From Candidatus Gottesmanbacteria bacterium (GTDB lineage: Bacteria > Patescibacteriota > Microgenomatia > JAMCYU01), in the NCBI GenBank assembly GCA_043801155.1, contig JAZDMI010000021.1:2683-66682 (forward strand): a stretch of DNA of 64,000 bases. Reading direction: 5' to 3'. The translations under genes were made by a program, and so were the position numbers. The notes below the pieces were generated by a model. The model did not search any database. It was not told where the DNA came from and saw only the letters and a program-made list of their open reading frames with translations. Shown here in pieces: positions 1-64,000 of this stretch (position 1 is the first letter of the stretch; the number at the start of each line of letters is the position of its first letter).

Positions 1-94
1 TTATATAAAAACACTTCCAAAGCAGCCTCTCCGAGTTCAATCGATACTTTTTTCATCATTTTTCTTAGTTAGCGGGATATTTTTTCTTAGCTTA

Positions 95-667
95 GTGGCT
101 TTGCCAATAATTACCTTTCAGCTTTTTTATACGCCTAAATATGCCAGTGTTATTAGTCCTCTTTCTGACACTCAAGTCTTAGGTACCCAAACAGATTTTA
201 CTCAAGTTACCAATTGGTTTCCCAATGAGGTTAAACGGACTAGTCCGTCAAAAATCACCAGCTATACTCTGTCTATTCCTAAATTAAATATCAAAAGCGC
301 GGTGGTAAATATCGGCAGTAGTGATTTATCAAAAAGTCTGATTCAGTGGGATAGTGCTATTTTACCGGGTGAATTTGGCAATGCGGTTGTTTTTGGTCAT
401 TCAGTTTTACCGGCTTTTTTCGACCCGAAGAATTATATGACGATTTTTTCTACCTTGCCTACATTAAAACTCAAAGATGAGTTTTATGTTTATTTTGACG
501 GTATAACCTATCGTTATCAAGTCGTAGATCTTAAGGTGATTGATCCACAAGATATTTCTGTTTTAGAACAAACATATGATGGTTCATATATCTCTTTAGT
601 AACGTGTGTCCCGCCGGGAACTTATTGGAAAAGATTAGTAGTTAAGTCAAGACTGGTAAAAATATGA
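95..667 (+). CDS. sortase-family transpeptidase (GTG start)
   Basis: Catalytic His motif (VVFGHS), catalytic Cys motif (TLxTC-like SLVTCVPPG) and a downstream Arg are present. The N-terminus is short and lacks an obvious membrane anchor; a stop codon lies upstream in frame at 68-70. Confidence 0.6.
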   Translation: MALPIITFQLFYTPKYASVISPLSDTQVLGTQTDFTQVTNWFPNEVKRTSPSKITSYTLSIPKLNIKSAVVNIGSSDLSKSLIQWDSAILPGEFGNAVVFGHSVLPAFFDPKNYMTIFSTLPTLKLKDEFYVYFDGITYRYQVVDLKVIDPQDISVLEQTYDGSYISLVTCVPPGTYWKRLVVKSRLVKI

Positions 668-675
668 ATTTAGAC

Positions 676-702
676 GCGATTGCGCCTTCGGCGAACAATC
701 GC
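676..702 (+). terminator. stable stem-loop (GCGATTG / CAATCGC arms enclosing CGCC-UUCG-GCG tetraloop hairpin) 9 nt after the sortase stop, followed by a weak U tract
   Basis: Inverted repeats read directly from the sequence; the U tract is imperfect (tacttttg). Confidence 0.45.
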
Positions 703-719
703 TACTTTTGCTACGCAAA

Positions 720-1106
720 ATGAAATATCTAGGTATTGATTATGGAAATGCCAAAATCGGCTTAGCTATGTCCGAAGGAAAGTTAGCCGAACCGATAGGT
801 TCAATAAAAACTTTAAATTCCAAATCACAGATTACTAATATTTGTGAACGGGATGTTATCGAAAAAATAGTTATCGGGATTTCTGAAGGAAAGATGGCGA
901 TGCAAATCAAAAAATTTGGTGACGAGTTAGAAACAGTAATAAATATTCCGATAGAATATTGGGATGAAACCCTAAGTAGTATTCAAGCCAGAGAAAAAAT
1001 GATTGAAGCAGGGAAACCCCAAATGAAGAAAAAGACTGACGAACACTCCATTGCCGCTGCCTTAATCCTCCAGGATTATTTGGATAATAAAAAAGATTCT
1101 TTATGA
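720..1106 (+). CDS. ruvX: Holliday-junction resolvase-like nuclease YqgF/RuvX
   Basis: MKYLGIDYGNAKIGLAMSEG matches the YqgF N-terminal motif (LGxDxGxKRIGxAxSD). The ORF track starts at a TTG at 708; the ATG at 720 is preferred. Confidence 0.7.
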   Translation: MKYLGIDYGNAKIGLAMSEGKLAEPIGSIKTLNSKSQITNICERDVIEKIVIGISEGKMAMQIKKFGDELETVINIPIEYWDETLSSIQAREKMIEAGKPQMKKKTDEHSIAAALILQDYLDNKKDSL

Positions 1107-1372
1107 AAAAATGGATATTGGGGATATTATTGCTTGCTTTGTTTTTTATACCGATTCCACTAATTGTACATTATGACTGTAAAATAAATTGTCCACCAGG
1201 AATTTCATGTGAGTGTCCAAGACTAACTGAAAGACCACAATTTTTATGGGATAATTATTTATTGGTGTGGCAAAAATCCTTAGCCCAAAGATTTATTGGA
1301 AAAATATCTGGGGAGATATTTTGTTTATTCAACCAGTGCTTAAATACAAATACATTGCCAATTACCAAGTAA
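1103..1372 (+). CDS. hypothetical small membrane/Cys-rich protein
   Basis: N-terminal TM helix followed by CxxxC...CxC; start overlaps the ruvX stop by 4 nt; no recognisable family. Confidence 0.35.
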   Translation: MKKWILGILLLALFFIPIPLIVHYDCKINCPPGISCECPRLTERPQFLWDNYLLVWQKSLAQRFIGKISGEIFCLFNQCLNTNTLPITK

Positions 1373-1427
1373 ACAGTTCTTATCTTGGGATTTGAAGTTT
1401 GCTCCCAACTCCCCTAAAATAAACTAG

Positions 1428-3701
1428 ATGGTTAGTCTTGCCCAAACCATAAATGAAATTAAGTCATTAAAAATTCAGGGTGCCACCAATGTTGCCCGTT
1501 CGGCGATCAGTATTTTAAGTGATGTTCCCCAGATTAGATTAAATGAGACAATTGACGAACTAATTTCTACCCGGCCAACCGAGCCATTGCTGCAAAACTG
1601 TCTTAATTTAGTTAAATTAAAAGGAAAAATTGTTATTCCATTGATTTTAGCAAGACTTGATAATATTGAGGATGAAATTGTTAAAAATGGTGCGTCTCTT
1701 ATTAAAAATGGTGACATAATTTTAACCCATTGTCATTCTTCATCGGTGGTTAAACTTTTTAAATATACCAAGAAAAAAGGAGTTGATTTTAAGGTTTATC
1801 TAACGGAAACCCGGCCGGTTTTCCAGGGAAGGATTACTGCCGGGGAATTAACTGAAGCCGGAATAAATTCAACCATGATTACTGATTCCGAGGCTTCCTT
1901 TGTAATCAGCAAAGAGGATAACCTGGATATTAACACAGTTTTTCTCGGAGCCGATGCCATCGACAAGAATGGATCAATATATAATAAAGTCGGCAGCTAT
2001 GGCATAGCTCTTTCAGCCTCAAAGGCCAATATACCTATATATATAGTATCCACCCTGCTTAAATTCTCGGTTAAACCGGTAATTATTGAAGAAAGAAAAG
2101 GCAAGGAAGTTTGGTCAAATAAGCCTAAAAATCTCAAAATATTTAATCCGGCTTTTGATAAAGTTCCGGCGGAATTAATCACCGGATTGGTTAGTGAATT
2201 TGGCATTATTAAACCCAAAAAAGTAAAATTCATGGTTAAAAAAAATTACCCTTGGATATTAACGGGTGAGACGCTGAGGTCGCCCATTAGCGATTTTTTC
2301 GGTACAAAACCTGCGAGGAGTCGTCCCGACTCTGTCGGGACTCCTTTCGTTCCTCAAAAATCGAACGGGCTCCCCGCGTCTCACGAAAAAAATTCGTTCT
2401 CCCCTTATAAGTCCTATTCGGCGCTTCAAGATTCCCGAGCTTACAGCGAGGGTGAATTGAAGCAACGAAAAACACCTTACAGGTGTTATCTTCATCTTAA
2501 TGAAAAAGTTAACCTTAAAAATCACATTATGGCTGATTTTATTTTAACAGTTAATAAGGATGAGGATTTTTTGGAGGTTGCCGGCGGAATTGCCACCGAG
2601 TCTTCAATCGGCACCTGGACGCAAGTGACCACCCAATTAAAAAGCGTTTGGGAAAAACTTCATGCTAGGGTGCTTAAGGCAGATAAAAACAGCGGGTCTT
2701 TGCAGATTGCCTATCCGTTGGATCTTTTTGAAAAAGGGAATATTCCCCAATTATTGTCATCGATAGCCGGTAATGTCTATGGACTGAAGGAAGCTTCTTG
2801 TCTTAGATTGGATGATATTAACTTGCCCGAAAATTATGTTAAAACTTTTCCCGGGCCAGCTTTTGGCATCGATGGGATAAGAAAAATTACCGGTGTTTAC
2901 GGCCGGCCGTTAATTGGTTGTATCATTAAACCCAAATTGGGGCTGGACTGCGAAAAGCATTCAAAAATAGCCAAAGAAGTTTATGAGGGGGGAATTGATT
3001 TCGTCAAGGATGATGAAAACTTAACCTCTCAAGAATTTAATCCGTTTGAGAAAAGAGTTTCATTGATTATGAAATATTTAATTGACTCGCATCAATTAAA
3101 TAAAATATATGCTTTTAACGTAACCGCACCATCAGACAGAATGTTAAAAAGAGCTAATTTTATTAAAACCCATGGCGGAAATTGTGCGATGATTGATTTT
3201 TTAACGGCTGGTTTTTCCGGATTGCAGTCACTCCGTAGCGCTAATCTGGGTTTAATTATTCATGGCCATCGAGCTATGCATGCAGCTCTGGATAGAATAC
3301 CAAACCATGGCATATCAATGCTGGTCTTGGCAAAATTAGGAAGATTAGCAGGGTTGGATTCTTTGCATAGCGGAACAGTAATTGGTAAGATGGAAGGTGG
3401 AGAAAAAGAAATAATAAATATCAATAAATTTTTATTAGGCAGTTGGTATGGATTAAAACCGGTTTTACCGGTAGCCTCCGGAGGTTTGTATCCCGGATTA
3501 ATACCTGACTTAATCAAGATTTTAGGTAAGGATATTCTTTTAAATTTTGGCGGAGGGATTCACGGACATCCGCAAGGCTCAAAAATGGGTGCCATAGCAG
3601 TATTGGCGGCGGTTAAGGCTTATCAAAAAGGGATATCATTTTCAGAAAGTGCCAAAACCAATAAAGCCCTGGCAGTAGCTTTAGAGAAATGGCCAATATG
3701 A
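1428..3701 (+). CDS. single uninterrupted ORF: ribose-1,5-bisphosphate isomerase (e2b2/eIF-2B-like) domain (about 1428-2262) joined in frame, through a 65-aa linker encoded by a GC-rich palindromic element, to a form III-like RuBisCO large subunit (RuBisCO homology from about 2457; first ATG 2529; to 3701)
   Basis: The e2b2 part ends with NPAFDKVPAELITGLVSEFGIIKP, as the family does. The RuBisCO part carries ESSIGTWT, the catalytic KPKLG, GIDFVKDDENLTSQ, HGHRAMHAA and GGGIHGHP motifs. The ORF track shows no stop codon between the two. Confidence 0.6.
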   Translation: MVSLAQTINEIKSLKIQGATNVARSAISILSDVPQIRLNETIDELISTRPTEPLLQNCLNLVKLKGKIVIPLILARLDNIEDEIVKNGASLIKNGDIILTHCHSSSVVKLFKYTKKKGVDFKVYLTETRPVFQGRITAGELTEAGINSTMITDSEASFVISKEDNLDINTVFLGADAIDKNGSIYNKVGSYGIALSASKANIPIYIVSTLLKFSVKPVIIEERKGKEVWSNKPKNLKIFNPAFDKVPAELITGLVSEFGIIKPKKVKFMVKKNYPWILTGETLRSPISDFFGTKPARSRPDSVGTPFVPQKSNGLPASHEKNSFSPYKSYSALQDSRAYSEGELKQRKTPYRCYLHLNEKVNLKNHIMADFILTVNKDEDFLEVAGGIATESSIGTWTQVTTQLKSVWEKLHARVLKADKNSGSLQIAYPLDLFEKGNIPQLLSSIAGNVYGLKEASCLRLDDINLPENYVKTFPGPAFGIDGIRKITGVYGRPLIGCIIKPKLGLDCEKHSKIAKEVYEGGIDFVKDDENLTSQEFNPFEKRVSLIMKYLIDSHQLNKIYAFNVTAPSDRMLKRANFIKTHGGNCAMIDFLTAGFSGLQSLRSANLGLIIHGHRAMHAALDRIPNHGISMLVLAKLGRLAGLDSLHSGTVIGKMEGGEKEIININKFLLGSWYGLKPVLPVASGGLYPGLIPDLIKILGKDILLNFGGGIHGHPQGSKMGAIAVLAAVKAYQKGISFSESAKTNKALAVALEKWPI
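2266..2384 (+). repeat. GC-rich structured element: 9-bp terminal inverted repeats GTGAGACGC...GCGTCTCAC enclosing an imperfect 16-bp hairpin (GAGGAGTCGTCCCGAC-TCT-GTCGGGACTCCT). GC-rich sequence continues to about 2470 with a further small hairpin (ACACCT-TAC-AGGTGT) near 2474-2490
   Basis: Read directly; GC content is far above the surroundings; all three overlapping frames (one + and two -) are open here, as expected when AT-rich stop codons are depleted. Confidence 0.6.
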
Positions 3702-4957
3702 AAAAAACTAATAAAACAATAGCTATTCAGGCAATCAGGGATAAATTAGTTGGTAAAAGACTTTCCTATCAGGAAATATTTGCCCTGATGGATGAAATTG
3801 CTAATCATAAACTGGGCCCGGTTTTAACAACTTATTTTGCTGCGGCTGGATTTAAAGAAGGTTTTTCCAATCCCGAACTGTTTTTTCTTACCAAAGCGAT
3901 GGCCGAAACCGGCGAAAAACTTCATTTTAAGGGAATTGTAGCCGATAAACACTCCACCGGGGGAATTGCCGGAACCAGGACAACGATGATTTTGGTGCCG
4001 ATTATCGCTTCTGCCGGTATAAAGATTCCTAAAAATTCTTCTCGGGCAATCACTACTCCTTCCGGAACAGCCGATACGATGGAGGTCTTAGCTCCGGTAA
4101 CTTTTATGCCACGACAAATTGAGCAAATAGTTTATAAAACTGGCGGTTGTATTGTTTGGGGAGGTCATTTAGGGCTTGCTCCGGCCGATGATATTATTAT
4201 TCAGATTGAGGAACCGTTAGCTTTTGAGTCTTTTGATAAAATTATTATTTCGGTTATGGCTAAAAAAGTTGCTTCGGGAGCCAATCATGTTATTATTGAT
4301 ATTCCAGTTGGGCCGACCGTTAAAATAAAACATTTTACCGATGCTGAACTTATTGCTAAAAAAATTACCTTTTTAGGCAAGCAGTTCAAAATAAAAATTG
4401 TGACCGATATCAACCAAATACTTGAACCGGCCGGCCGGGGAGTTGGTCCGTCACTTGAGGCCAGAGATGTCTTAAGAGTCCTTGAACAATTACCAGATAG
4501 GCCGCTCGCATTAGAAAGAAAAGCCTTAAAATTATCTGGCCGGCTTTTAGATCTTTGTTTTGCTGATATGAAAGGGAAAAAGGTTGGTACTGGTGAAGAA
4601 GTCGCTGATCAGATTCTTAAATCGGGTAAGGCCCTAGACAAAATGAGAGAAATTATAAAAATTCAGGGCGGTAATTCCAATATCTCATCAAGCAGGATAA
4701 AACTAGGTAAATTCAAAGAAGAAATAAAAAGTACCAGGAAAGGAAGAATTATAAGTTTGGATAATCATCAGATGACAGTTATCTGTAAAATCTTAGGCGC
4801 CCCGGCAGATAAAGAAGCAGGTATTTTTTTGGGTAGGCGGGTTGACGAAAAAGTAGACAAGGATGATATACTATTTATTATGTATTCTTCCGACAAATGG
4901 AGATTAAAAGAGGCGCAGGAAACATTAAAAAATTTACCAATATTCAAGATTGAATAA
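3689..4957 (+). CDS. deoA: AMP phosphorylase / thymidine phosphorylase family (DeoA-like)
   Basis: Pyrimidine-nucleoside phosphorylase family motifs (HSTGGIAG, TTPSGTADTMEVLAP, GGCIVWGG). Overlaps the RuBisCO stop by 13 nt, completing the e2b2-RuBisCO-AMPpase pathway set. Confidence 0.75.
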   Translation: MANMKKTNKTIAIQAIRDKLVGKRLSYQEIFALMDEIANHKLGPVLTTYFAAAGFKEGFSNPELFFLTKAMAETGEKLHFKGIVADKHSTGGIAGTRTTMILVPIIASAGIKIPKNSSRAITTPSGTADTMEVLAPVTFMPRQIEQIVYKTGGCIVWGGHLGLAPADDIIIQIEEPLAFESFDKIIISVMAKKVASGANHVIIDIPVGPTVKIKHFTDAELIAKKITFLGKQFKIKIVTDINQILEPAGRGVGPSLEARDVLRVLEQLPDRPLALERKALKLSGRLLDLCFADMKGKKVGTGEEVADQILKSGKALDKMREIIKIQGGNSNISSSRIKLGKFKEEIKSTRKGRIISLDNHQMTVICKILGAPADKEAGIFLGRRVDEKVDKDDILFIMYSSDKWRLKEAQETLKNLPIFKIE

Positions 4958-4968
4958 GAAAGGAAAAT

Positions 4969-5172
4969 ATGTTTAAAAATATGATTGCCCCCGTTCAGGC
5001 TTGGTTACTTTCTCAAGGAAGATGTGTCGGGTGTGGCATGCCTTTACAGAAGTCAAATATTAAAAGTAAAAAATCAGACGTTGAGGAATTAATTACCTGT
5101 AAATGCGGTCGTGTCTATATTTATGATAGTAAGATAAATCGATATCGCCGGGCACTTATTTCGGAAGTCTAA
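4969..5172 (+). CDS. small zinc-ribbon protein (CVGCG...CKCG)
   Basis: Two Cys pairs; abuts mltG (stop TAA then ATG). Confidence 0.4.
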   Translation: MFKNMIAPVQAWLLSQGRCVGCGMPLQKSNIKSKKSDVEELITCKCGRVYIYDSKINRYRRALISEV

Positions 5173-6141
5173 ATGAGTTCTTTTAAGATAAGAATAGTAG
5201 TTCTGGTTTGTTTAATTGTTCTCTTATTCGGCGGAGGAATTTTTTGGTGGCAATTAAGTCTATCAGCGATTAATCCCGCCGATAAAAAACCAAGAATTTT
5301 TGTCATTCAAAAAGGTGATGGCGTCCGCGAGATTGCCACTCGTTTAAAGAATGATGGTTTAATCAGGGATCAAATTGCCTTTTTTCTTCTGGTAAAAATA
5401 AACAACCTGGATCAAAAACTTCAGGCTGGTGATTATCGACTATCACCAAGTATGGACGTTACCGCATTAGCTCAAGTTTTGACTAAAGGCATGAACGATA
5501 TTTGGATTACTATTCTTGAGGGATGGCGGGACGAAGAGATTGCCTTAAAATTTGCTGCCGATCTATCTATTCCCGAAAATCAATTTTTAAAATATGCGCA
5601 GGAAGGACGTATGTTTCCTGATACCTATTTGATTCCAAAAGAATCAACCGCCGGAGCAGTTGTTCAAATACTAAAGGAAAATTTTAATAATAAATTTACT
5701 TCAGAACTCCAAAAAGAGGCTACCAAAACAGGATTAACCGTTAATCAGGTTCTAATATTGGCATCTATTGTGGAAAAGGAAGCCAGCGGTGAGAAGGATC
5801 GCAGTGTCATTGCTGGAATCTTACTTAAACGCTTAAAAAAAGATTGGCCACTTCAGGTTGATGCAACCGTTCAATATGCTCTTGGCTATCAACCGGAAGA
5901 ACGATCTTGGTGGAAAAAAGCTATCACTAATTTTGATAAAAAAATAAAGTCTCCTTATAATACCTATGAGAACACCGGGCTTCCACCAGGACCAATTTGT
6001 AATCCGGGTTTAGCGTCAATTGGAGCCGCTGTTAGTCCGCAAGATTCTGTTTATTGGTTTTATCTGCATGACCCAGAAGGAAACGTTCACTACGCTAAAA
6101 CGATGGAAGAACACGAAGCCAATATTGCTAAATACCTATAG
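5173..6141 (+). CDS. mltG: endolytic murein transglycosylase MltG/YceG family
   Basis: N-terminal TM helix, YceG-like domain, signature GLPPGPICNPG near the C-terminus. Confidence 0.8.
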   Translation: MSSFKIRIVVLVCLIVLLFGGGIFWWQLSLSAINPADKKPRIFVIQKGDGVREIATRLKNDGLIRDQIAFFLLVKINNLDQKLQAGDYRLSPSMDVTALAQVLTKGMNDIWITILEGWRDEEIALKFAADLSIPENQFLKYAQEGRMFPDTYLIPKESTAGAVVQILKENFNNKFTSELQKEATKTGLTVNQVLILASIVEKEASGEKDRSVIAGILLKRLKKDWPLQVDATVQYALGYQPEERSWWKKAITNFDKKIKSPYNTYENTGLPPGPICNPGLASIGAAVSPQDSVYWFYLHDPEGNVHYAKTMEEHEANIAKYL

Positions 6142-6342
6142 TAACTTCTTTTCCTTGGAGAAAAATAAGAGGTAGATGATTTCTAATATTCCGACAGTAT
6201 TTAAAATTAAAAGAATAATAAACCAATATTTTTGTCCGCTTCTTGACGATCGCCATAACGCTAAGCCTTTCCAGAAAAAGCTCCAAATTAATATTGGATA
6301 AACCACATACCACATTTTACTAATTTCCGGTAAATTGACCAT
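6136..6342 (-). CDS. hypothetical small two-TM membrane protein
   Basis: Two hydrophobic helices. Preferred over the overlapping 6128..6313 frame, but weakly supported. Confidence 0.3.
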   Translation of the reverse strand: MVNLPEISKMWYVVYPILIWSFFWKGLALWRSSRSGQKYWFIILLILNTVGILEIIYLLFFSKEKKLL

Positions 6343-6389
6343 ACGATTATTAAAATAGAACTTATCTTATACTAAAGTCAAATCAAACC

Positions 6390-6418
6390 TTGACAAGATA
6401 TTTTCTTTATGCTATAAG
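6390..6418 (+). promoter_or_regulatory. sigma70-type promoter TTGACA-17-TATAAG upstream of rpoB, followed by a structured leader (hairpins GCGAAC/GTTCGC and TGTGTTT/AAACACA)
   Basis: Consensus -35 and -10 hexamers with a 17-nt spacer. Confidence 0.55.
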
Positions 6419-6543
6419 ATATATATCATTTAAATAATGTTAAAGGCGAACTAAATTTGTTCGCTTAATTTTGTGTTTCAATTAAAACACATAACGGATT
6501 TTTCTTGACGTACTAGAAAAATTCGTAATTTCCCAAAAATCTA

Positions 6544-9500
6544 ATGACTAAACCCAAAATTACTGGCCGAATTTTTTGGGGTAAAGAAACGCCCAATCTT
6601 CCCCCTATTGATCTGACCGCAATTCAGCGGGATTCTTATCGTTGGTTTTTAGAAAAAGGCATTGCTGAAGCCCTGGCTGAAATTTCACCACTTGAAGATT
6701 TTACTGGGAAAAATTGGCAACTTGAATTTGGTCAACATTTATTCGGCAAATCTAAATATTCCCCCCCCGAAGCATTGGAAAAAGGAGTTACTTTCGATAT
6801 TCCCCTTAAGGTTGAGACGATGCTAACCAATAAACAAACCGGAGAAAAGATCAGGCAAGAGGTCTTTTTAGGTGATATTCCGGCAATGACCGAACAGGGA
6901 ACCTTTATTATCAACGGAATTGAGCGATGTATTGTTAACCAATTGGTTCGTTCGCCGGGTGTCTTTTTTACCGGCGGGCCGGATTCCGTTACCGGTAGGA
7001 TGCTTTATATGGCGGAACTTCGACCGATGCATGGATCGTGGCTTGAATTTAATGTTAGTCGTAACAATGTCCTTACAGTTCGGATAGATCGCCGAAGAAA
7101 ATTTCCCGCCACGACATTTTTAAGAGCGGCTGATATTTTTACCGACGAAGACCTGGTATCTACTTTTGCCTCAGTTGATAATAATCCAAATCATAAATTT
7201 ATTGAGACAACGATTGAACATGATTCCACCAAGGGGCAGGAAGAAGCTATTCTCGAGATTTATCGAAAAATGAGGCCAGGTGAACCGGTAGTATTAGAAA
7301 ATGCCAAAACTTTCTTAAACAATATGTTTTTTAATCCCCGTCGTTACGACCTGGGGAAAGTCGGCCGTTATAAATTAAATAGGAAATTAGGTTTAACAAT
7401 TCCGGTAACTCCGGAGAATCAGGTTTTGACAAAAGAGGATATTATCGGGGCAATAAAGTATTTAATAAAATTACAAAACGGACAACCGGATGCAGAGATT
7501 GACGATATTGATCATTTGGCCAACCGACGGGTGCGCTGCGCCGGAGAACTAGTGGCGACTAATGCTTTCCGGATTGGAATTTTACGTCTTGAACGGACAA
7601 TCAGGGAAAAAATGAGTTTAGCTCAGGTTTCACAACCGCTTACTCCTTCGGCGGTAGTAAACGCTAGGCCGGTCATTGCCTCGATCAATGATTTTTTCCG
7701 TACCAGCCAACTTTCGACTATTTTAGATCAGACTAATCCTCTTTCAGAACTTGATAATTTACGACGGTTAACGGTTATGGGAACTGGTGGAATATCTCGT
7801 GAACGGGCCAGCTTTTCAATTCGTGATATCAATGCCAGTCAATACGGCCGAATTTGTCCGGTTCGTTCGCCCGAAGGACCGAATATTGGTTTAGTTACAT
7901 ATATGGCATTATATGCCCGCGTTAATGAATACGGCTTTTTGGAAACACCATATCGTCGGATAATAAAAAAAGACGGTAAAATGAAAGTCACCGGTGAAAT
8001 TGTCTATTTATCAGCCGACGACGAACAAAAATATTATATTACCCATGCGAGTATTAATCTCGGGCAGGATGGAATGATTGTTGATAAAAGAGTTCCGGTG
8101 CGTTATCACGGAGAATTTTTAGAAGTGCCCAGAGAATCAGTCCAATTTATTGATTTGACACCCCGGCAGGTAGTCGGGTCATCAGCCGCATTAATTCCCT
8201 TTATTTCTCATGATGAGGCTAATCGAGCTTTGATGGGTACTCATATGCAATGTCAGGCCGTACCACTGGTCAATCCAGCGGCACCGATTATTGGTACCGG
8301 AATGGAATCATTAGTTTCTCAAGCTTTAGGTCGAGTTGTCAGAGCCAGACATAGCGGTAAAGTTATTTTTGCCGATGCCGAAAAAGTGGTTATTAAATTG
8401 AATAAAAAAGTTAAACCGGAAGATGAAGAAAAAAAATTAAATGAAACAATCAAACTGGATGGTGATGAGGAAATCTATTTTATTGAGAAATTTAAACGTT
8501 CAGCCCAGTCAACTTGTTATTCGCAGCGGCCATTAGTTAAAACCGGTGACAAAGTTGAAGACGATGAAATTATCATTGATGGACCGGCGACTAAAGATGG
8601 TGAATTAGCCCTTGGACAAAACCTCGTTATCGCCTATATGTCCTTTGACGGATTAGGATTTGAAGATGCCATTGTTATTTCTGACCGATTAGTCCGCGAA
8701 GACGTTTTGACTTCGATAAATATCGAGGAATACGAAGCCAGCGTAGTCGAGACGAAGTTGGGACCGGAAGAAACTACCCGGGATATTCCTAATGTTGGTG
8801 AAGAAGCACTTTTAAATCTAGATCAGGATGGGGTAGTCATCATCGGAGCAGAAGTCGGACCCAATGATATCTTAGTTGGGAAAATTGCTCCTAAAGGCGA
8901 AACTGAATTAACCGCCGAGGAGCGGCTTTTACGGGCTATTTTTGGTGAAAAGGCCAGAGAAGTTAGGGATACATCACTAAGAATGCCACACGGAGAACGC
9001 GGGATCGTCGTTGCCATTAAAGTATTAGACAAAGAAAAAGGCGATGAACTGGAACCGGGAACCATTAGAAAGATTATTATTAAAGTAGCGCAGATTCGGA
9101 AAGTCGTCGTCGGAGATAAACTAGCCGGTAGGCATGGAAATAAAGGTGTTATCTCTAAGATTGTTCGTCGAAGCGATATGCCTTATTTACCGGACGGAAC
9201 GCCGGTTGATATGATCATCTCTCCATTATCGGTCTTGTCAAGAATGAATTTAGGGCAACTTTTAGAAGCACATCTGGGTTGGGCAGCTAATAAATTAAAC
9301 CAGAAAATTGCGATTCCGGTTTTTGAAAAAATTCCTGAAGAAAAAATTATTGAAGAGCTTAAAAAAGCTGATTTACCCACCAGCGGGAAAACAGTACTTT
9401 ATGATGGTCGAACCGGTGAACAATTCAGTCGGGAAATCGTTGTCGGCATTGCCTATGTAATGAAGCTTATTCACATGGTTGAAGATAAAACCCATGCGCG

Positions 9501-9948
9501 CTCAACCGGTCCTTACTCATTAGTAACCCAACAACCCCTAGGTGGAAAAGCGCAAATGGGTGGACAAAGATTGGGAGAAATGGAAGTTTGGGCATTAGAA
9601 TCCCATCGGGCTGCCTATGTATTACAGGAGATGCTGACTATTAAATCCGATGATGTTGTTGGCCGAGCCCGGGCGTTTGAGGCGATTGTTAAAGGTGTTG
9701 ATATTCCAGCTTCAACTGTACCGGAGTCATTTAAAGTTTTAGTTAAAGAATTACAGGCATTGTCTTTAAATATTGAGCTGACTGGTATTGTTACAACCCC
9801 AGCCGGACCGACGGATGAGGAAAAAGAAAAAGCAGCCTTGGGTCCGACGCTGGAAGCCAAAGAATTGGCAGCGGCTGCGGGTGAAAAAATTATCGCCGAA
9901 GAAAATAATCATACCGAAGTCATAAAAGAGGAAACTCAAAATGGATAA
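6544..9948 (+). CDS. rpoB: DNA-directed RNA polymerase subunit beta
   Basis: Full-length beta-subunit homology throughout (e.g. GDKLAGRHGNKG). Confidence 0.97.
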   Translation: MTKPKITGRIFWGKETPNLPPIDLTAIQRDSYRWFLEKGIAEALAEISPLEDFTGKNWQLEFGQHLFGKSKYSPPEALEKGVTFDIPLKVETMLTNKQTGEKIRQEVFLGDIPAMTEQGTFIINGIERCIVNQLVRSPGVFFTGGPDSVTGRMLYMAELRPMHGSWLEFNVSRNNVLTVRIDRRRKFPATTFLRAADIFTDEDLVSTFASVDNNPNHKFIETTIEHDSTKGQEEAILEIYRKMRPGEPVVLENAKTFLNNMFFNPRRYDLGKVGRYKLNRKLGLTIPVTPENQVLTKEDIIGAIKYLIKLQNGQPDAEIDDIDHLANRRVRCAGELVATNAFRIGILRLERTIREKMSLAQVSQPLTPSAVVNARPVIASINDFFRTSQLSTILDQTNPLSELDNLRRLTVMGTGGISRERASFSIRDINASQYGRICPVRSPEGPNIGLVTYMALYARVNEYGFLETPYRRIIKKDGKMKVTGEIVYLSADDEQKYYITHASINLGQDGMIVDKRVPVRYHGEFLEVPRESVQFIDLTPRQVVGSSAALIPFISHDEANRALMGTHMQCQAVPLVNPAAPIIGTGMESLVSQALGRVVRARHSGKVIFADAEKVVIKLNKKVKPEDEEKKLNETIKLDGDEEIYFIEKFKRSAQSTCYSQRPLVKTGDKVEDDEIIIDGPATKDGELALGQNLVIAYMSFDGLGFEDAIVISDRLVREDVLTSINIEEYEASVVETKLGPEETTRDIPNVGEEALLNLDQDGVVIIGAEVGPNDILVGKIAPKGETELTAEERLLRAIFGEKAREVRDTSLRMPHGERGIVVAIKVLDKEKGDELEPGTIRKIIIKVAQIRKVVVGDKLAGRHGNKGVISKIVRRSDMPYLPDGTPVDMIISPLSVLSRMNLGQLLEAHLGWAANKLNQKIAIPVFEKIPEEKIIEELKKADLPTSGKTVLYDGRTGEQFSREIVVGIAYVMKLIHMVEDKTHARSTGPYSLVTQQPLGGKAQMGGQRLGEMEVWALESHRAAYVLQEMLTIKSDDVVGRARAFEAIVKGVDIPASTVPESFKVLVKELQALSLNIELTGIVTTPAGPTDEEKEKAALGPTLEAKELAAAAGEKIIAEENNHTEVIKEETQNG

Positions 9949-9981
9949 GTCCAAGTATTCCTTTTTCCTTACCTCATTCAG

Positions 9982-10000
9982 GTCAGCATGTAATGCTGAC
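9982..10000 (+). promoter_or_regulatory. perfect 8-bp stem / 3-nt loop hairpin (GTCAGCAT-GTA-ATGCTGAC) in the rpoB-rpoC spacer; possible RNA processing or attenuation site
   Basis: Seen directly; no U tract follows. Confidence 0.35.
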
Positions 10001-10022
10001 ATTCTGAGGGGCGGAATAAAGG

Positions 10023-13000
10023 ATGAAAGGAACAAATAACATGGATAAAGGACAAAACTTAAATCATATTGCCGATTTTTCTGGTTTAAAGGTTACCCTA
10101 GCCTCACCAGCGATTATTAAATCCTGGTCATATGGTGAAGTTACCAAACCAGAAACAATAAATTATCGGACGCTAAAGCCAGAAAAGGATGGTCTTTTTG
10201 ACGAGAGAATTTTTGGTCCAACTAAAGATTGGGAATGTTATTGTGGAAAATATAAACGGATAAGATACCGGGGCATTATTTGTGATAAGTGTGGAGTTGA
10301 AGTTACCCAATCGAAGGTCAGACGGGAAAGAATGGGTCATATTATTTTAGCTTCTCCGGTTGCCCATGTGTGGTTCTTTAAAGGTGCGCCATCAAAACTA
10401 TCATTATTATTAGATATTACCCCTCGGGCTTTAGAAAATATTATTTACTTTGCCTCTTATTTAGTTTTAGATGTTGACGAAGAAGAAAAGAAAAAAGCGC
10501 TACGGACCTTAATTGAAGCAGAAGAAGAAAAGAAAAAAGCGCTACGGGATAAGCTGACGGAAAAACAAAAAGATCTTGAAAGTCAAAGAGCTAAAGAGGT
10601 TAAAGGAATTAAGGACAAGATTAAAAGTAAGGAACAGCAAGATTTGACTGTCAATGAATTTTTGCTAAAAAGCAAACAGGAAGAAGCGTTAGCCAGTGAA
10701 GAACAGGTTAAAGAGATTGACCAAGTTGGAGAGATTTACCGTACCCTAGCCGAATTAATCAGAAGCCAGAAAAGACTATCCCTTTTATCCGAAGACGAAT
10801 TTTTAAAACTTAAAGAATATAATGCTGCTTCATTTCTTAAGGTAGGAATGGGTGCCGAAGCCCTTCTTGATGTTATTGAAAAGATTGATTTGGATAAACT
10901 AGCGGCTGATTTAAGACAGGAAGTACAAAAATCAACCGGCCAAAGGCATATAAAGGCGACTAAAAGATTAAGAGTAGTTGAAGGTTTGAAAAAAGCCAGC
11001 CTGTCACCGTCATGGATGATTATGACGATATTGCCGGTGCTTCCTCCGGATCTGCGGCCGATGGTCCAGCTGACTGGCGGTCGATTTGCCACATCAGACC
11101 TTAATGATTTATATCGTCGGGTTATTAACCGCAATAATCGATTAAAACACTTAATGGATTTAGGAGCTCCGGAAATTATTTTACGAAATGAGAAAAGGAT
11201 GCTTCAGGAAGCAGTCGATTCTTTAATTGATGCAACCCAAAGACCAACCACACGGCCAGCGATACAGATTTTAAGATCACTTTCCGATATGCTTCGTGGG
11301 AAACAAGGTCGTTTCCGTCAAAACCTTTTAGGTAAACGAGTTGATTATTCCGGAAGATCAGTTATTGTTGTTGGGCCAGAATTATCCTTAACTCAATGCG
11401 GATTACCGAAAGAAATTGCCCTGGAAATGTTTAAACCGTTTGTTTTAAGAGAACTTATTACCAGGGGATTAGCACCAAATGTAAAATCAGCTAAAAATGT
11501 TTTGGAAAGAAGACTTCCGGAGGTTTTTGATATTTTAGAAGAAATTACTAAAGATCATCCGGTTCTTTTGAACCGAGCGCCGACACTTCATAAACTAGGT
11601 ATCCAAGCTTTTTATCCGGTGCTGATTGAAGGATCAGCTATTAGAATTCATCCATGTGTTTGCGCCGGATATAATGCCGATTTTGATGGTGATCAAATGG
11701 CTGTCCATATTCCTCTTTCGACCGCTGCTTGTAATGAAGCCGTGAACCTAATGTTACCGATCCATAATCTTTTGAAACCAGCCGATGGTTCGCCGATTAC
11801 CTTGCCTAATAAAGAAATGGCACTAGGTTGTTATTGGTTAACTACATTAATAGATAACGTTGATGATGAAAACCTAAAGGTATTTGCTAATGAAGCGACA
11901 GCTATTTTTGCTTATCAGTCTCAATCCTTGGATTTACGTCAAGCTTTTAAAATACAAATCAACGATAAGCTAATTAAAACCTCGGTTGGAAGAATTTTGT
12001 TTAATGAGATTCTACCGGATAAGCTTCGCTATATTAATGATCCTGTAAGAGCGGCAACGATTAAATCGTTAATTACTCAAGCTCTACGGATTTATCCATC
12101 AACAGAAGTAGCTAAATTAGTCGATTCTTTGAAGGATCTGGGATTCTGGGCCGCGACTCTTTCCGGGGGTGTATCAGTATCTGTTTTTGATTGCAAAGTT
12201 ATTCCGGAAAAGCAAAAAATGATTAATGAAGCCGAAGTGCGGATTACTGAAGTAGAAAATAATTTTCGTGAAGGTTTGATTACCAGTGAAGAAAAAAAGA
12301 GATTATCTAATGAAATTTGGTTGGAAGTGACAGAAAAAATTGCCGGGGAAACGTGGGTGAGATTATTACCCGATAATCCGGTAAAAATAATTATTGAATC
12401 AGGTGGAGCGAGAGCGTCAAAAGATCAACTTAAACAATTAGCCGCGATGAGGGGTTTAGTCGTTGATCCGTTAGGAAAAATTGTCGAACTGCCGACTAAA
12501 TCGAATTTTCGTGAAGGATTATCCATTTTTGAATATGTTACCAGTACTCGAGGTTCACGTAAGGGTTTAACCGATTCAGCCCTGAAGACGGCCGACGCTG
12601 GTTATTTAACCAGACGATTAGTTGATGTTTCACACGATGCCATTATCAGACTTGATGATTGTCATACCAAGGATGGCATTGAGATTAGTCGAACTGATAA
12701 ACGGCAAGCCTCTTTTGTCAGTCGAATTTTAGGAAGAATTCTGGTTGAAAACGTAACTGATCCAAAAACTAAAAAAATCCTGATAAAAAGCGGTGATGAA
12801 ATAAATGAAGATAATATTGGTTTAATCGAAGAATACAGTATTGCTAAAGTGTCAGTTCGTTCTCCATTAACCTGTCAAGCTAAGTATGGTTTGTGTGTTA
12901 CTTGTTATGGTCGCGATTTTAGTACGCGAAAAATGGTAGAGATTGGTACACCGGGCGGGGTTTTAGCAGCTCAATCAATTGGTGAACCGGGAACACAATT

Positions 13001-13751
13001 AACTATGCGGGTTAAACACACCGGAGGGATTGTCGGACTAGATGTTACTCAAGGATTACCAAGGGTCGAAGAGCTTTTTGAAGCAAGAACTCCTAAAGTT
13101 TTATCACCAATAAGTGAAATAAGCGGAAAAGCCCGAGTCGAGGAAACAGCTGACGGTTATAAGATCGTCGTGCGTAGTCGCGGTAAACCAGTAGAGGAAC
13201 GGGAATACATGGTTCCCCTGACCATTGAACTTCGGGTAAATGATGGTGATGAAGTTCTGGCGGGCGAACAGTTGGCAACAGGATTTTTAGATATTAAGGA
13301 AGTATTACAGGTTCGCGGACTGCGAGGAGCACAAAGGTATCTTATTGATGAAGTCCAGGCGGTTTATGAATCACAAGGTATTCCTATTAATGATAAACAT
13401 TTTGAAGTTATTGTCAGGAAAATGAGCGATAAGGTTAAGATTGAATCAGCCGGCGATACAGTCTTATTGCCTGGGGAACTAGTTGATAAAATTCGTTTTG
13501 AAAATGAAAACGGAAAAATATTGGCTGAAGGTGGAGAACCGGCAACCGCTCAAACAGTAGTTTTGGGAATTACCAGAGCTGCACTATATACAGAATCTTG
13601 GTTGTCGGCGGCCTCATTCCAAGAAACAACTAATGTTTTAACTGATGCGGCCATTTTAGGTAAAGAAGATAAATTGATAGGCCTTAAGGAAAATGTTATA
13701 ATCGGTCGCCTAATTCCAACGAGTCCGGACCGGGCCAAGATCGAAAGTTAA
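10023..13751 (+). CDS. rpoC: DNA-directed RNA polymerase subunit beta'
   Basis: Zn-binding [20 protein letters not shown], the NADFDGD catalytic loop and the C-terminal clamp; carries a charged coiled-coil insertion. Confidence 0.97.
10479..10547 (+). repeat. in-frame tandem duplication inside rpoC: 27-nt unit GAAGAAGAAAAGAAAAAAGCGCTACGG repeated with a 42-nt period (peptide EEEKKKALR x2)
   Basis: Exact nucleotide repeat read from the sequence. Confidence 0.8.
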
Positions 13752-13757
13752 CAATAT

Positions 13758-14219
13758 ATGCCAACTATTTCACAATTAGTCAGAAAAGGAAGAAAAAAGA
13801 TTGCCGGCAAAGTAAAGGCAACGGCTTTGCGAAAAATTTTTAATCCACGCTTGCGCCGGATAAAAATTGTTTACGGTCCACAAAAGCGGGGAGTTTGTAC
13901 TGTGGTTAAAACCATGACGCCGAAAAAGCCTAATTCAGCCCTGCGTAAAGTTGCTCGGGTAAGGCTTTCTAATAAACAGGAAGTAACGGCCTATATTCCC
14001 GGTATCGGCCATGAACTGGCCGAACATTCGATTGTTTTAGTCAGAGGTGGACGGGTCAAAGACCTTCCCGGAGTAAAATATCATATCATTAGGGGTAAAT
14101 ATGATACCAGCGGAGTAGCTGGCCGAAAACAAGGACGATCCAAATATGGTGCTAAGCTTAAAAGCATGACCGGTCCGGTGGAAAAACCACCACCAGTAGC
14201 AGCCGCACCAACGAGTTAA
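13758..14219 (+). CDS. rpsL: 30S ribosomal protein S12, with an internal approx 10-aa insertion and a Pro/Ala-rich C-terminal extension
   Basis: [14 protein letters not shown]...[15 protein letters not shown]...; 153 aa against the usual approx 124. Confidence 0.95.
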
Positions 14220-14225
14220 AAATTT

Positions 14226-14699
14226 ATGAGAGCAGGACACATAAAAAAAAGAATTATTGAAGCAGATCCACTTTACAACTCGGTTTTAGTCAACCGGTTT
14301 ATTAACCGGGTGATGAAAGATGGTAAAAAAGGTATTGCTCAACGATTAGTTTATGGAGCATTAGAAGATATTAAAAGCAAAGGTAAAGATCCGATTAAAA
14401 CTTTAGAAGATGCCATTGCGAATATTTCGCCGAGAATGGAAGTCAGGCCGCGACGGGTTGGTGGTGCTTCATATCAGGTTCCGAGTGAAGTTCGCGGAGA
14501 CAGACGAATTTCTTTGGCAATTCGCTGGATGATAAATGCGGCTAACAACCGTTCTAATAAAGAATTCCACACTTTTGATAAAAAATTATCTACCGAAATA
14601 ATTGATGCCAGTCAGGGTTTAGGGGAAGCGATTAGGAAAAGAGATCAAATGCAAAAAATGGCTGACGCCAACAGAGCCTTCGCCCACTTCAGGTGGTAA
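14226..14699 (+). CDS. rpsG: 30S ribosomal protein S7
   Basis: S7 homology; position after rpsL. Confidence 0.95.
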   Translation: MRAGHIKKRIIEADPLYNSVLVNRFINRVMKDGKKGIAQRLVYGALEDIKSKGKDPIKTLEDAIANISPRMEVRPRRVGGASYQVPSEVRGDRRISLAIRWMINAANNRSNKEFHTFDKKLSTEIIDASQGLGEAIRKRDQMQKMADANRAFAHFRW

Positions 14700-14883
14700 A
14701 TTAGTCTAATTCATCAAATTGGGATTTATTGTGAAGTATCATATTCTGCAGGTTCAATTAGCGGTCTTTTTCCCTGAGGAGACGGAGAAAAAAATAACGT
14801 CAGTATCATCATGATGACACTAAAAGAAATAATCATTAATGATACAACGATAACTATTTTCTTATTGTTCTCAAAAAATTCGT

Positions 14884-15447
14884 TCATAATTGGAATTCAC
14901 CGGTAACCCAGTCGTATTCGTTTTGCCAATTGCGGCCGGAACAACTCCAGCCTGGACTTTGTGGATGGGGTCGGGCAGTTGTTTCCATTTCTCTTATCCC
15001 TAAAACATAAAAAGTACCTCTAGCTGAAGGGCAACCATAACTGCCGGCAACGTAACGATAATAATTAAGATTATAGCATACTGATGTTCCTCCAAATGGA
15101 TCAGAAGCGTTAATTGAGGGATCGGTGATATTTGTTTTAAGATCACCCGAATCTTGAAGCGTCTTGATAAACGAAATTCCACATCCGGCTACTTCCCAAC
15201 CACCGCAAGGACTAGTACAGGTTGAATTGCCTCCGGAATTAGGCGGCGGGAAATTGCCATTAAGGATGCGATAACTACTTAGTGCTAGTCTTATTTGTGC
15301 TGTAAGTGATAATCTTTGAGCATCACGTGCCTTTTTAATTTTGCTGATCGGATTGATGGCCACCATTAATCCCGTAGATAATATACTTATAACCGCTACG
15401 ACTACTAGTAGTTCTATTAACGTAAATCCATTAGATAACTTGGACAT
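14884..15447 (-). CDS. type IV pilin / pseudopilin (prepilin-type N-terminal cleavage/methylation domain)
   Basis: GFTLIELLVVVAVISIL class III signal peptide; Cys-rich C-terminal domain. Confidence 0.8.
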   Translation of the reverse strand: MSKLSNGFTLIELLVVVAVISILSTGLMVAINPISKIKKARDAQRLSLTAQIRLALSSYRILNGNFPPPNSGGNSTCTSPCGGWEVAGCGISFIKTLQDSGDLKTNITDPSINASDPFGGTSVCYNLNYYRYVAGSYGCPSARGTFYVLGIREMETTARPHPQSPGWSCSGRNWQNEYDWVTGEFQL

Positions 15448-15476
15448 ATTTTCAGTATATACTATAATTTTATTAA

Positions 15477-16567
15477 TGAAAAGATTTTTTTATACATCCA
15501 TTTTTATCCTTATCTGTTTCGATATGCTGATTATTTTTTATTTGATAAGTATTCAACCTAAAGAAAATCAAAAGAAAATAGTTCCATTACAGGTCAATCT
15601 AAAAAAATCTTTAGAAGTAGATATTACTAATAAAAGTATTAACGTTAGTGATATCTTTAAATATCAAGATCCTGATTTTTCAGGTTATAATCCCAATGAA
15701 ATTGTGCTTTTAGCTACCGGTGATGTAATTCTAGCCAGAAGTGTCAATAGCTTAATGGTTTCGAAAAATAATTTTCTTTATCCATTTGAGAAGACCGCTA
15801 ATTTTTTAAAAAATTCTGACATAACTTTTATAAATCTGGAATCGCCCCTAATTCCCAATTGTGCAACCACAGTCGAAGGTATGGTTTTTTGTGGTAGTGA
15901 GAATGCCGTTGCAGGATTAGTTTTTAGTGGCGTTGACGTAGTCAGCATTGCTAATAACCATATGGCTGATCAAGGAGAGGATGGGATAAATAATACAACT
16001 AATATCCTGATGAAAAATAATATTGCCGTAACTGGTAACGGCAATCCGGCAATCTTAACGGCCAAAGGAAAAAAATTTGGATTTTTAGGGTACAACGATA
16101 TCAGTGAAAGATATGACTTATTGCCTAAGCCAGACGATATTCTTTTACAAAAAGATATTTATAAATTAAAACAAAAAGTGAACTATGTGATTGTTGCTTT
16201 TCATTGGGGGGTTGAATATACAGCCAGTCCTTCAGCCAGACAAGTCGAATTAGCCCATATGGCCATTGATAACGGTGCTGATTTGGTCATCGGTAATCAT
16301 CCTCACTGGGTGCAGGGAATTGAACAATACGAAGGGAAATTAATAACCTATGCCCATGGTAATTTTGTTTTTGACCAAATGTGGTCGCCAGAAACCAGGG
16401 AAGGCGTAATCGGTAAATATGTTTTTGGTAACAATGGTTTAAAGTCTGTTAATTTTTACCCAATCATTATTGAAAATTATGCTCAGCCAAGATTTGCCCA
16501 AAAAGAAGAAGCCGTCAAGATCTTGGAAAAAATGAAAGCCACATCGCCCATAGTCAAATCTCCCTAA
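15477..16567 (+). CDS. CapA/PgsA-family metallophosphatase-like membrane protein (poly-gamma-glutamate/capsule synthesis family)
   Basis: HWGVEY...GNHPHWVQG...HGNFVFDQ motifs. The ORF-track start at 15341 overlaps the pilin gene; ATG near 15477 is preferred. Confidence 0.65.
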
Positions 16568-16586
16568 CTTTGTTACACTTAACTGT

Positions 16587-19028
16587 GTGTATAAAGGACT
16601 TTCAGAAAACGAAACAGCTATTTTAAAAAGTAAATTTGGCGAGAATTCTCTTCCGGCAAAAGAGGCCACCAGTCCGTTAACTATTTTTATCTCTCAATTT
16701 AAAAGCCCACTAATTTATATCCTTTTAATTGTTGCCTTAATTTCTTTTCTATTTGCTCAATACTTTGATAGTCTGTTAATTTTTGCCGTGATATTGATTA
16801 ATGTTCTGATGAGTTTTTTCCAGGAATATAATGCCCAAAAAACCTTAGCCGCTCTTCAACAGGTCCTTAAACCTGAAGTCTTAGTAATAAGAGATGGCCT
16901 AAGAAAGCGTATTGAAGCAAAGTATCTATTACCCGGTGATTTAGTTGTTTTGGGAGCTGGTGATCGGATTCCGGCTGATGGGAAGCTGATTGAAGGGACC
17001 AGTTTCTTGGTTAACGAGGCAATTCTAACAGGAGAAGAAGAAGGAGTTAATAAGACAATCGAGGACAAGAGAAATTTACTTTTTATGGGAACAAGTATTC
17101 TTTTTGGTCAGGGAATTATGGAAGTCATAACGATCGGACAAACTACTCAAGTTGGAAAAATAGGTCAAAGTCTAACCGAGATTAAAGAAGAACCAACACC
17201 TCTTCAGAGACGACTAACACAATTTTCCAAATCTCTGGCTAAAGTTATCCTTGGTTTGTGTTTCTTTATTTTAATTATCGGAGTATTAAGTGGAAAAGAT
17301 TTCTGGATGATGCTTAAAACCTCGATTATATTATCGGTGGCCGCCATTCCCGAAGGATTACCGGTGGCGATTACCGTTATTTTGGTATTAGGCATGAGAA
17401 AAATACTAAAAAAACAGGGATTGGTTAAAAAGTTGCTGTCAATCGAAACTTTAGGTTCAACCTCAGTGATTTGCACTGATAAAACCGGGACACTGACCGA
17501 AGGAAAAATGAAGGTGGTTGAAACCGATTTTGTCGATCAGACCAAAGGAGTTTTAGCTTTAATGTTGGCCAATTATCAAAGGACTAATATCGAAATTGCT
17601 TTTTGGGATCATGCCCAAAGTAAAAAACATTTACTTCCCGCAGAAATTTTAACGTCGTTGACTAAGACATACGAGGAACCTTTTGATAGTGAAAAAAAAT
17701 ATACTCTGGTAATAAATAAAATGGCTGATAAAGAAACAGCCTTTATGGTAGGGGCAGCAGAAATTGTCCTAAATTTTTGCCGGCAAGACTCTTCTTCAAC
17801 AAAAAAAATTATCGCCATGATTGAGGATTGGGCTGACCGCGGATTAAAAGTTGTCGGATTGGCTTTTAAAGAAGACGGTAATTTGAAGGAAAAAAATAAT
17901 TTTTCTTGGCTGGGGCTTGTTGGTATTGAGGATCCCCTCCGGCAGGAAGCAAAAGAAGCGATTATCACAGCCCAAAAGGCCGGAATAAAAATAAAAATCG
18001 TTACCGGCGACTTACGGAAAACGGCTGAAAGAATCGCTAAAAATTTAGATTTACAGTTTTCCCCTGATCAAATTTTAGAAGGCAAGGAATTGGAAACGCT
18101 TACAGATTTAGAAATTAATAAAAGGATTAATAATATCGTTTTGTTTACCCGGGTTACTCCTCATCAAAAGTTAAAGATTGTCGAAATTTTACAGGCACGG
18201 GGTGAAGTGGTGGCGATGACCGGCGATGGGGTTAATGATGCGCCGGCTCTTAAAAAGGCCGATATCGGCGTTGTTGTCGGTACCGGATCGGATGTGGCGA
18301 AAGAAGCCGGAGATCTGATACTTCTGGATAATAATTTTAAAACAATCGTCTCTGCTTGTGAGGAAGGCAGATTGATTATTGCTAATCTGAAAAAAGTTAT
18401 CGGCTATGTTTTATCCAATTCGTTTTCCGAGATTATCTTAATTTTTGGGGCTATTATTACTCAACTACCAACACCATTAACCGTGGTTCAAATTCTTTGG
18501 ATTCATCTTATCTGTGACGGACCGCCGGACATTCTTTTGAGTTTTGAACCAAAAGAAAATGGCTTGATGTTACAAAAACCCAAAGACTTGAAAAACGATA
18601 TTATTCTTAGCCGAACAATGAAAGTGTTGATATTAACCGTCAGTTTGATATCCGGTTTAGGTTCACTGCTTGTTTTCAAATATTTTCTGCAAACCGGAAA
18701 TAATTTAACTATAGCCAGAACGATGATTTTTACCTTTTTATCTTTGGTCAGTCTGGTTTACATTTTTTCCTTTAAAAACCTGCATAAATCAGTTATTAAA
18801 ACTGAGAATTTTTTTGCGAATAAATACCTATTTTTGGGGGTATTGTATGGATTAATCCTAATTTTAGCAGCCGTTTATTTACCCTTTTTTAATCTGATAT
18901 TAGGAACAACTCCTCTTAATATTAAACAATGGTTATTAATCATCAGCCTTAGCTTGGCTATAACCGTAACCATTGAACTATTTAAATTGACCAATATTTT
19001 TCAAGAAAAAATAACCAGGACGGGTTAG
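16587..19028 (+). CDS. cation-transporting P-type ATPase (P2-type, Ca2+/Mg2+-like)
   Basis: DKTGTLT phosphorylation site, TGDGVNDAPAL hinge, ten predicted TM segments; GTG start. Confidence 0.9.
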   Translation: MYKGLSENETAILKSKFGENSLPAKEATSPLTIFISQFKSPLIYILLIVALISFLFAQYFDSLLIFAVILINVLMSFFQEYNAQKTLAALQQVLKPEVLVIRDGLRKRIEAKYLLPGDLVVLGAGDRIPADGKLIEGTSFLVNEAILTGEEEGVNKTIEDKRNLLFMGTSILFGQGIMEVITIGQTTQVGKIGQSLTEIKEEPTPLQRRLTQFSKSLAKVILGLCFFILIIGVLSGKDFWMMLKTSIILSVAAIPEGLPVAITVILVLGMRKILKKQGLVKKLLSIETLGSTSVICTDKTGTLTEGKMKVVETDFVDQTKGVLALMLANYQRTNIEIAFWDHAQSKKHLLPAEILTSLTKTYEEPFDSEKKYTLVINKMADKETAFMVGAAEIVLNFCRQDSSSTKKIIAMIEDWADRGLKVVGLAFKEDGNLKEKNNFSWLGLVGIEDPLRQEAKEAIITAQKAGIKIKIVTGDLRKTAERIAKNLDLQFSPDQILEGKELETLTDLEINKRINNIVLFTRVTPHQKLKIVEILQARGEVVAMTGDGVNDAPALKKADIGVVVGTGSDVAKEAGDLILLDNNFKTIVSACEEGRLIIANLKKVIGYVLSNSFSEIILIFGAIITQLPTPLTVVQILWIHLICDGPPDILLSFEPKENGLMLQKPKDLKNDIILSRTMKVLILTVSLISGLGSLLVFKYFLQTGNNLTIARTMIFTFLSLVSLVYIFSFKNLHKSVIKTENFFANKYLFLGVLYGLILILAAVYLPFFNLILGTTPLNIKQWLLIISLSLAITVTIELFKLTNIFQEKITRTG

Positions 19029-19088
19029 TCTAATATTAAAACCTTGTATTTGGATATTGGTTTTGTTAAAATCTAACTTAGAGCAAAA

Positions 19089-19116
19089 CTGCTTTGCCTT
19101 AGGCAGGCAGTTTTTT
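19089..19116 (+). terminator. imperfect hairpin plus T6 run ending 5 nt before the fusA ATG (terminator or attenuator for the ATPase transcript)
   Basis: CTGCTTTGCC-TTA-GGCAGGCAG followed by TTTTTT; no Shine-Dalgarno sequence remains for fusA. Confidence 0.4.
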
Positions 19117-19121
19117 ATATT

Positions 19122-21263
19122 ATGGCACAACAAGCACCAGAACTAATTGTTACTAAAAAAAGAAACGTTCCTTTAAATATGGTTCGTAATATCGGGATTA
19201 TTGCCCATATTGATGCCGGTAAAACGACCACGACCGAACGTTTTCTCTATTATACCGGCAGAACATATAAAATCGGCGATATTGACGAGGGAACGACAGT
19301 TATGGATTGGATGGATCAGGAACGTGAACGGGGTATTACGATTACTTCAGCCGCGACGACTGCATTTTGGCCGCCGATTGAAAAGGCCAGTAAAGAAGAA
19401 AATCAATATAGAATTAATATTATTGATACTCCGGGTCATGTGGATTTTACCGCCGAAGTTGAAAGAAGCCTGCGGGTTTTAGACGGCGGAGTTGTTGTTC
19501 TGGATGCCGAAGAAGGAGTGCAATCCCAATCGGAAACAGTCTGGCACCAAGCCGATAAATATAACGTGCCGCGGATATGTTTTATTAACAAAATGGATAA
19601 AGTCGGCGCTGACTATCAACGGACCGTTAAAATGATTGAAGATAGATTAGGCGTAAAAACTGCGGTTATGAATTTACCGATCGGCCGCGAATCAAGTTTC
19701 AAAGGTGTAGTTGACCTATTAACAAAACAAACTTATATCTGGGGATCGGATGAAATAGGCGCCAGCTTTGATACCAGTGATGAAATTCCCGCTGACCTAA
19801 AAGACGAGGTGGAAACAGCTCGTTATAAGCTGATTGAAAAGATCAGTGAAACTGATGATATTCTTTTAGATAAGTATCTTAACGGCCAGGAACCAACAAT
19901 TGCAGAATTAAAGGGAGCGTTGCGACGGGCAACTATTGCCTATAAATTGGTACCGATTTATTGCGGTTCATCGCTAAGGAATAAAGGTGTGCAACCGCTT
20001 TTGGATGCCGTGGTTGATTATTTACCTTCGCCGGTTGATTTGCCTGAGGTTGTTGGTTTTAATCCGCAGACTGGAGACAAAGAATTACGCAAGGCTGATA
20101 GTAATTCTCCCTTTGCTGCTTTAGCTTTTAAAATTCAAATTGATCCCCATGTAGGTAAACTGACCTATGCGAGAATCTATTCCGGGACCTTAAAAGCCGG
20201 TTCTTATATTCAAAATTCAGCTAAGGACAATCAGGAACGTGCCGGACGATTACTTTTAATGCATGCCGATCATCGGGAAGAAATTGACCAGGCTTTTGCC
20301 GGAGAAATCGTGGCGATTGTTGGTCTCAAAGATACGACTACCGGTGATACGCTCTGCGACGTTGCTAATCCAATAGTTCTTGAAAAAATTACTTTTCCGG
20401 ATCCGGTTATTTCACTAGCGATTGAACCAAAGACTAAAGCCGATCAGGAAAAAATGAGTTATGCTCTGCAAAGATTAGCTGAAGAAGACCCAACTTTTAA
20501 AATTAAATCTAATTTTGAAACCGGTCAAACAACTATTTGGGGAATGGGTGAGCTTCATTTGGAAATATTAGTTGATCGGATGTTTCGAGAATTTAAGGTG
20601 GGGGCCAATGTCGGAGCACCCCAGGTTGCTTACAAAGAAACAATTAAAGGCCAAGCCCAGGCTGAAGGAAAATATATCCGTCAGTCAGGCGGTCGTGGAC
20701 AATACGGACATTGTTATCTGCGGATTGAACCAAAGAATCGCGGCGAAGGTTATGAGTGGGTTAATGCGATTAAAGGCGCAGCGATTCCGAATGAATTTAT
20801 TCCGGCAGTCCAAAAGGGTGTTAAGGAGGCAATGGATAACGGAGTAATTGCCGGATATCCCCTGGTTGATATGAAAGTTACTTTATATGACGGTAGTTAT
20901 CATGAAGTTGATTCTTCCGAAGTAGCCTTTAAGATTGCTGGTTCAATGGCTCTGCAGTCTGCTGTTAAGCAAGCCCAGCCGACGCTGCTTGAGCCGATTA
21001 TGAAAGTTGAGGTGACGACTCCGGAAGAATTTATGGGTGACATTATCGGCGATATCTCGGCCAAGCGGGGACAAATATCAGGATCAGAGACACGCGGTCC
21101 AGTTAGAATTATTACCTGCTTGGTGCCGTTGGCAGAACTGGCCGGATATGCAACTACGTTACGAAGTATGAGTCAGGGGCGGGCAAATTATTATATGGAA
21201 CCGTCTCACTACGAAGAAGTACCAAAGAACATTCAGGAGAAAATAATATCTTCCCAAAGCTAA
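19122..21263 (+). CDS. fusA: elongation factor G
   Basis: [21 protein letters not shown] and full-length EF-G homology. Confidence 0.97.
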
Positions 21264-21277
21264 AGCTTTGGGTTTTA
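21253..21277 (+). terminator. hairpin CCCAAAGC-TAAA-GCTTTGGG plus TTTT overlapping the fusA stop codon
   Basis: Perfect 8-bp palindrome with the stop codon in the loop. Confidence 0.5.
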
Positions 21278-21354
21278 CCTTTAAAGGAAGATATTTAAAA
21301 TGCTTCAATTCATCCGCGCAATGAATTGCACGGTATTCTTGAAGCATTATATAA

Positions 21355-21383
21355 TTGCAAAACAAGCCTAATTGTGGTATAAA
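21355..21383 (+). promoter_or_regulatory. tuf promoter TTGCAA-17-TATAAA, preceded by a large inverted repeat (ATGCTTCAA...TTGAAGCAT, 21300-21347)
   Basis: Hexamers and spacer read directly. Confidence 0.5.
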
Positions 21384-21460
21384 CTAAATACTAATAATAA
21401 ATTTTATATTAAAAAACGCCCGCCTTCGCATCAAGCTTCGGCGAGGTAAGAAAGGAATAT

Positions 21461-22654
21461 ATGGCAGATGAAGCCAAGAAAAAATACGAGAGGAGTAAAC
21501 CTCATCTTAATATCGGAACTATTGGACATGTTGACCACGGTAAAACTACTTTAACCGCGGCCATTACTCAAGTTTTGGCAAAAAAAGGTTTTTCCAAAGC
21601 TTTGAAGTATGATGAAATTGATAACGCTCCGGAGGAAAAAGCCCGGGGATTGACGATTGCTATTTCTCATGTTGAGTATGAAACGGAAAAACGCCACTAT
21701 GCTCATATTGATTGTCCGGGACACGCCGATTATGTTAAAAACATGATTACCGGCGCCGCCCAGATGGATGGAGCCATATTAGTTGTCTCCGCTCCGGATG
21801 GACCGATGCCGCAAACCAGAGAACATGTACTTTTAGCCAGACAAGTTAATATTCCGGCGATGGTGGTATTTTTAAATAAAGTTGATATGGTTTCGGATCC
21901 GGAACTTCTTGATCTGGTCGAAATGGAAATCCGCGAGTTGTTAAAGAAATACAAATTTGACGGAGATAAAGTACCCATCATCCGCGGTTCAGCCCTAAAA
22001 GCCCTTGACGGAGACGCCAAGGCTGAAGAAGCAATCATGGAATTGATGAAAGCAGTTGATGAATATATTCCGACACCAACTCGAGACCTCGATAAACCAT
22101 TCTTAATGCCAATTGAAGACGTATTCTCAATCAAAGGCCGAGGAACGGTTGTTACCGGCCGGGTTGACCGGGGAAAGGTCAAAGTCAACGAGGAGCTAGA
22201 GATTGTTGGTATTAAAGCCACGACCAAAACAGTGGTTACCGGTGTTGAAATGTTTAGAAAAACTCTTGATGAGGGACAAGCCGGAGACAATATCGGAGTT
22301 TTGCTTCGGGGTGTTGAAAAAGACGATGTCGAGCGAGGCCAAGTCTTGGCCAAGCCGGGATCAATTACTCCTCATACAGAATTTGAGGCCGAAGTTTATG
22401 TTTTAACCAAGGATGAGGGAGGCCGTCATACGCCTTTCTTTACCGGTTATCGGCCGCAATTTTATCTCAGGACAACTGATGTTACCGGTGAAGTAACCTT
22501 ACCCAAGGGTGTGGAAATGGTTATGCCCGGTGACAATACCAAGATGATGATTAAACTGATTGTACCGGTAGCAATTGAAGAGGGTTTACGATTTGCTATT
22601 CGTGAAGGTGGTCATACCGTCGGCGCCGGAGCAGTTAGTAAGATTATTGCCTAA
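21461..22654 (+). CDS. tuf: elongation factor Tu
   Basis: [22 protein letters not shown]. Confidence 0.98.
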
Positions 22655-22703
22655 TTAGATATTGATATTAGGAATTAGGAATTGGTAATTAAGAATTTAT
22701 TTT

Positions 22704-23012
22704 ATGCCAAAAGGCAGAATCCGTGTACGTTTAAAAGCTTATGACAGTCGGGTTTTAGATGCTTGCTGTCAGCAAATCCTTGATACGGCCGTACGGACCG
22801 GCGCTAAGGTCGTGGGTCCGATACCACTGCCAACAGACAAATCCCGTTATTCTGTTCCCAAATCCCCGTTTACCGACAAAGACAGCCGCGAAGATTTCCA
22901 AATAAGAACACATAAAAGATTAATTGATATCCTTGAGCCAACCGATAAAACCATTGATCAACTGGCCCACCTCGATCTACCTGCAGGAGTTGACATTGAA
23001 ATAAAGATGTAG
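22704..23012 (+). CDS. rpsJ: 30S ribosomal protein S10
   Basis: IRVRLKAYD...GPIPLPT. Confidence 0.95.
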
Positions 23013-23313
23013 ATCCCCACACTAATTTCCTATGTTTTATGTATACATTTTAAAAAGCAAAAAAGATGGAAATTTATACACAGGATCAACCAATGATTTA
23101 AAACGCCGTATTGAAGAACATAATTCAGGTTTAGTTTATTCGACGAAAAACCGAAAGCCATTTAAGTTAATATACTATGAAGCATATAGTGATGAAAGTG
23201 ATGCTAGAAATAGAGAGCACAATTTAAAGTTAAGAGCAAAAGCCCTAGGTCAATTAAAAAGAAGGATAAAGGAAAGTCTATCTAAATAATATAAATATAA
23301 TTAGTGTGGGGAT
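23013..23313. mobile_element. compact cassette: perfect 15-bp inverted repeats ATCCCCACACTAATT (23013-23027) / AATTAGTGTGGGGAT (23299-23313) bracketing a GIY-YIG ORF
   Basis: Inverted repeats read directly; they begin 1 nt after the rpsJ stop. Confidence 0.5.
23032..23289 (+). CDS. stand-alone GIY-YIG nuclease-domain protein (YhbQ/UPF0213-like)
   Basis: MFYVYILKSKKDGNLYTGSTNDLKRRIEEHN matches the GIY-YIG core. Confidence 0.8.
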   Translation: MFYVYILKSKKDGNLYTGSTNDLKRRIEEHNSGLVYSTKNRKPFKLIYYEAYSDESDARNREHNLKLRAKALGQLKRRIKESLSK

Positions 23314-23315
23314 AA

Positions 23316-23663
23316 ATGTCTGATATACAAAAATTAACCCAGCAAATTCTAAAATTTCGCAATAAAAGGGATTGGAAGCATTTCCATTATCCTAAGGACA
23401 TGGCCATTTCTTTGGCACTGGAGGCGGCCGAGGTTCTGGAACATTTTCAATGGAAAACCCAGGAAGAAGTTGAAGCGTATCTGAAGACGCATAAAACTCA
23501 TATCGCTGACGAACTGGCCGATGTTTTGTGGTGGGTGCTATTAATGAATCATGATTTGAATATTGATGTGATGAGGGCTTTCGATAAAAAATTAAAAATC
23601 AACGAAGAAAAATATCCGGTTGATAAAGCCAAGGGTACACATAAAAAATATACCGAGTTGTAA
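23316..23663 (+). CDS. MazG-like nucleotide pyrophosphohydrolase
   Basis: EAAEVLEHFQWK...ELADVLWWVLL, the EExxE/D motifs of the MazG family. Confidence 0.7.
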   Translation: MSDIQKLTQQILKFRNKRDWKHFHYPKDMAISLALEAAEVLEHFQWKTQEEVEAYLKTHKTHIADELADVLWWVLLMNHDLNIDVMRAFDKKLKINEEKYPVDKAKGTHKKYTEL

Positions 23664-23761
23664 GATGATATCTTTTATTTCTCAATAAATACTCTGACTT
23701 TAACTTCAATATTTGACCTCGGTGTTAAAATAGTAATTATTAGAATTATTAGGAGGCATAT

Positions 23762-23956
23762 ATGAGATATGAAAATAATTGTATGCATCCTGCCATTGTT
23801 TATATTCCGGATCTTAGGCCAGGGTCATATGATGCTAATGGTTTAATGGTTGGGTCACTGAAACATATTCCAAAAGAAAAAATTCAAAAGACAGATGTTT
23901 CAGCTAAATATAGACGAATAGGGCCTCCGATTCGTATTGTTGCCAAAGGGTATTAA
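23762..23956 (+). CDS. hypothetical protein (strong AGGAGG RBS)
   Basis: RBS aggagg 6 nt upstream; no known domain. Confidence 0.45.
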   Translation: MRYENNCMHPAIVYIPDLRPGSYDANGLMVGSLKHIPKEKIQKTDVSAKYRRIGPPIRIVAKGY

Positions 23957-23983
23957 ATTATTAATTTTCAATGTCGGCAACAT

Positions 23984-24358
23984 CTACTCTTTGTTTTTTT
24001 CTAATTCGTCTTTAATTTGCGGAGCGATATTATCCAAGAAAATCTGATCAACAAGTTCTTCGGTTATATGAGCTTCTCTTGGCCCAAAATGCTGCATAAA
24101 AACATGATGTTGCCCTATTTTATCCGGACTTAATTGTATTTGACAATAAGTATTGGGGAAGCTGCGGTGGATAAAATTACAAATGATTGTTCCACTTTTA
24201 AGCATAACTGTTTCCCATACAGAAATTTGATTTGGTTTCAAATCTTTATGTTTTGGAACTGGAATATCCTCTCCGACGAGCAGATAAACATCAGGCCAAT
24301 CTAAAGGATTGTACTCATTAAGAGAAATTGGTTGTCTTTCTTGTTTAGAGTTATTCAT
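23984..24358 (-). CDS. hypothetical protein
   Basis: 124-aa ORF directly following a truncated paralog gene start. Confidence 0.5.
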   Translation of the reverse strand: MNNSKQERQPISLNEYNPLDWPDVYLLVGEDIPVPKHKDLKPNQISVWETVMLKSGTIICNFIHRSFPNTYCQIQLSPDKIGQHHVFMQHFGPREAHITEELVDQIFLDNIAPQIKDELEKNKE

Positions 24359-24360
24359 AT

Positions 24361-24396
24361 TTAAACTTGTTCTCGAGCTTCAGGATTTATTGACAT
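24361..24396 (-). pseudogene. 11-codon remnant (MSINPEAREQV*) of a third copy of the 25620..25982 family, with its promoter/leader module retained upstream (24397-24450)
   Basis: Nucleotide similarity to the start of 25620..25982 (ATGGCAATAAATCCTGAAACTCTAGAACAA). A 4-nt deletion creates the TAA stop. Confidence 0.45.
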
Positions 24397-24550
24397 AAGA
24401 AAGATATTCTACACATTCAAGTTATAATATACAAATCCTGACTAATTCCCACATCGGTATTCTACCGAAACGGCTTTCCATATAAATGTGCCATTTCTGA
24501 GTGAGACACACTATGATAAAATGGGAACAATAACGGAAAGAAATTAACAC

Positions 24551-25057
24551 ATGTCTAAAACAAAAACAAATGAAATTGTTTATGCATTTATAGATAGCCA
24601 GAATCTCAATTTAGGAGTCAGGAGTCAAAATTGGATTTTAGATTTTGACCGTTTTCGTGTTTATTTAAAAGAAAAGTACGGAACAAAGAAAGCATTTTTG
24701 TTTATAGGTTATGTTGAAGGCAATCAAAGCTTATACACATATTTACAAAAATCCGATTATATATGCATATTTAAGCCTACGTTGGAACTTAATAAAAATA
24801 AAAAAGTAAGAATAAAAGGTAATGTTGATGCTGAATTAGTGCTTCATTCGATGATAGAGTATCCCAATTATGATAAGGCTATAGTTGTTTCCGGTGATGG
24901 AGACTTTCATTGTTTGGTGGAGTATTTAAAGGAGAAAAATAAGCTATTGAAAATAATTGTTCCAAATAGAAAATATTCTTCCCTGCTTAGAGAATTTAGT
25001 AACTATATAGTTAATATAGGGTTGATGCGAAGCAAGTTAGAATTGAGAAAGAAATGA
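24551..25057 (+). CDS. NYN-domain (LabA-like, PIN-related) protein
   Basis: VYAFIDSQNLNLG ... VVSGDGDF motifs typical of NYN/LabA. Confidence 0.65.
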   Translation: MSKTKTNEIVYAFIDSQNLNLGVRSQNWILDFDRFRVYLKEKYGTKKAFLFIGYVEGNQSLYTYLQKSDYICIFKPTLELNKNKKVRIKGNVDAELVLHSMIEYPNYDKAIVVSGDGDFHCLVEYLKEKNKLLKIIVPNRKYSSLLREFSNYIVNIGLMRSKLELRKK

Positions 25058-25059
25058 AA

Positions 25060-25112
25060 AGAGAGGCATTCCCTCGGGACGAAACCCTTTGGTAGTCCTC
25101 TCATCGTGATAA
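25060..25112 (+). terminator. GC-rich stem-loop after the NYN gene (GAGAGG...CCTCTC outer arms, GGG-ACGAAA-CCC inner hairpin), no U tract
   Basis: Seen directly. Confidence 0.35.
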
Positions 25113-25198
25113 AAACATTATACTAAATTTACCTCACTACTGTCAAATACTGTATAGTCTCAGAGGGAAAAAGCATTTTTCTACTTAATGTTTAAAGC

Positions 25199-25579
25199 TT
25201 ATAATTTGGGGAAAATTCCCGAGCTCATCACTTCAATAGCTCTAAGAATAGCTTCCCGGGATTCTTTAGTAGGTTGCACGTCGTCAATAATTGAATCATT
25301 TAGTTTGTATTTTGGCAATAATCTTCTGGCCGCGGCAATAAATTGTGTCTCGAATTCCATTGTCATTTCTCTATTAGGAACACTTTCGAAACCCGGAGAA
25401 TTAAGTATTTCCAGATATGTTTTTGCAGTTCTGACATTACCTTTCAGAGCATCTTGATCTAAAAGAAGCGTAGAACTTCCCCAAGGATCCCTTTCTAATA
25501 ACTTTTGGGCGACGACCCGATCATAAACTTCTGCACGTATATTTTTAAATGTTTCACTGGCATTTGACATAAGAGGCAC
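25199..25579 (-). CDS. hypothetical protein, paralog of 25620..25982
   Basis: Shared blocks LLLDQDALKGNV / LILDQFALIEHV, ILNSPGFE / ILNSSGYE, LLPKYKL / LIPKYGL. Confidence 0.55.
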   Translation of the reverse strand: MPLMSNASETFKNIRAEVYDRVVAQKLLERDPWGSSTLLLDQDALKGNVRTAKTYLEILNSPGFESVPNREMTMEFETQFIAAARRLLPKYKLNDSIIDDVQPTKESREAILRAIEVMSSGIFPKL

Positions 25580-25619
25580 ATTCTACCTTATTTAGGAAAA
25601 AAAGTATTCCCCTTTAAAT

Positions 25620-25982
25620 TTATTTTTGATTATTAGCTATATATAGAAAAACACCTGCCCGGCAAATTTGGTCTGGTTTGATTTTTTCTAAATAATCCGG
25701 CTTAAGTCCGTATTTTGGTATTAATCTCGAAACGGCATCAATTAAAGATGTCTCACGTTTTAAAAAATCTGCCCGATCAGGAAAGTTCTCATAGCCGGAT
25801 GAATTTAAAATTTCGATAATAGCTTTTGATACCATAACGTGTTCGATTAAGGCAAACTGGTCTAGGATAAGAGAACTTCTATTACAAGGATCCGGAACAA
25901 GGACTGATCTCGCCAGGTAAATATCAGTCATGATCTCAGGTGTTAAACCTAGTTGTTCTAGAGTTTCAGGATTTATTGCCAT
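25620..25982 (-). CDS. hypothetical protein, tandem paralog
   Basis: See above; own promoter/leader module (25983-26040) duplicated at 24397-24450. Confidence 0.55.
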   Translation of the reverse strand: MAINPETLEQLGLTPEIMTDIYLARSVLVPDPCNRSSLILDQFALIEHVMVSKAIIEILNSSGYENFPDRADFLKRETSLIDAVSRLIPKYGLKPDYLEKIKPDQICRAGVFLYIANNQK

Positions 25983-26151
25983 AAGAGAGATATTCTACAT
26001 ATTTGAGTTATAATATACAAATTCTGCCAAATTCCCATCTCTAAATTTATCTATGTCTCGGATAATAACTCATTAAAATGTATAGGCCAGCCACGTACAG
26101 TCGCCGAAATCCCGTTAATTAGACCCATATTACGGTTATATTAACGGTATA

Positions 26152-26183
26152 TTGACAAAATATCGTTAATATGTTAACATATT
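26152..26183 (+). promoter_or_regulatory. Fic promoter (TTGACA -35) overlapped by a perfect 16-bp palindrome AATATGTTAACATATT abutting the start codon; putative auto-operator. Further TTAACG/CGTTAA motifs lie upstream (26111-26150)
   Basis: Palindrome verified by reverse-complementing. Confidence 0.5.
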
Positions 26184-27056
26184 GTGATGAGATTAACGCG
26201 GTTACAGGTGATTTCTGAACTGTTTGCCCAGTACCAGACAAAAAAAATAAACAAAGAATCTCTTCTTTCTATGGTCGATGATGTGGAAATTGCAGAGAGG
26301 GTCTACAACTCCAATGCCATAGAAAACTCGACACTCACCTTGCCCGAAACGGAAAAAATCCTGCTTCAGCTTGAAGTGAATAGGCATATATCGCTTAGAG
26401 AAGTTTTTGAGGCAAAAAATTTAGCCCAAGTCTACAACTATATTAAAAATACTGCCCCTCAAAAACCACTTTCCCTAGATATGATTTTATTACTTCATAA
26501 AATCCTGCTTACCAATATCCGTGATGAAGTTGCAGGACAGTTTCGTACGGGAAACGAAATGGTGCGGGTAGGAAATCACATCGGCATACCCTCGGAATTT
26601 ATAAGTCAAAGGATTCAAGAAATGCTCGTTCAATATAATTCAGACATGGAAATTTCCTTTATTCATAAAATTGGCCGTTTACATGCGGAGTTTGAAAGTA
26701 TTCACCCTTTTATTGACGGAAATGGCAGGATCGGACGAGTTCTTAATAACTATTTACTTATCCGTGAAGGATTTCCTCCGATTATCGTTAGAAATAAAGA
26801 TAAAGAAACTTATTATGATGCCCTGCGTTCATATGACACTTCGCATAATTTTAAACCAATGATGCGCATAGTTGAGTTAGCTGTTTTAGAATCTTTTCAT
26901 AAACGTCTGGCTTACCTTGAGGGACAGCGGATAATTCCTCTTACTGAATATGCGGCTACTCAAAAAAGATCTTTCCATACTCTTTTAAATTCAAGCCGTC
27001 GTCAAACTATTCCTGCTTTTCGCGAGAAAGGCGTCTGGAAAATCGGAGTAAAATAG
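26184..27056 (+). CDS. Fic-domain protein (AMPylator / Fic-Doc family)
   Basis: Canonical Fic motif HPFIDGNGRIGR. Confidence 0.85.
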   Translation: MMRLTRLQVISELFAQYQTKKINKESLLSMVDDVEIAERVYNSNAIENSTLTLPETEKILLQLEVNRHISLREVFEAKNLAQVYNYIKNTAPQKPLSLDMILLLHKILLTNIRDEVAGQFRTGNEMVRVGNHIGIPSEFISQRIQEMLVQYNSDMEISFIHKIGRLHAEFESIHPFIDGNGRIGRVLNNYLLIREGFPPIIVRNKDKETYYDALRSYDTSHNFKPMMRIVELAVLESFHKRLAYLEGQRIIPLTEYAATQKRSFHTLLNSSRRQTIPAFREKGVWKIGVK

Positions 27057-27065
27057 GAGAAAATC

Positions 27066-27105
27066 AAAAAAGTCAAAAGAGAGGAAAGAGGAGAGAGAAA
27101 AATTT
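27066..27105 (+). repeat. purine-rich approx 40-nt leader repeat (AAAAAAGTCAAAAGAGAGGAAAGAGGAGAGAGAAAAATT), copy 1
   Basis: Direct repeat of 27583-27623; the pair flanks the GNAT gene. Confidence 0.6.
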
Positions 27106-27106
27106 A

Positions 27107-27577
27107 ATGAAAATAAATAAACAAATAAAAATCGAAAAACTTACCGAGAAGAGGTTTAATGAAGCGGTTAATTTGGTTTTGGTCGCCAACCTTGATACGC
27201 GGGAAGAAATTGAACATCACCTAAAACATCTGGATGCCCATTATATTGCCCTTGATAATGATAAAATTGTCGGAGTTATCGGTTGGTATCAGGATAATGT
27301 TCATTATGCCAATGAGGCTATGGGTGATAAATTTCCCGGAGAAGAGGCCTACTGGGTGGGATTTTTTACCACTGATAAAAATTACCGGAGGCAGGGAATT
27401 GGTTTTGCCCTGCTTCAAAAATTGGAGCAGGTAATAAAAGAAAAAGGAGAGGATAAAATTTGGGTATCCTCGGTGCCGGAAACAAAAGACTATTATCAAA
27501 GACAAGGATTTGAATTAGTTTTAATGGGATATATCAACGGCAACCAAAAATGTTTTATGGTTAAAAAACTTCAGTAA
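27107..27577 (+). CDS. GNAT-family N-acetyltransferase
   Basis: Acetyl-CoA binding motif RRQGIGFALL. Confidence 0.8.
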   Translation: MKINKQIKIEKLTEKRFNEAVNLVLVANLDTREEIEHHLKHLDAHYIALDNDKIVGVIGWYQDNVHYANEAMGDKFPGEEAYWVGFFTTDKNYRRQGIGFALLQKLEQVIKEKGEDKIWVSSVPETKDYYQRQGFELVLMGYINGNQKCFMVKKLQ

Positions 27578-27582
27578 AAATT

Positions 27583-27623
27583 AAAAAAGTCAGAAGAGAG
27601 AGGAAAGAAGAGAGAGGAAAATT
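27583..27623 (+). repeat. purine-rich leader repeat copy 2 (AAAAAAGTCAGAAGAGAGAGGAAAGAAGAGAGAGGAAAATT) immediately before hsdM
   Basis: About 85 percent identical to copy 1. Confidence 0.6.
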
Positions 27624-29099
27624 ATGTTTGAACAATCATTTAAAAATATTGATGATATTCTTCACCGGGATGCCGGATGCGCCACGGAATTAGATTATAT
27701 AGAACAAACTTCATGGATTCTATTCTTGAAATACCTTGATGATTTAGAGGAAACAAAAAGGAAAGAAGCGGTTTTAAAAAATAGACAATATGAATATATT
27801 ATTGCTCCTGAATTTCGCTGGAGCGCTTGGGCGGAACCAAAAACGAAAGATGGCAAATTAGATATGAATAAGGCGTTAACCGGAGACGATCTAAGAGACT
27901 TTGTAAATTTAAAACTTTTTCCATATCTTAAGAAATTTAAAATCGACAATAACGAGAATCAAACAACTATTGAATATAAAATTGGAGAAATTTTCAGTGA
28001 GCTAAAAAACAGGATTGAAAGCGGATACAGACTTCGTGAAATTCTTAACATTGTAGATACGATGCATTTTCGAACCGATAGCGATAAACACGAACTCTCA
28101 CATCTTTATGAAGCTAAAATTAAGAACATGGGAAATGCCGGACGAAACGGCGGAGAATATTACACTCCTCGTCCGCTTATTAAAACGATAGTTAAGGTGG
28201 TAATCCCAAAGATTGGCGATACTATATATGATGGAGCCTGCGGATCTGCCGGATTTCTAGTAGAGTCTTTTGATTATCTTAAACAAAGTAAAGAATTATC
28301 TACCTCAGAATCCGTAAAGCTACAAAATAATACTTTTTACGGTAAGGAAATAAAATCACTTGCATATATTATCGGTGTTATGAATATGATTCTTCATGGT
28401 ATTGAAGCGCCGAATATTCTCCATACAAATACGCTTGCTCAAAACATCAATGATATCGAGGAAAAAGATCGGGTTGACGTAATCCTTACGAATCCGCCAT
28501 TTGGTGCAGGAATAGGTCGGGAAATTCAGCAAAATTTTCCGATAAAAACCGGCGAGACGGCATATCTTTTCCTCCAACACTTTATCAAAATGCTCAAAGC
28601 CGGAGGAAAAGCCGGAGTGGTGATTAAAAATACTTTTCTTTCTAATACTGATAACGCATCCGCTTCGCTTCGTAAACGTCTTCTTGAGAGTTGTAATCTT
28701 CACACCGTGCTTGATTTGCCTGGCGGCGTCTTTACGGGAGCAGGTGTAAAAACCGTGGTATTGTTTTTTGAAAAAGGCTCGCCAACCAAAAAAGTATGGT
28801 TCTATCAGTTAAACCTTGACCGCAATCTAGGCAAAGGTAATCCCTTAAGCGAAGCGGATCTATCAGAATTCGTCGAACTGCAAAAAACCAAAGCAGGTAG
28901 CAAAAATTCTTGGAGCGTAGACATAAAAGATATTAATCAAACAACATTTGATTTATCGGTAAAGAATCCAAACAAAGGGAGAGAAGTAACCCTACGCGAA
29001 CCGAAAGAGATTTTGGAGGGAATGAGGAAGCTAGACAAGGAAAGTGAAAATACATTTAAGATTATTAAAAACATATTAAATACTGGAATAAATGAATAA
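27624..29099 (+). CDS. hsdM: type I restriction-modification system methyltransferase subunit
   Basis: N6-adenine MTase motifs: GEYYTPRP (motif I region), LTNPPFG (motif IV). Confidence 0.92.
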   Translation: MFEQSFKNIDDILHRDAGCATELDYIEQTSWILFLKYLDDLEETKRKEAVLKNRQYEYIIAPEFRWSAWAEPKTKDGKLDMNKALTGDDLRDFVNLKLFPYLKKFKIDNNENQTTIEYKIGEIFSELKNRIESGYRLREILNIVDTMHFRTDSDKHELSHLYEAKIKNMGNAGRNGGEYYTPRPLIKTIVKVVIPKIGDTIYDGACGSAGFLVESFDYLKQSKELSTSESVKLQNNTFYGKEIKSLAYIIGVMNMILHGIEAPNILHTNTLAQNINDIEEKDRVDVILTNPPFGAGIGREIQQNFPIKTGETAYLFLQHFIKMLKAGGKAGVVIKNTFLSNTDNASASLRKRLLESCNLHTVLDLPGGVFTGAGVKTVVLFFEKGSPTKKVWFYQLNLDRNLGKGNPLSEADLSEFVELQKTKAGSKNSWSVDIKDINQTTFDLSVKNPNKGREVTLREPKEILEGMRKLDKESENTFKIIKNILNTGINE

Positions 29100-29730
29100 T
29101 TTATTAGCCTTGTTAGAGAAATATCAGACCCAAAATATTATCGCCGTCATAGCTTTAATATTGGCTTATTTAGCGTACAGAAAATCGGTTATTGATGAGT
29201 ATAGGAGTTGGTTGGATCTGGCAAAATCTTTCCAACACGAATTGAATTACGCAAAATATTGGATAGGAAATAGTTATGAAAAGATGATGAGTATAGATTG
29301 GTCGAATCCCTCCAGATTTGTTTATCCTCTTACCGCCGAAGCCGCGAAAGCGTTAATTTGGAAAGGACATCCGCCAAAGAGAATATTCCCAGATGATTTT
29401 TTTGATAAATTAGCTATATATAACGAACGTATTCAGGCATTTAACCATTTTTTAATGATTCAAGGAATCAATTATGTAGTGGCGGAAGTTGATAATAAAA
29501 ATGAAAAAATTTCAGAAAAAGCAAAGCATATTAATTATATCATCCATAATGATCTTATAGGTAGCCAGGATAATTATCACTTACACAATCTTTATAATTA
29601 TTTTAGTTGTCAATTGAAAATGATTGAAAAAGCAGATCTTTTGCTGATTCCATGGTATTTTAAATATCCTGAACGAATAGTTCTTGCTACTATTTTTATT
29701 TATATTATAGTTGATTATTTTATTCAGTGA
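29092..29730 (+). CDS. hypothetical membrane protein embedded between hsdM and hsdS (translationally coupled at both ends)
   Basis: Overlaps the hsdM stop by 8 nt and the hsdS start by 4 nt; N- and C-terminal hydrophobic segments; no known domain. Confidence 0.55.
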   Translation: MNNLLALLEKYQTQNIIAVIALILAYLAYRKSVIDEYRSWLDLAKSFQHELNYAKYWIGNSYEKMMSIDWSNPSRFVYPLTAEAAKALIWKGHPPKRIFPDDFFDKLAIYNERIQAFNHFLMIQGINYVVAEVDNKNEKISEKAKHINYIIHNDLIGSQDNYHLHNLYNYFSCQLKMIEKADLLLIPWYFKYPERIVLATIFIYIIVDYFIQ

Positions 29731-30884
29731 TTATGAAAACCAACTGGCAAACAAAAAAACTCGAAGATGTAGCAAATGTTCATGGTGGTGGTACTCCACC
29801 AACCAGTCACCCAGAATATTTTCAAGGAAATATAAATTGGTATTCTCCAACTGAGATACCTAAATTCGAAGTTACAACGCTCAAAGAAAGTCAGAAAAAA
29901 ATTTCCGATTCTGCAATAAAATTTACTACTATTTCAAGAACAAATTCAGTCCTTTTAACAAGCAGAGCTACAATTGGTACGGTTGGTATTTTGTCAACTG
30001 CTTCCGGATATAGTCAGGGCATAAAAGGAATCGAACCGGGTCCCGAACTAGACTCGTGGTATCTAGCGCATTGGTTGAGATCAAATAAAGATGAGATTAT
30101 TAATAAGGCTTCTGGTACAACCTTTAAGGAAATTAGTACAAGTGAAATAAAAAAGCTAGAAATTCCTATCCCTCCAATTGCTCAGCAAAAGAAAATTGTT
30201 AATTCCATAGAGAATATCTTGGGAAAAATTGAAAAGGCAAAAGAGAATACAGAGAAAAATCTGCAAAACGCCAAAGCTCTTTTTGAATCATATTTACAAA
30301 GTATTTTTGCGAATCCAGGAAAAGATTGGGAAGAGAAAAGATTAGGTGATGTTTGTATGGTCATTGCTGGTCAATCACCGGAAGGAAAATTCTATAACAA
30401 ATCGGGTAGGGGTTTACCTTTCTATCAGGGAAAAAAAGAATTTGAAGAAAGATATCTTGGGAAACCAACAACATGGACAACAGACATTACCAAAGAGGCG
30501 CAAAATGGTGATATTTTAATGTCAGTTCGAGCCCCTGTGGGACCTATTAATTTTGCAACTCAAAAAATTTGCATCGGTCGGGGTCTTACCGCAATTCGAG
30601 CCGGAAAAGATATTGATGAAAACTTTTTATTTTATAATTTACTCTCAAAAGAAAAAGAAATCATTGGTAATGCCGGAGCTGTATTTGCATCAATCAATAA
30701 ATCCGACATTGAGAGTTTAAAATTATTTTTACCATCTCTTCCCGAACAAAAATCTATTGATATAAAACTTGACACAATTTATGCCGAAACAAAAAAACTG
30801 GAAGCAATTTATAAACAAAAATTAGCTGATTTAGAAGAGCTAAAAAAATCGGTTTTGAGAAAAGCATTTAAAGGAGAATTGTAA
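29727..30884 (+). CDS. hsdS: type I R-M specificity subunit (two target-recognition domains)
   Basis: Duplicated TRD architecture with the conserved central (LAEQKKIV) and C-terminal (LPEQKSI) spacer repeats. Confidence 0.9.
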   Translation: MIMKTNWQTKKLEDVANVHGGGTPPTSHPEYFQGNINWYSPTEIPKFEVTTLKESQKKISDSAIKFTTISRTNSVLLTSRATIGTVGILSTASGYSQGIKGIEPGPELDSWYLAHWLRSNKDEIINKASGTTFKEISTSEIKKLEIPIPPIAQQKKIVNSIENILGKIEKAKENTEKNLQNAKALFESYLQSIFANPGKDWEEKRLGDVCMVIAGQSPEGKFYNKSGRGLPFYQGKKEFEERYLGKPTTWTTDITKEAQNGDILMSVRAPVGPINFATQKICIGRGLTAIRAGKDIDENFLFYNLLSKEKEIIGNAGAVFASINKSDIESLKLFLPSLPEQKSIDIKLDTIYAETKKLEAIYKQKLADLEELKKSVLRKAFKGEL

Positions 30885-30886
30885 TT

Positions 30887-31606
30887 ATGAAATATATAAA
30901 AAAGCTTAATATGGTTTGTTTTAACTTACTGGAACTGAAGACGCTATATAAGACTGACAAAGTAATAAAAATTCTTATAGAAGCAAATAAAACAAGGTGT
31001 AATATCGTTAATTCATCTAAAGAACAATCTAAAAAGATCGTAGATTCAGTCGTGAAAGGAGATTTAAAACAAAAGGAGGAAATTGAAATATTCTCGGCGT
31101 TAAGCTTATGTGCCTTATTTTTCGAGAATGATAGTTTTATAGGTTTCGTTTTGAAGGACGGCTATGATGTAGGAAAAAACCCAATACAAACATTAGAAGG
31201 TTTGAAAAAGGCTGCGAAAGAAGATACTCTTACTGATTTTGCAATTATCACCAAAAGTGGAATGCGAGAATTTCAGCTAAAACAATTTTATAGACAAAAA
31301 CTGGAGACGGAAGACCTTTTTAACTTTATAAAAGAAAAAATTGAACATTATGGTGGTAATTTTGGTACCACTGCTTTGTTATTCTCGGTTAGAGGTGATG
31401 GAATAGGACCTTGTCAAAGCAATATTTCTTTTAAAGAAATTCACGAGAGGCTTTGCAAACTTAATTTAGACAGAAATGGATTAATTTTGATTTGGTATAA
31501 TGATGGCAACAAAAAACAGGTGATAATTGAAGTTTATCCTGATTTATCGGCATGCCAAAAAGAAACAGGTATTCACGATCAAACAAAAAATACCCTATAT
31601 AATTAG
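30887..31606 (+). CDS. hypothetical protein embedded between hsdS and hsdR
   Basis: 3-nt gap after hsdS, 11 nt before hsdR; no Walker motif or known domain. Confidence 0.55.
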   Translation: MKYIKKLNMVCFNLLELKTLYKTDKVIKILIEANKTRCNIVNSSKEQSKKIVDSVVKGDLKQKEEIEIFSALSLCALFFENDSFIGFVLKDGYDVGKNPIQTLEGLKKAAKEDTLTDFAIITKSGMREFQLKQFYRQKLETEDLFNFIKEKIEHYGGNFGTTALLFSVRGDGIGPCQSNISFKEIHERLCKLNLDRNGLILIWYNDGNKKQVIIEVYPDLSACQKETGIHDQTKNTLYN

Positions 31607-31617
31607 ATCTAAAAATT

Positions 31618-33972
31618 ATGAACGAAGCAGAAACACGAGCCGAATATATTGATCCAAAACTGAAAGCTAGCGGTTGGGGAGAAGTTGAGGGATCAAAAGT
31701 ATTACGGGAATATCGTATCACCGAAGGACGGATTTTGGTTGGTGGAATACGTGCTAAACCGGAAATTGCTGATTATATCCTCGTATACAAAAACCAAAAA
31801 CTGGCAATTATTGAAGCAAAGCCGGATGAATCTGCCGTTACAGAGGGTGTCGCTCAAGCAAAAGTCTACGCCCAGAAGATGCAGATTGATTATACCTACT
31901 CAACCAACGGTAAAGAAATTTATCAAATTTCCATGAAATCCGGGAAAGAAGAGATTGTAGATGCGTTTTCGACCCCGGATGAGTTATGGAAAAAAGTGTA
32001 TTCAGATCAAAATGAATGGAAAGAGAAATTTGCTTCAATTCCTCTTGAGGGAGAATTAGGGAAACGATACTACCAGGAATCAGCCATTAATAACGTTATG
32101 AATGCGATTGCTGAAGATAAGAAACGAGTGCTACTTACTATGGCAACAGGAACCGGTAAGACAGCGATTGCATTTCAGACCTCTTGGAAGCTATATCAAA
32201 CGCGTTGGACTTTACAACGTGATGGAAATCGGCGTCCGAGAATTCTTTTTCTTGCCGATAGAAATATTCTTGCGGATCAAGCGTTTAATACCTTCGGTGC
32301 TTTTCCGGAAGATGCATTAGTTCGAATTAATCCTCTTGATATTCGGAGGAAGGGATTAGTTCCGATGAACGGAAGTATCTTTTTCACTATTTTTCAAACA
32401 TTTATGAGCGGACCGCAGGGAACACCTTATTTTGGTGATTATCCTCCTGATTTTTTTGATTTTATTGTCATTGATGAATGTCATCGTGGAGGAGCTAATG
32501 ATGAGGGAAACTGGCGCGGAATTTTAGAGTATTTTTCTCCAGCAGTTCAGCTTGGATTAACGGCCACACCAAAAAGAAGAGATAACGTAGATACATATAG
32601 ATATTTTGGCGATCCGGTATATATTTATTCACTTAAGGAAGGGATTAATGATGGATTTTTGACACCTTTTAAGGTGAAACGTATCCAAACAACCCTTGAT
32701 GAATATGTGTACACATCTGACGACCAAGTAATTGAAGGAGAAGTTGAAGCCGGTAAGGTATATAAAGAGCCTGATTTTAATAAAATCATAGAAATAAAAG
32801 AGCGCGAGGCAAAACGAGTTCAATTGTTGCTTGAGAATATAAACCAGAACGAGAAAACAATTGTTTTTTGTGCAACCCAGGATCATGCCCTAGCGGTACG
32901 GGATCTGGTAAATCAATATAAAAAAAGTAAAGATCCTTTTTACTGCGTCCGGGTAACGGCTAATGACGGAGCGCGTGGCGAGCAATATTTACGAGAATTT
33001 CAGGATAATGAAAAGACGATTCCTACGATATTAACCACTTCACAAAAGCTTTCTACTGGTGTTGATGCCAGAAATATCCGTAATATCGTTCTTATGCGTC
33101 CGGTTAATACCATGATCGAATTTAAACAGATTATTGGGCGTGGAACTCGGTTATTTGACGGAAAAGAATATTTTACAATCATTGATTTTGTTGATGCGTA
33201 TAAACTTTTTTTAGATCCTGAATGGGACGGCGAACCGATAGCGAATATTTGCCCAAAGTGTAACCAGGATCCCTGTATTTGCGAAAAAACTCCGCCGAAA
33301 GTTTGTCCTATTTGCGGGCAAAGACCGTGTATTTGTATTAGAGAACCAAGAATTTGTCCAATATGTGGAAAATTCCCATGTGAATGTGAATCAAAAAAGA
33401 AAATAAAAATAAAACTGCGCGATGGCAAAGAGCGAGAGATTCAACATATGATTTCTACTTCTTTTTGGGGGGCAGATGGTAAACCGATGTCGTCGGAGGA
33501 GTTTATTCAAAGCCTTTATGGAGTATTGCCGGATCTGTTTAAAAACGAAGAGGAACTTCGGAATATATGGTCAAATCCTGTGACAAGGAAACGATTTTTG
33601 GAACGGCTTTTTGATATTGGCATTGATTTAGAACAGATAGAAAATATTACCAAGATTGTTAATGCTGAACAATGTGATTTTTATGATGTGCTCTTGTATC
33701 TTGCATTTAGCAATCCACTCATTACACGTAAACAGCGGGCTGAGAAGAATAAAAATCATATTTTTGAAAATTTGTCTGATAAAGAAGGAGAATTTCTCAA
33801 CTTCGTACTGAAAAAATATGAAGAAACCGGATTTGAAGAACTTGACGAGGAGAAATTACCAATACTTCTGAATCTAAAATACCACGCTATTGCAGACGCA
33901 GAAGAAGCACTAGGAAATGTAGAAAATATTAGAGCAACATTCTTAGGATTTCAGGAAGATCTCTATAGCTAG
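31618..33972 (+). CDS. hsdR: type I R-M restriction subunit (PD-(D/E)xK nuclease plus SF2 helicase) with a C-terminal triple Cys-repeat
   Basis: ADYILVYKNQKLAIIEAK nuclease motif, TMATGTGKT Walker A, VIDECHRG DEAH box; three CPxCxxxPCxC repeats at approx 33247-33400. Confidence 0.9.
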   Translation: MNEAETRAEYIDPKLKASGWGEVEGSKVLREYRITEGRILVGGIRAKPEIADYILVYKNQKLAIIEAKPDESAVTEGVAQAKVYAQKMQIDYTYSTNGKEIYQISMKSGKEEIVDAFSTPDELWKKVYSDQNEWKEKFASIPLEGELGKRYYQESAINNVMNAIAEDKKRVLLTMATGTGKTAIAFQTSWKLYQTRWTLQRDGNRRPRILFLADRNILADQAFNTFGAFPEDALVRINPLDIRRKGLVPMNGSIFFTIFQTFMSGPQGTPYFGDYPPDFFDFIVIDECHRGGANDEGNWRGILEYFSPAVQLGLTATPKRRDNVDTYRYFGDPVYIYSLKEGINDGFLTPFKVKRIQTTLDEYVYTSDDQVIEGEVEAGKVYKEPDFNKIIEIKEREAKRVQLLLENINQNEKTIVFCATQDHALAVRDLVNQYKKSKDPFYCVRVTANDGARGEQYLREFQDNEKTIPTILTTSQKLSTGVDARNIRNIVLMRPVNTMIEFKQIIGRGTRLFDGKEYFTIIDFVDAYKLFLDPEWDGEPIANICPKCNQDPCICEKTPPKVCPICGQRPCICIREPRICPICGKFPCECESKKKIKIKLRDGKEREIQHMISTSFWGADGKPMSSEEFIQSLYGVLPDLFKNEEELRNIWSNPVTRKRFLERLFDIGIDLEQIENITKIVNAEQCDFYDVLLYLAFSNPLITRKQRAEKNKNHIFENLSDKEGEFLNFVLKKYEETGFEELDEEKLPILLNLKYHAIADAEEALGNVENIRATFLGFQEDLYS

Positions 33973-34061
33973 TTTTTTGCATTTTCTGTCCTTCCTAATT
34001 CAATCAATTTTTATTATGGCTTTTAATTAGAATTAGTGTTATAATAATAGTGGTTTAAGCG

Positions 34062-34110
34062 GTCTGCGTTTGGCAGACGACTATTGCAGCCTATCAGGGC
34101 TGCTTTTTTT
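34062..34110 (+). terminator. two hairpins (GTCTGC-GTTTG-GCAGAC; GCAGCC-TATCAG-GGCTGC) followed by T7: rho-independent terminator
   Basis: Perfect stems and U tract read directly. Confidence 0.7.
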
Positions 34111-34130
34111 ATGGAAGGAGGTGAAAAAAG

Positions 34131-34430
34131 ATGCAAATTGATAAAGATAAATCAACTTATGTTCTTCCGTATCAGGTAATAATTCTTGATGCGACTGATG
34201 CTTATTACTATGCAGATATAATGGATAATATGAAACTCTTTGATGAGACAGATTCATTATCTTTAGCAGAGAAATTGGCCGATGCTCTATTTATTGTATA
34301 TAACTATAAATGGAACAGTCTGGAAGAAATGAATAAGGTTGACGGAGGATATGATATAAGAGTTTATGATCAAAAATATTCTTGTGTCTATGCAGCTCAT
34401 AAGAAATATCTGAATAAATGGATAATCTAA
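34131..34430 (+). CDS. hypothetical protein (strong GGAGGTG RBS)
   Basis: RBS present; no known domain. Confidence 0.5.
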   Translation: MQIDKDKSTYVLPYQVIILDATDAYYYADIMDNMKLFDETDSLSLAEKLADALFIVYNYKWNSLEEMNKVDGGYDIRVYDQKYSCVYAAHKKYLNKWII

Positions 34431-34458
34431 CTGGTAAATAAAAGGATAAAATAAAAAT

Positions 34459-34902
34459 ATGAAAAAAAGTTACAGCGCCGGAGGATTGGTGGTTAATAAA
34501 TATGGTCAGATATTGGTTGTCAACCAATACGGAAACTCATGGTCATTACCTAAAGGGCATATTGAACCCGGAGAAGATATTTTGACTACGGCAAAAAGAG
34601 AAATCACCGAAGAATCCGGGATAACTGATCTAAAGTTAATAAAAGAGTTAGGGTCTTACGAAAGGCCGAGACTCGGATTAGACCCAAGAAATAATGACAT
34701 CTCGAAAGTAAAAAATATAACTCTTTTTCTATTTGTAACAGATCAACTCGAGACAAAACCTCAAGATTTAGACAATCCCGAGGCTATTTGGCTTAAACCA
34801 AGAAAAGCAGTTGGACGTCTGACGAGCAAGAAAGACAAGGAGTTTCTTCAAAAAAGTCTACGTTTGATAGATCTTAAAAAATTAATTAGCTTCACACCTT
34901 AA
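34459..34902 (+). CDS. NUDIX hydrolase
   Basis: Nudix box GHIEPGEDILTTAKREITEESGI. Confidence 0.8.
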   Translation: MKKSYSAGGLVVNKYGQILVVNQYGNSWSLPKGHIEPGEDILTTAKREITEESGITDLKLIKELGSYERPRLGLDPRNNDISKVKNITLFLFVTDQLETKPQDLDNPEAIWLKPRKAVGRLTSKKDKEFLQKSLRLIDLKKLISFTP

Positions 34903-34931
34903 AGGTGGACTAGGTTCACACCTTCTTCCTT

Positions 34932-34995
34932 TTGCCTTTTTGGGACGGCTGATTTAAATCACATTTTTGCATTTTCGTTTCTTCTGACCTAAACT
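34932..34995 (+). promoter_or_regulatory. two tandem copies of the island promoter module (TTGCCT-17-TAAATC; TTGCAT-17-TAAACT)
   Basis: Hexamers and 17-nt spacers read directly; ATG of the next gene at 35006. Confidence 0.5.
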
Positions 34996-35005
34996 TCAAG
35001 TAGAT

Positions 35006-35242
35006 ATGAATAGTCACGTAAGGTTTATAAAGGCAATTAATATCTGCCTTAAATATGACGAAATAAACACCCATTTACTTCAAAGAAAATTAATGATCGG
35101 TTATTCTACCGCACATATAATTTTCAAGAAACTAAAGGAATTAAAAGTTATAACCGGAGAAAAATATATCTATAATCCCTTTGGAAAAGTTAAAGTTGGA
35201 ACAGTTGACAAAAAGACTGCCAGGTTTTATTTAGTCAACTAA
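35006..35242 (+). CDS. stand-alone FtsK-gamma-like winged-helix DNA-binding protein
   Basis: THLLQRKLMIGYSTAHIIFKKLKELKVI resembles the FtsK gamma motif (SxLQRRLRIGYNRAARLIE...G). Confidence 0.55.
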   Translation: MNSHVRFIKAINICLKYDEINTHLLQRKLMIGYSTAHIIFKKLKELKVITGEKYIYNPFGKVKVGTVDKKTARFYLVN

Positions 35243-35261
35243 TAAATTTTGTAAATTTCTT

Positions 35262-35290
35262 TGCCTTTTTGAGTATGATGATCTAAACTG
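35262..35290 (+). promoter_or_regulatory. island promoter module TTGCCT-17-TAAACT
   Basis: As above. Confidence 0.45.
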
Positions 35291-35298
35291 GGATTAGA

Positions 35299-35814
35299 GT
35301 GGATATTGATATTAGTGGTCTTTTCAGAAAATCTTTCATTGACTCCTTACCCACCTTATTTTATTTATTAATTCCAATAATAATAATTTCAGGTCTGGTT
35401 ATTGCCATAAAAATTGGTTATTATTTTTACCGCCAGCATATCTATAATAAGGCCGGGTTGGATAAAATTGATAAAATGCCCGGTTACGTTTTTGAAGAAT
35501 ACCTTACAAATCTGTTTGCCCGGTTAGGTTACAGAGTAAATCATATTGGTAAGTTTGGAGATTTTGGGGGAGATTTAATTATCGAAAAAGATGGAATGAA
35601 AACATTAGTTCAGGCGAAAAGATCAAGTGATAGAATAAGAGAGAAAGCAATTCAGGAAGCCGTAACTGCAAAAGAGTACTACCATTGTGATAAAGCTATG
35701 GTAGTTACTAATAATTATTTTTATAAACATGCGTGGACGTTGGGCAAGGGAACAAATATAGACTTATGGGCAAGAAATAAATTGGCTGAAGTTATCTCTC
35801 AGAATATAAATTAA
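35299..35814 (+). CDS. membrane-anchored Mrr-type (Mrr_cat, PD-(D/E)xK) restriction-endonuclease-domain protein
   Basis: N-terminal TM helix; FEEYLTNLFARLGY...GDFGGDLI...LVQAKR catalytic-core pattern. Confidence 0.65.
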   Translation: MDIDISGLFRKSFIDSLPTLFYLLIPIIIISGLVIAIKIGYYFYRQHIYNKAGLDKIDKMPGYVFEEYLTNLFARLGYRVNHIGKFGDFGGDLIIEKDGMKTLVQAKRSSDRIREKAIQEAVTAKEYYHCDKAMVVTNNYFYKHAWTLGKGTNIDLWARNKLAEVISQNIN

Positions 35815-35819
35815 TTCTT

Positions 35820-35848
35820 TTGCCTTTTTGGGTCTGCTGATTTAAACT
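35820..35848 (+). promoter_or_regulatory. island promoter module TTGCCT-17-TAAACT
   Basis: As above. Confidence 0.45.
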
Positions 35849-35867
35849 AATATTATAGGAATATTCA

Positions 35868-36584
35868 ATGATTAAAATTAATACCACATTTATTAATACT
35901 TCTTCTGATAATTCTTCAAAAGGTTCTCCGGGGAATATACAATTTAACTTTAAATCATCATATTCTTTTAACAACAAATTATTATTTCATTTAGATTTTA
36001 AAGATCCTTCTCTCTATTTGCTATTATTTACAAATTTATCAACTATTTATTTTGCCTATATAGAACACTGGAATCTTTTAACAGTGATGTGGATATACTG
36101 GTTCCAGAGTATAATCATTGGTTTATTCACGTTTGTTAGACTAATAAACTTGCGAAATTATAATTCTCGGGCAATCTCTTTTATTATTAGTTATGGAATA
36201 TTTCATATGGGATTTCTGGTTTTTCTATTGTTAGGATTTTTAGGCAATGCTACTAGGGGAATAGTCTCTGAATTTGGTTTTGTTTTGATGTCCGCCTTTT
36301 TATTTTTCGTCAACCACTTATTTTCTTATTTTTATAATAAAGATCGTGATCAGGAAGGATTTATTTTTCACAAAGATGTAGATAGAATAATCTCGATTTC
36401 ATATATGCGTATAATACCCATGCATATAATAATTATTCTCGGGCAAATTATAACTTCAATTTTTTTATCGGAGGCAAGATACACTCTTTTTCTCTTTTTA
36501 TTTTTAAAGACTTATGCTGATTTATATTCCCATACACTTAAGCATACATCTGCTGCTTCGCCAATAGATGTAAAGAATTCTTAA
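35868..36584 (+). CDS. hypothetical polytopic membrane protein
   Basis: At least five hydrophobic helices; no known domain. Confidence 0.5.
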   Translation: MIKINTTFINTSSDNSSKGSPGNIQFNFKSSYSFNNKLLFHLDFKDPSLYLLLFTNLSTIYFAYIEHWNLLTVMWIYWFQSIIIGLFTFVRLINLRNYNSRAISFIISYGIFHMGFLVFLLLGFLGNATRGIVSEFGFVLMSAFLFFVNHLFSYFYNKDRDQEGFIFHKDVDRIISISYMRIIPMHIIIILGQIITSIFLSEARYTLFLFLFLKTYADLYSHTLKHTSAASPIDVKNS

Positions 36585-36596
36585 ATTTTATAATTT

Positions 36597-36625
36597 TTGC
36601 ATTTTCTGCCATTTTGATCTAGACT
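36597..36625 (+). promoter_or_regulatory. island promoter module TTGCAT-17-TAGACT
   Basis: As above. Confidence 0.45.
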
Positions 36626-36646
36626 TCGTAAACAAGAGGACCATAT

Positions 36647-37519
36647 ATGACTTTTAATCCAAATGCTGTTTTCATTTCTCCTTCATCCATCTCTGATTTT
36701 AAAACATGTCCACAAACTTATTATTATCGGAATGTCTATAGAAATCCGAAGACTGGATTAAAAATACAAATAATTAATCCAAAACTAGCGCTTGGTGCAA
36801 CAGTGCATGATATATTAGCTCAATTCCTACACACCCAGGGAATAGAAAAAACTAAAGATCAATTACTCAATATCCTTCAGAGATATTGGGGACAGATTAC
36901 TGGTGAAAAAGGAGGATTTAAAACAGAAGAGGAAGAAAAACAATACAAAGAAAGGGCATCAAAAATGTTGGATATTTTTTGGGGAAATAACCATTTTAGG
37001 GAGGTACAACCGGTAAAACTACCCGATTTCCCAAAGGTATATTTTGATGACGATTTAATTCTCACTGGAAAACTTGACTGGATTGAGCTAGAGACAGAAA
37101 ATAAATATCACATCATTGACTTTAAAACTGGAGAAAACGAAGAACGAAGCGATTCTATGCAATTACCTATTTATGCCGTTCTTGCTTCAAATATTTTAAA
37201 AACCTCTGAAATAAAAGCAAGCTATTGGTATCTTGATAGAGATGCCGACTTGAAAAAATTCGATCTGCCCGATTTAAAAGAAACAACAGAAAAACTTAAA
37301 AAAATTGGTTATGTAATTAAAAATAGTCGGTTAACAAATTCTTTTAAATGCAGTTCGGGATACGAGTCGTGTTGGTCTTGTAAAGATTTGCTATCCATTA
37401 GCAATGGAAAGGGTAAACTTGTTTCTGTTGATTACAATCGTAAACAAGAAGTTTATATAATTCCTCCAACAGAAGATAAGCCTATATTAGAAAAACCTAT
37501 TGATGACATTCCTTTCTAA
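36647..37519 (+). CDS. Cas4/RecB-like PD-(D/E)xK nuclease with a 1+3 cysteine (Fe-S type) arrangement
   Basis: N-terminal Cys (KTCPQ), D...IIDFKTGE core, C-terminal CSSGYESCWSC. Confidence 0.6.
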   Translation: MTFNPNAVFISPSSISDFKTCPQTYYYRNVYRNPKTGLKIQIINPKLALGATVHDILAQFLHTQGIEKTKDQLLNILQRYWGQITGEKGGFKTEEEEKQYKERASKMLDIFWGNNHFREVQPVKLPDFPKVYFDDDLILTGKLDWIELETENKYHIIDFKTGENEERSDSMQLPIYAVLASNILKTSEIKASYWYLDRDADLKKFDLPDLKETTEKLKKIGYVIKNSRLTNSFKCSSGYESCWSCKDLLSISNGKGKLVSVDYNRKQEVYIIPPTEDKPILEKPIDDIPF

Positions 37520-37547
37520 AGAATATGTTTATATCTTCTTCTTCTTT

Positions 37548-37576
37548 TTGCATTTTCTGACTTTCTGATTTAGACT
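37548..37576 (+). promoter_or_regulatory. island promoter module TTGCAT-17-TAGACT
   Basis: As above. Confidence 0.45.
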
Positions 37577-37612
37577 ATGGGTAACTATAGAAATTTAAAT
37601 TGGTGAGTAAAA

Positions 37613-37828
37613 ATGATAAAAATAAAAATTGCTGATTGGGAGAAAAAGAAATATCCGCTCGAAGATCCTAAAGATATTGAGGTTTTAGGGAAAATTCATG
37701 AATTGGAAAATCTTCCGCTTTCTTCCGAAGACAAGAAGTTGGTTAATTTTATCCGCACCCAACTTGAGGAAGATTGGCAAACTCCCTGTCTTAATTTCCT
37801 CGAAGATATCTTAAAGAAATATAGATAG
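37613..37828 (+). CDS. hypothetical small protein
   Basis: ORF with a GGTGAG RBS; no known domain. Confidence 0.4.
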   Translation: MIKIKIADWEKKKYPLEDPKDIEVLGKIHELENLPLSSEDKKLVNFIRTQLEEDWQTPCLNFLEDILKKYR

Positions 37829-37871
37829 AACCTAAAATTGCCTTTTTGGGTTTACTTTTTGAAACTGTTGA

Positions 37872-38795
37872 TTATTCAAACAAGCAGGCGACACCTAGAC
37901 AGTCTTTGCCGGTATAAACAGCCAAAACTTTGCCGGCCTCGCAGTAGTCAATGGCTTTTGGGCTTAGATTATATCTAGCGGCTAATAAATCAGTCATTTC
38001 CTGGGCTCTTCCCTCATTGTTGGTATGAGTAACCAGGGCTCTTTTGAGAACTTTTCCTTTTGCCTTTTCTTTTTCGATTAGTTCAATTATCTTTTCCGGA
38101 ATGCCTTTTTTACCTCGAGATAGAAGTTTAGGAATCAGCTTTGCTTCTTGTAGGTCAACAATAGGATACACTTTAAAAGCCATAGCCAAAGCTGCGACCG
38201 CTGTTCGTACGCCTTCCAGTCCTTCTTTAGAAATTCGCCTGCCCGCACTTTTTAGAAAATAAGCGGCATCGGACACGGCAATAAAAAGTTTAATATTTTG
38301 TGCCTTTAGCTCAAGTTTTCTGGATATTTCCTCAAAAGGTATATCTTGTTTTAAAAGCTCAATTGCTTCAGGAATGAGAATGCCTGCTCCGACAGAAACC
38401 GATTGGGTGTCCAAAACTTGAATTTTCATGTCGGGGTACTTACGTTTTATCGCTTCAGTCGCAGCGGTAGCACTATTAACCCCACAAGTTAAACGTACAT
38501 CCGAGAGGATAGTAAAGATTTCATTAATGCCAAAATGAGTAGCCAAACTTTCATAAGCCTTTTCGAACTGACCAAGATTAGCACCTGACGTATTAAATAA
38601 TTCCGCTGATTTTCCAAGACGATCATAAAAATCTGGTGTTTTAATTATAAAATCGGGTAATGGTTTTTCTTCGATAGTAATCCAGCTAGGAAGAGAAATA
38701 ACTCGTATCCCTGACTCGTTGCGAAAGTCAGCAGCCCGATGAGGGTCTAAAGAAGTAGTACTATCAGTTATCAGGGCTCGTTCCGGAGTAGCCAT
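37872..38795 (-). CDS. DegV-family (fatty-acid-binding) protein
   Basis: LITDSTTSL N-terminus; LSDVRLTCGVNSATAAT and VLDTQSVSVGAG blocks typical of DegV. Confidence 0.65.
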   Translation of the reverse strand: MATPERALITDSTTSLDPHRAADFRNESGIRVISLPSWITIEEKPLPDFIIKTPDFYDRLGKSAELFNTSGANLGQFEKAYESLATHFGINEIFTILSDVRLTCGVNSATAATEAIKRKYPDMKIQVLDTQSVSVGAGILIPEAIELLKQDIPFEEISRKLELKAQNIKLFIAVSDAAYFLKSAGRRISKEGLEGVRTAVAALAMAFKVYPIVDLQEAKLIPKLLSRGKKGIPEKIIELIEKEKAKGKVLKRALVTHTNNEGRAQEMTDLLAARYNLSPKAIDYCEAGKVLAVYTGKDCLGVACLFE

Positions 38796-38971
38796 ACTTT
38801 TTTCGGGTAAAAGGTTGGGATCACTGTAACAGAATTGGTTTCGCCAGTCAAATCCTTCTAAGAATTTTTACCCCGTACTAGTCGGTACGGGACTTCTTAA
38901 AATTGCCTTTTTGGGTCTTCGATAATAATCAAAATTTGTTGATTTGACGGGACAATATATAATAATAAGGT

Positions 38972-39277
38972 ATGAGAACACGGGCAGAAATTGAAAATAG
39001 GCCATCTTCCGGATCTAAATTAATAATTTGGAACAATGGACAGGGAAATTATTATGACTTTTTTAATTGTGGTGGAGAAAAAATACCAATAGAGGAGACT
39101 CTTGGGGGAGAACTATGTTTGCTTTGCGGGGTTGTTAGAGAACAACTAAAAAAGAATAACATCACCGGTTGTTTTACAATTTTTTCGTCCGACCTTCTTC
39201 CTGGTTCCAAAATTCAAGCAGCCACTAAAAAAGATTCAAAAGTAGCAGGAGTTCCCCTGATTCTTAAAATCTCCTAA
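38972..39277 (+). CDS. hypothetical small Cys-containing protein
   Basis: Preceded by the island promoter module (38903-38931) and an AAGGT RBS. Confidence 0.4.
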   Translation: MRTRAEIENRPSSGSKLIIWNNGQGNYYDFFNCGGEKIPIEETLGGELCLLCGVVREQLKKNNITGCFTIFSSDLLPGSKIQAATKKDSKVAGVPLILKIS

Positions 39278-39378
39278 GATTTAACTTTTTTTACATTAAG
39301 ATTAAGACGGGTGGAATTTTGAACGTGGTAGGTTCATATCTTAGGATTTTTGCATTTTATTTTTTCTAGTTTCTATTA

Positions 39379-41463
39379 CTAGTAAATTTTTGACCGGTAA
39401 TCAACAATCATTATTTCCAACTTACCCTCATCTCTCATTTTAAGTAAGACCCTTCCGCCGGAATGAATATGAGGTAGGGGAACTCTTAAACGATAAACCC
39501 CATCTGAATCCTCGATTTTAACAAGATGAGGATCTAAAATTTGCTGGCGTTTATTAAAATTAATAATAGCTTGTTGAACAAAACCTCTTTCTTCTGTAGA
39601 AAATCCTTTCATTAAAAGTTCCAGTTCTTCAGACGTCGGTTCGATGATCGTTAGTTTTCCGGTTAAAGCCTGTTCTTCTTCGGTGACTGGTTTTTCTTCA
39701 CCATCTTTTTTAATAGTTTCCCTTGTTTCTTCAACTCTTATCTGCCTTCTTAATTCATAGGTAACATCATGAAAATGCACTTTTGGCAGCGATGACTTGA
39801 GTGGTTCTTGATTACCGTCCTTAAGAGTGTTTTTTAATTTTTGATGTTCCAGATAATCCGCTAAGTGCGTTAAGGTTTTCAGTACAATTTCCTGGCAACC
39901 TTGTTTGTAGATATGGTTATTGGATTCATTGATCGAATCAAGAACCATCCAGTCAAAAGTCTCTTTTGTCGCATCGATGCTTAAGAGAAGAAAAATTTCC
40001 TCATCTTCTTCACTTGTTTTATCTATAAACTCAAATGCCATACCAAATTTACGGGGATGATAAGGATCTGCTATGAGAGAAGCAGCGTCAGGTTTTTTTA
40101 AAAATTGTAAATTATTTGGTAATTGATCAGCATCTAAACTAAATTTTCTTTCCTTGTTAGTCTTAGTAATTCTGTCTATCTGTCTCTTGACCTCTTGCCA
40201 ATTAAAATCATTATCTGTTTCGGATATTTCTTCATTCGCTAAAATGTCTTTTAATTCTTCACCGCTAAGGACTATTTGTGCCAGTCTCATTTTTTTCCGG
40301 TAGTTTTCGATATTTTCAACTAGCTTCTTATAAAAAGGAATACTCGTTTCCTTTTTAACCAAATTTGTAGCTGCACGGTAGAATCCAATCGTTTGTATGG
40401 CAGAATTAAAGCCAAGGAGTAAAAATAAATATCGGCGATGATAAGTATTTTCGTCCTGGAGGTATTTCTCAAAAAGATTGATAAGTTCCATATCAGGTTG
40501 GCCATCTTTAGGAAAAAGACGCCTAAAGACTTCTTTTCTTAGCAGGGACAATTTATCTACCAGCTCTACTGCTTTTTCTACAATTTCAGTTGCTGGCTGA
40601 CTATTGGACCTAACTGCTTCTTGAATGTCTGTTTTAGAGATATCTGCCTTGAGGAATTGTGCTACTCTAACGCTAAATTGTGCAAAATCTCCCTCAATTG
40701 CCAAAGGATAATATTTAAGTAAAGGATTCCGGCTGATTTGTTCAGCAATAATATGTTCAGGTAGTTCTTCAAACGGTTCAATAGCTGATGACTCTACAAA
40801 TAAACGGACAAAAGGTACTAAGGATTCACGATCTTTATTAGAAAAGTTCATAAATTCAATTAATGAAGCTCCTTGAATAGAAAAATTAGTATGAGTTGAA
40901 TATTGATAATCGGAAAGAGTAAAGAAGTCTTCAGCCCCTTGATAAAAATTTCTCGTCTGGGCGAATCGTTTTAGTGAATTAATCTTTCCATGGCAATATA
41001 AAGAGAGCCCGAAATCCAATGCAAACTTGATACCTCTTATTTTACAATTTTTCCAGGATAATTCGGTGTCCTCGTTTAAAGACGAAGCTGGTTCGCCATC
41101 GGGAACTTTTTCCAGAAAACCATAGGCATTTTGCATATCATCTTGGATTTGTATTAGCTTTTTACTCCAGTCTTCAGTTGTTTCCCATCCGAAAGGGTTA
41201 ACTGTATCAGTTAAAGACTTAATATTATTTCCAAATTCATTTTTTTGCTTCATGGCTCGTATCAAATATTCTAGATAAGTAGGAACTTTCTTTTTCATAT
41301 CGTCTGTAAATACCTGATCCATATTTTTAAATAAATCTGATTCTAAAAGTGATTCAACGGTAGGCAAGTTAGTAGAATCCTGGTCTTCCGCCTTATCCAG
41401 GAGGTAGCCTTTAAGTGCGTTATCTGGGCCTTCAATATAATCTATTTCAAACTTAGCTGACAT
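39379..41463 (-). CDS. large (694 aa) hypothetical protein, no recognisable domain
   Basis: Long clean ORF, acidic N-terminal region, no nucleotide-binding motifs found. Confidence 0.6.
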   Translation of the reverse strand: MSAKFEIDYIEGPDNALKGYLLDKAEDQDSTNLPTVESLLESDLFKNMDQVFTDDMKKKVPTYLEYLIRAMKQKNEFGNNIKSLTDTVNPFGWETTEDWSKKLIQIQDDMQNAYGFLEKVPDGEPASSLNEDTELSWKNCKIRGIKFALDFGLSLYCHGKINSLKRFAQTRNFYQGAEDFFTLSDYQYSTHTNFSIQGASLIEFMNFSNKDRESLVPFVRLFVESSAIEPFEELPEHIIAEQISRNPLLKYYPLAIEGDFAQFSVRVAQFLKADISKTDIQEAVRSNSQPATEIVEKAVELVDKLSLLRKEVFRRLFPKDGQPDMELINLFEKYLQDENTYHRRYLFLLLGFNSAIQTIGFYRAATNLVKKETSIPFYKKLVENIENYRKKMRLAQIVLSGEELKDILANEEISETDNDFNWQEVKRQIDRITKTNKERKFSLDADQLPNNLQFLKKPDAASLIADPYHPRKFGMAFEFIDKTSEEDEEIFLLLSIDATKETFDWMVLDSINESNNHIYKQGCQEIVLKTLTHLADYLEHQKLKNTLKDGNQEPLKSSLPKVHFHDVTYELRRQIRVEETRETIKKDGEEKPVTEEEQALTGKLTIIEPTSEELELLMKGFSTEERGFVQQAIINFNKRQQILDPHLVKIEDSDGVYRLRVPLPHIHSGGRVLLKMRDEGKLEIMIVDYRSKIY

Positions 41464-41576
41464 TTTTTTATTTTATCATATTTATTTCGTTTTCCTTTAT
41501 AGTAAAGAATAAACCTATACTTTTGCATTTTCTTTTCTTCAATATTTCCAATAATAATGATAAAATAAACAACAAT

Positions 41577-41843
41577 ATGGTGCGGATAGAAAGTAAGTGT
41601 CTGCCCGACGGGAAAATGTTGAATATTCAATATCAGACGTCAGAAGGGCTTACAAATTTTTTTAACATCCTTTTATGTGCTGCCAGTAGAATTCCCAAAG
41701 GGAGTCCAATATATCCTCAAGCACAAATAGTTTTACAACAAATACAAGCTTTTTCTGAAGGTTCGGATGAGCCGTTTGATGGAATTGCCATAGCCAAGGT
41801 TTTAAAATCTGCTAAGTCAATTAGACCCCCAAAACAAAATTAA
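41577..41843 (+). CDS. hypothetical small protein
   Basis: The ORF-track start at 41523 is the TTG of a TTGCAT promoter hexamer; first in-frame ATG at about 41577. Confidence 0.35.
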   Translation: MVRIESKCLPDGKMLNIQYQTSEGLTNFFNILLCAASRIPKGSPIYPQAQIVLQQIQAFSEGSDEPFDGIAIAKVLKSAKSIRPPKQN

Positions 41844-41909
41844 GAATTTGACAAATCCTTGCCTTTTTCATATAAAATAGGTAAAATCCAGGTAAATAAA
41901 GGAGGCTAT

Positions 41910-42107
41910 ATGTGTCAAAAGCAGGAAGCAGATGAAGAATCAGGTGATGGAATGATGTTTGGCGGAATGATAATAGGAAGACTGGATCAAGATACGTCTT
42001 GGTCAAAATACGCCATGGAGAATTTAGAACCTGAGCAAAAAGAACGACTTATTGAATCAGTTAGAATTCAGAAGGTTCGTCCAAAGGTTAATCCCCAAGT
42101 CAAATAA
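41910..42107 (+). CDS. hypothetical small acidic protein
   Basis: AGGAGG RBS then ATG (MCQKQEADEE...). The ORF-track start at 41859 is the TTG of a TTGCCT promoter hexamer. Confidence 0.4.
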   Translation: MCQKQEADEESGDGMMFGGMIIGRLDQDTSWSKYAMENLEPEQKERLIESVRIQKVRPKVNPQVK

Positions 42108-42138
42108 GAACCTCGTTATTTTTTGCATTTTTACTCAT

Positions 42139-42417
42139 ATGATTGAAAATCTGGGGCAGGCTATTTCTCAAGCACAGGCAGATGGATTTATAACCGAAGA
42201 ATACGGTAGGCTTATCTTAGATACAGCTAAGCTAGAATATCGTGAATGCCGGAATTGCCCTCTCCCTAATTTGTGGCGTGAGTTTTTAGAAGATCAAGGA
42301 CCATACCCGGTTTTAACCCTTGACCTTTTGTTAAAAAATATTGCTGAAAGACGAATATATTTTAGAGAGAAAGGTTGGCTTCCGCCCGATGAACCATCAC
42401 TAATTAATATTAAATAG
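42139..42417 (+). CDS. hypothetical small protein
   Basis: Promoter module TTGCAT at 42123 lies inside the longer ORF-track call (42052); ATG at 42139 follows it. Confidence 0.4.
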   Translation: MIENLGQAISQAQADGFITEEYGRLILDTAKLEYRECRNCPLPNLWREFLEDQGPYPVLTLDLLLKNIAERRIYFREKGWLPPDEPSLINIK

Positions 42418-42454
42418 CCATTTAACTTTTGCCTTTTTCTGATAAAATAAATAG

Positions 42455-43198
42455 ATGAATAATTCTAAAAAAATTAAGGATATTGTAAAAAATTCTTACG
42501 CAGAAATTGCTAAAGCCTCTGATAGTTGTGGGTGCAGTTGTGGTTGTAGTTCTAACCAGACTGTTCAACGCCAAACACAACAAATAGGTTATTCCCCGGA
42601 AGAAATTAATCAAGCGCCTTCCGGTTCTAATCTTGGGCTTGGATGTGGCAACCCGGTGGCAATTGCTTCATTAAAAGAAGGGGAAATAGTTTTGGATTTA
42701 GGTTCCGGCGCAGGATTTGATGCTTTTTTAGCAGCGCAAAAGGTTGGGACAACGGGTAAAGTCATTGGTGTTGATATGACTGAGGAAATGCTTGTCAAAG
42801 CACGAGCTAACGCTATAAAAGGTGGTTTTACCAACGTTGAGTTCAGAGAAGGAGATATTGAAAATTTGCCCTTAGATGACAACTCGGTTGATGTTGTTAT
42901 TTCTAATTGCGTTATCAACCTTAGCCCGGATAAAGAAAAAGTATTTAAGGGAATTTATCGGGTACTTAAACCAGGTGGAAGACTCATGGTATCTGATACT
43001 GTACTTTCAAAACCATTACCGGATGAACTGCGGGAAAATGAAGAATTATTAACCGGATGTGTAAGTGGAGCTATCCTTAAAAAGGATTACCTGTCATTAC
43101 TCCAAAAAACAGGCTTTTCCAATATAAAAATACAAAAAGAAAGACCGGGGTTTCTTGCAGACTACAGTATAAGTATTACCTACTCAGCAGTCAAATAA
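42455..43198 (+). CDS. class I SAM-dependent methyltransferase, ArsM/UbiE-like, with an N-terminal CGCSCGCS motif
   Basis: [12 protein letters not shown]-binding motif; paired Cys as in arsenite methyltransferases. Confidence 0.7.
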
Positions 43199-43222
43199 CC
43201 CTGTACTAGTCGATTCGGGACT

Positions 43223-43251
43223 TTGCATTTTTTCAGGTTTTAGTTTAATCT
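43223..43251 (+). promoter_or_regulatory. island promoter module TTGCAT-17-TAATCT, directly preceded by a GTACTAGTCG-containing hairpin motif (43199-43221)
   Basis: As above. Confidence 0.45.
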
Positions 43252-43270
43252 GAAAATAGGACTTAAATTT

Positions 43271-43606
43271 ATGACCGAAATAATATATAAAACAAAATTT
43301 TTTTGTAACCTTTGCAAAAAAGATATTCCCCTGGAATTATATGGTAATAAAAACACTGAATTTACACGTGATCAGGAGCCGGAAATAATTACTCCAGGGA
43401 AGCATTACCACTGGGTTGATTTTCACCGTGTTTGTGCAATTTGCGGTCAACCAATCAAAGCGCAGGATTTAACCGTGGCGATGAATGACGGGATGATCAA
43501 AATTAATGAAAATTATACTGATGAATATAATATGATTGAACAAGGAAATAAATTCGGTGTTTTTCTCATTGTCCACAAAGAATGCGTCAAAAATATTAAG
43601 TTTTAA
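43271..43606 (+). CDS. hypothetical zinc-ribbon protein (CNLC...CAICGQ...HKEC)
   Basis: Cys pairs; no known domain. Confidence 0.45.
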   Translation: MTEIIYKTKFFCNLCKKDIPLELYGNKNTEFTRDQEPEIITPGKHYHWVDFHRVCAICGQPIKAQDLTVAMNDGMIKINENYTDEYNMIEQGNKFGVFLIVHKECVKNIKF

Positions 43607-43686
43607 TAAAATGTTGGCATAACTTCATATCCTTCCTTTTTATCTTTTTGTTTCTTCCAATATTAGTTTTTTGCCGATGAGTTATA

Positions 43687-44274
43687 ATGAATTCAATGAA
43701 TATTACCGCGAAATTTATTAAAGGTATTATTGGGACTGATGATATTTTATATGACGGGAAATTTCAGGTTTGCTTCATGGGCCGTTCCAATGTTGGCAAA
43801 TCAACCCTGATTAACACTCTCACCCAAATTAAAGATCTTGCCCGTTCAAGTTCCGATCCCGGGAAAACCATCCGCATGGATTTTTTTCTCATCAATGATA
43901 AATACTATTTTGTTGATTTTCCCGGCTATGGTTATGCCAAGCGTTCACAGGAAAAAAGGGAAAAGCTGGCCAAAATGATCCTTTGGTATCTTATGTATTC
44001 GCAAGTCAAAAAGAGACTGGTGATCCTGATAATTGATGCTCAAGTGGGGATGACTCCTTATGATCTAGACATGTTAAAAACCCTGCATGAAGAAAAAGTT
44101 GATTATTTTATCGTTGCCAACAAGATCGATAAACTAAAAATGAATGAAAAGGCAAAACAACTGGCAAAAATAAAAAGTGATTGTGGAAATTCAAATGTTA
44201 TTCCTTTTTCTTCAAAAGATAAAAGAGAGAGAGTAAACCTTCTTTCGCAAATTTCCTCCCACCCTAGCTACTAA
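43687..44274 (+). CDS. engB: ribosome-biogenesis GTPase EngB/YsxC
   Basis: G1 motif GRSNVGKSTLIN, DFPGYG, NKID. Confidence 0.85.
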   Translation: MNSMNITAKFIKGIIGTDDILYDGKFQVCFMGRSNVGKSTLINTLTQIKDLARSSSDPGKTIRMDFFLINDKYYFVDFPGYGYAKRSQEKREKLAKMILWYLMYSQVKKRLVILIIDAQVGMTPYDLDMLKTLHEEKVDYFIVANKIDKLKMNEKAKQLAKIKSDCGNSNVIPFSSKDKRERVNLLSQISSHPSY

Positions 44275-44582
44275 TGGGAATAATCAAGGGCTACCTTTTC
44301 GCTGATCTTAATTCCTTTTTCCTTTATTGTTCCCGGGGGTAATTCAAGAACGTCTTTGTATTGGGGAGGCCAAAAGAAAAGGCGGCTAGCTGGAAGGGAA
44401 TGAATCATCTTTACTACTTGTTTATTACTATCCAGAATTAGTACATCAATCGGAGATTTCATTCCAAAAGTATGGATACCGAAGCGGGTCGTAAAATAAA
44501 TTGGATAAATGTTTTTTTGTCCGATTAGTCCGACCGATTTTTCTATAAAGCTATGTAATGCCTTGACTTTAAGAAGAATCAT
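44271..44582 (-). CDS. DUF192-family protein
   Basis: Conserved HTFGM...PIDVLILD pattern; 4-nt overlap with obg upstream. Confidence 0.55.
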   Translation of the reverse strand: MILLKVKALHSFIEKSVGLIGQKNIYPIYFTTRFGIHTFGMKSPIDVLILDSNKQVVKMIHSLPASRLFFWPPQYKDVLELPPGTIKEKGIKISEKVALDYSH

Positions 44583-45520
44583 GAGGTTAACAACTCTTTT
44601 AATTTTTTTATACTTTTATCATCAAGGATAGAAATCGGCAGAACCTGGCCGAATTTTTGTAACATCTTTCGTTTTTCTTTTAACTCTTCTTTGGCGACTA
44701 AATCAGATTTGGTTAATAAAATTATTTCCGATTTTTGGATTAAAAGGGGATTGAATTTTTGCAGTTCCTGACGGACGGTTTGGTAATCATTTAAAACATT
44801 TTTTGATTCTACCGATACACAATGCAGAATTAAGTTTACCTTTTCAATATGTTTAAGAAAACTTATTCCTAAACCTTTTCCTAAAGAAGCACCTTCAATA
44901 AGACCGGGGATATCGGCAATAATTTTTTTAGCCATGACTCCCAGATTGGGTTCGATCGTCGTAAATGGGTAGTCGGCGACTTTAACATTGGCGCAGGTGA
45001 GTTCATTTAAAAGGCTGCTTTTGCCGGCGTTTGGCAGACCGATTAAGCCATAGTCAGCGATTAATTTTAAGACTATTTTAAGATTTTTTTGTTGTCCGGG
45101 TTCTCCGGCTTCGGCTTTTAAAGGAGTGGTATTAGTCGGTGAAGTCAGATCATGAGTGCCTTGGCCGCCCTTTCCACCTTTACAGATTAAAACCTTCTGT
45201 TCGATATTGCTTAATTCAATGGCTTCGTTAGTTTCCTGATCAGTAATAATACTTCCCTGAGGCAAGGCAATGGTAATATCTTTTCCGTTTCTACCTGTTT
45301 TATTAAATTTTCCGCCATTTTGTCCGTCTTCGGCTCTTCTGGTTTTTTTGCCCATAAATTGATTAAGAGATGTCAAATCAGAAGTGACTGTCAGATAAAT
45401 ATTCCCGCCTTTTCCGCCGTTGCCGCCGTCAGGACCGGTTCTTTCTCCGGGGTAAAATGAGACTTTACCCGCGCCGCCACTGCCGGCCGTAAAAATTACT
45501 TCGACTTCATCAACAAACAT
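44579..45520 (-). CDS. obg: GTPase Obg (short form lacking a C-terminal extension)
   Basis: Gly-rich Obg fold N-terminus (GGNGGKGGNIY), G domain GLPNAGKSSL. Confidence 0.85.
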   Translation of the reverse strand: MFVDEVEVIFTAGSGGAGKVSFYPGERTGPDGGNGGKGGNIYLTVTSDLTSLNQFMGKKTRRAEDGQNGGKFNKTGRNGKDITIALPQGSIITDQETNEAIELSNIEQKVLICKGGKGGQGTHDLTSPTNTTPLKAEAGEPGQQKNLKIVLKLIADYGLIGLPNAGKSSLLNELTCANVKVADYPFTTIEPNLGVMAKKIIADIPGLIEGASLGKGLGISFLKHIEKVNLILHCVSVESKNVLNDYQTVRQELQKFNPLLIQKSEIILLTKSDLVAKEELKEKRKMLQKFGQVLPISILDDKSIKKLKELLTS

Positions 45521-45841
45521 AAAATCATTATATCATCTAGACAAATTTTTGCTTTATTTAACCATTAATGATATAATACAATCTAACTTGGTAGATTGAA
45601 TTTATCAATCTGCTTAAATTAAAGGTTATTTTAAGTTAATAAGATATATAAATCCTCACTTACTACGTATTTAATGATTTTTATGTCTTCGCAATTTATA
45701 ATGCGTAATTATAAAGACGGGAATAAATAAAAGATATTCCAAATTCTATTTATTTTAGCAATATCTTTTCTCCGCTATTTAAAACAAATCTTTTTTTATT
45801 TAGGCAGCTTCATTATTTTAATCCAGCCAATTTTTAAATCT

Positions 45842-47029
45842 ATGTATAGACAGTTTAATCAAAGAAACCGGGGAAGGAATAATTTTAACCGCGTTAGTAG
45901 CGGTCGTTCCCGTTTTGGGAAAAAAATTGTTTCTTTTGACCCCACAAATTTCATTAATACTGTCCCTGTGGAAAATAAAATCGAGGAATTTACCGTTACC
46001 CATACTTTTGCTGATTTTAAAATCAGGGAGGAAATAAAAGTCAATATTGACCAAAGGGGATATAAAATTCCTACTCCCATTCAGGACAAAGCAATTCCGG
46101 TAATTCTTGAGGGCCGGGATTTAATCGGTATTGCCAATACCGGCACCGGCAAAACCGCCGCTTTTTTAATCCCGCTTATCAATAAAATATTAAATGACCG
46201 CAGTCAGAGAGTTTTAATAATCACTCCGACCCGCGAGCTGGCCGCCCAAATAAGGGACGAGTTGTTCGCTTTTGCCAGAGGTTTGAACGTTTTTGGCGCT
46301 CTTTGCATTGGCGGGGCCAATATAAATAGGCAAATAAACGATATCAGAAGAAATCCCCAGTTTGTCATCGGTACTCCGGGAAGAATTCAGGATCTTATTA
46401 ATTCCCGGAATCTAAATCTGTCTAATTTTAATTCGGTGGTGCTTGATGAGGCAGACCGGATGGTCGATATCGGTTTTCTACCAAATATCAGGTATATTAT
46501 TGGTTTTCTTCCTAAAAATCGTCAGTCACTTTTTTTCTCGGCCACCATTGACGGAAAAGTCAAAGAAGTACTCAATAATTTTGTGCAAAATCCGGTTACT
46601 GTTTCGGTTAAAACCGGCGAAACCACCCAAAATATTAAACAAGATATTATTAAAATAGGCAATTCCACCAAAATTGACGAGCTCCATAATCTACTTATAC
46701 AAGATGAGTATGAGAAGGTCCTTATTTTTGCCAGGACAAAACGAGGGGTGCAAAAACTTTATGAAGAACTGCTGGAGCGTGGTTTTAAGGTCGACGCCAT
46801 TCATGGTAATAAGAGACAGGGCCAAAGGATAAAAGCTTTGGAGAAATTTAAAACCAGCTCAATTCAAATTCTTATTGCGACTGATCTTGCCTCAAGGGGT
46901 TTGGACATACCCGATGTTACACATGTTATCAACTACGACTTACCGGAATGTTTAGATGCCTATATTCACCGAATCGGTAGAACCGGAAGGATGGATAAAA
47001 AAGGTATTGCCTTAACTTTTGTTTCTTAA
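45842..47029 (+). CDS. DEAD-box ATP-dependent RNA helicase
   Basis: Q motif, AQTGSGKT-like GTGKTAAF, DEAD (VLDEADRM), SAT, HRIGRTGR. Confidence 0.9.
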   Translation: MYRQFNQRNRGRNNFNRVSSGRSRFGKKIVSFDPTNFINTVPVENKIEEFTVTHTFADFKIREEIKVNIDQRGYKIPTPIQDKAIPVILEGRDLIGIANTGTGKTAAFLIPLINKILNDRSQRVLIITPTRELAAQIRDELFAFARGLNVFGALCIGGANINRQINDIRRNPQFVIGTPGRIQDLINSRNLNLSNFNSVVLDEADRMVDIGFLPNIRYIIGFLPKNRQSLFFSATIDGKVKEVLNNFVQNPVTVSVKTGETTQNIKQDIIKIGNSTKIDELHNLLIQDEYEKVLIFARTKRGVQKLYEELLERGFKVDAIHGNKRQGQRIKALEKFKTSSIQILIATDLASRGLDIPDVTHVINYDLPECLDAYIHRIGRTGRMDKKGIALTFVS

Positions 47030-47278
47030 GCTTCTTCTCAGCTTTCTTTATTATGATTAATTAAAACCGCAACCCGCAATACGCCTAAATTAAACTGTAA
47101 TTATCTACCCTGATACATTTATATATGATATATTAATATATCATATAGATCTGGAACAACCGCGTACGTTAGACTATATCTGGCAAGATTCGGCAGGATA
47201 TGGTAGTATCTGCTAGTCTATGACTAATCCCGTCGGTTACCGAATTACTACAAAACCAGATAACCTTCCTGCTGAAAA

Positions 47279-48886
47279 TTGATGCCAAAAGAATTAGATA
47301 AGAAATCCCTAATTAAAGTTAAATTTGTTACTATCGAAGACTCAATCGTCAGCATTGGTTTTCGGCGGGTTGCCGCGGTAGCCAGAAAATTAAACCCTGA
47401 TACCGAAATCTATTTTATAACTCCGGGAAATGTGTATTCACTGCTGACTTATCTTTTTCCACTGCGAAAAACCAGTATTACCGACAAAGATTGTCAAAGA
47501 ATTGCCCGAGAACTAGCCAAGGCTGATCTTCTTTGTTTTTCCTCAATGACACCGTCATATCCTTATGTTGAAAAAATTACCCATCTGGTAAAAAAAATTA
47601 ATCCAAAAATATTTATTCTCTGCGGAGGAACCCATTGTATTCTTTATCCCGAGGAAGCGATTTGTCATGTAGATGCTATCTGTACTTGGGAAGGCGAGAA
47701 ATCTTTTAGAGAATTTTATCAAGCTTTTGCACATAACAAATCTTATCTGCGGACAAAAAATATGTGGTTTAACGTCAACGGTAAAATAATTAAAAATCCA
47801 TACCGGCCTCTTAATAGTTCCCGGGAATTAGATAATTTTCCTCATTTATTTAATGATTATGATTGCCAAATTTATGATTTTAAACCGGCGAAGTTTCGCC
47901 GATTCACCCAAAATGATTTCTTCAAATATAATGGGCTGGCTTATAAAATAATTTGGACAATCGGTTGTCCATTTTCCTGTTTTTACTGCGCTAATGATAA
48001 GTTTATCAGTATCGATAAAAATTATCGCTTAATAAGACATTCTTCAGTTGAATTTATTATTAAAGAAATCGAGGAAGCCATAAAAATATTTCCTTTTATC
48101 TCAACGATAGTTTTTTATGATGATAGTTTTATGGCTGTTGATCAAGATTCCTTAATAGCTTTTGCTAAAGAATATAAAAAAAGAATTAATCTGCCGTTTG
48201 TGGTTTTCGGCATGCATCCGAATACGATTACCCGGGAAAAAATTGCCATATTAGCCGAAGCCGGGATGAACCGGACGAGAATGGGGATCCAAAGCGGCAG
48301 CGAAAAAATACTCTCTTTTTATCGCCGGCCGACGTCTCTTAGTAATATAATCAAATCAGCTAAAATTTTAGCCAGGGCAGCGAAAAAATACAAAATGATT
48401 CCTCCTTCATATGATATTATTTCTGACAATCCAATGGCGACGAGAAAAGACATTGTTAATTCACTTAAATTGATCTACCGTTTAGAGCGGCCCTATACCC
48501 TTAATGTTTTTGCCTTGCGGATTATTCGCAATACCCCGCTTTATAATTATTTTCACCAGCATCTTTCGTTGGATATTGAGGCTTTATCGGCTTATCAACT
48601 GGAATTAAAAAAGACCATTGATAATATCCTTTTATACATATTGGCAATTTTTAAGCCGCCAAAACTGATTTTTAATTGGTTTTTAAAATATGTTAAAGGT
48701 TATCATGAAAAGCAAACTTCTTACCCGGTTATTTACTGGATGATTAAATCGATATATCTTTTCTCTCGCGGTTTATCACACTTGAAACACCTGGATTTTT
48801 CCAATATCGGTGGTTCCGAAGGCTATTATCTCTGGAAATTAGGTTTAATTAGATCCAAGTTTCGGACTCAAGCAAAACTAGGGTAA
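47279..48886 (+). CDS. B12-binding-domain radical SAM enzyme
   Basis: N-terminal cobalamin-binding-like domain, then a CPFSCFYC (Cx3Cx2C) radical SAM motif. Confidence 0.7.
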   Translation: MMPKELDKKSLIKVKFVTIEDSIVSIGFRRVAAVARKLNPDTEIYFITPGNVYSLLTYLFPLRKTSITDKDCQRIARELAKADLLCFSSMTPSYPYVEKITHLVKKINPKIFILCGGTHCILYPEEAICHVDAICTWEGEKSFREFYQAFAHNKSYLRTKNMWFNVNGKIIKNPYRPLNSSRELDNFPHLFNDYDCQIYDFKPAKFRRFTQNDFFKYNGLAYKIIWTIGCPFSCFYCANDKFISIDKNYRLIRHSSVEFIIKEIEEAIKIFPFISTIVFYDDSFMAVDQDSLIAFAKEYKKRINLPFVVFGMHPNTITREKIAILAEAGMNRTRMGIQSGSEKILSFYRRPTSLSNIIKSAKILARAAKKYKMIPPSYDIISDNPMATRKDIVNSLKLIYRLERPYTLNVFALRIIRNTPLYNYFHQHLSLDIEALSAYQLELKKTIDNILLYILAIFKPPKLIFNWFLKYVKGYHEKQTSYPVIYWMIKSIYLFSRGLSHLKHLDFSNIGGSEGYYLWKLGLIRSKFRTQAKLG

Positions 48887-48919
48887 TATAACATTTTTTG
48901 ATAAAATACTTATATAATT

Positions 48920-50308
48920 ATGTTTAGAATATTTCTTTTTATCCTTGGATCAATTTTTGCCATTACTGTTTTTACCCTTATCCAAAAGTCAGCTTTTGAA
49001 CCAATTATTCCTAAAGAAATTATGAATAGAGTTAACAGTAATCAGTCAAAAACCATTGTCTTTGGGGTGGGAGTTATGATCCAGCAAGGAAAATTATTAT
49101 GTAATCCAGCTCAAGAATATGGATCACATTTTAATTGGTTAACCCTTTCTTGGCAAAGAATTCAGCCACGACAGGATAAATGGTCTTGGACTCAATTTGA
49201 CAGTTGGGTTGATGGATACCGCAATTGTGGTCAGGAAGTAGCGGTGCATATTTTATCTGATGCTTCCTGGGCAGTTGGTCAATTACCGGAAAATATCCGG
49301 GCGATGCCGCCGAAAGACTTAAATCAATATTATACTTTTGTTTACGAAGTAGCCAAACATTATCAAGGCAAAATTAGCCGTTATGCCATCGAAAATGAAG
49401 CCCATGCCCCGGAAAATTGGGGAGGAACGGCTGAACAATACATTGCCGAGCTGCAAACTGCATATAAAGCTATTCATGCGGCTGATCCCAATGCTATCGT
49501 TACCGATGCCGGTATGTCCCATATGGGGTTGGGTTATCTAACGGCAAACTGGTTAATCTCACAAGGGAAAAGCCAACAGGCTCTGAATTTTGCTAACTCA
49601 TATGCGGCTCATCTTTATCGGGGTAATAAACCACCGTATTTGAATAGTGTTGATGAGGTAAAACAGCTTTTAAGCACCCCTGGTGTACAAAAAACAATTA
49701 GCTGGTATAACTTGATCTTAGAAAACCATCAGTATTATGACCACTTACAAATTCATAATGGTGCCCCCTGGCAGGATTTACAGCTAGTATTAGATTATGT
49801 ACATACTAACCTTCAAGCTCAGGGTGATGACAAACCTTTAGAATTATGGGAAACATGGTATAGCTGGACGGGTGCTCCCGGTAATGGTTTTAATGAGACA
49901 GAACAAGCAAAAGAAATTATAAGGTTTATGGTTACTGCTTTTTCAGGCCAAACGATAGTCTATAATTATTGGTTATTTACTGATTATGCAATTGGCGAAG
50001 GCCATCCGGGATTGGTGGATAACCAAGGAAATCCGCGGCCAGCAGCTATTGCTTATAAAATAGCGTCAGAGAAACTAAATGGTTCTTCTTTTGTGTCCAG
50101 ACTAGATTTGGGGGGGAATATAAATGCTTACAAATTTATTAACCAAACCAAGGAAGTCTTTGTCGTTTGGTCTACCAATTCTTCCCCGGTAAATGTAAGA
50201 CTACCTATAAGTCAAGTAAAAATTACTGATATTCAAGGAAACGTAACCACCGCAGATAATAACCAGATTTTGATTAGTGATTCTCCTATATTTGTTGAAC
50301 GAAGATAA
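48920..50308 (+). CDS. secreted TIM-barrel glycoside-hydrolase-like protein (paralog of 55882..57306)
   Basis: Signal/TM anchor; ENEAHAPENWGG block paralogous to IYNEPNHNKEWGG; family assignment uncertain. Confidence 0.45.
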   Translation: MFRIFLFILGSIFAITVFTLIQKSAFEPIIPKEIMNRVNSNQSKTIVFGVGVMIQQGKLLCNPAQEYGSHFNWLTLSWQRIQPRQDKWSWTQFDSWVDGYRNCGQEVAVHILSDASWAVGQLPENIRAMPPKDLNQYYTFVYEVAKHYQGKISRYAIENEAHAPENWGGTAEQYIAELQTAYKAIHAADPNAIVTDAGMSHMGLGYLTANWLISQGKSQQALNFANSYAAHLYRGNKPPYLNSVDEVKQLLSTPGVQKTISWYNLILENHQYYDHLQIHNGAPWQDLQLVLDYVHTNLQAQGDDKPLELWETWYSWTGAPGNGFNETEQAKEIIRFMVTAFSGQTIVYNYWLFTDYAIGEGHPGLVDNQGNPRPAAIAYKIASEKLNGSSFVSRLDLGGNINAYKFINQTKEVFVVWSTNSSPVNVRLPISQVKITDIQGNVTTADNNQILISDSPIFVERR

Positions 50309-50344
50309 AAACGCTGCTTAAGATATTTTTAATTTATAAAATAG

Positions 50345-50878
50345 TTACGAGGTTGGTTCGGGGGGTAAAAATTCCTCACCACTGGAATCTGAAGATGTAA
50401 CATATTCTCCCGGTTTAAGCCATTGGATATAAGTACAACCGGTAGCAACTCTTTTAGCGCTATCCCAACCGGCCGTCTCACACTTTTTCATTTTCTTGCC
50501 GTTAGCAGTAGTATAAAGAACTAATTTTTGCCCGCACTTTGGGCAATCCTCATCAAGTTTCTCGGTGGTACCATTTATCCACTCAATATAGTCGCAACCC
50601 TCGGCTTTTCTAGTTTCCTTATTCCAAACATTAGTTGAGCATTTTTTCATTTTCTTGCCAAACCGGGTAACTACCAAAAGAAGTGGAGAACCGCACTTCG
50701 GACATTTTTCCTCAAGAGTTTGCGGTTCTACCGCCAGCCACTTAACAAAAGTACACCCTTCATTTTGATGGGTTTCCTTATTCCAGCTGCCCTTTGAGCA
50801 ACGCTGAAGTTTTCTGCCGGTTGGTGTTTCAATAATATCGGTTAATTTGGCTCCGCATTTCGGGCATACATCATCCAT
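50345..50878 (-). CDS. protein made of three tandem topoisomerase-type C4 zinc-ribbon repeats
   Basis: Three approx 58-aa repeats, each CPKCG...L...G(K/R)K..(K/R)C...W(N/D)...GC.Y(I/V).W. Confidence 0.6.
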   Translation of the reverse strand: MDDVCPKCGAKLTDIIETPTGRKLQRCSKGSWNKETHQNEGCTFVKWLAVEPQTLEEKCPKCGSPLLLVVTRFGKKMKKCSTNVWNKETRKAEGCDYIEWINGTTEKLDEDCPKCGQKLVLYTTANGKKMKKCETAGWDSAKRVATGCTYIQWLKPGEYVTSSDSSGEEFLPPEPTS

Positions 50879-50934
50879 ATAGAAAATAGTATATCAGAAA
50901 AATTAAAAATAATCTTGAGCTATTTTGGAAAATT

Positions 50935-51390
50935 TTGCTTTTTATATTAAAACTTTACTATAATAAAGTTAATATGGTCGAAGGTGACAGAGATGTCCTT
51001 TCGAAAATAAAGACCAGAGTTAAACATATTGGTCAGGCTTTTTTACCTGATAAAGAGGAATTCATACCCTTATCTGATATTAATGCCGATACCGTATGCA
51101 AGACAATCCGGAAGTGTCTAGGCACGCCAATTCAAAAAAGGTTTATCGGAAATGCTTGGGCAAATCCTTTCTCGGTGGTTGATGTCCTTGTCCATATGGG
51201 TTATTTAGATCCCTGGGTGGAGTCTGATTATTTAGAGAAGTTTCCCGAAGAATATCGGGCAACCCGTAAAGCTCTGAATGACCTGGTTGCGAATAAGATA
51301 TTAAAGCCTGTACAATTAGAAGATAAAGATAGTCATCGCGAGGATTTATATTATCAAGTAGTAAATAGTCAAGATCTGCAAAATAATTAA
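50935..51390 (+). CDS. hypothetical protein
   Basis: ORF; no known domain. Confidence 0.45.
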   Translation: MLFILKLYYNKVNMVEGDRDVLSKIKTRVKHIGQAFLPDKEEFIPLSDINADTVCKTIRKCLGTPIQKRFIGNAWANPFSVVDVLVHMGYLDPWVESDYLEKFPEEYRATRKALNDLVANKILKPVQLEDKDSHREDLYYQVVNSQDLQNN

Positions 51391-51404
51391 TCTATTAAAA
51401 ATTT

Positions 51405-52292
51405 ATGGATCAAGAAAACCAGACAACTATTAATTCTCAACCAGTACCAGTCGCCCCCCAACAAAAAACTAATTTATGGATGATTGTTTCGCTAGTTTTG
51501 ATTACCGCCATACTTGTTGGCGGAGGCGTATTTTTTTTGATGAACTCAACTAAAAAAGAACCAACCGGTTCTTTAAGCCAGGCTGAACCAAAAGCAACAT
51601 CCCTGCCAATTGTTTCTACTCAACCTACATTAACGCCGGTTGCGATTCCCAGTCTAATATCAATTGATAATACCTGGAATAAATATACCAATTCTGTCTT
51701 GGGTTTTTCTCATAAGGTTTTAAAAAATATGATTGAACCATACGGTCTTTGCCCCTTTAGCGATACTAATGGTGATCATTCATATCGGCCAAAACCAAGT
51801 AGCGTCCCGGTTAAGATTTTTGAAGAAGGAATAAATGTTTATATCGCCAGCGAATATTTTTATAAATTGACAGGAGAAACCAATGAAAATGGCAGGTCAT
51901 TTTTTTCTGGTTGCGATAAAATCACCAACTCGGTTAGTCTGATTAAAGATATGAAAAACTATTTTTCACCGGCCTGGAGAATCGTGGTTAAAAATATAGC
52001 CAATGATAGTGAGTTAGATCAATTTCTGAAAGACAGGTATGGTGTAGGTTGCAGCTTGGGCGAAAAAAAACCGGCTAAACAAAATGGGGTTTTTGATATT
52101 CATATCAAAGGAGATGGATTAGATTTAGGGGAAACCAAATGCCCGATAAATTATATAACTGTCGTTAAATACTATCCGGAAAAGCAAAAAGTGGCTGCTT
52201 GGGATATTGGTCAAAGTTGCAGTTTTACCACTGACTTAAATTATCAAAACTGTCTTGATCAGGAAATGACTGATAGTTTTACCTTCGAATAA
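51405..52292 (+). CDS. hypothetical membrane-anchored secreted protein
   Basis: TM helix after a Q/P-rich N-terminus; Cys-containing extracellular domain. Confidence 0.5.
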   Translation: MDQENQTTINSQPVPVAPQQKTNLWMIVSLVLITAILVGGGVFFLMNSTKKEPTGSLSQAEPKATSLPIVSTQPTLTPVAIPSLISIDNTWNKYTNSVLGFSHKVLKNMIEPYGLCPFSDTNGDHSYRPKPSSVPVKIFEEGINVYIASEYFYKLTGETNENGRSFFSGCDKITNSVSLIKDMKNYFSPAWRIVVKNIANDSELDQFLKDRYGVGCSLGEKKPAKQNGVFDIHIKGDGLDLGETKCPINYITVVKYYPEKQKVAAWDIGQSCSFTTDLNYQNCLDQEMTDSFTFE

Positions 52293-52318
52293 GGTATTTT
52301 TAAAGTAAAATCTTTAGA

Positions 52319-52696
52319 TTAATCTTCAAATTCTTCAGATTCTGGAGATTCTGAAAAGTGAAGTATCTGATTACATACCCTGACAAAATTAAGTTGCTCG
52401 TTTAGTTCTTCTTTATCATAACCATTACCAATACCGGTATGAATTTTGTGGATAAGATTCCATACCGAGGATTTTTGATAACCTCGTTGCAATAATTCAA
52501 GGTCATCTGATTTTGCTGTTCTACATAATACCCTAGATAGTGCATGCTCTACAGCTGTACTCGTATCAGGAATAACCCGCGAGCCTATAGCTTTTTGTTC
52601 TTTGGTAATAAATCGTTGAACAAATCCTTCGGCTTTTTCCCTTGAAAAATACGGGGTTCGATAATCAATTCCAAACTCTGCGCCCTTATTATTCAT
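52319..52696 (-). CDS. hypothetical protein
   Basis: ORF; acidic C-terminus; no known domain. Confidence 0.45.
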   Translation of the reverse strand: MNNKGAEFGIDYRTPYFSREKAEGFVQRFITKEQKAIGSRVIPDTSTAVEHALSRVLCRTAKSDDLELLQRGYQKSSVWNLIHKIHTGIGNGYDKEELNEQLNFVRVCNQILHFSESPESEEFED

Positions 52697-52731
52697 ATAA
52701 ATATATATCCTATAATATTATGGTTAGATTG

Positions 52732-53760
52732 TCAAGAGGCGCTGATTTGCTCCTTAATGAAGTTACGTAGTTCCTGCCAGTCGTCGGATTTGGGAACAAG
52801 GATAAACTGGCCTTGGGAATTTTTCCCGGACTTTAAAATATTGGCATCTGACGGAACTATTTGGCTGATCTTATATTCACTTGGGTTAACAATTAAAGAA
52901 ATAATTGTCTTGGTAGTAGCTAAGTCCAAATCGGTTTTAACGAATTTAACTAAACTGTTAAAAATCTTATCCACGTTTTTTAGGGCATTTAATGTTAACA
53001 ACTTATCTTTAATACCGATTAAAATTGTTTGTTGTCTGGCTCCCCGGCCAAAATCCGAGCCATCCTGAGCCGAATGACGCGAGCGGGCATATTTTAAAGC
53101 CATAATTCCGTCAATATGCGTTTTACCGGTATCAAAGTGAAGATGTTCGTAGCGGCAGGTAAATTGTTTTTCCAATTCAAATCCGCTTAGGGTGGCCGAA
53201 AGATTAGCGACTTCTTCCGGTGATTTTCCACAGGTTTCCAGTTCCTTGCCGGCCACCGGATAAAAATAATCGTCAAACGTCTTGGCAATATTTATATCAA
53301 TTCCGCCCAGAGAGTCAATCAGGCGGATAAAGTTTGGGAAATCAACAACTATAGCTTGCCCGATTGATAATCCGGTAATTGAGCCAACCGTTTCTTTGGC
53401 TAACGCAAATCCGCCCTTAGAGTAGGCTTCATTAATTTTCATATTATTGACATACATATCGCGGGGAATAAAAATAAGCGCGGCTTTTTTATTAATAGTA
53501 TTTATATGAACAATCATCTCAGAATCAGCTAAGATACCACCTTCATGTCCGGCTCCGCCCTGACCTAAAAGCAAGATATTATATTCTCCTTGATTTGCAG
53601 GTTTGGGGGTTATATTAGAAACTGAATTAATGGTGGTAGTTTGCTCAAGCGGGCTGATTATCTTATTGGTTTTTCTTGAGAGTAAAAAGTATGTCAAAAC
53701 ACTAATAACTATTAGTACTAGGACTATTATCGGAATGATAATTAAAACTGGTTTCTTCAT
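52732..53760 (-). CDS. LytR-CpsA-Psr (LCP) family cell-envelope phosphotransferase
   Basis: N-terminal TM anchor; LCP-domain-like core (LLLGQGGAGHEGG..SEMIVHIN). Confidence 0.7.
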   Translation of the reverse strand: MKKPVLIIIPIIVLVLIVISVLTYFLLSRKTNKIISPLEQTTTINSVSNITPKPANQGEYNILLLGQGGAGHEGGILADSEMIVHINTINKKAALIFIPRDMYVNNMKINEAYSKGGFALAKETVGSITGLSIGQAIVVDFPNFIRLIDSLGGIDINIAKTFDDYFYPVAGKELETCGKSPEEVANLSATLSGFELEKQFTCRYEHLHFDTGKTHIDGIMALKYARSRHSAQDGSDFGRGARQQTILIGIKDKLLTLNALKNVDKIFNSLVKFVKTDLDLATTKTIISLIVNPSEYKISQIVPSDANILKSGKNSQGQFILVPKSDDWQELRNFIKEQISAS

Positions 53761-53837
53761 TTTAATATTATCGCATTATTATGATAAACTGCCAAGTGAA
53801 TAAATTATTGACTTAATATACATAAATCATTAAGATA

Positions 53838-54440
53838 TTGCTGATGAAAAAATATTCAATTTTTATAATTCTCGTTATTTTATTATTTGCTATAATACTA
53901 ATTAAGATGCAAAATTCAAATAATCAAAATAACCAACCTCCCATAGTAACACCAACCTCCGCACCGGAAAGCCTAAGCCCGACGAGTTCTGCGTCAGTCT
54001 CAGCATCTGCGGTGACAACTACGGAAACTCAAGCATTAATTAAAACCTCAAAAGGCGATATCAATCTAAGTTTATATCCGGACGCAGCGCCAAAAACAGT
54101 AGCCAATTTTATTAATAAAGCCAACAGCGGTGACTATAAAAATCTAACTTTCCACCGGGTTGAAGATTGGGTTATCCAGGGAGGCGATCCTTTAGGAAAT
54201 GGTACCGGCGGCGGAGAAATTGCTACCGAAATTAGTAATAAACCATTTGTCATTGGTTCTTTGGGAGTTGCCCGAGGGCAAGATATCAAAATCTCCAACG
54301 ACAGCCAGTTTTTTATTACCAAAACCGAGGCTTCGTGGCTAAACGGCCAATATACCAACTTCGGGCTGGTGATATCAGGAATGGAAGTAGTTAATCAAAT
54401 TCAAGTCGGCGACAAAATTTTAGACATTATTATTAAATAA
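53838..54440 (+). CDS. cyclophilin-type peptidyl-prolyl cis-trans isomerase (secreted)
   Basis: FHRVEDWVIQGGDPLGNGTGGGE. Confidence 0.85.
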   Translation: MLMKKYSIFIILVILLFAIILIKMQNSNNQNNQPPIVTPTSAPESLSPTSSASVSASAVTTTETQALIKTSKGDINLSLYPDAAPKTVANFINKANSGDYKNLTFHRVEDWVIQGGDPLGNGTGGGEIATEISNKPFVIGSLGVARGQDIKISNDSQFFITKTEASWLNGQYTNFGLVISGMEVVNQIQVGDKILDIIIK

Positions 54441-54482
54441 GAAAAATCTTTTTTCTTACCTCATTGTAGTATAATCTAGTGC

Positions 54483-54923
54483 ATGCCACCCGAACAAGAA
54501 AAAATCCTCTATCATGGTACTACTTATGGCCGTATTAAAAGGGCTGATGCTTTATATGGTTATATTAGACCGCAAGAACCAGGCATGTCAGGAAATATGA
54601 CGGATGATTATAAGACGGCAGCAGTCTTTGCTCGTCTTGCCTCTTGTACGGAGAATGGTGATATGCCGATTATACTACATATAAAACTATCAAACTCAGA
54701 AATTGTCGAACTTGGGAAAATGACACATACCAACAAAAATACTTTTGGATTAACTAAAGCGATATCTGCAGAGTTAATTCCTGAAGATTTTTTTAGCAAG
54801 ACACCTTTTTTAAAAAAACCAATTGCTTTACAGGATGAAGCTGATGGGTATGTAACCTTTTATATTATTGATAGATCAAAAATTATTAATTCCACCATAG
54901 TCCATGATGAGAATATTACTTAG
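54483..54923 (+). CDS. hypothetical protein
   Basis: ORF; no known domain. Confidence 0.45.
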   Translation: MPPEQEKILYHGTTYGRIKRADALYGYIRPQEPGMSGNMTDDYKTAAVFARLASCTENGDMPIILHIKLSNSEIVELGKMTHTNKNTFGLTKAISAELIPEDFFSKTPFLKKPIALQDEADGYVTFYIIDRSKIINSTIVHDENIT

Positions 54924-55881
54924 ATTACTGCTTATACTTATAATTCTTATTGCCCTTGTCGGTGGTGTCTCCTTTTATTTTTTATCTCCAGTTGAAAATA
55001 TTAATAAACCAGTCATTTTTACTTTACAAAAAGACGATAATAAACTTGATGCGGCAATAAAACTTAAAGAACAAAAATTAATAAGAAATGTGGCGGTATT
55101 TTCTTTTCTGCTGACGTATTTTGCGGCTGATAAAAAAATACTGCCGGGTGGATATAGGTTAAATTCCAATATGAATGCTTGGCAGGTTATGGAAAAGATT
55201 ACCAAAAAACCTGATTTAGTCTGGGTGGTTATCCGGGAGGGTTTACGCAAAGAACAAGTGGCGATTGTTTTAGCCAAAGCCCTAGGTTGGACAGATAAAC
55301 AAAGAAGTTTATGGCTTGACAACTATACCAGTTCTAATCCTGAATATATTGAAGGTGTTTATTTCCCCGATACCTACCTTATTCCGGTTGATGAAAACGG
55401 CGCTGATATTGTTCGGAGGTTTATCAATAATTTTAATGCCAAAATGGCACCGCTTTTTCCTGAATTTGCTAAAAAGGACATTCTCTGGACTACCGGTATC
55501 AAAATTGCCTCATTAATCCAGCGTGAAGCCGGGGGATCGGCTGATATGCCGATTATTGCCGGAGTGATTTGGAATCGGCTTAATAAGGGAATGAAGCTGG
55601 AAATTGATGCTACGATGCAGTATACCCGGGGTGAACAAAACGATAACTGGTGGGGACCAATAGATCTGGAAGAGAAATTAACGGATTCGCCATATAACAC
55701 TTATCTATACAAAGGTTTACCACCGACGCCGATTTGTAATCCTGGTTTGGAGGCTATTAAAGCAGCCTTAAATCCGGCGGAAACCGACTGTATATTTTAT
55801 TTGCATGATGCTCAAAAACAGATTCATTGTGCCAAAACCTACGAAGAACACAAGAGAAATATCATAGAGTTTCTTAATTAA
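54904..55881 (+). CDS. mltG: MltG/YceG-family endolytic transglycosylase, second paralog
   Basis: GLPPTPICNPGLEAI signature; TM anchor. Confidence 0.8.
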   Translation: MMRILLRLLLILIILIALVGGVSFYFLSPVENINKPVIFTLQKDDNKLDAAIKLKEQKLIRNVAVFSFLLTYFAADKKILPGGYRLNSNMNAWQVMEKITKKPDLVWVVIREGLRKEQVAIVLAKALGWTDKQRSLWLDNYTSSNPEYIEGVYFPDTYLIPVDENGADIVRRFINNFNAKMAPLFPEFAKKDILWTTGIKIASLIQREAGGSADMPIIAGVIWNRLNKGMKLEIDATMQYTRGEQNDNWWGPIDLEEKLTDSPYNTYLYKGLPPTPICNPGLEAIKAALNPAETDCIFYLHDAQKQIHCAKTYEEHKRNIIEFLN

Positions 55882-57306
55882 ATGACTTCGTCATATATGG
55901 TAAAATGGGTGTTTGTGAAAAGAGCTATTTTACTCAACCTTTTCCTTTTTGTTTTTGTTTTAAAGCCTGTCTTTGCTTTGGAAAACAATAAATTTGGAAT
56001 TCATATTATTCAGCCGGAAGATCTCCCCCGGGCGGCGGAGCTGGTTAACAGCAATAGCGGTGATTGGGGGTATGTAACAATTGTGATTGCGGATAATGAT
56101 AGGAATAAAGATAAATGGCAAAGTTTTTTTGATGACTGCCGGCAAAAGCATTTAATCCCGCTGGTCAGAATTGCGACACATCTGGAAAATGATATTTGGA
56201 GTAAACCTGAAGAAAATCAGATTAGTGAGTGGGCAAAGTTTCTTGATAGTCTTAATTGGCCGGTTAAAACCCAATATATCAGCATTTATAATGAACCGAA
56301 TCATAACAAAGAATGGGGAGGAAAGTCAGATCCGGTCGAATACGCGAAAATTTTGGATAAAGCGTTAACCATCTTTAAACAAAAAAACAGCAATTTTTAT
56401 ATTCTGAATGCCGGTTTTGATCAAGCTGCCGGTAATTCCCCGACGACTATTGACGAAGAATGGTATATTGCGCAAATGGAAAAAGAAGTCCCGGGTATTT
56501 TTAGCCGTTTAGATGGTTGGGTATCCCATTCTTATCCTAATCATGGTTTTATTGGAAAACCATGGGAGACTGGTCGGGCATCGGTTGCCGGTTACCAATG
56601 GGAACTGTCAATTCTAAAATCTCAGTTTGGCGTGACAAAAAACCTACCAATTTTTATTACCGAGACGGGTTGGCCGCATAGATTAGACAATAGGGTAAAG
56701 GGCATAGGGTATAGTTACTACGATGAAAAGTTAACGGCCGAGTATATAAAACAGGCGTTTGAAAATGTTTGGCTAGCTGATGATCAGGTCATAGCGGTAA
56801 CCCCTTTTATTTTAAATTATCCGGCGTATCCTTTCGAAAACTTTTCCTGGTTGGATAGTAGCGGGCAACCACTTTCTCAATACCAAGAGATTAAATCAAT
56901 TAAAAAAAATATTGGTCAACCGGAACAAAAACAAAGCTTTGCATTAATTAAGTCGCCTTTTCCTCCAATAGTTACCACGAACTTGGTTTTTAACGGCAAA
57001 GTGATATTAAAAAATACCGGTCAGTCAATATGGGGAGAAAAACCATTTATATTAAAGGCCTTTGCTCCCGGTTTAAAGTTATCTGATTTAATCTTGCCTT
57101 CCGGCCAGTTAGTTAAACCCGGGCAAAGAGCGGAACTGGATTTTACTTTGGAGACAGTTAATGTCGGCGGAGATTATGTTGCCGGCTGGCAAGGACTGAC
57201 ACCCTATGAAATTAAAGTTTTTGGTATTTGGGGGTTGACAGCATCGCCAAATACACCCTTAAATAACATCCTCGAAAATATTTTTGGTTTCTGGTTTAAT
57301 CTTTAA
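55882..57306 (+). CDS. secreted glycoside-hydrolase-like protein (paralog of 48920..50308)
   Basis: IYNEPNHNKEWGG block (GH5-like NEP); signal peptide. Confidence 0.45.
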   Translation: MTSSYMVKWVFVKRAILLNLFLFVFVLKPVFALENNKFGIHIIQPEDLPRAAELVNSNSGDWGYVTIVIADNDRNKDKWQSFFDDCRQKHLIPLVRIATHLENDIWSKPEENQISEWAKFLDSLNWPVKTQYISIYNEPNHNKEWGGKSDPVEYAKILDKALTIFKQKNSNFYILNAGFDQAAGNSPTTIDEEWYIAQMEKEVPGIFSRLDGWVSHSYPNHGFIGKPWETGRASVAGYQWELSILKSQFGVTKNLPIFITETGWPHRLDNRVKGIGYSYYDEKLTAEYIKQAFENVWLADDQVIAVTPFILNYPAYPFENFSWLDSSGQPLSQYQEIKSIKKNIGQPEQKQSFALIKSPFPPIVTTNLVFNGKVILKNTGQSIWGEKPFILKAFAPGLKLSDLILPSGQLVKPGQRAELDFTLETVNVGGDYVAGWQGLTPYEIKVFGIWGLTASPNTPLNNILENIFGFWFNL

Positions 57307-57312
57307 TACTAT

Positions 57313-57341
57313 TTGCATTTTTTGGGCTCTTGAATTATAAT
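57313..57341 (+). promoter_or_regulatory. rplC-operon promoter TTGCAT-17-TATAAT
   Basis: Consensus hexamers with a 17-nt spacer. Confidence 0.55.
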
Positions 57342-57416
57342 AAGTGAACTTTGATATGGAGGTGATTTCACCGACAAAAAGTTAGAATAGCGGACTGGCA
57401 CAACGTATTTAGTCTA

Positions 57417-57438
57417 GGTGCAGTCGGCACCTTTTTTT
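57417..57438 (+). promoter_or_regulatory. leader hairpin GGTGC-AGTCG-GCACC plus T7 (terminator-like) between promoter and rplC start, with an alternative pairing GTGATTTCA (approx 57362) / TGAAATCAC (approx 57444): putative attenuator
   Basis: Stems read directly. Confidence 0.4.
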
Positions 57439-57466
57439 GTGCCTGAAATCACTTAAACTAAAAAAT

Positions 57467-57904
57467 ATGACAATTGTATTTAAGGGTAAAAAAATTAGTC
57501 AGGGTGAAAAGTTTACCGATGAAGGCTGGCGGATTCCCGTCACCAGCATTCAACTGGATAAAGATACCAATTTGACCGAAGGTCTTCAGGTTGGCGACAA
57601 GGTTAAAGTAAGCGGTACTTCCCGGGGTAAAGGCTTTGCGGGTGTTGTTAAGCGGTGGAAATTTGCCGGGGGGCCGAAAACCCACGGTCAATCAGATCGG
57701 GAGCGTGCTCCTGGTTCAATTGGACAAACAACCACACCGGGCCGGGTATATAAAGGTAAACGAATGGCTGGCCGAATGGGTGGAGATAAAGTAACAATTT
57801 CCGGTTTGAAAGTTGTTGAAATTAAATCAGAAGAAAAAATATTAATTGTTAAAGGTTTAATTCCGGGTCCGATCAAAGGTTTAGTTAAAATAAGTAAACC
57901 ATAA
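57467..57904 (+). CDS. rplC: 50S ribosomal protein L3 (shortened form)
   Basis: SGTSRGKGFAGVVKRWKF...GSIGQTTTPGRVYKGKRMAGRMG conserved core; ATG at 57467 preferred over the TTG at 57437. Confidence 0.85.
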   Translation: MTIVFKGKKISQGEKFTDEGWRIPVTSIQLDKDTNLTEGLQVGDKVKVSGTSRGKGFAGVVKRWKFAGGPKTHGQSDRERAPGSIGQTTTPGRVYKGKRMAGRMGGDKVTISGLKVVEIKSEEKILIVKGLIPGPIKGLVKISKP

Positions 57905-57911
57905 AAAATTT

Positions 57912-58589
57912 ATGCCAAAAACTAAAAAAACCATAGTTAAAGAGACGGATGAAGTAAAAAATGCTTTAACAGCCGATATATTTGATATGGATGGTAAAGT
58001 CGTGGGGAAGATAGAATTATCCAAGGATATTTTTGACACCAAGATTAACCAAACACTTCTTGCTCAATCAGTCAGAGTCTATTTGGCCAATCAACGTCAG
58101 GGCAGTGCATCAACTAAAACCCGCGGAGAGGTTGCCGGGTCAACTAAAAAAGTCTATCGGCAAAAAGGAACCGGACGGGCGCGTCATGGGTCAATTAAAG
58201 CTCCGATTTATGTTGGTGGTGGCATTGTTTTTGGACCCAAGCCGAGAGATTTTAGCCTTAAAATGCCCTCAGCCATGAAAAAAAAAGCCCTCTTTTCCGC
58301 CTTAACCGCTAAATATAAAAATAACGATATCCAAATAATTGAAGATCTAGAAAAACCAAATTATAAAACCAAAGAAATTATTAAAATGTTTCAGGCCTTA
58401 AACTCGGAAAATAAAAATAACCTCAACATTAAGACGCTTATAATTTCTACATTAAAGAATAACCTTAATCGGGCTTGCCGGAATATTGCCAATTTAACGC
58501 TGATGCCGGTGGAACTGATTAATCCTTATCAGGTTTTATCACATCAAAAAATTATCTTTACCAAAAAGGCAATTGCTAATTTACATTAA
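57912..58589 (+). CDS. rplD: 50S ribosomal protein L4
   Basis: L4 homology and operon position. Confidence 0.9.
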   Translation: MPKTKKTIVKETDEVKNALTADIFDMDGKVVGKIELSKDIFDTKINQTLLAQSVRVYLANQRQGSASTKTRGEVAGSTKKVYRQKGTGRARHGSIKAPIYVGGGIVFGPKPRDFSLKMPSAMKKKALFSALTAKYKNNDIQIIEDLEKPNYKTKEIIKMFQALNSENKNNLNIKTLIISTLKNNLNRACRNIANLTLMPVELINPYQVLSHQKIIFTKKAIANLH

Positions 58590-58594
58590 TAATT

Positions 58595-58957
58595 ATGGAA
58601 TTAACAGATATTATTATTAAGCCGATTATTTCCGAGAAATCGCTGGCTAATGCGGCTACTAATTGGTATACCTTTGCCGTTAAAACTGCTGCCAATAAAC
58701 CGGAAATTAAAAAGGCCATTGAAACAGCCTTTAATGTGAAAGTTTTGGCGATTAAATCAATGATTGTGAAAGGCAAAACCAGACGGGTAGGTAAAAGACA
58801 ACAAACAATTAAAACCATGCCCTGGAAGAAAACAATTGTCTTATTGCCCAAGGAACAAAAAATTGACCTGTTTGAAGTACCCGGAGGTGAAAGTGCAGTT
58901 GCCCCGGCAAAGTCCAATCCAACGGACAAGAAGACTAAAAAGGAAGATAAAAAATGA
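58595..58957 (+). CDS. rplW: 50S ribosomal protein L23 (Lys-rich C-terminal tail)
   Basis: L23 homology and position. Confidence 0.9.
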   Translation: MELTDIIIKPIISEKSLANAATNWYTFAVKTAANKPEIKKAIETAFNVKVLAIKSMIVKGKTRRVGKRQQTIKTMPWKKTIVLLPKEQKIDLFEVPGGESAVAPAKSNPTDKKTKKEDKK

Positions 58958-59691
58958 GTAACAGATTATATAAAATTCTCGCCAAAAAGGGAGGCCGAGA
59001 CAATAAAGGCCAAGTTACTGTCCGTCATCAAGGCGGGAGACAAAAAAGATTTTTACGGCTAATTGATTTTAAAAGAGATAAATATAACATTCCCGCCAAG
59101 GTTATAATGATCGATTACGATCCTAACCGGACGGCTAAAATCGCCCTGTTACTTTATCAAGACGGAGAACAGCGGTATATATTGGCCCCCGAAGGACTCT
59201 CAATTGGTGATATAATCACCAGCGGTCCCGATGTAGAAATTAAAATTGGCAATGCTTTGCCTTTAGTAAAATTGCCGATTGGGACACAAGTTCATAATAT
59301 AGAATTCTATCCCGGGAAAGGTAGTAAGATTATCAGATCAGCCGGGACGGCCGCGTCAGTTTTAGCCCAGGAAGACAAATTTACCCAGATAAAATTACCT
59401 TCCGGTCAGGTAAGAAAAATAAATAACCATTGTCTGGCAACGGTTGGGCAGCTCGGATTTATAGACTGGAAATTACGGAAGTTTAATAAAGCCGGAGCTA
59501 AACGCTGGCGGGGAATTCGACCGACAGTCAGAGGTGTGGCGCAAAATCCGCATTCACATCCTCATGGCGGCGGTGAAGGTAGGTCGGGTATTGGTATGTC
59601 AACGCCAAAGACCTATGCTGGAAGACCAGCCGTAGGAAAAACACGCAGGAAAAATAAGTATAGTGATAAATTTATTATTCACAGTATATAA
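58954..59691 (+). CDS. rplB: 50S ribosomal protein L2 (short form)
   Basis: GRNxxGxITxRHxGGGHK-like core and SHPHGGGEGR motif. Confidence 0.92.
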   Translation: MSNRLYKILAKKGGRDNKGQVTVRHQGGRQKRFLRLIDFKRDKYNIPAKVIMIDYDPNRTAKIALLLYQDGEQRYILAPEGLSIGDIITSGPDVEIKIGNALPLVKLPIGTQVHNIEFYPGKGSKIIRSAGTAASVLAQEDKFTQIKLPSGQVRKINNHCLATVGQLGFIDWKLRKFNKAGAKRWRGIRPTVRGVAQNPHSHPHGGGEGRSGIGMSTPKTYAGRPAVGKTRRKNKYSDKFIIHSI

Positions 59692-59701
59692 TTTATAAAA
59701 T

Positions 59702-59974
59702 ATGAGTAGATCATCTAAAAAAGGTCCATATATCGATAAAAAATTATTGACGAAAATTCAAATACATACGCCCGAACCGATTAAAACTTGGTCTCGGGAT
59801 TGTCAGATTCCGCCGGAATTTGTAAATCACCGATTTGCCGTGCATACCGGTCGGGATTTTAAAGAAATCTTTATCAATGAAGCCATGGTAGGTCATCGGT
59901 TAGGTGAATTTGCTCCGACAAGGACATTCCATGGTCATGGTCAAGTAACCAAGAGAGTCTTAGAAAAGACATAA
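59702..59974 (+). CDS. rpsS: 30S ribosomal protein S19
   Basis: [12 protein letters not shown]...[13 protein letters not shown]. Confidence 0.92.
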
Positions 59975-59999
59975 CGCGATTGAGCAAAAGCTAAAATTT

Positions 60000-60419
60000 A
60001 TGACAGAAGTCTCGGTAACAAGTAAATATTTAAGAACTAGCCCGAAGAAATTACGGTTGGTGGCAAACATGATCAAGGGGATGAAACCCGAGGAAGCTTT
60101 GACCCAGCTTAAATTTTTACCAAAAGCAGCCGCCAAACCATTAGCCTCTAGTCTTAAATCCGTTTTGGCTAATGCGACCAACAATTTAAAACTAAGTGCT
60201 GATAATTTAAAAATAAAAATAATTGAAATAAACGAAGGCCCGCGGCTAAAAAGATGGCGGGCAGTTTCTCGGGGGACAGCACATCAATATAAACATCGGA
60301 CATCGCATATTAAGATAATATTGGAAGACGTGACCCTATCCGTTAATACTATTAATAATAAAGAAGAGACGGTTAAAGGTCTTGATAAAGGAGAGCATGG
60401 GACAAAAAATAAATCCTAA
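60000..60419 (+). CDS. rplV: 50S ribosomal protein L22
   Basis: L22 homology and position. Confidence 0.9.
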   Translation: MTEVSVTSKYLRTSPKKLRLVANMIKGMKPEEALTQLKFLPKAAAKPLASSLKSVLANATNNLKLSADNLKIKIIEINEGPRLKRWRAVSRGTAHQYKHRTSHIKIILEDVTLSVNTINNKEETVKGLDKGEHGTKNKS

Positions 60420-61041
60420 TGGTTTTCGATTAGGAATTTTAAATACTTGGAATTCCCGGTGGTTTGCTGACGATAAACGTTATAAAGATTTCCTGTTAGA
60501 GGATGTAAAAATTCGTCGTGCTTTAACAGCCAAACTTAAACCGGCGGGTATTTCCAAGATTGAGATTGAAAGATCAATAAACAAAATTGATATTATTTTG
60601 CATGTATCCCGTCCGGGAATGGTTATCGGTCGGGGAGGATCCGGACTAGATGAGGTTAAAAAATTTGTTGAGTCAATCATTTCGCCGCTTAAAAATAAGA
60701 CTGAATCAAAACTTAAGCTGGAAATAAAGGTAGAACCGATAAAACAACCCAATTTAGACGCAAATTTAGTCGCGATAATGATTGCCGATCAGTTGGCTAA
60801 ACGTTTACCGCAACGAAGAGTTGTCGGGGCAGCTATAGATAAAGTCATGGGTGCTGGTGCTAAAGGTGTAAAAGTTATTTTGTCAGGTAGAATTGGTGGG
60901 GCAGATATTTCCAGAAGAGAAACATATAAGAACGGAACCATTCCCTTATCAACGTTACGGGAAAATATCGATTTTGCGAGTTACCCAAGTTTAACGCGAT
61001 CCGGATATGTAGGCGTAAAAGTCTGGATATGCAAATTATAA
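60382..61041 (+). CDS. rpsC: 30S ribosomal protein S3
   Basis: KINPNGFRLG KH-domain N-terminus. Confidence 0.92.
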   Translation: MIKESMGQKINPNGFRLGILNTWNSRWFADDKRYKDFLLEDVKIRRALTAKLKPAGISKIEIERSINKIDIILHVSRPGMVIGRGGSGLDEVKKFVESIISPLKNKTESKLKLEIKVEPIKQPNLDANLVAIMIADQLAKRLPQRRVVGAAIDKVMGAGAKGVKVILSGRIGGADISRRETYKNGTIPLSTLRENIDFASYPSLTRSGYVGVKVWICKL

Positions 61042-61056
61042 TATTAAGAATAAAAT

Positions 61057-61464
61057 ATGTTAGTTCCAAAAAGAGCAAAATTCAGAAAACAATTTAGGGG
61101 AACAATGAAGGGTATGTCTATTCGTTCTTCCTCGATTGATTTTGGTGATTATGGTCTTAAGGCTAAAACTATTGGTTGGGTAACTAGCCGGCAAATAGAA
61201 GCTGCCCGACGTGCCCTGACCCATTTTACCCAAAAAGGCGGCCGGATATGGATTAGGCTTTTTCCCGACAAACCGATTTCTAAAAAACCAGCCGAAACCA
61301 GAATGGGCGGAGGTAAAGGTGATATTACCGATTATGTTGCTCCGGTTTTACCGGGCCGAATTTTATTTGAAATCGGAGGCGTTACCAGAGAAATTGCTAA
61401 AGAGGCGATGAGATTAGCCGGTGCTAAATTGCCCATACGAACAGAATTTTATGAAAAAAAATAA
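61057..61464 (+). CDS. rplP: 50S ribosomal protein L16
   Basis: [15 protein letters not shown]... Confidence 0.92.
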
Positions 61465-61666
61465 ATTAACTGAAGCCAAAAGTAAAAACGAAATTGAACT
61501 GAAAAAAGACGTTATTACGGCTAAACAGCAATTGAATAAGACACGTCTGGAGATTCAAAGTGGTAAAACAAGAAATATAAGGTTAACCAGAATCCTAAGA
61601 AAGGATATCGCCCAGCTAGAGACAATCTTAAGACAAAAAGAAATACAAGGAAGAAAAAGTATATGA
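61451..61666 (+). CDS. rpmC: 50S ribosomal protein L29
   Basis: The ORF-track call 61421 extends upstream; the ATG at 61451 ([10 protein letters not shown]...) overlaps the L16 stop. Confidence 0.8.
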
Positions 61667-61905
61667 CAAAAATTTTAACCGGTAAAATTATTTCTGTTAA
61701 TAAAATACCTAATACGGTAACGGTCAGAATTGAATCAAATTATAAACATCCGTTATATAAAAAGGTTATTAAAAAACATAAGAAAATTTTAGCTCATATT
61801 GATAAGCCGATTAATGAAGGAGAAATCGTCAGGTTAATTGAGGTTAGTCCTATTTCTAAAAGAAAGCATTTTAAGGTTTTATTAAAAGAGGATGTGAAGT
61901 CATGA
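61663..61905 (+). CDS. rpsQ: 30S ribosomal protein S17
   Basis: S17 homology and position. Confidence 0.9.
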
Positions 61906-62273
61906 TACAGTTACGTAGTATTTTGAAACCAGCAGATAATAGCGGTGCGGAAAAGCTAATATTAATCCATGTTATGGGAGGCAATAAAAAAATTGCTACC
62001 GTTGGGTCGACTATCACCTGCGTGGTTAGTGGTGCCTCGCCAGTAGGATTGGTTAAGGACAGTGAAATCGTTAAAGCAGTGGTGGTTAGAACCAAGAAAG
62101 AGATTCGTAGAAAAGACGGTTCTTATATTCGTTTTGATGATAATGCAGCCGTAGTTATTGATAACGCCAATGATAAAAACCCACGGGGGACAAGAATTTT
62201 TGGTCCAGTGGCCAGGGAACTTAGAGATCTAGGTTTTACTAAAATTATTTCGATGGCAACAGAAGTCTATTAA
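61902..62273 (+). CDS. rplN: 50S ribosomal protein L14
   Basis: [16 protein letters not shown]... Confidence 0.95.
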
Positions 62274-62299
62274 AAGCAGGAAGATGTTCTTAAAAATAT

Positions 62300-62617
62300 A
62301 TGAAATTTAAAACAGGAGATGAAGTTACAGTAACAATTGGGAAAGACCGTGGTAAACGGGGTAAAATTGAAGCCATTTTTCCAAAACGGCAAGAAGTCAT
62401 CGTGGCCGGTGTTAATATTTATAAACGACATCTAAAACCAAGGGGCGAAGGTAAACCGGGCGGTATTGTTGATAAAACAATTCCCTTATCGGTAGCCAAG
62501 ATTGCTTTAATTTGTCATAAATGTGGAAAACCGACACGTATTGGATATCAAGTTGACCAAAAAGATGGGAAAATGAATAAACTTAGAGTTTGCCGTAAAT
62601 GCGGAGGTATTATTTAA
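62300..62617 (+). CDS. rplX: 50S ribosomal protein L24
   Basis: KOW motif MKFKTGDEVTVTIGKDRGKRGKI. Confidence 0.9.
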   Translation: MKFKTGDEVTVTIGKDRGKRGKIEAIFPKRQEVIVAGVNIYKRHLKPRGEGKPGGIVDKTIPLSVAKIALICHKCGKPTRIGYQVDQKDGKMNKLRVCRKCGGII

Positions 62618-62618
62618 G

Positions 62619-63119
62619 ATGGAAAACATAATGATGAAGCCCAAACTTATTAAAATCGTTATCAATATCAGCTTAAAAGAAGCCTTAGTTGATAAAAAGA
62701 AGCTTGAGATCATGGCTGGGCAATTAGCCTTAATTACCGGTCAAAAGCCGGTAACTACTTATGCCCGCAAAGCGATTGCGGCTTTTAAATTGAGGCAGGG
62801 TGACCCTCTTGGATTAAAAGTAACATTACGCGGGTCAAGGATGCATGATTTTTTTAAAAAAATGGTTACCATTGTATTATCCAGAGTTAGAGATTTTAAA
62901 GGAGTATCATTAACCGGTTTTGATGGCCGCGGAAATTATACCTTAGGCATAGGAGAAATCCTGATTTTTCCGGAGATAGATTTTACTAAAATTGATAAAC
63001 AAAGTTTAATGCTAGACAAGTCAAAGGGGTTAGAGGTAACCATAGTAACAACAGCTGGCGATAATAACCAGGGAAAAAAATTATTAGAAGAAATGGGAAT
63101 GCCCTTCAGCCACCAATAG
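62619..63119 (+). CDS. rplE: 50S ribosomal protein L5
   Basis: L5 homology and position. Confidence 0.9.
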
Positions 63120-63168
63120 GTGGCTTCAGGGTAAACCCTTCGCTCATAAAAATGTTTACATTGAGCGA

Positions 63169-63369
63169 TTGAGAGGAGCAGAAGTGGCTAAAGTTTCAAA
63201 TATAGTTAAATTTAAAAAACCGCAAAAATATAAAGCGCGGGATCATAACCGTTGTCAATTATGTGGACGGGCGAGAGGTTATATGAGGAAATTTGGTTTA
63301 TGTCGTTTATGTTTTCGTGAATTGGCACATAAAGGAGATTTACCAGGAGTATATAAATCATCATGGTAG
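63169..63369 (+). CDS. rpsZ: 30S ribosomal protein S14 type Z (zinc-binding)
   Basis: [33 protein letters not shown]. Confidence 0.9.
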
Positions 63370-63384
63370 TAAGGAGGAATTTTT

Positions 63385-63777
63385 GTGGATCCAATTGCTA
63401 ATTTATTATCAATTATAAAAAACGGCTATTTAGCTAAAAAAAAGCAGGTGGTAGTCCCTTATTCTAGATTTGGACAAAACTTGTTAAAAATTTTAGTGGA
63501 CGAAGGATATCTTAAAGAAATCAAAAAACAAAAGACAAAAAATAAAAAACAAGACGAATTAGTTATACTATTAAAATATGATGGTAAAAAACCAGTTATG
63601 ACTGATATTAAAAAAGTGAGTAAACCAGGTTTACGTGTTTATGTTGGAAAAATGGATATTCCGCGAGTTTTAAGCGGGCTAGGAATAAACATCGTCTCTA
63701 CCTCGGCCGGATTAATGGTTGATAAAGAAGCCAGACAAAAAGGTTATGGAGGAGAGATCATTTGCAAAGTATGGTAA
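63385..63777 (+). CDS. rpsH: 30S ribosomal protein S8
   Basis: MDPIANLLSIIKNG... Confidence 0.9.
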   Translation: MDPIANLLSIIKNGYLAKKKQVVVPYSRFGQNLLKILVDEGYLKEIKKQKTKNKKQDELVILLKYDGKKPVMTDIKKVSKPGLRVYVGKMDIPRVLSGLGINIVSTSAGLMVDKEARQKGYGGEIICKVW

Positions 63778-63817
63778 ACATTTTATATTTACACTTAAGT
63801 CTTAAAAAGGAGCCGAA

Positions 63818-64000
63818 GTGTCTAGAATAGGAAAATTACCAATCATTATTCCAAGTAATGTTACTCTTAAGGTCGATGGAAGCACCGTAACGGCTGCTGG
63901 ACCTAAGGGAGAATTAACGATTAGCATACCAAGACAAGTCATGGTTAATCTTGATAATGGGCAAGCAATTTGCCAAACAGAAAAACAACATGCTAATCTA
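63818..64000 (+). CDS. rplF: 50S ribosomal protein L6 (N-terminal part; runs off the window end)
   Basis: GTG start, VSRIGKLPIIIPSNVTLKVDGSTVTAAGPKGEL. Confidence 0.8.
   Translation, partial: MSRIGKLPIIIPSNVTLKVDGSTVTAAGPKGELTISIPRQVMVNLDNGQAICQTEKQHANL

Follow-up and report, generated by a model that had tools for sequence, protein, structure and literature searches.

The fused gene and its linker

The DNA analysed here, a stretch of 64,000 nucleotides hereafter called the window, carries on its forward strand a gene in which a ribose-1,5-bisphosphate isomerase (e2b2) is joined to the large subunit of a form III(-c-like) RuBisCO (Table 1). As originally predicted, no stop codon separates the two domains: the ORF list gives one frame of 757 aa with zero internal stops, and the protein has exactly the sequence of NCBI MFH0863968.1, which belongs to a Candidatus Gottesmanbacteria MAG. 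Its Pfam domains are IF-2B (aa 37-263), RuBisCO_large_N (364-470) and RuBisCO_large (480-755). In the family alignment, the conserved part of e2b2 ends with KKNYPWI (nt 2238-2258) and that of RuBisCO starts with PYRCYLHL at nt 2475; the alignment with the T. kodakarensis RuBisCO begins at aa 349 of the window protein.

Both halves look intact. AlphaFold2 modelled the e2b2 domain with a pLDDT of mostly 82-98 and the RuBisCO domain with a pLDDT of ~90, the latter also having PDB matches with E-values down to 1e-105. Active-site positions of e2b2 and RuBisCO are invariant or almost so across the family alignment; the invariant RuBisCO columns include K501, K503, K527-D528-D529-E530, H614, R615, H647, K654, S684 and G709-G710, which we take to correspond to active-site residues K175, K177, K201, D203, E204, H294, R295, H327, K334, S379 and G403/404. 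The deoA-like ORF that overlaps the 3' end of the fusion gene is the third member of the AMP-salvage trio, and the gene order is the same in two related assemblies (L001 and L003). The window gene almost certainly encodes a real bifunctional protein, with the e2b2 isomerase and RuBisCO in one chain, probably of the Form III-c fusion type known from CPR bacteria.

Table 1. Coordinates of the fused gene, its linker and associated repeats within the window.
Feature	Position	Strand	Basis
Fused e2b2 (ribose-1,5-bisphosphate isomerase) and form III(-c-like) RuBisCO large subunit	1428..3701	+	ORF list, Pfam
e2b2 / IF-2B-like isomerase domain, C-terminal KKNYPWI	1428..2258	+	Pfam, family alignment, AlphaFold2
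Interdomain linker, 72 aa	2259..2474	+	distance between conserved motifs, AlphaFold2
Element A, imperfect-palindrome repeat, 120 nt = 40 codons, translated GETLRSPISDFFGTKPARSRPDSVGTPFVPQKSNGLPASH	2265..2384	+	P0122 tblastn, DNA copies, covariance model
Outer stem of element A, 5' half GTGAGACGC	2266..2274	+	inverted-repeat scan
Conserved 5' arm CTGAGGTCGCCCATTAGCGATTTTTT	2274..2299	+	copy alignment
GC-rich central hairpin	2323..2341	+	fold; terminator scan
Conserved 3' arm CAAAAATCGAACGGGCTCCCCGCG, pairs with 5' arm	2355..2378	+	copy alignment
Outer stem of element A, 3' half GCGTCTCAC	2376..2384	+	inverted-repeat scan
Upstream PYKSY codons CCTTATAAGTCCTAT, severed from LHLNEK	2403..2417	+	sequence; family consensus sPYKSYLHL
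Element B, 57-nt hairpin segment	2418..2474	+	inverted repeats, fold, second copy
Downstream PYRCY codons CCTTACAGGTGTTAT, continuous with RuBisCO domain	2475..2489	+	T. kodakarensis alignment, family alignment
RuBisCO large-subunit domain	2475..3698	+	family alignment, PDB matches, AlphaFold2
deoA-like AMP phosphorylase	3689..4957	+	Pfam Glycos_trans_3N, Glycos_transf_3, PYNP_C
Element B second copy, fusA-tuf intergenic spacer	21302..21345	-	BLAST, hairpin pattern, alignment, flanking ORFs

The linker between these two confidently folded domains is predicted to be disordered over residues 282-347 (AlphaFold2 pLDDT <50), which agrees with the disorder proposed beforehand, and its length is revised from 65 aa to 72 aa between the conserved motifs. 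The connector had also been described as GC-rich, and its GC content is indeed 0.54-0.575 over 2249-2441 vs. a window mean of 0.372 (sd 0.063, 120-nt windows); high GC alone is not unique to the linker, since 17 other islands in the window reach ≥0.52. Three further features of the original prediction were recovered, namely the 9-bp inverted repeat at 2266-2274 / 2376-2384, the internal hairpin (with a perfect core, see below) and a small hairpin near the RuBisCO start (~2471-2487). The claim that the connector is open in three frames needs correction, as only one forward frame is open and the others are reverse-strand ORFs (2259-2525 and 2287-2475).

Palindromic elements in the linker and their copies

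On its own, a 9-bp inverted repeat within 300 nt would not be significant; the significance of the element A palindrome follows from its fold scores and its homologous copies elsewhere. The fold of 2262-2388 has a z-score of -4.17 as RNA and -3.91 as DNA, and 0 of 200 shuffled sequences folded as well. A covariance model of the element A family (R1) scores the window copy at 97 bits; across the 27-pair consensus helix, 91% of cells pair (vs. 35-56% in slid controls), with double changes in 7 of the 27 pairs. The family arms read GC-TGAGGTCGCCC..AGCRATTTTT / AAAAATYG..GGGCTCCCC-GC around a variable centre, and the core arms are 82-100% identical among copies (50 of 50 positions between L001 and L041, only 86% between L001 and the window), while the outermost 4-7 bp of the outer stem vary among copies yet remain complementary. 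A TGA inside the 5' arm closes one forward frame. The central hairpin, whose perfect core is GTCCCGAC (2323-2330) / GTCGGGAC (2334-2341), is particular to the window subfamily, with the same peptide centre found in P0122 (see below); together with the TCCTTTCGTT that follows, it appears terminator-like in a loose consensus scan, lies inside the ORF and is not conserved in other subfamilies. No target-site duplication is visible around element A in the five copies compared.

DNA homologues of element A were found at six loci (L001, L003, L032, L038, L041 and L048), in related linkers as well as in unrelated genes. The motif CTGAGGTCGNCCNNNAGCNATTT is present in the RuBisCO-fusion linkers of the window, L001 and L003. 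In a metagenome motif scan, L032, L038 and L041 were recognised as three additional genuine copies, and the 27 remaining matches as chance. Three copies from other metagenomes lie in frame within a PMT-family glycosyltransferase (L041; protein P0121), a ComF protein (L048) and a membrane protein (L032). A window-type peptide also occurs just before the C-terminal Rossmann domain of a GT1 glycosyltransferase (P0122, MFH0864375.1), whose sole tblastn match in the window is element A, with 80% identity over exactly 40 aa (E = 8.6e-17), ending exactly at the hairpin ends. Its accession number is 407 from that of the window protein, and on the basis of these neighbouring accession numbers P0122 very probably comes from the same MAG and would represent a second copy there.

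Whether the element is repeated elsewhere, a question raised by the original prediction, is answered positively for related genomes and other metagenomes by these copies and negatively for the window itself, where neither BLAST of 2240-2540 nor the covariance model with filters off detected any further element A. All 12 motif matches among 185,579 representative genomes (a set in which neither the source MAG nor the genome of L001 was found) were chance, with similarity confined to the motif, and two viral-contig scans gave no match. A six-frame peptide query retrieved three proteins only, a count to be read as a weak bound, as this word-index search missed P0001 and P0002 and is insensitive for short segments. 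Overall, the copy number of element A looks low.

Such a stable fold (z ~ -4), with compensatory changes in its stem, could also belong to a functional structured mRNA element that serves in processing, makes ribosomes pause or acts as a partial terminator setting the ratio of isomerase-only to full-length product, and whose coding would be incidental. The terminator-like hairpin at 2323-2341 with its T-rich tail would fit this, and a location precisely between the domains would suit co-translational folding or pausing. However, a DNA palindrome would covary equally, the centre including the terminator-like hairpin differs between subfamilies, most fused homologues lack the element, and a role specific to the RuBisCO operon would make no sense inside glycosyltransferases, ComF or a membrane protein. 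Rfam gave nothing at gathering score in the whole window, and over 2150-2650 with E-values up to 10 only two chance-level matches (E = 5-9), both outside the element. We therefore consider such a function unlikely, and the related proposal of a structured or self-excising RNA sitting between two cistrons is disfavoured as well: there are no two cistrons, Rfam is negative and the element lies in an open host frame. Hammerhead, twister and similar ribozymes, prompted by CUGA/GGGC motifs, were rejected on the negative Rfam result and the plain long hairpin, and an intein on the insert being only 40 aa with no Pfam match.

Of the three forward frames, that of the host gene alone is free of stops in all five complete DNA copies. 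From this and from the exactly 40 codons shared with P0122, we infer that the element is translated, not removed. As judged from the aligned copies, its conservation is at the nucleotide rather than the protein level: the shared motif reads TLRSPISDFF in the window and AEVARQQFL in the sister protein P0002, where it lies in a different frame, and differences between copies are spread evenly across codon positions, with no third-position bias. The window, P0002 and P0004 linker copies could still derive from one insertion, with the frame changed by later compensating indels.

These observations bear directly on another reading, in which the linker would be an ancient peptide confined to this lineage and selected at the protein level, for instance for docking or spacing, with similar peptides elsewhere being convergent low-complexity sequence. 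The window protein, P0002 and P0004, all of which have long linkers, are most closely related to one another, and a longer tether might help two halves that form different oligomers. Against this stand the reading of one DNA motif in different frames, which largely refutes it, the lack of third-position bias, the predicted disorder, and the P0122 match, too strong (E = 8.6e-17) and too exactly bounded by the hairpin ends. In addition, phmmer with all 72 aa of the linker as query retrieved only a spurious repetitive-protein match among 1.84 billion representative proteins. We give this explanation very little credence; rather than the protein-level conservation with synonymous drift that the original prediction envisaged for an old fusion, the orthologues display nucleotide-level conservation in differing frames.

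Element B, the second hairpin in the linker, has arms at 2417-2429 / 2457-2469 (GCTTCAA...TTGAAGC), and the fold of 2400-2492 has a z-score of -4.25, with 0 of 200 shuffles folding as well. Its hairpin pattern occurs twice in the window vs. 0.03 expected, the second occurrence being the copy in the fusA-tuf spacer (BLAST 78% over 45 nt, E = 0.015; opposite orientation). Element B is flanked by a direct repeat of the RuBisCO N-terminal motif (2403-2417 / 2475-2489), 11 of whose 15 nt are identical.

Age of the fusion and origin of the long linker

Fusions of e2b2 and RuBisCO form a family: about 48 fused homologues were found in CPR bacteria, each 690-757 aa long with IF-2B and RuBisCO domains. 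Unfused RuBisCOs of ~416-455 aa are also found among the relatives (P0049-P0120), including the nearest named one (P0057, 57% identity, labelled "RuBisCO long chain, Form III-c" in its source). In most fused homologues the linker is 10-20 aa, connecting KKNYPWI to PYKSYLHL (family consensus at the RuBisCO N-terminus: sPYKSYLHL), which leaves the window linker ~55 aa above the family norm. These short-linker fusions are widespread, down to 45% identity, and in a neighbour-joining tree the four long-linker sequences (window, P0002, P0003 and P0004) are nested among them, with the window, P0002 and P0004 forming a clade. Since short-linker fusions surround the long-linker clade in this tree, the repeat would have landed in a pre-existing linker.

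A Form III-c RuBisCO-R15P isomerase (e2b2) fusion in CPR bacteria has already been published (Jaffe et al., 2019, Mol Biol Evol, PMC6389311), and the window gene resembles it in its domain order within one ORF, in the deoA gene next to it and in coming from a Gottesmanbacteria-type genome. It differs in its linker, which is longer and built of inserted repeats; the word "linker" has 0 occurrences in the text of that study. The fusion itself is therefore not new and, judging from the homologues compared, predates the insert.

The original prediction had also suggested a real fusion enzyme created by the insertion, a MITE-like element having replaced the stop codon and spacer between e2b2 and rbcL. 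The real fused enzyme and the insertion of a repeat-family member stand; the creation of the fusion by this insertion is not supported, given how widespread short-linker fusions are. The two genes are separate but adjacent in some Form III-c genomes (PMC6389311), unfused homologues exist (P0049-P0120), and the element sits exactly at the junction. However, element-free fusions with 10-20-aa linkers bracket the long-linker clade even at 45% identity, and remnants of such a short linker (..EKNSFSPYKSY) are still present around the window inserts, which makes this origin very improbable. Still less credible is a junction produced by misassembly, by misbinning or by a recent pseudogenising insertion. 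The sequence does come from a metagenome-assembled genome, and repeats are typical points of misassembly, but independent assemblies from other samples (L001, L003 and L004) have the same gene order with an element at this junction, both inserts leave the frame open, catalytic positions are conserved and both domains fold confidently.

The best reading, which we regard as probable, is that selfish palindromic repeats resembling Rickettsia palindromic elements (RPEs) are tolerated in the pre-existing interdomain linker of a genuine fused enzyme. The long linker would be later than the fusion, small GC-rich hairpin repeats having landed in a short existing linker: element A would be a member of a repeat family of Gottesmanbacteria and related Microgenomates, and element B a second, smaller hairpin repeat in the same place. 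Copies would persist only if they are in frame, stop-free and placed where the protein structure permits them, for example between domains or in loops at the surface, and the insert would be translated into a disordered peptide, presumably with a neutral or near-neutral effect on an enzyme that tolerates it. The distribution of element A suggests that it is mobile.

The same architecture (GC-rich outer stem, inner (C/G)RATTTTT / AAAAATYG stem and variable centre) recurs in a second family, common to the P0003 RuBisCO linker and a ComF loop from the same sample; the ComF loop is highly variable, with other repeats occupying it in many homologues. It is tempting to speculate, with the case for and against about level, that Microgenomates/Gottesmanbacteria harbour an undescribed superfamily of protein-coding palindromic repeats, comprising at least two or three families, which recolonises the e2b2-RuBisCO linker and the ComF loop across lineages. 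On this speculative view, the copy-specific yet complementary outer stems could mean that hairpin-templated (quasi-palindrome) mutation, and not a transposase, extends and maintains the hairpins.

What may be new is the tolerance, and apparent spread, of hairpin repeats within essential or metabolic genes of ultra-small CPR genomes, as in Rickettsia. The CPR would be the second reduced-genome lineage with protein-coding palindromes, inviting a comparison of why they are permitted. Where CPR proteins are annotated with long "disordered linkers" or odd insertions, the underlying sequence may be repeat DNA and not functional peptide. When the fused RuBisCO is produced recombinantly, deletion of residues ~280-349 is worth considering, and the inserts naturally mark positions at which the structure of these enzymes is permissive.

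Comparison with known repeat systems

Among known bacterial repeats, REP/BIME sequences (associated with RAYT transposases) form hairpins, are GC-rich relative to the genome and have covarying stems, as does element A. They are ~20-40 nt long, extragenic and often clustered, with a conserved GTAG-type head, whereas element A measures 120 nt and occurs singly, within genes.

ERIC/IRU, the 107-bp Correia element and YPAL/RU-2 are small non-coding MITEs with terminal inverted repeats, co-translatable with host ORFs (Delihas, 2008, PMC2229807). YPAL is not AT-rich and has target duplications of 3-26 bp (PMC2229807), a range into which the 15-nt direct repeat on either side of element B would fall. 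Element A differs from MITEs in lacking TA termini and in that most of the copies seen are intragenic, not intergenic. Its subterminal arms are conserved among copies (82-100%), and its outermost 4-7 bp differ yet are complementary.

The RPEs, reportedly the subject of Ogata et al. in Science in 2000 and in Genome Research in 2002, offer the closest parallel. They are 105-150 bp long, form a long stem-loop closed by end pairing, fall into several families per lineage, have open frames that are read through as part of unrelated, conserved protein-coding genes, and show no clear target-site duplication or transposase (PMC2229807, PMC10969869). In contrast to the RPEs, element A is GC-rich within an AT-rich genome, the outermost stem sequence of the elements described here varies between copies, insertions recur at two sites (RuBisCO linker and ComF loop) in different lineages, and two element A copies were seen for this genome vs. 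44 RPE copies in R. conorii (PMC2229807, PMC10969869). The likeness lies in element A being a single long stem-loop of 120 nt placed in frame in unrelated protein genes, with more than one family in the lineage here too. As these elements belong to CPR/Microgenomates, another phylum, homology is unlikely, and they are best described as working like RPEs rather than as members of that group.

An old fusion enzyme

The protein that joins e2b2 (ribose-1,5-bisphosphate isomerase, IF-2B family) to form III RuBisCO is identical to MFH0863968.1 (NCBI, Candidatus Gottesmanbacteria MAG), and this fusion is genuine and old and has been published before. Searching 5.8 billion proteins brought up ~48, 690-757 aa long, that share all three Pfam domains (see table), followed in rank by unfused form III RuBisCOs of ~416-455 aa; the taxonomically labelled fused proteins are all CPR/Patescibacteria, several of them Gottesmanbacteria. 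The family-conserved KKNYPWI (nt 2238-2258) closes the e2b2 part, and RuBisCO homology, Thermococcus kodakarensis enzyme included, starts at aa 349-350 with PYRCYLHL (nt 2475). In the family alignment, RuBisCO active-site positions are invariant (K501, K503, K527-D528-D529-E530, H614, R615, H647, K654, S684, G709-G710) and the e2b2 motifs HCHSS and GxDA nearly so. AlphaFold2 with this alignment models both domains confidently (pLDDT mostly 82-98), and gives pLDDT <50 for residues 282-347 (nt 2271-2468).

In most fused proteins only 10-20 residues lie between KKNYPWI and PYKSYLHL, long linkers (53-71 aa) being found in the window protein and in homologues P0002, P0003, P0004 and P0010. A neighbour-joining tree computed without linker columns makes the window protein and P0002 sisters, to which P0004 joins; short-linker sequences surround this group and the adjacent P0003, and the deeper branches, down to 45% identity, are likewise fused with short linkers. 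The fusion therefore predates the long linker. It appears to belong to the Form III-c RuBisCO-isomerase type already described by Jaffe et al. (PMC6389311), and is thus ordinary rather than unusual, as the original prediction had presented it.

Three observations stand apart. P0049 (454 aa) is annotated as an unfused RuBisCO, and its sequence begins MVKKNYPWI, the motif that ends e2b2; probably this is a fusion gene that a frameshift, a contig break or a mis-called start has split. The syntenic region of a relative (L001, the locus encoding P0002) carries a LAGLIDADG/HNH-like ORF at 16453-17739, between the yceG neighbourhood and rpoB. An intergenic inverted repeat at 57362-57452 of the window (GTGATTTCACCGACAAAAA / TTTTTGTGCCTGAAATCAC, 84% complementary), directly upstream of a ribosomal-protein-L3-like ORF (57437-57904) and without an Rfam match, may be a leader structure.

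Features of the fusion gene and locations of repeat copies (window coordinates unless another locus is named; L, DNA locus; P, protein)
Feature	Carrier	Position	Details
Fusion ORF	window	1428-3701	757 aa
IF-2B	window	aa 37-263	Pfam; e2b2 family
RuBisCO_large_N	window	aa 364-470	Pfam
RuBisCO_large	window	aa 480-755	Pfam
deoA-like AMP phosphorylase	window	3689-4957	Pfam; after fusion gene
RuBisCO N-terminal motif, upstream copy	window	2403-2417	CCTTATAAGTCCTAT
RuBisCO N-terminal motif, downstream copy	window	2475-2489	CCTTACAGGTGTTAT
Element A, e2b2-RuBisCO linker	window	2265-2384	outer stem GTGAGAC-GC / GC-GTCTCAC
Element A, e2b2-RuBisCO linker	L001		outer stem GGGC-GC / GC-GCCC
Element A, e2b2-RuBisCO linker	L003		5' arm only
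Element A, PMT-family membrane glycosyltransferase	L041 / P0121		outer stem GAGTC-GC / GC-GACTT; ...VGRVAEVARQQFLSKSNRSLKEE...EKIGRAPRDLL...
Element A, ComF protein	L048 / P0123		outer stem GCGC-GC / GC-GCGC
Element A, membrane protein running off its contig	L032		
Element A, directly downstream of efp	L038		contig end
Element A, GT1 glycosyltransferase	P0122		
Element A, possible shortened copy, YchF-like GTPase	L023	1323-1385, minus strand	covariance model E = 7e-4
Second repeat family, e2b2-RuBisCO linker	L005 / P0003	993-1142	
Second repeat family, ComF loop	L049 / P0127	463-609	
Third palindrome type	L002	1292-1480	translated VIAR...PRNDG or VVIST...ARNDK (both loci)
Third palindrome type	L003	5830-5966	

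A palindromic repeat in the linker and in other genes

In the window protein 72 aa separate KKNYPWI from PYRCYLHL. GC is 0.54-0.575 across 2249-2441 in a window that is AT-rich as a whole (0.372), and fold z-scores against shuffled controls are -4.17 as RNA and -3.91 as DNA for 2262-2388, and -4.25 for 2400-2492. The inverted repeats of the original prediction are all present where it placed them; of its three open frames, only one is a forward frame, free of stops across the region, the other two belonging to the reverse strand. Its suspicion that a palindromic element had been inserted was right. Homologous copies of the palindromic repeat (element A) occur in unrelated genes.

Comparison with linker DNA retrieved from relatives revealed GCTGAGGTCGNCCNNNAGCNATTTTT in the window, L001 and L003 (the locus encoding P0004), and CGGGCTCCCCGCG, near the other end, in the window and L001; the shared motif is read as TLRSPISDFF in the window and, in another frame, as AEVARQQFL in P0002. 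Scanning representative genomes with the 5' motif gave chance matches only, whereas 3 of 30 metagenome-contig matches were true copies (L032, L038, L041), and a six-frame peptide query added two further proteins (P0122, P0123). P0122 (MFH0864375.1) matches the window at 2265-2384 only (tblastn, 80% identity, E = 8.6e-17), a stretch of exactly 40 codons, and element A is therefore 120 nt long. This protein, encoded on another contig, very probably comes from the same MAG, because its accession lies 407 numbers from that of the window protein under the same organism label. Its insert directly precedes the C-terminal Rossmann domain, again an interdomain position. A second odd stretch in P0122 (residues ~153-167, AAQRPARNATHGVAGG) may be another repeat-derived insert, and the L023 stretch, where the GTPase contains ..GSEVARQQFGSAP.., may be either a chance match or a copy of element A that has decayed or been shortened.

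Across the five full copies the arms are invariant and the centre varies. Their consensus is one long imperfect hairpin comprising an outer stem, a small internal loop (UGAGGU / CUCCCC), the stems GCCCGCC/GGCGGGC and CRAUUUUU/AAAAAUYG, and a centre differing by subfamily (window and P0122; L001, L041 and L048; L032 and L038). This structure is paired in 91% of cells, with both-sided changes in 7 of 27 pairs, and pairing falls to 35-56% in a control with slid partners; the outermost 4-7 bp vary by copy but remain complementary. Core-arm identity ranges from 82 to 100%: the L001 copy is identical at 50/50 positions to that of L041, in another gene and another metagenome, whereas its identity to the window copy, which occupies the orthologous position, is only 86%, and differences among L001, L041 and L048 are even over codon positions 1, 2 and 3. 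Conservation is thus at the nucleotide level, and it tracks repeat subfamily, not locus.

The TGA of CTGAGG is always present in one forward frame, and the host frame is the sole stop-free forward frame in 5/5 copies, two different frames being used depending on the host. Translation of the copies, with survival restricted to insertions that are in frame and lack stops, would be expected to leave such a pattern; an intron or an excised RNA would not.

Additional hairpin families at permissive sites

With element A removed, the window reads ..PWILT/EKNSFSPYKSY/SALQDSRAYSEGELKQRKT/PYRCYLHLNEK against a family consensus of ..sPYKSYLHLgEK at the RuBisCO start; the RuBisCO N-terminal motif is therefore present twice (11/15 nt match). 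Between the two copies lies a hairpin segment of 57 nt (element B, 2418-2474). Its core GCTTCAA...TTGAAGC is found again in the intergenic spacer between fusA and tuf (21302-21345), where an imperfect palindrome with 27-nt arms spans 21296-21351. Aligned with the spacer copy, segment 2423-2463 is identical at ~34/44 core positions (~77%), and the window has two occurrences of the arm pattern vs. 0.03 expected. We infer that element B is a second small repeat whose insertion duplicated ~15 nt at its target; the Yersinia YPAL repeat is known to make duplications of 3-26 bp (PMC2229807).

In the ComF alignment, one loop holds different inserts in many Microgenomates homologues, and P0127, P0125, P0133 and P0135 carry there '..EFFH..HSTQ..AVSV.LSKIVTRRP', the RuBisCO linker peptide of P0003. 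The corresponding loci L005 and L049, from one sample (SRR22388041), have a common architecture at the DNA level, with compensatory stem changes (GTCAC/GTGAC vs. GTGAC/GTCAC; CTCCAC/GTGGAG vs. CCCCAC/GTGGGG) and a common inner stem, ACGAATTTTTTCAC ... GTCAAAAATTGT, resembling that of element A. The RuBisCO linkers of P0010 and P0004 hold a palindrome of a third type, whose ends are GTCATTNCGA / TCGNAATGAC. Together, these ComF-loop inserts and linker palindromes suggest that the same two permissive sites have been invaded, in different lineages, by at least two or three families of hairpin repeat.

Origin of the inserts and comparison with known repeats

We consider it likely that selfish, or at least repeated, palindromic DNA inserted into a flexible linker already present, where it would be translated as a disordered peptide and tolerated by the enzyme. 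For element A, no target duplication, TA ends or transposase was found, and one might speculate that hairpin-templated extension accounts for its copy-specific outer stems better than the footprint of a classical transposase would.

Less probably, element A has a cis-acting RNA role at this locus, through pausing or partial termination: its central hairpin (2323-2341) is terminator-like and, with the TCCTTTCGTT that follows (stretch 2323-2350), passes a loose intrinsic-terminator scan, inside the ORF. However, such a role leaves the copies in unrelated genes unexplained, and this hairpin is missing from the other subfamilies. Creation of the fusion by the insert and protein-level selection on the linker are both poor fits, as is an artefact or pseudogene. 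Independent assemblies have their genes in an unchanged order here (sortase, ruvX, fusion gene, deoA, small ORF, yceG), which argues against an assembly artefact.

Full-text literature searches turned up no description of repeats of this sort in CPR bacteria, which is not proof of absence. The inserted element is of modest interest, as an example, apparently not described before, of a kind of repeat that is already known. The elements described here behave like the Rickettsia palindromic elements, stem-loops of 105-146 bp inserted in frame into conserved genes, and also resemble intragenic MITE-like repeats.

Follow-up and report, generated by a model that had tools for sequence, protein, structure and literature searches.

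[quoted passage not shown] The interval between the two genes would now, in all likelihood, consist of a conserved frame and a hypervariable slot for defence genes.

Results

Separation of rpsJ and rplC

The rpsJ gene (S10; 22704..23012, + strand; Pfam Ribosomal_S10, E=2.1e-34) is the final ribosomal gene of an rpsL-rpsG-...-fusA-tuf-rpsJ unit, and rplC (57467..57904, + strand; Pfam Ribosomal_L3, E=1.1e-12; PDB L3 chains, E=1.6e-36) is followed by rplD, rplW, rplB, rpsS, rplV and rpsC. These Pfam matches and coordinates confirmed the separation by ~34 kb that had been described in a sequence-only reading of the window, with 34,454 bp lying between the end of rpsJ at 23012 and the start of rplC at 57467. 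The predicted L3 is 69-81% identical to the L3 proteins of relatives (139-145 aa), and its residues 31-142 align with residues 87-198 of Thermus L3 in the PDB L3 alignment. That such a separation departs from the norm was borne out by a survey of 127 loci with both genes, in which the gap was mostly 0-300 bp; 27 loci had a gap of at least 0.85 kb, and none exceeded 8.8 kb.

Related genomes

When the clade was defined from the identity ranks of S10, tuf and Obg, rpsJ was found to be followed by a MazG-like gene, and not by rplC, in all five contigs whose S10 is 88-93% identical to that of the window (L165, L167, L169, L170 and L171). The contigs of two relatives share one GenBank assembly accession, and therefore that accession contains more than one organism. 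The gap between rpsJ and rplC is 31.2 kb in the closest relative, JBFOMW010000021.1, where it is covered in full, 15.7 kb in JBFOMZ010000187.1, about 4.7 and 4.6 kb in JBFOMW010000009.1 and JAMCYU010000005.1, respectively, and at least 10 kb in JBFOMZ010000046.1. At the other border, a 474-aa protein adjoins rplC in five assemblies, those of four close relatives and LiPW_16, the last of which has the order YceG, PD-(D/E)XK, 455-aa protein, rplC, with rpsJ outside the view. This border is not universal, since rplC of JBFOMZ010000187.1 is bordered by a methyltransferase and a glycosyltransferase and not by the 474-aa protein. Among relatives with an S10 identity of 86% or less, rpsJ and rplC are 0.05-2.2 kb apart (for example, 134 bp in L106 and 126 bp in L126), and in 34 GTDB Microgenomates-like loci the median gap is about 190 bp and the largest 2.2 kb. 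The single accessory insertion of ~34 kb proposed in the sequence-only reading did not survive this synteny comparison, in which related contigs shared both the split and the bordering genes, the very pattern which that reading had set against its own proposal.

The rplC promoter and leader

The rplC operon has a predicted promoter, TTGCAT-17-TATAAT (57313..57341, + strand), and a leader (57351..57439, + strand; covariance model R1, 72.7 bits, E=2.3e-11), in which an invariant UGGAGGUGA motif (57357-57365) is followed by a variable middle, an intrinsic-terminator hairpin with covariation (57416-57432) and a T-run. The leader matched no Rfam family in sequence or structure. All 27 matches of model R1 in the 2.35 Mb searched were on the rplC strand, and each match that could be placed against rplC was directly upstream of it. 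In unsplit relatives, the rpsJ-rplC spacer contains this promoter together with the UGGAGGUGA motif and the terminator, and in insert-bearing loci the inserts are always upstream of the leader, as seen by alignment, motif search and model R1. The promoter and terminator-like leader exist as described earlier, but they were not acquired after an insertion, because relatives with adjacent rpsJ and rplC already have them; on this comparison of sequences, both appear to be ancestral and to predate the split. The leader, with its intrinsic terminator, is a putative attenuator.

The left border

Directly after rpsJ lies a 301-bp GIY-YIG cassette (23013..23313, + strand; Pfam GIY-YIG, E=1.5e-18), in which an 85-aa ORF (23032-23289) is located between the copies of a perfect 15-bp inverted repeat (23013-23027 and 23299-23313), the left copy beginning at the first base past the rpsJ stop codon. 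In four relatives only 3-52 nt separate rpsJ from the MazG-like gene and there is no cassette, in the fifth an SPW gene takes its place, and no GIY-YIG homolog was found in any of the five. The inverted repeat is real, but it is not the insertion site of the interval that had been suggested, since it encloses a cassette that is missing in all five relatives. The cassette is the most recent event in the window genome, placed between rpsJ and the MazG-like pyrophosphohydrolase gene (23316..23663, + strand; Pfam MazG-like, E=4.2e-19). The latter, 74-78% identical and in the same place after rpsJ in L165, L167, L169, L170 and L171, is the conserved left edge of the interval.

The variable slot

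Pfam confirmed the cargo named earlier for the interval (GIY-YIG, Fic, type I restriction-modification, Mrr, Cas4-like, NYN and MazG) as well as the claimed housekeeping genes, including Obg, an EngB-like GTPase and a DEAD helicase; GNAT, Nudix, DegV, B12/radical SAM, LytR, cyclophilin and YceG/MltG were also matched. A stretch of about 20 kb within the interval (at about 23.7-44.3 kb) behaves like accessory or defence DNA, but that at 44.6-57.3 kb is native and syntenic with the closest relative. The composition check that had been proposed gave a similarly divided result: the stretch at about 23.7-44.3 kb is deviant, with a GC content of 0.32-0.36 and a tetranucleotide correlation with the whole window of 0.69-0.86 versus 0.89-0.97 elsewhere, but that at 44.6-57.3 kb is native-like.

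The left part of the slot (23664..27577; Pfam, PADLOC) is a mosaic of a 124-aa ORF (- strand), NYN, two paralogous small ORFs (- strand), Fic, which matches SoFic/PDC-S04 in PADLOC, and GNAT. A few of its genes are shared, in a patchy manner, with single relatives: GNAT and h25199 are 82% and 41% identical, respectively, to genes of L167, and h23984 is 57% identical to one gene of L171. It is followed by a complete type I restriction-modification operon (27624..33972, all on the + strand; Pfam), consisting of hsdM (27624-29099; N6_Mtase, E=1.5e-65), an ORF (29092-29730), hsdS (29727-30884; Methylase_S, E=1.5e-44), another ORF (30887-31606) and hsdR (31618-33972; ResIII, EcoEI_R_C), homologs of which are absent from the rpsJ-rplC intervals of the relatives. 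Single-gene cassettes come next (34131..37519, + strand; Pfam, with PADLOC matches for the Mrr-like and Cas4-like genes), encoding a 99-aa ORF, Nudix, an FtsK-gamma-like wHTH, an Mrr-like nuclease, DUF6498 and a PD-(D/E)XK/Cas4-like nuclease; mostly they carry one promoter apiece of a repeated TTGCMTTTT type, and the GC minimum (0.30-0.32) falls in this stretch. The right, genome-specific part (37872..44274; Pfam) contains DegV (- strand), a 694-aa protein (- strand), small ORFs, a SAM methyltransferase and the EngB-like GTPase. Its unassigned proteins have no match in NCBIfam or PADLOC, its genes were not found in the closest relative's interval, and the strongest composition deviation of the window (r=0.69) is at 38-42 kb. 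The EngB-like GTPase and DegV look like housekeeping genes and may just have been relocated.

The window genes at 23.7-44.3 kb are without counterparts in the closest relative, although its interval is covered in full; its slot contains MutH, Shedu SduA, SIR2, GmrSD and methyltransferases instead. The slot of another relative contains an EcoRI-methylase and GmrSD-HNH, and that of yet another a PvuII-type restriction-modification system, LexA and E2/ThiF. Judged from gene content, the slot appears to be hypervariable, with defence-type cargo that differs in every genome. Neither an integrase or transposase nor a tRNA target or direct repeats at the flanks were found, and there were no plasmid or phage matches.

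The native frame

The native-gene frame (44271..57306, mixed strands) was recognized by identity to JBFOMW010000021.1 and by native-like tetranucleotide composition (r=0.91-0.94), which agrees with that of the flanks. Its genes are DUF192 (-), Obg (-), DEAD helicase, B12-radical SAM, GH-like, Zn-ribbon (-) and a 295-aa protein, and then LytR (-), cyclophilin, MltG/YceG and the 474-aa protein (55882-57306), a conserved Microgenomates protein that adjoins the rplC promoter and has >3,000 homologs, the top named matches being Microgenomates. Identities to the closest relative are 81% for Obg, 83% for DEAD, 84% for Zn-ribbon, 55% for the 295-aa protein, 63% for LytR, 65-74% for cyclophilin, 73% for MltG and 69% for the 474-aa protein. 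The order at 44.6-57.3 kb is near-collinear with this relative up to rplC, except that Obg is on the opposite side of DEAD; for DUF192, radical-SAM, GH-like and three small ORFs, no relative has an equivalent.

Discussion

Since the DNA comes from a MAG and its composition changes near 22-24 kb and again near 44 kb, the contig could be a chimera in which assembly or binning joined an rpsJ fragment and an rplC fragment via unrelated DNA. This is extremely improbable, since independent assemblies reproduce both kinds of junction, that of rpsJ with MazG in 5 contigs (4 assembly accessions) and in Logan read-set assemblies, and that of the 470-aa protein with rplC in four other assemblies (L162, L163, L169 and L170), and a complete homologous 31-kb interval is present inside a single 602-kb contig. 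A single mobile or accessory island of ~34 kb, recently inserted at the inverted repeat and followed by the gain of a promoter and leader by rplC, would account for the many defence-type genes, for the low GC and deviant oligonucleotide usage across 22-44 kb, for the repeat directly after the rpsJ stop codon, and for the adjacent rpsJ and rplC of GTDB relatives with an S10 identity of about 80%. We nevertheless consider it very improbable, because the split and border genes are common to five or six related contigs, 44.6-57.3 kb has native composition and synteny with a relative, unsplit relatives already have the promoter and leader, the repeat encloses 301 bp only, and neither an integrase, tRNA or direct repeat nor plasmid or phage matches were found. 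Independent gain, or transfer of the whole 34 kb into the relatives, is excluded by their different content.

Alternatively, the entire interval might be old vertical chromosome, brought about by one ancient inversion or translocation and shaped since by divergence and loss, with no ongoing gene flow. The conserved frame genes, the TTGCMTTTT-type promoters that island genes share with rplC and the absence of mobility genes are in keeping with this, but the wholly different gene families in each genome's slot, the distinct composition of the window slot and the demonstrable recent gain of the GIY-YIG cassette make it unlikely.

An old, inherited split with continuing turnover in the slot might be explained as follows. 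In this branch of the Microgenomates, rpsJ closes the rpsL-rpsG-fusA-tuf-rpsJ unit, and rplC is served by a sigma-70-type promoter of its own and a terminator-ended leader; the rpsJ|rplC junction would therefore be a transcription-unit boundary, at which DNA inserted after the rpsJ stop and ahead of the rplC promoter would leave expression of both units intact. Native genes would have arrived at this junction in the ancestor of the clade with S10 at least 88% identical, and these may have included the MazG-like gene beside rpsJ and LytR and the 470-aa protein beside rplC. The interval could later have expanded or contracted by accretion, from 4.7 kb to 34 kb or the reverse, and slot turnover, given the absence of an integrase, most likely occurred through recombination between conserved flanking genes.

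Small multigene insertions at operon boundaries, with later full separation, have been described for the ribosomal supercluster (PMC6735719, PMC8046335). As in the window, a clade inherited a small insertion that lay where two transcription units meet, and the parts later drifted farther apart, and the inserted genes are often native and not from distant lineages. The boundary in those cases is tufA|rpsJ (str|S10), whereas that in the window is one gene later, at rpsJ|rplC, since it is rplC that the promoter and leader precede. Unlike those cases, the interval in the window clade contains a hypervariable defence slot and extends up to 31-34 kb, while the two halves keep their common strand and their order.

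A promoter-proximal leader with an intrinsic terminator also directly precedes the first gene of the L4-encoding operon in E. coli, where the S10-operon attenuator is L4-dependent (PMC3616713), and in Archaeoglobi the L4 leader, which lies before rplC, likewise heads an L4-encoding operon (PMC7247131). However, the window leader precedes rplC and not rpsJ as in E. coli, and its hallmark, in contrast to both, is the invariant Shine-Dalgarno-like UGGAGGUGA at its 5' end. Defence islands resemble the window in their clustered defence-type systems, in cargo that differs from one related genome to another at a single locus with conserved flanks, and in deviant composition. In contrast to them, the hotspot in the window lies within the ribosomal-protein supercluster, the slot is without an integrase or recombinase, and the housekeeping-type genes Obg, EngB-like GTPase and DEAD helicase are interleaved with genes of predicted defence function.

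In cyanobacteria and plastids, rps10 follows tufA, similar to the archaeal arrangement. In Archaea, uS10 lies outside the uL3-uL4-uL23-uL2 cluster, and it is always independent of uL3-uL4-uL23 (PMC10833476). The window is like them in having S10 genetically separated from L3, whose cluster is a unit of its own. Unlike in Archaea, rpsJ and rplC of the window clade are still collinear, 5-34 kb apart, and their uncoupling is derived within one CPR subclade whose nearest outgroups keep the two genes adjacent.

Results

The transcription and translation supercluster lies on the plus strand of the 64-kb window in its classical order, with rpoB (6544-9948), rpoC (10023-13751), rpsL (13758-14219), rpsG (14226-14699), fusA (19122-21263), tuf (21461-22654), rpsJ (22704-23012), and rplC (57467-57904) all in the same orientation. 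The assignments of rpsJ (Pfam S10 match, E=2.1e-34) and rplC (Pfam L3, E=1.1e-12; solved L3 chains, E=1.6e-36) are secure, and 34,454 bp separate the two genes. The sequence-only reading had listed mobile or defence-type cargo in this interval, and a Pfam search found every listed element there. The families in the interval are, from the left, GIY-YIG, MazG-like, NYN, Fic, GNAT, HsdM, HsdS, HsdR, and Nudix, followed by an FtsK-gamma-like winged helix, Mrr_cat, DUF6498, PD-(D/E)XK/Cas4-like, DegV, and a SAM methyltransferase, then by an EngB-like GTPase, DUF192, Obg, a DEAD-box helicase, and a B12/radical-SAM enzyme, and lastly by a GH-like protein, a Zn-ribbon protein, LytR-CpsA-Psr, cyclophilin, and YceG/MltG. 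PADLOC returned defence-type matches for NYN, Fic (SoFic/PDC-S04, E=3.7e-36), the Mrr-like nuclease, and the Cas4-like nuclease. The window holds two YceG/MltG paralogs (5173-6141 and 54904-55881) with a mutual identity of only 38%, the second of which is part of the conserved frame upstream of rplC described below. The str operon is also interrupted, by a pilin-like gene (minus strand), PGA_cap, and a P-type ATPase gene between rpsG and fusA (14884-19028). Relatives have these occupants in the same position, with identities of 72%, 59-66%, and 68-76%, respectively, and therefore this is a second inherited split. A fusA-tuf spacing of 2-6 kb was seen in many Levybacteria-like loci.

The spacing of rpsJ and rplC was surveyed at 80 loci around S10 homologs in GTDB species representatives and 80 around L3 homologs in metagenomes, with both genes located by tblastn and with L3 starts that are ORF-based estimates. 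Both genes were present at 127 loci, among which the gap was about -4 to 150 bp in Chloroflexota; in the 34 Microgenomates-like GTDB loci it did not exceed 2.2 kb, with a median of about 190 bp. Inserts of at least 0.85 kb occurred at 27 of the 127 loci, the largest gap being 8.8 kb in a Saccharibacteria-like genome, and the 34-kb gap of the window is about four times larger than any in the sample. At four L3 loci (L083, L087, L114, and L115), rpsJ was not found within 3-10 kb upstream. No gene family common to the 27 other loci with inserts of at least 0.85 kb was found, and their inserts were heterogeneous, encoding, for instance, an ATPase, DinB/Nudix, or peptide deformylase. The rpsJ|rplC junction has thus been loosened repeatedly in CPR bacteria, with heterogeneous inserts. 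Many of the Saccharibacteria-like loci (L038-L040, L042, L056, L063, and L068) have rpsJ and rplC 3-9 kb apart, and among the recurrent occupants are an ABC-F-type ATPase, a RarA-like AAA protein, and, adjoining rplC, small membrane proteins. A further inherited split, in another CPR class, thus seems to be present.

The best S10 identity in the S10 scan of GTDB genomes and the L3 scan of metagenomes was 86%, and loci at or below this identity were almost all unsplit (for example, L106 and L126). These scans alone would wrongly have backed a recent insertion, a reading that was overturned by closer relatives in the protein database, with identities of 88-93% for S10, 75-81% for Obg, and 59-69% for a 474-aa protein encoded in the interval. 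In this group, which was set by S10 identity of at least 88%, all five contigs carry the split. The closest, JBFOMW010000021.1 (S10 93%), has a gap of 31.2 kb, reconstructed from three overlapping loci that merged exactly. Its order begins with rpsJ, MazG-like, DUF8173 and small ORFs, methyltransferase, MutH, Shedu SduA, SIR2, GmrSD, and methyltransferase, continues after further genes with Zn-ribbon, DEAD, Obg, and, after others, a 303-aa protein, LytR, and a 190-aa protein, and ends with cyclophilin, YceG, PD-(D/E)XK, a 205-aa protein, a 470-aa protein, and rplC. JBFOMZ010000187.1 (S10 92%, gap 15.7 kb) has rpsJ, MazG-like, and DUF8173, then GNAT, EcoRI-methylase, and GmrSD/HNH, then DEAD and Obg, then YceG, and finally glycosyltransferase, methyltransferase, and rplC, with other genes between these groups. 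The gap is about 4.7 kb in JBFOMW010000009.1 (S10 91%), where rpsJ is followed by MazG-like, LytR, two or three ORFs, a 465-470-aa protein, and rplC, and 4.6 kb in JAMCYU010000005.1 (S10 91%), which has the same arrangement. It is at least 10 kb in JBFOMZ010000046.1 (S10 88%), with rpsJ, SPW, MazG-like, DUF8173, and, among further genes, PvuII-type R-M, LexA, and E2/ThiF. A contig of Microgenomates LiPW_16 has YceG, PD-(D/E)XK, and, after other genes, a 455-aa protein and rplC, with rpsJ absent from the 3.3 kb available. Two assemblies each hold two of the split contigs, each contig with its own rpoC-to-rpsJ cluster, namely GCA_040960625.1 (JBFOMW010000021.1 and JBFOMW010000009.1, denoted L165 and L169; S10 93% and 91%) and GCA_040961635.1 (JBFOMZ010000187.1 and JBFOMZ010000046.1, denoted L167 and L171; S10 92% and 88%), and therefore each accession contains more than one organism.

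When the window was compared with the fully covered interval of JBFOMW010000021.1 by reciprocal tblastn, a frame common to both became apparent. On its left side, the MazG-like protein is 78% identical to its counterpart, and on its right side the identities are 81% for Obg, 83% for DEAD, 84% for the Zn-ribbon protein, 55% for a 295-aa protein, 63% for LytR, 65-74% for cyclophilin, 73% for MltG, and 69% for the 474-aa protein. No counterpart of about 23.7-44.3 kb was found in the JBFOMW010000021.1 interval by the same method. Some genes of this slot are patchily common to other relatives: the GNAT protein (82% identical) and ORF h25199 (41%; the ORF at 25199-25579) to JBFOMZ010000187.1, and ORF h23984 (57%) to JBFOMZ010000046.1. 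In 4-kb windows, 22-44 kb has a GC content of 0.32-0.36 and a tetranucleotide correlation with the whole window of 0.69-0.86, and 44-58 kb has a correlation of 0.91-0.94, similar to the flanks (0.87-0.97). The expectation of a segment deviant in composition throughout therefore held for 22-44 kb but not for 44-58 kb, and that of accessory DNA absent from relatives held for about 23.7-44.3 kb but not for the MazG-like gene and the 44.6-57.3 kb block, which occupy the same locus in relatives. Because the shared frame and the composition agree, the interval is composite, consisting of a native, inherited frame and a genome-specific, compositionally deviant slot of ~20 kb with mostly defence-type cargo.

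A stretch of 14 kb contains a complete hsdM-hsdS-hsdR set together with genes for Fic, NYN, and the Mrr-like and Cas4-like nucleases. The corresponding cargo of three relatives is Shedu/SIR2/GmrSD/MutH, EcoRI-methylase/GmrSD-HNH, and PvuII/LexA/E2-ThiF, placed after MazG and, in the two of the three where the far side is covered, before the DEAD/Obg side. By its gene content the interval thus has the features of a variable hotspot, with clustered predicted defence systems and differing cargo between conserved flanks. Distant homologs of the 474-aa protein are found in mixed contexts, near Obg without ribosomal genes (locus L173) and after rpsJ and rpoD without rplC (L174), and for this reason the founders of the interval seem to have been native genes rather than foreign DNA.

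Several other features of the slot were recorded. A gene for a 694-aa protein (39379-41463, minus strand), without matches in Pfam, NCBIfam, or PADLOC, lies where the composition of the window deviates most (r=0.69). The type I R-M operon embeds ORFs 29092-29730 (212 aa, between hsdM and hsdS) and 30887-31606 (239 aa, between hsdS and hsdR), likewise without a match in Pfam, PADLOC, or NCBIfam; NCBIfam and PADLOC searches yielded no assignments for the unknown ORFs. An 85-nt direct repeat (88% identical; 24367-24451 and 25953-26037) spans the starts of small minus-strand ORFs. The adjacent ORFs 25199-25579 and 25620-25982 (both minus strand; 120-126 aa) appear to be paralogs, and JBFOMZ010000187.1 has a homolog at the corresponding position. 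A promoter-like cassette, TTGC[C/A]TTTT-N14-TA.A[A/C]T, occurs in seven copies, at 34932-43251 and at 57313-57341, compared with 0.02 expected. All copies are in the interval or at rplC, most precede single slot genes, and some are up to 93% identical over 30 nt, which indicates that the island genes use the same promoter type as rplC. This common promoter type is a hint that the genes have either resided here for long or moved within the lineage.

A perfect 15-bp inverted repeat is present immediately after rpsJ (23013-23027 and 23299-23313), as had been noticed from the sequence alone, where it had suggested the insertion point of the whole 34 kb. In four of the five relatives, 3-52 nt separate the rpsJ stop from the MazG-like gene, and in JBFOMZ010000046.1 the SPW gene lies between the two; a GIY-YIG gene is present at this site in none of the five. 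The 303-nt spacer of the window consists of a repeat arm, an 85-aa GIY-YIG ORF, and a second repeat arm, forming a cassette of 301 bp (23013-23313). The repeat therefore bounds only this 0.3-kb cassette and does not delimit the 34 kb. Among the six loci compared, the cassette is unique to this genome, and its gain is the most recent event there. It shares with IS/MITE-like elements the terminal inverted repeats and the absence from the orthologous site in relatives. A second copy of the repeat pair was not found in the window, no target-site duplication was evident, and a search of viral contigs with the 15-mer arm gave 20 single unpaired matches, consistent with chance. The left arm starts with ATCCCCACAC, ten bases that are similar to ACCCCCACAC, the native spacer of JBFOMZ010000187.1, and some of the arm may for that reason be target sequence. 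Intergenic homologs of the GIY-YIG gene (67% and 51% identity) lie in L173 (548-745), between two hairpin copies, and in L104, just upstream of rplC.

The promoter TTGCAT-17-TATAAT (57313-57341) and the terminator-like hairpin (57416-57432) followed by a T-run were confirmed upstream of rplC. The -35 element begins 7 nt past the stop codon of the last inserted gene, and the intrinsic terminator is placed downstream of this promoter, ahead of the start codon of rplC. In relatives with adjacent genes, the rpsJ-rplC spacer holds, in order, TTGCAT-17-TATAAT, an invariant UGGAGGUGA that follows the -10 element at a distance of about 15 nt, and a GC hairpin with a T-run immediately before rplC, and the leader of the split relatives is nearly identical to that of the window. 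The leader (57351-57439) comprises the invariant UGGAGGUGA near its 5' end, which is complementary to the 16S anti-Shine-Dalgarno sequence, a variable middle, and the intrinsic terminator. When 16 leaders were folded jointly with RNAalifold, the terminator hairpin was recovered, and two of its positions showed compensatory A-U to G-C changes. A covariance model built from these leaders was run on 2.35 Mb of fetched sequence and gave 27 matches at E<=0.01, a number that includes the window and the training sequences; 10 of the matches were outside the training set. All 27 were on the rplC strand, and every match comparable with rplC lay directly upstream of it. At every locus with an insert (L032, L097, L107, L112, L150, L115, the split relatives, and the window), the insert was upstream of the leader, and at the 10 insert-bearing loci with a model match the leader stayed with rplC. 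For these reasons, the promoter and leader are ancestral; the proposal that rplC acquired them after the insertion conflicts with the presence of the same elements in the spacers of unsplit relatives.

The leader was found at 26 other loci in all (L029, L032, L036, L085, L091, L093, L095, L097, L105, L107-L110, L112, L115, L118, L120, L127, L143, L150, L152, L162-L164, L169, and L170). Many of these leaders have CCUCC in the loop of the terminator, where pairing with the 5' motif would be possible. A long-range pairing of the UGGAGGUGA region with post-terminator sequence, suggested by the centroid fold, was dropped because it is not conserved in relatives. Rfam 15 gave no match at the gathering threshold in the window and nothing relevant at E<=10 in 57200-57520. 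Two other conserved leader types precede rplC in neighbouring lineages, one of the form GAGAUACUUUGGUAUACU ... CCAAAAGUCUCGGAUGAG ... CGACCUCAACCGAGGUCG and one of the form GAUGCCCAAAC ... AGCCUA..GGC ... GGUAGCCUAAGGCUAUC. A U-run follows in each, and the terminator with which each type ends lies close upstream of rplC. They were seen in the rpsJ-rplC spacers of L002-L018, L082, L088-L090, L099, L121, and L141, and in the Levybacteria-like L013-L026.

The L3 protein of the window is unusually short (145 aa). Its residues 31-142 align with residues 87-198 of Thermus L3, and thus its N-terminal domain lacks about 56 residues. Truncation of the gene by the insertion was ruled out by the end-to-end alignment with the 139-145-aa form of the relatives. 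This short form is common to the split clade; L3 has 200-350 aa in most other Microgenomates.

Discussion

The sequence-only reading took the 34 kb as an inserted island, and named the same split with the same genes in genomes of the same lineage as the observation that would refute it. This is exactly what the synteny comparison revealed. The slot does carry deviant, defence-rich DNA, as an acquired integrative island would, but such an island should be absent from relatives as a whole, deviate in composition over its whole length, and encode an integrase or lie at a tRNA or between att repeats, and the interval fails on each count. No integrase, recombinase, or transposase was detected by Pfam among the 41 interval ORFs or by NCBIfam and PADLOC among the unknowns, the 64 kb contain no tRNA, and megablast of 23.0-44.3 kb against plasmids and phages gave no matches. 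An end-to-end search of 22.5-58 kb for the matching right-end repeat that an island would lead one to look for returned no att-like pair, the repeat families found there being promoter motifs.

Separation of uS10 from the uL3 cluster is also known from cyanobacteria and plastids. In Archaea it is the rule (PMC10833476). For Gammaproteobacteria and Bacilli, insertions of several genes at operon boundaries of the bacterial supercluster have been described, with the parts later moving further from each other (PMC6735719, PMC8046335). The interval resembles these insertions in that a promoter (57313-57341) lies immediately downstream of the insert and in that the insert is inherited by a group (S10 at least 88%) and absent in outgroups (at most 86%). 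What is new is that the break lies one gene into an E. coli-type S10 operon, that it occurs and has grown in a CPR subclade, and that the opening is apparently used as a variable slot of predicted defence genes without recognisable mobility genes. An ancestral promoter and leader, if the promoter is functional, would make rpsJ|rplC a natural operon boundary, and this would explain why the junction tolerates insertions, in parallel with the findings of Brandis and co-workers for other supercluster junctions (PMC6735719, PMC8046335).

The most interesting by-product of this work is the rplC leader, a candidate new ribosomal-protein leader or regulatory RNA. Like the E. coli S10 leader with its L4 attenuator, it contains an intrinsic terminator and belongs to the L4-encoding operon, and by this analogy it is probably an attenuator (PMC3616713); unlike that leader, it has no match to a described RNA family in Rfam 15. 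A joint reading, which we regard as tentative and rather doubtful, is that the rpsJ-rplC interval of this Gottesmanbacteria-like clade is an integrase-free hotspot of defence-gene exchange in the genome's most conserved gene cluster, tolerated because a novel leader (UGGAGGUGA and terminator) insulates the rplC operon, and that this leader might be a new attenuator sensing a ribosomal protein or free 30S subunits.

As a practical warning, ribosomal-protein blocks serve as contiguous marker scaffolds in CPR binning and phylogeny, and they are non-contiguous in this clade. In a CPR subclade, an inherited break separates rpsJ from rplC, although few gene pairs stay adjacent as stably across bacteria. 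The break falls exactly at a pre-existing promoter and leader, which supports the idea that transcription-unit boundaries, not gene identity, set where the ribosomal supercluster opens. The gaps of 0.1, 4.7, 15.7, 31, and 34 kb form a natural series in which the conversion of such an opening into a variable defence locus can be studied in genomes that are small and host-dependent.

Follow-up and report, generated by a model that had tools for sequence, protein, structure and literature searches.

A GIY-YIG nuclease gene enclosed by a split palindrome directly after rpsJ, a probable member of a widespread family of miniature cassettes

Introduction

The known system which is closest to the locus described here is that of the Ssn nucleases and their NTS repeats. 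Ssn proteins (CDD cd10448) are single-domain GIY-YIG nucleases which bind the NTS/SRM hairpin flanking their own gene and cut single-stranded DNA only, just upstream of this hairpin (Chenal et al., Nat Commun 2025, PMC11893778). Cutting persists when the two halves of the hairpin are located on separate oligonucleotides or when its loop is extended, and the authors noted the IS-like layout of the NTS-ssnA-NTS arrangement (PMC11893778). Membership in the group was defined by tblastn with E<1e-10 over >75% of N. meningitidis SsnA, or by cd10448 as the top CDD match, and the SRM motif was described as HGTCWY..YYVSBRH..WNVSBRG..RNCYNB (PMC11893778).

Several other systems share features with the locus. 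In REP/RAYT and IS200/IS605 elements a gene is likewise flanked by inverted copies of a motif which its product is thought to recognise, the underlying logic is single-stranded and hairpin-based, and solo repeats are left behind. These elements use HUH/Y1 transposases and covalent intermediates, whereas the cassette has no HUH/Y1 protein and its motif is not amplified. MITEs and insertion sequences are comparable as units of 300 bp with terminal inverted repeats, and arm pairs without an ORF occur here as well. Free-standing GIY-YIG homing genes such as those of the T4 Seg enzymes, with SegB in the T4 tRNA cluster, are similarly inserted between genes, differ in presence between relatives and are frequently associated with tRNA clusters. 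The Seg and I-TevI enzymes have a C-terminal DNA-binding domain and a length of at least 200 amino acids, whereas the protein of the present locus is a bare catalytic domain of 85 amino acids. Homing endonuclease genes are not known to have inverted repeats on either side. Finally, the UPF0213 proteins YhbQ and YazA as well as Slx1, which are structure-specific nucleases, share the small GIY-YIG catalytic domain.

Anatomy and genomic setting of the cassette

The following features were located in the window, by which the whole 64-kb stretch of DNA analysed is meant.

22704 to 23012, forward strand: rpsJ (ribosomal protein S10), the upstream flank; Pfam Ribosomal_S10, E=2.1e-34
23013 to 23313, forward strand: the whole cassette of 301 bp, consisting of left arm, 4-nt spacer, GIY-YIG ORF, 9-nt spacer and right arm
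23013 to 23027, forward strand: left arm ATCCCCACACTAATT, 15 bp, made up of the outer core ATCCCCACAC and the inner TAATT
23032 to 23289, forward strand: GIY-YIG nuclease ORF, 85 amino acids, single domain; Pfam PF01541, E=1.5e-18
23299 to 23313, forward strand: right arm AATTAGTGTGGGGAT, 15 bp, the exact reverse complement of the left arm
23316 to 23663, forward strand: ORF of a MazG-like nucleotide pyrophosphohydrolase, the downstream flank; Pfam MazG-like, E=4.2e-19

The initial annotation had described a perfect 15-bp inverted repeat placed directly after rpsJ, and both parts of this description proved correct: the arms are exact reverse complements, and the rpsJ stop codon TAG (23010-23012) abuts the left arm, which begins at the very next base. 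The junctions read, in order, AAG ATG TAG, ATCCCCACACTAATT, TCCT, the reading frame of 85 codons from ATG to TAA, TATAAATAT, AATTAGTGTGGGGAT, AA and ATG. The end of the right arm is separated by 2 nt from the ATG of the MazG-like gene (23316), and the G-run within this arm is Shine-Dalgarno-like, 4 nt 5' of this ATG. While the outer core ATCCCCACAC of the left arm is conserved throughout the family, the inner TAATT is specific to the lineage. The cassette has a GC content of 0.30, compared to 0.45 for rpsJ and tuf. No perfect extension of the arms exists; an imperfect one comprises 31 nt at 77% and reaches into the ends of the ORF.

Among inverted repeats with a loop of 20-400 nt, the 15-bp arm pair is the longest perfect one in the 64-kb window. 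A length of 15 bp was reached in none of 40 dinucleotide-preserving shuffles, which yielded a maximum of 14. Taken alone, the repeat in the window thus goes only modestly beyond chance; its reality is certain because repeats of this kind recur in dozens of unrelated genomes, in each case around a homologous gene. No further copy of the 15-mer with up to 3 mismatches was found within the 64-kb window, and the 8-mer core CCCCACAC is confined there to the two arms, so that a REP-like or NTS-like amplification was rejected. A GTAG-tagged REP was rejected as well, as the GTAG 5' of the left arm is made of the rpsJ codons ATG TAG and is not conserved elsewhere.

The gene order at the locus is fusA-tuf-rpsJ followed by the cassette, with rplC and the rest of the S10 operon starting from about 57.4 kb. 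The 34 kb between rpsJ and rplC contain Fic, NYN and GNAT genes, a type I restriction-modification system and a PD-(D/E)XK nuclease, and also obg, a DEAD-box helicase, DegV and LytR. The idea that this interval is a pure genomic island was therefore rejected, and because of its housekeeping genes, obg among them, the stretch is better described as a split operon than as a clean island. The MazG-like gene was considered as a part of the cassette and rejected, since it is unlinked to GIY-YIG genes in the other 85 loci.

The nuclease and its relation to Ssn and UPF0213 proteins

The product of the ORF consists of a GIY-YIG domain only and lacks a DNA-binding domain. It matched the Pfam GIY-YIG model PF01541 with 67.3 bits (cut-off 22.6) over residues 1-70. 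The DNA of the window is that of a CPR bacterium, and both this protein and the MazG-like protein are 100% identical to entries of a Candidatus Gottesmanbacteria MAG at NCBI with a 272-kb contig. Exact look-ups of the GIY-YIG and S10 proteins of the window returned no record, although the former is represented by this MAG entry. In an alignment of 30 sequences, which included Ssn, YhbQ and YazA/UPF0213 proteins, Y5, Y16, G18, T20, R26, H30, E62 and K66 were invariant; these invariant residues are common to the cassette protein and UPF0213. As judged from this alignment, the catalytic constellation of the nuclease (Y5, Y16, G18, R26, H30 and E62) is intact. With the NCBIfam model for group I intron endonucleases the ORF reached 22.7 against a cut-off of 56. 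The GIY-YIG gene is the sole ORF of the cassette, in which no known transposase of the DDE, HUH, serine or tyrosine type was found. The integron attC, IS200/IS605 and group I intron classes were rejected, as no matching recombinase, ribozyme-sized non-coding sequence or Rfam match was present.

The designation of the ORF as an 85-amino-acid GIY-YIG gene in the initial annotation was correct. The protein is as distant from YhbQ/UPF0213 as from Ssn. Kinship to UPF0213 was assessed by closeness to YhbQ, YazA or BH0048. The best matches among solved structures were UPF0213 proteins (1zg2 with E=3e-9 and 1ywl with E=1.2e-5), with weak matches to SLX1. In pairwise comparison 44-58 bits were obtained for YazA (46 bits, 38% identity) and 32-41 bits for E. 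coli YhbQ (39 bits, 30% identity). An NTS-flanked Ssn protein from Azospirillum, which served as a stand-in for Ssn, gave 56 bits and 42% identity over 66 of 97 amino acids. Ssn members scored 40-56 bits against the window protein and 89-110 bits among themselves, so that this protein is not clearly inside Ssn and probably belongs to a separate clade. It also lacks the C-terminal KKW..WK..LIE..NP.W motif of Ssn.

In other respects the two systems are alike. Both have a small single-domain GIY-YIG protein (about 90 amino acids in Ssn, 85 here) which lacks a DNA-binding domain, and in both a G/C-rich cognate palindromic motif is found on both sides of the gene. The NTS stem ATCCCCGCG/CGCGGGGAT resembles the arms ATCCCCACAC/GTGTGGGGAT of the window, and the location inside an operon is shared as well. 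This was seen in the positive control, in which the Azospirillum Ssn gene lies between sufB and sufC and is flanked by four copies of CGTCATCCCCGCGAAGGCGGGGATCCAG. They differ in the placement of the gene, which in the window lies inside the palindrome with one half-site per side, whereas Ssn genes have a complete hairpin on each side. The 5' GTC and 3' C signature of Ssn is missing from the window arms. The SRM pattern had four matches around the Azospirillum control, none in the 64-kb window, and two in 444 kb of family loci, neither of which adjoined the ORF in the usual way. Furthermore, the cognate hairpin is present in many copies in Ssn genomes, whereas here the core amounts to the two arms in 64 kb.

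A split palindrome shared by the family

Homologous proteins formed at least 1,559 clusters, most of them with 84-86 amino acids and 70-82% identity. They originate from many CPR classes and also from bins of Omnitrophota, Planctomycetota, Elusimicrobia and Nitrospinota, and homologues with the same arrangement as in the window, with 51-82% identity, were found in other CPR and in other uncultivated phyla. The repeat-flanked genes for 84-86 amino acids lie in unrelated contexts such as wzm/wzt, ftsH/tRNA and 5' of tRNA genes, among others. Between wzm and wzt, for example, a homologue with 76% identity is bracketed by a perfect 23-bp repeat, TTTAGCCCCACACTTAATTATTT, with the same core as in the window. 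Each unit has one half-site 5' of the start codon, with the other one covering or following the stop codon.

An exact repeat of at least 10 bp was present at the ORF borders of 55 of 82 loci, compared to 13 of 637 control placements (2%) taken within the same loci, and one of at least 12 bp at 43 of 82 loci compared to none of the 637 controls; in the remaining 27 of the 82 loci no repeat of at least 10 bp was found at the borders. The outer core of the left arm is conserved as (A/T)CCCC(C)ACAC(C/T), with its complement on the right. Its 10-mer CCCCCACACC occurred 59 times in 444 kb of GIY-YIG loci, nearly always at the gene, and not once in 367 kb of CPR S10 loci. The inner arm varies by lineage (TAATT, TTAATCAAATT, CAATTATGTTT, CTGTTTTCTTA, TTTTAAGCAT and others), and in each case the opposite side matches. 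Although the right inner arm consists of the final codons of the ORF and the stop codon, it is complementary to the left one.

In a covariation alignment of 45 loci, which had been chosen for the repeat and anchored on it so that the percentage of pairing is inflated while the compensatory pattern is not created by this choice, 84.6% of the cells were paired compared to 65.0 +/- 1.0 in shuffles. Compensatory changes on both sides were seen in 23 of the 24 pairs of this alignment. The number of cells changed on both sides was 190, as compared to 68 +/- 6 after shuffling and 49-74 when the partners were slid.

Such data bear on the reading that the gene is an ordinary housekeeping YhbQ/UPF0213 orthologue and the flanking repeat a product of chance or purely local. 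The structure matches to UPF0213 proteins would agree with it, and E. coli YhbQ carries the annotation of a DNA damage response nuclease. The repeat, however, recurs and co-varies in dozens of genomes, the genomic position is variable, close relatives differ in presence of the gene, two to three copies are found in 10 of 85 loci, and identity to YhbQ is just 30%. In the records retrieved, yhbQ and yazA lie between ordinary housekeeping genes, whereas the genes of the CPR family occur in multiple copies, at varying positions and with repeats at their borders. A single-copy housekeeping YhbQ with a chance repeat is refuted by the recurrence, the covariation, the multiple copies and the differences in presence, and this explanation is regarded as extremely improbable. 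The proposal of the initial annotation that the unit is a cassette, as opposed to a repeat unique to this locus beside a single-copy YhbQ at a fixed position, was borne out by other copies and by an empty site.

At 21 of 85 loci the start of a tRNA gene falls between -15 and +45 nt relative to the ORF stop codon. Distant tRNA-adjacent members of the family have local perfect CCCC...GGGG hairpins, with a canonical NTS in the vicinity of one of these members (L074), which suggests a continuum between the split-palindrome and the Ssn/NTS architectures. The unit in the window is probably one copy of a large, apparently undescribed family of mini-cassettes of the ultra-small CPR bacteria. A literature search retrieved no description of these CPR cassettes; one study listed a GIY-YIG protein among genes transferred from Patescibacteria. 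A scan of viral contigs with the pattern CCCCACACY-N(255-285)-RGTGTGGGG gave 44 matches, all of which were attributed to chance. As none of them encloses a GIY-YIG ORF, there is no evidence of carriage by phages.

Filled and empty sites

An empty counterpart of the window locus was found in L250-L255 (one NCBI MAG and five sequencing runs), which are 93% identical to the window in EF-Tu, 92% in S10 and 77% in the MazG-like protein. These loci were reached via MazG-like homologues and not via S10. Here 14 nt separate rpsJ from the orthologous MazG-like gene, the GIY-YIG ORF and the right arm being absent, and the junction reads ATG TAA, ACCCCCACACCCAA, ATG GCA AAC TCT GAC ATT CAA AAA. The spacer keeps a single arm core, ACCCCCACACC. 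No motif was found after rpsJ in any of 80 other S10 loci, and a metagenome scan with S10, in which the nearest relative had 86% identity, showed the cassette after rpsJ in none. As the motif is seen elsewhere in connection with cassettes, the solo core is more economically read as a footprint of loss; a pre-existing target is kept as the less economical alternative.

At the wzm/wzt junction the cassette is present in two related strains (L001 and L228) and absent from the syntenic loci L244 and L246. In these empty sites, with Wzm 73-77% identical, the two genes either overlap in ATGA or are 6 nt apart (TTTTTT), with no motif. The C-terminus of Wzm (ADVI*) and the N-terminus of Wzt are intact in filled and empty sites alike. 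At a third kind of site, L020 and L026 share 92-100% identity over one cassette and the genes for tRNA-Ile and tRNA-Phe, and a second GIY-YIG ORF, located between these tRNA genes, is present in L020 and absent from L026. The cassette has hence been gained or lost at three kinds of site, rpsJ/MazG-like, wzm/wzt and tRNA-Ile/tRNA-Phe. The paralogues in the 10 multi-copy loci lie within 6 kb and are 44-78% identical to each other; they are often located between tRNA genes, and those of L056 alternate with tRNA-Ile, tRNA-Val and tRNA-Ala. No recent burst is visible, since the paralogues have diverged to this extent. Cassettes as breakpoints of recombination were considered and rejected: identity between L001 and L228 runs through the cassette and breaks inside wzt, and L005 and L007 diverge 133 nt past the ORF and not at the arm.

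Partial forms of the unit occur as well. Arm pairs without an ORF were found in L028 (2222-2340) and in L040, a solo hairpin in L055 (171-215; ACCCCCACACCA, 10 nt, TGGTGTGGGGGT), and a stand-alone hairpin of the motif 3' of the ORF in L019. The two hairpins, together with the local hairpins which adjoin the distant family members, would fit an invasion by the ORF of a pre-existing REP- or terminator-like host hairpin, the nuclease being a free-standing homing endonuclease for hairpin loops. The empty rpsJ/MazG-like site, however, has one arm and no hairpin, the empty wzm/wzt sites are free of the motif, and the motif is absent from the CPR S10 loci. Moreover, the inner arm extends over the final codons of the ORF and covaries with the 5' leader, which implies that the arms evolve with the gene. 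An invasion of this kind is accordingly considered improbable.

An autonomous cut-and-paste transposon is a further alternative, in which the 85-amino-acid GIY-YIG protein would be the transposase and the arms its terminal inverted repeats, bound in double-stranded form. The conserved outer core of the terminal repeats and the MITE-like arm pairs without ORF fit this idea, and at tRNA-adjacent copies a stretch of 7-16 nt from the 5' end of the tRNA is directly repeated, which resembles a target-site duplication. At the junctions with protein genes, rpsJ/MazG-like and wzm/wzt, no consistent target-site duplication was found. Identical proteins, recovered from up to 61 sample blocks, were always in the same genomic context, and identical copies in different contexts were not found, which speaks against recent transposition. 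The inner repeats are conserved in complementarity only, which fits a structure and not a double-stranded binding site, and a known transposase fold is missing. To our knowledge GIY-YIG enzymes hydrolyse DNA and do not catalyse strand transfer. There seems to be little chance that the cassette is such a transposon, and by the same features it differs from MITEs and insertion sequences.

Pairing of the arms at the level of DNA or RNA

The arms could also serve as a device in RNA, forming a long-range stem in a polycistronic mRNA around a domesticated host nuclease ORF, with mobility being incidental. Such a stem would bury the start region and cause low translation of the nuclease, would couple the flanking genes and may provide an RNase III-type site. 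When the region 23005-23322 was folded as RNA, the 15-bp stem was present in the minimum-energy as well as in the centroid structure, with an energy of -62.6 kcal/mol and z = -3.55, which was matched by 0 of 100 shuffles. The predicted stem was lengthened by pairing of the rpsJ end with the start of the MazG-like gene. Folding with DNA parameters gave z = -1.8. Co-transcription from rpsJ to the MazG-like gene is plausible, as no excess of promoters or terminators was found between these genes and the nuclease ORF. The latter has no recognisable Shine-Dalgarno sequence. In several loci the start and stop codons are part of the arms. The left arm is C-rich and anti-SD-like, and in 20 of 55 loci the next start codon lies 2-9 nt after the G-run of the right arm and within 12 nt of this arm. 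A U·G pair recurs at one outer position (TTTAC/GTGAA).

Conserved RNA helices are normally enriched in G·U on one strand. In columns 6-22 of the helix, 686 Watson-Crick cells were accompanied by 15 G·T/T·G cells and by an equal number, 15, of A·C/C·A cells, for which pairing would be possible on the opposite strand only, so that wobble pairs in the arms are neither enriched nor strand-biased. A search with 4227 Rfam covariance models over 22000-25000 on both strands gave no match at E<=1. A pure need for structure would also leave unexplained the conservation of CCCCCACACC across phyla, the solo arm at the empty L250-L255 site, gain and loss of the unit, and its multiple copies. The RNA stem named as an alternative in the initial annotation was therefore reproduced by folding and is nevertheless disfavoured by the pattern of wobble pairs; as an explanation of the cassette it appears rather unlikely. 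The pairing of the arms looks like one of DNA, and DNA-level pairing together with recognition by a protein is favoured because of the strict complementarity and the conserved sequence of the core.

Proposed mechanism

The preferred reading, to which a probability of roughly 0.55 is assigned, is that the unit in the window is a copy of a widespread family of miniature cassettes in which a nuclease gene sits inside its own cognate palindrome and is spread and removed via nicking of single-stranded DNA. It builds on the anatomy of the unit, the conservation of the core, the compensatory evolution of the arms, the intact catalytic residues, the differences in presence and the multiple diverged copies. 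By analogy to Ssn, the nuclease would recognise the arms, its substrate would be single-stranded DNA, and cleavage would drive gain and loss; calling the cassette selfish or homing is an interpretation of the same kind.

In the mechanism proposed, the locus would become single-stranded during replication, repair or DNA uptake, which would allow the two arms to anneal. The nuclease might then recognise the conserved C-rich/G-rich outer stem and cut beside it, as Ssn does. Host repair would subsequently copy the cassette into motif-bearing sites or delete it there. As GIY-YIG enzymes hydrolyse DNA and cannot transfer strands, insertion at new sites would need such a host pathway. Filled sites, solo arms, solo hairpins and arm pairs without an ORF would all be outcomes of copying and deletion driven by repair. 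Copies which do no harm would survive, that is, those exactly between operon genes or just 5' of tRNA genes, in which the upstream stop codon is kept and the G-run of the right arm may be used as the ribosome-binding site of the next gene.

A more far-reaching proposal, which is put forward only tentatively, is that the cassettes are a distinct class of minimal mobile elements. Such an element would have about 300 bp and encode an 85-amino-acid nuclease, specific for structure and sequence, which recognises its own split-palindrome stem in single-stranded DNA, and host repair would place copies of it beside 10-nt CCCCCACACC sites, hairpin loops and the 5' ends of tRNAs or delete it from them. 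If this were true, no smaller protein-coding mobile element would be known in bacteria, and the family would provide many new nuclease specificities for single-stranded DNA.

Significance

The pairs of arms and enzymes represent a large natural library, and the covarying inner arms together with the conserved core suggest a programmable cleavage of single-stranded DNA, for which Ssn is of biotechnological interest. The solo-arm empty allele beside rpsJ offers a direct test case for gain versus loss. The cassette also shows how a nuclease gene can be fitted harmlessly into essential operons and gene arrays such as rpsJ, wzm-wzt and tRNA arrays. If the inference on its function holds, CPR and several uncultivated phyla carry a second lineage of nucleases with cognate palindromes, comprising at least 1,559 clusters, which differs in architecture from Ssn in that the gene sits inside the hairpin.

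Cassettes and tRNA genes

Members of the cassette family were found to alternate with tRNA genes in the following loci of other genomes:

L056, 2436-3728: cassettes in the order tRNA-Ile, GIY, tRNA-Val, GIY, tRNA-Ala, GIY
L020, 1734-2540: GIY-YIG cassettes alternating with tRNA genes
L027, 1184-3952: GIY-YIG cassettes alternating with tRNA genes

The GIY-YIG paralogues of these tRNA-interleaved cassettes share 44-78% identity. In L020, L236, L049, L056, L061, and L067, in which the right arm continues into a tRNA gene, the first 7-16 nt of the tRNA are directly copied in the left flank of the cassette. These copies include GGGCGCG, GGGCACA, GGGGCCCTTAGC, and others, and the copy and the left arm together form a small hairpin. 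The copy of the tRNA 5' end looks like a target-site duplication, though its length varies.

An association with tRNA was also seen in distant members of the family with 51-61% identity (L081, L089, L093, L074, L064, L057, and L076), where a half-copy of the downstream tRNA is found 5' of the ORF in an upstream region of 130 nt. This half-copy is broken by perfect CCCC-N-GGGG hairpins, for example by CCCCGTCGCTCGCGAGCGACGGGG in the anticodon loop, and the intact tRNA shares its 5' end with the last codons of the ORF.

ORF-less and expanded derivatives

In addition to complete cassettes, derivatives which lack the ORF or are enlarged were found:

L055, 171-215: solo hairpin without ORF, ACCCCCACACCA-10 nt-TGGTGTGGGGGT
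L028, 2222-2340: ORF-less arm pair
L040, 1521-1680: ORF-less arm pair
L005, 2920-3475: cassette enlarged to about 555 bp

The ORF-less arm pairs enclose only about 65-150 nt, and a full cassette lies within a few kb of each ORF-less derivative. In the expanded cassette of L005 the ORF follows 80 nt downstream of the left arm, and a 33-nt unit with a GGGGG-TAAA-CCCC mini-hairpin is tandemly duplicated 3' of this arm. The right arm is located 185 nt 3' of the ORF and directly 5' of the ftsK ATG, and the sequence there, GGGGGTAAATGTCT, resembles GGGGATAAATGTCT of the window.

Relation to Ssn/NTS-type elements

A canonical gene for Ssn, the single-domain GIY-YIG ssDNA nuclease, occurs with four flanking copies of its cognate hairpin repeat NTS between sufB and sufC on Azospirillum lipoferum plasmid AZO_p3 (L179, 879-1414). 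Like the cassette of the window, it is a nuclease gene inserted in an essential operon, in this case suf. Hairpins of the canonical NTS type with the SRM motif (TGTCATTCCCGCG.AGGCGGGAATC...) were found at about position 800 of L015 and about 2839 of L074, two genomes which contain a CCCCACAC-type cassette as well. In L074 the SRM hairpin is about 50 nt away from a tRNA fragment lying upstream of the GIY ORF.

The junction of rpsJ with the MazG-like gene

In L250, a close relative without the cassette, one arm core, ACCCCCACACCCAA, is retained at the "empty" junction between rpsJ and the MazG-like gene (2487-2500), and likewise in L251-L255. This core may have been left behind when the cassette was lost, or it may be the target of insertion. 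The MazG-like gene of the window (23316-23663) encodes 115 amino acids, and in the closest relatives it is conserved at a position directly 3' of rpsJ. Its family is very large, with 5,554 clusters at E<=1e-10, and consists of small genes in scattered positions. In Sinorhizobium a mazG gene adjoins a GIY-YIG gene, which is probably a coincidence.

The interval between rpsJ and rplC

The genes rpsJ and rplC are usually neighbours. In the window they are separated by 34 kb (23013-57436), in which housekeeping genes are mixed with defence or toxin-type genes:

24551: NYN, defence or toxin-type
26184: Fic, defence or toxin-type
27107: GNAT, defence or toxin-type
27624-33972: type I R-M hsdM/S/R, defence or toxin-type
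36647: PD-(D/E)XK nuclease, defence or toxin-type
44579-45520, minus strand: obg, housekeeping
within the interval: DegV, DEAD-box helicase, and LytR, housekeeping

The ribosomal protein L3 of the window (57437-57904) is short, with about 150 amino acids. Compared with the 217-aa L3 of L094, the closest relative among the loci of the S10 scan, about 65 internal residues are missing and the N-terminal and C-terminal parts are kept.

Among 80 related S10 loci, about 20 likewise have rpsJ and rplC parted by other DNA, with lengths between 0.5 kb and more than 3 kb. The rpsJ-rplC junction therefore appears to be a hot spot of insertion in CPR.
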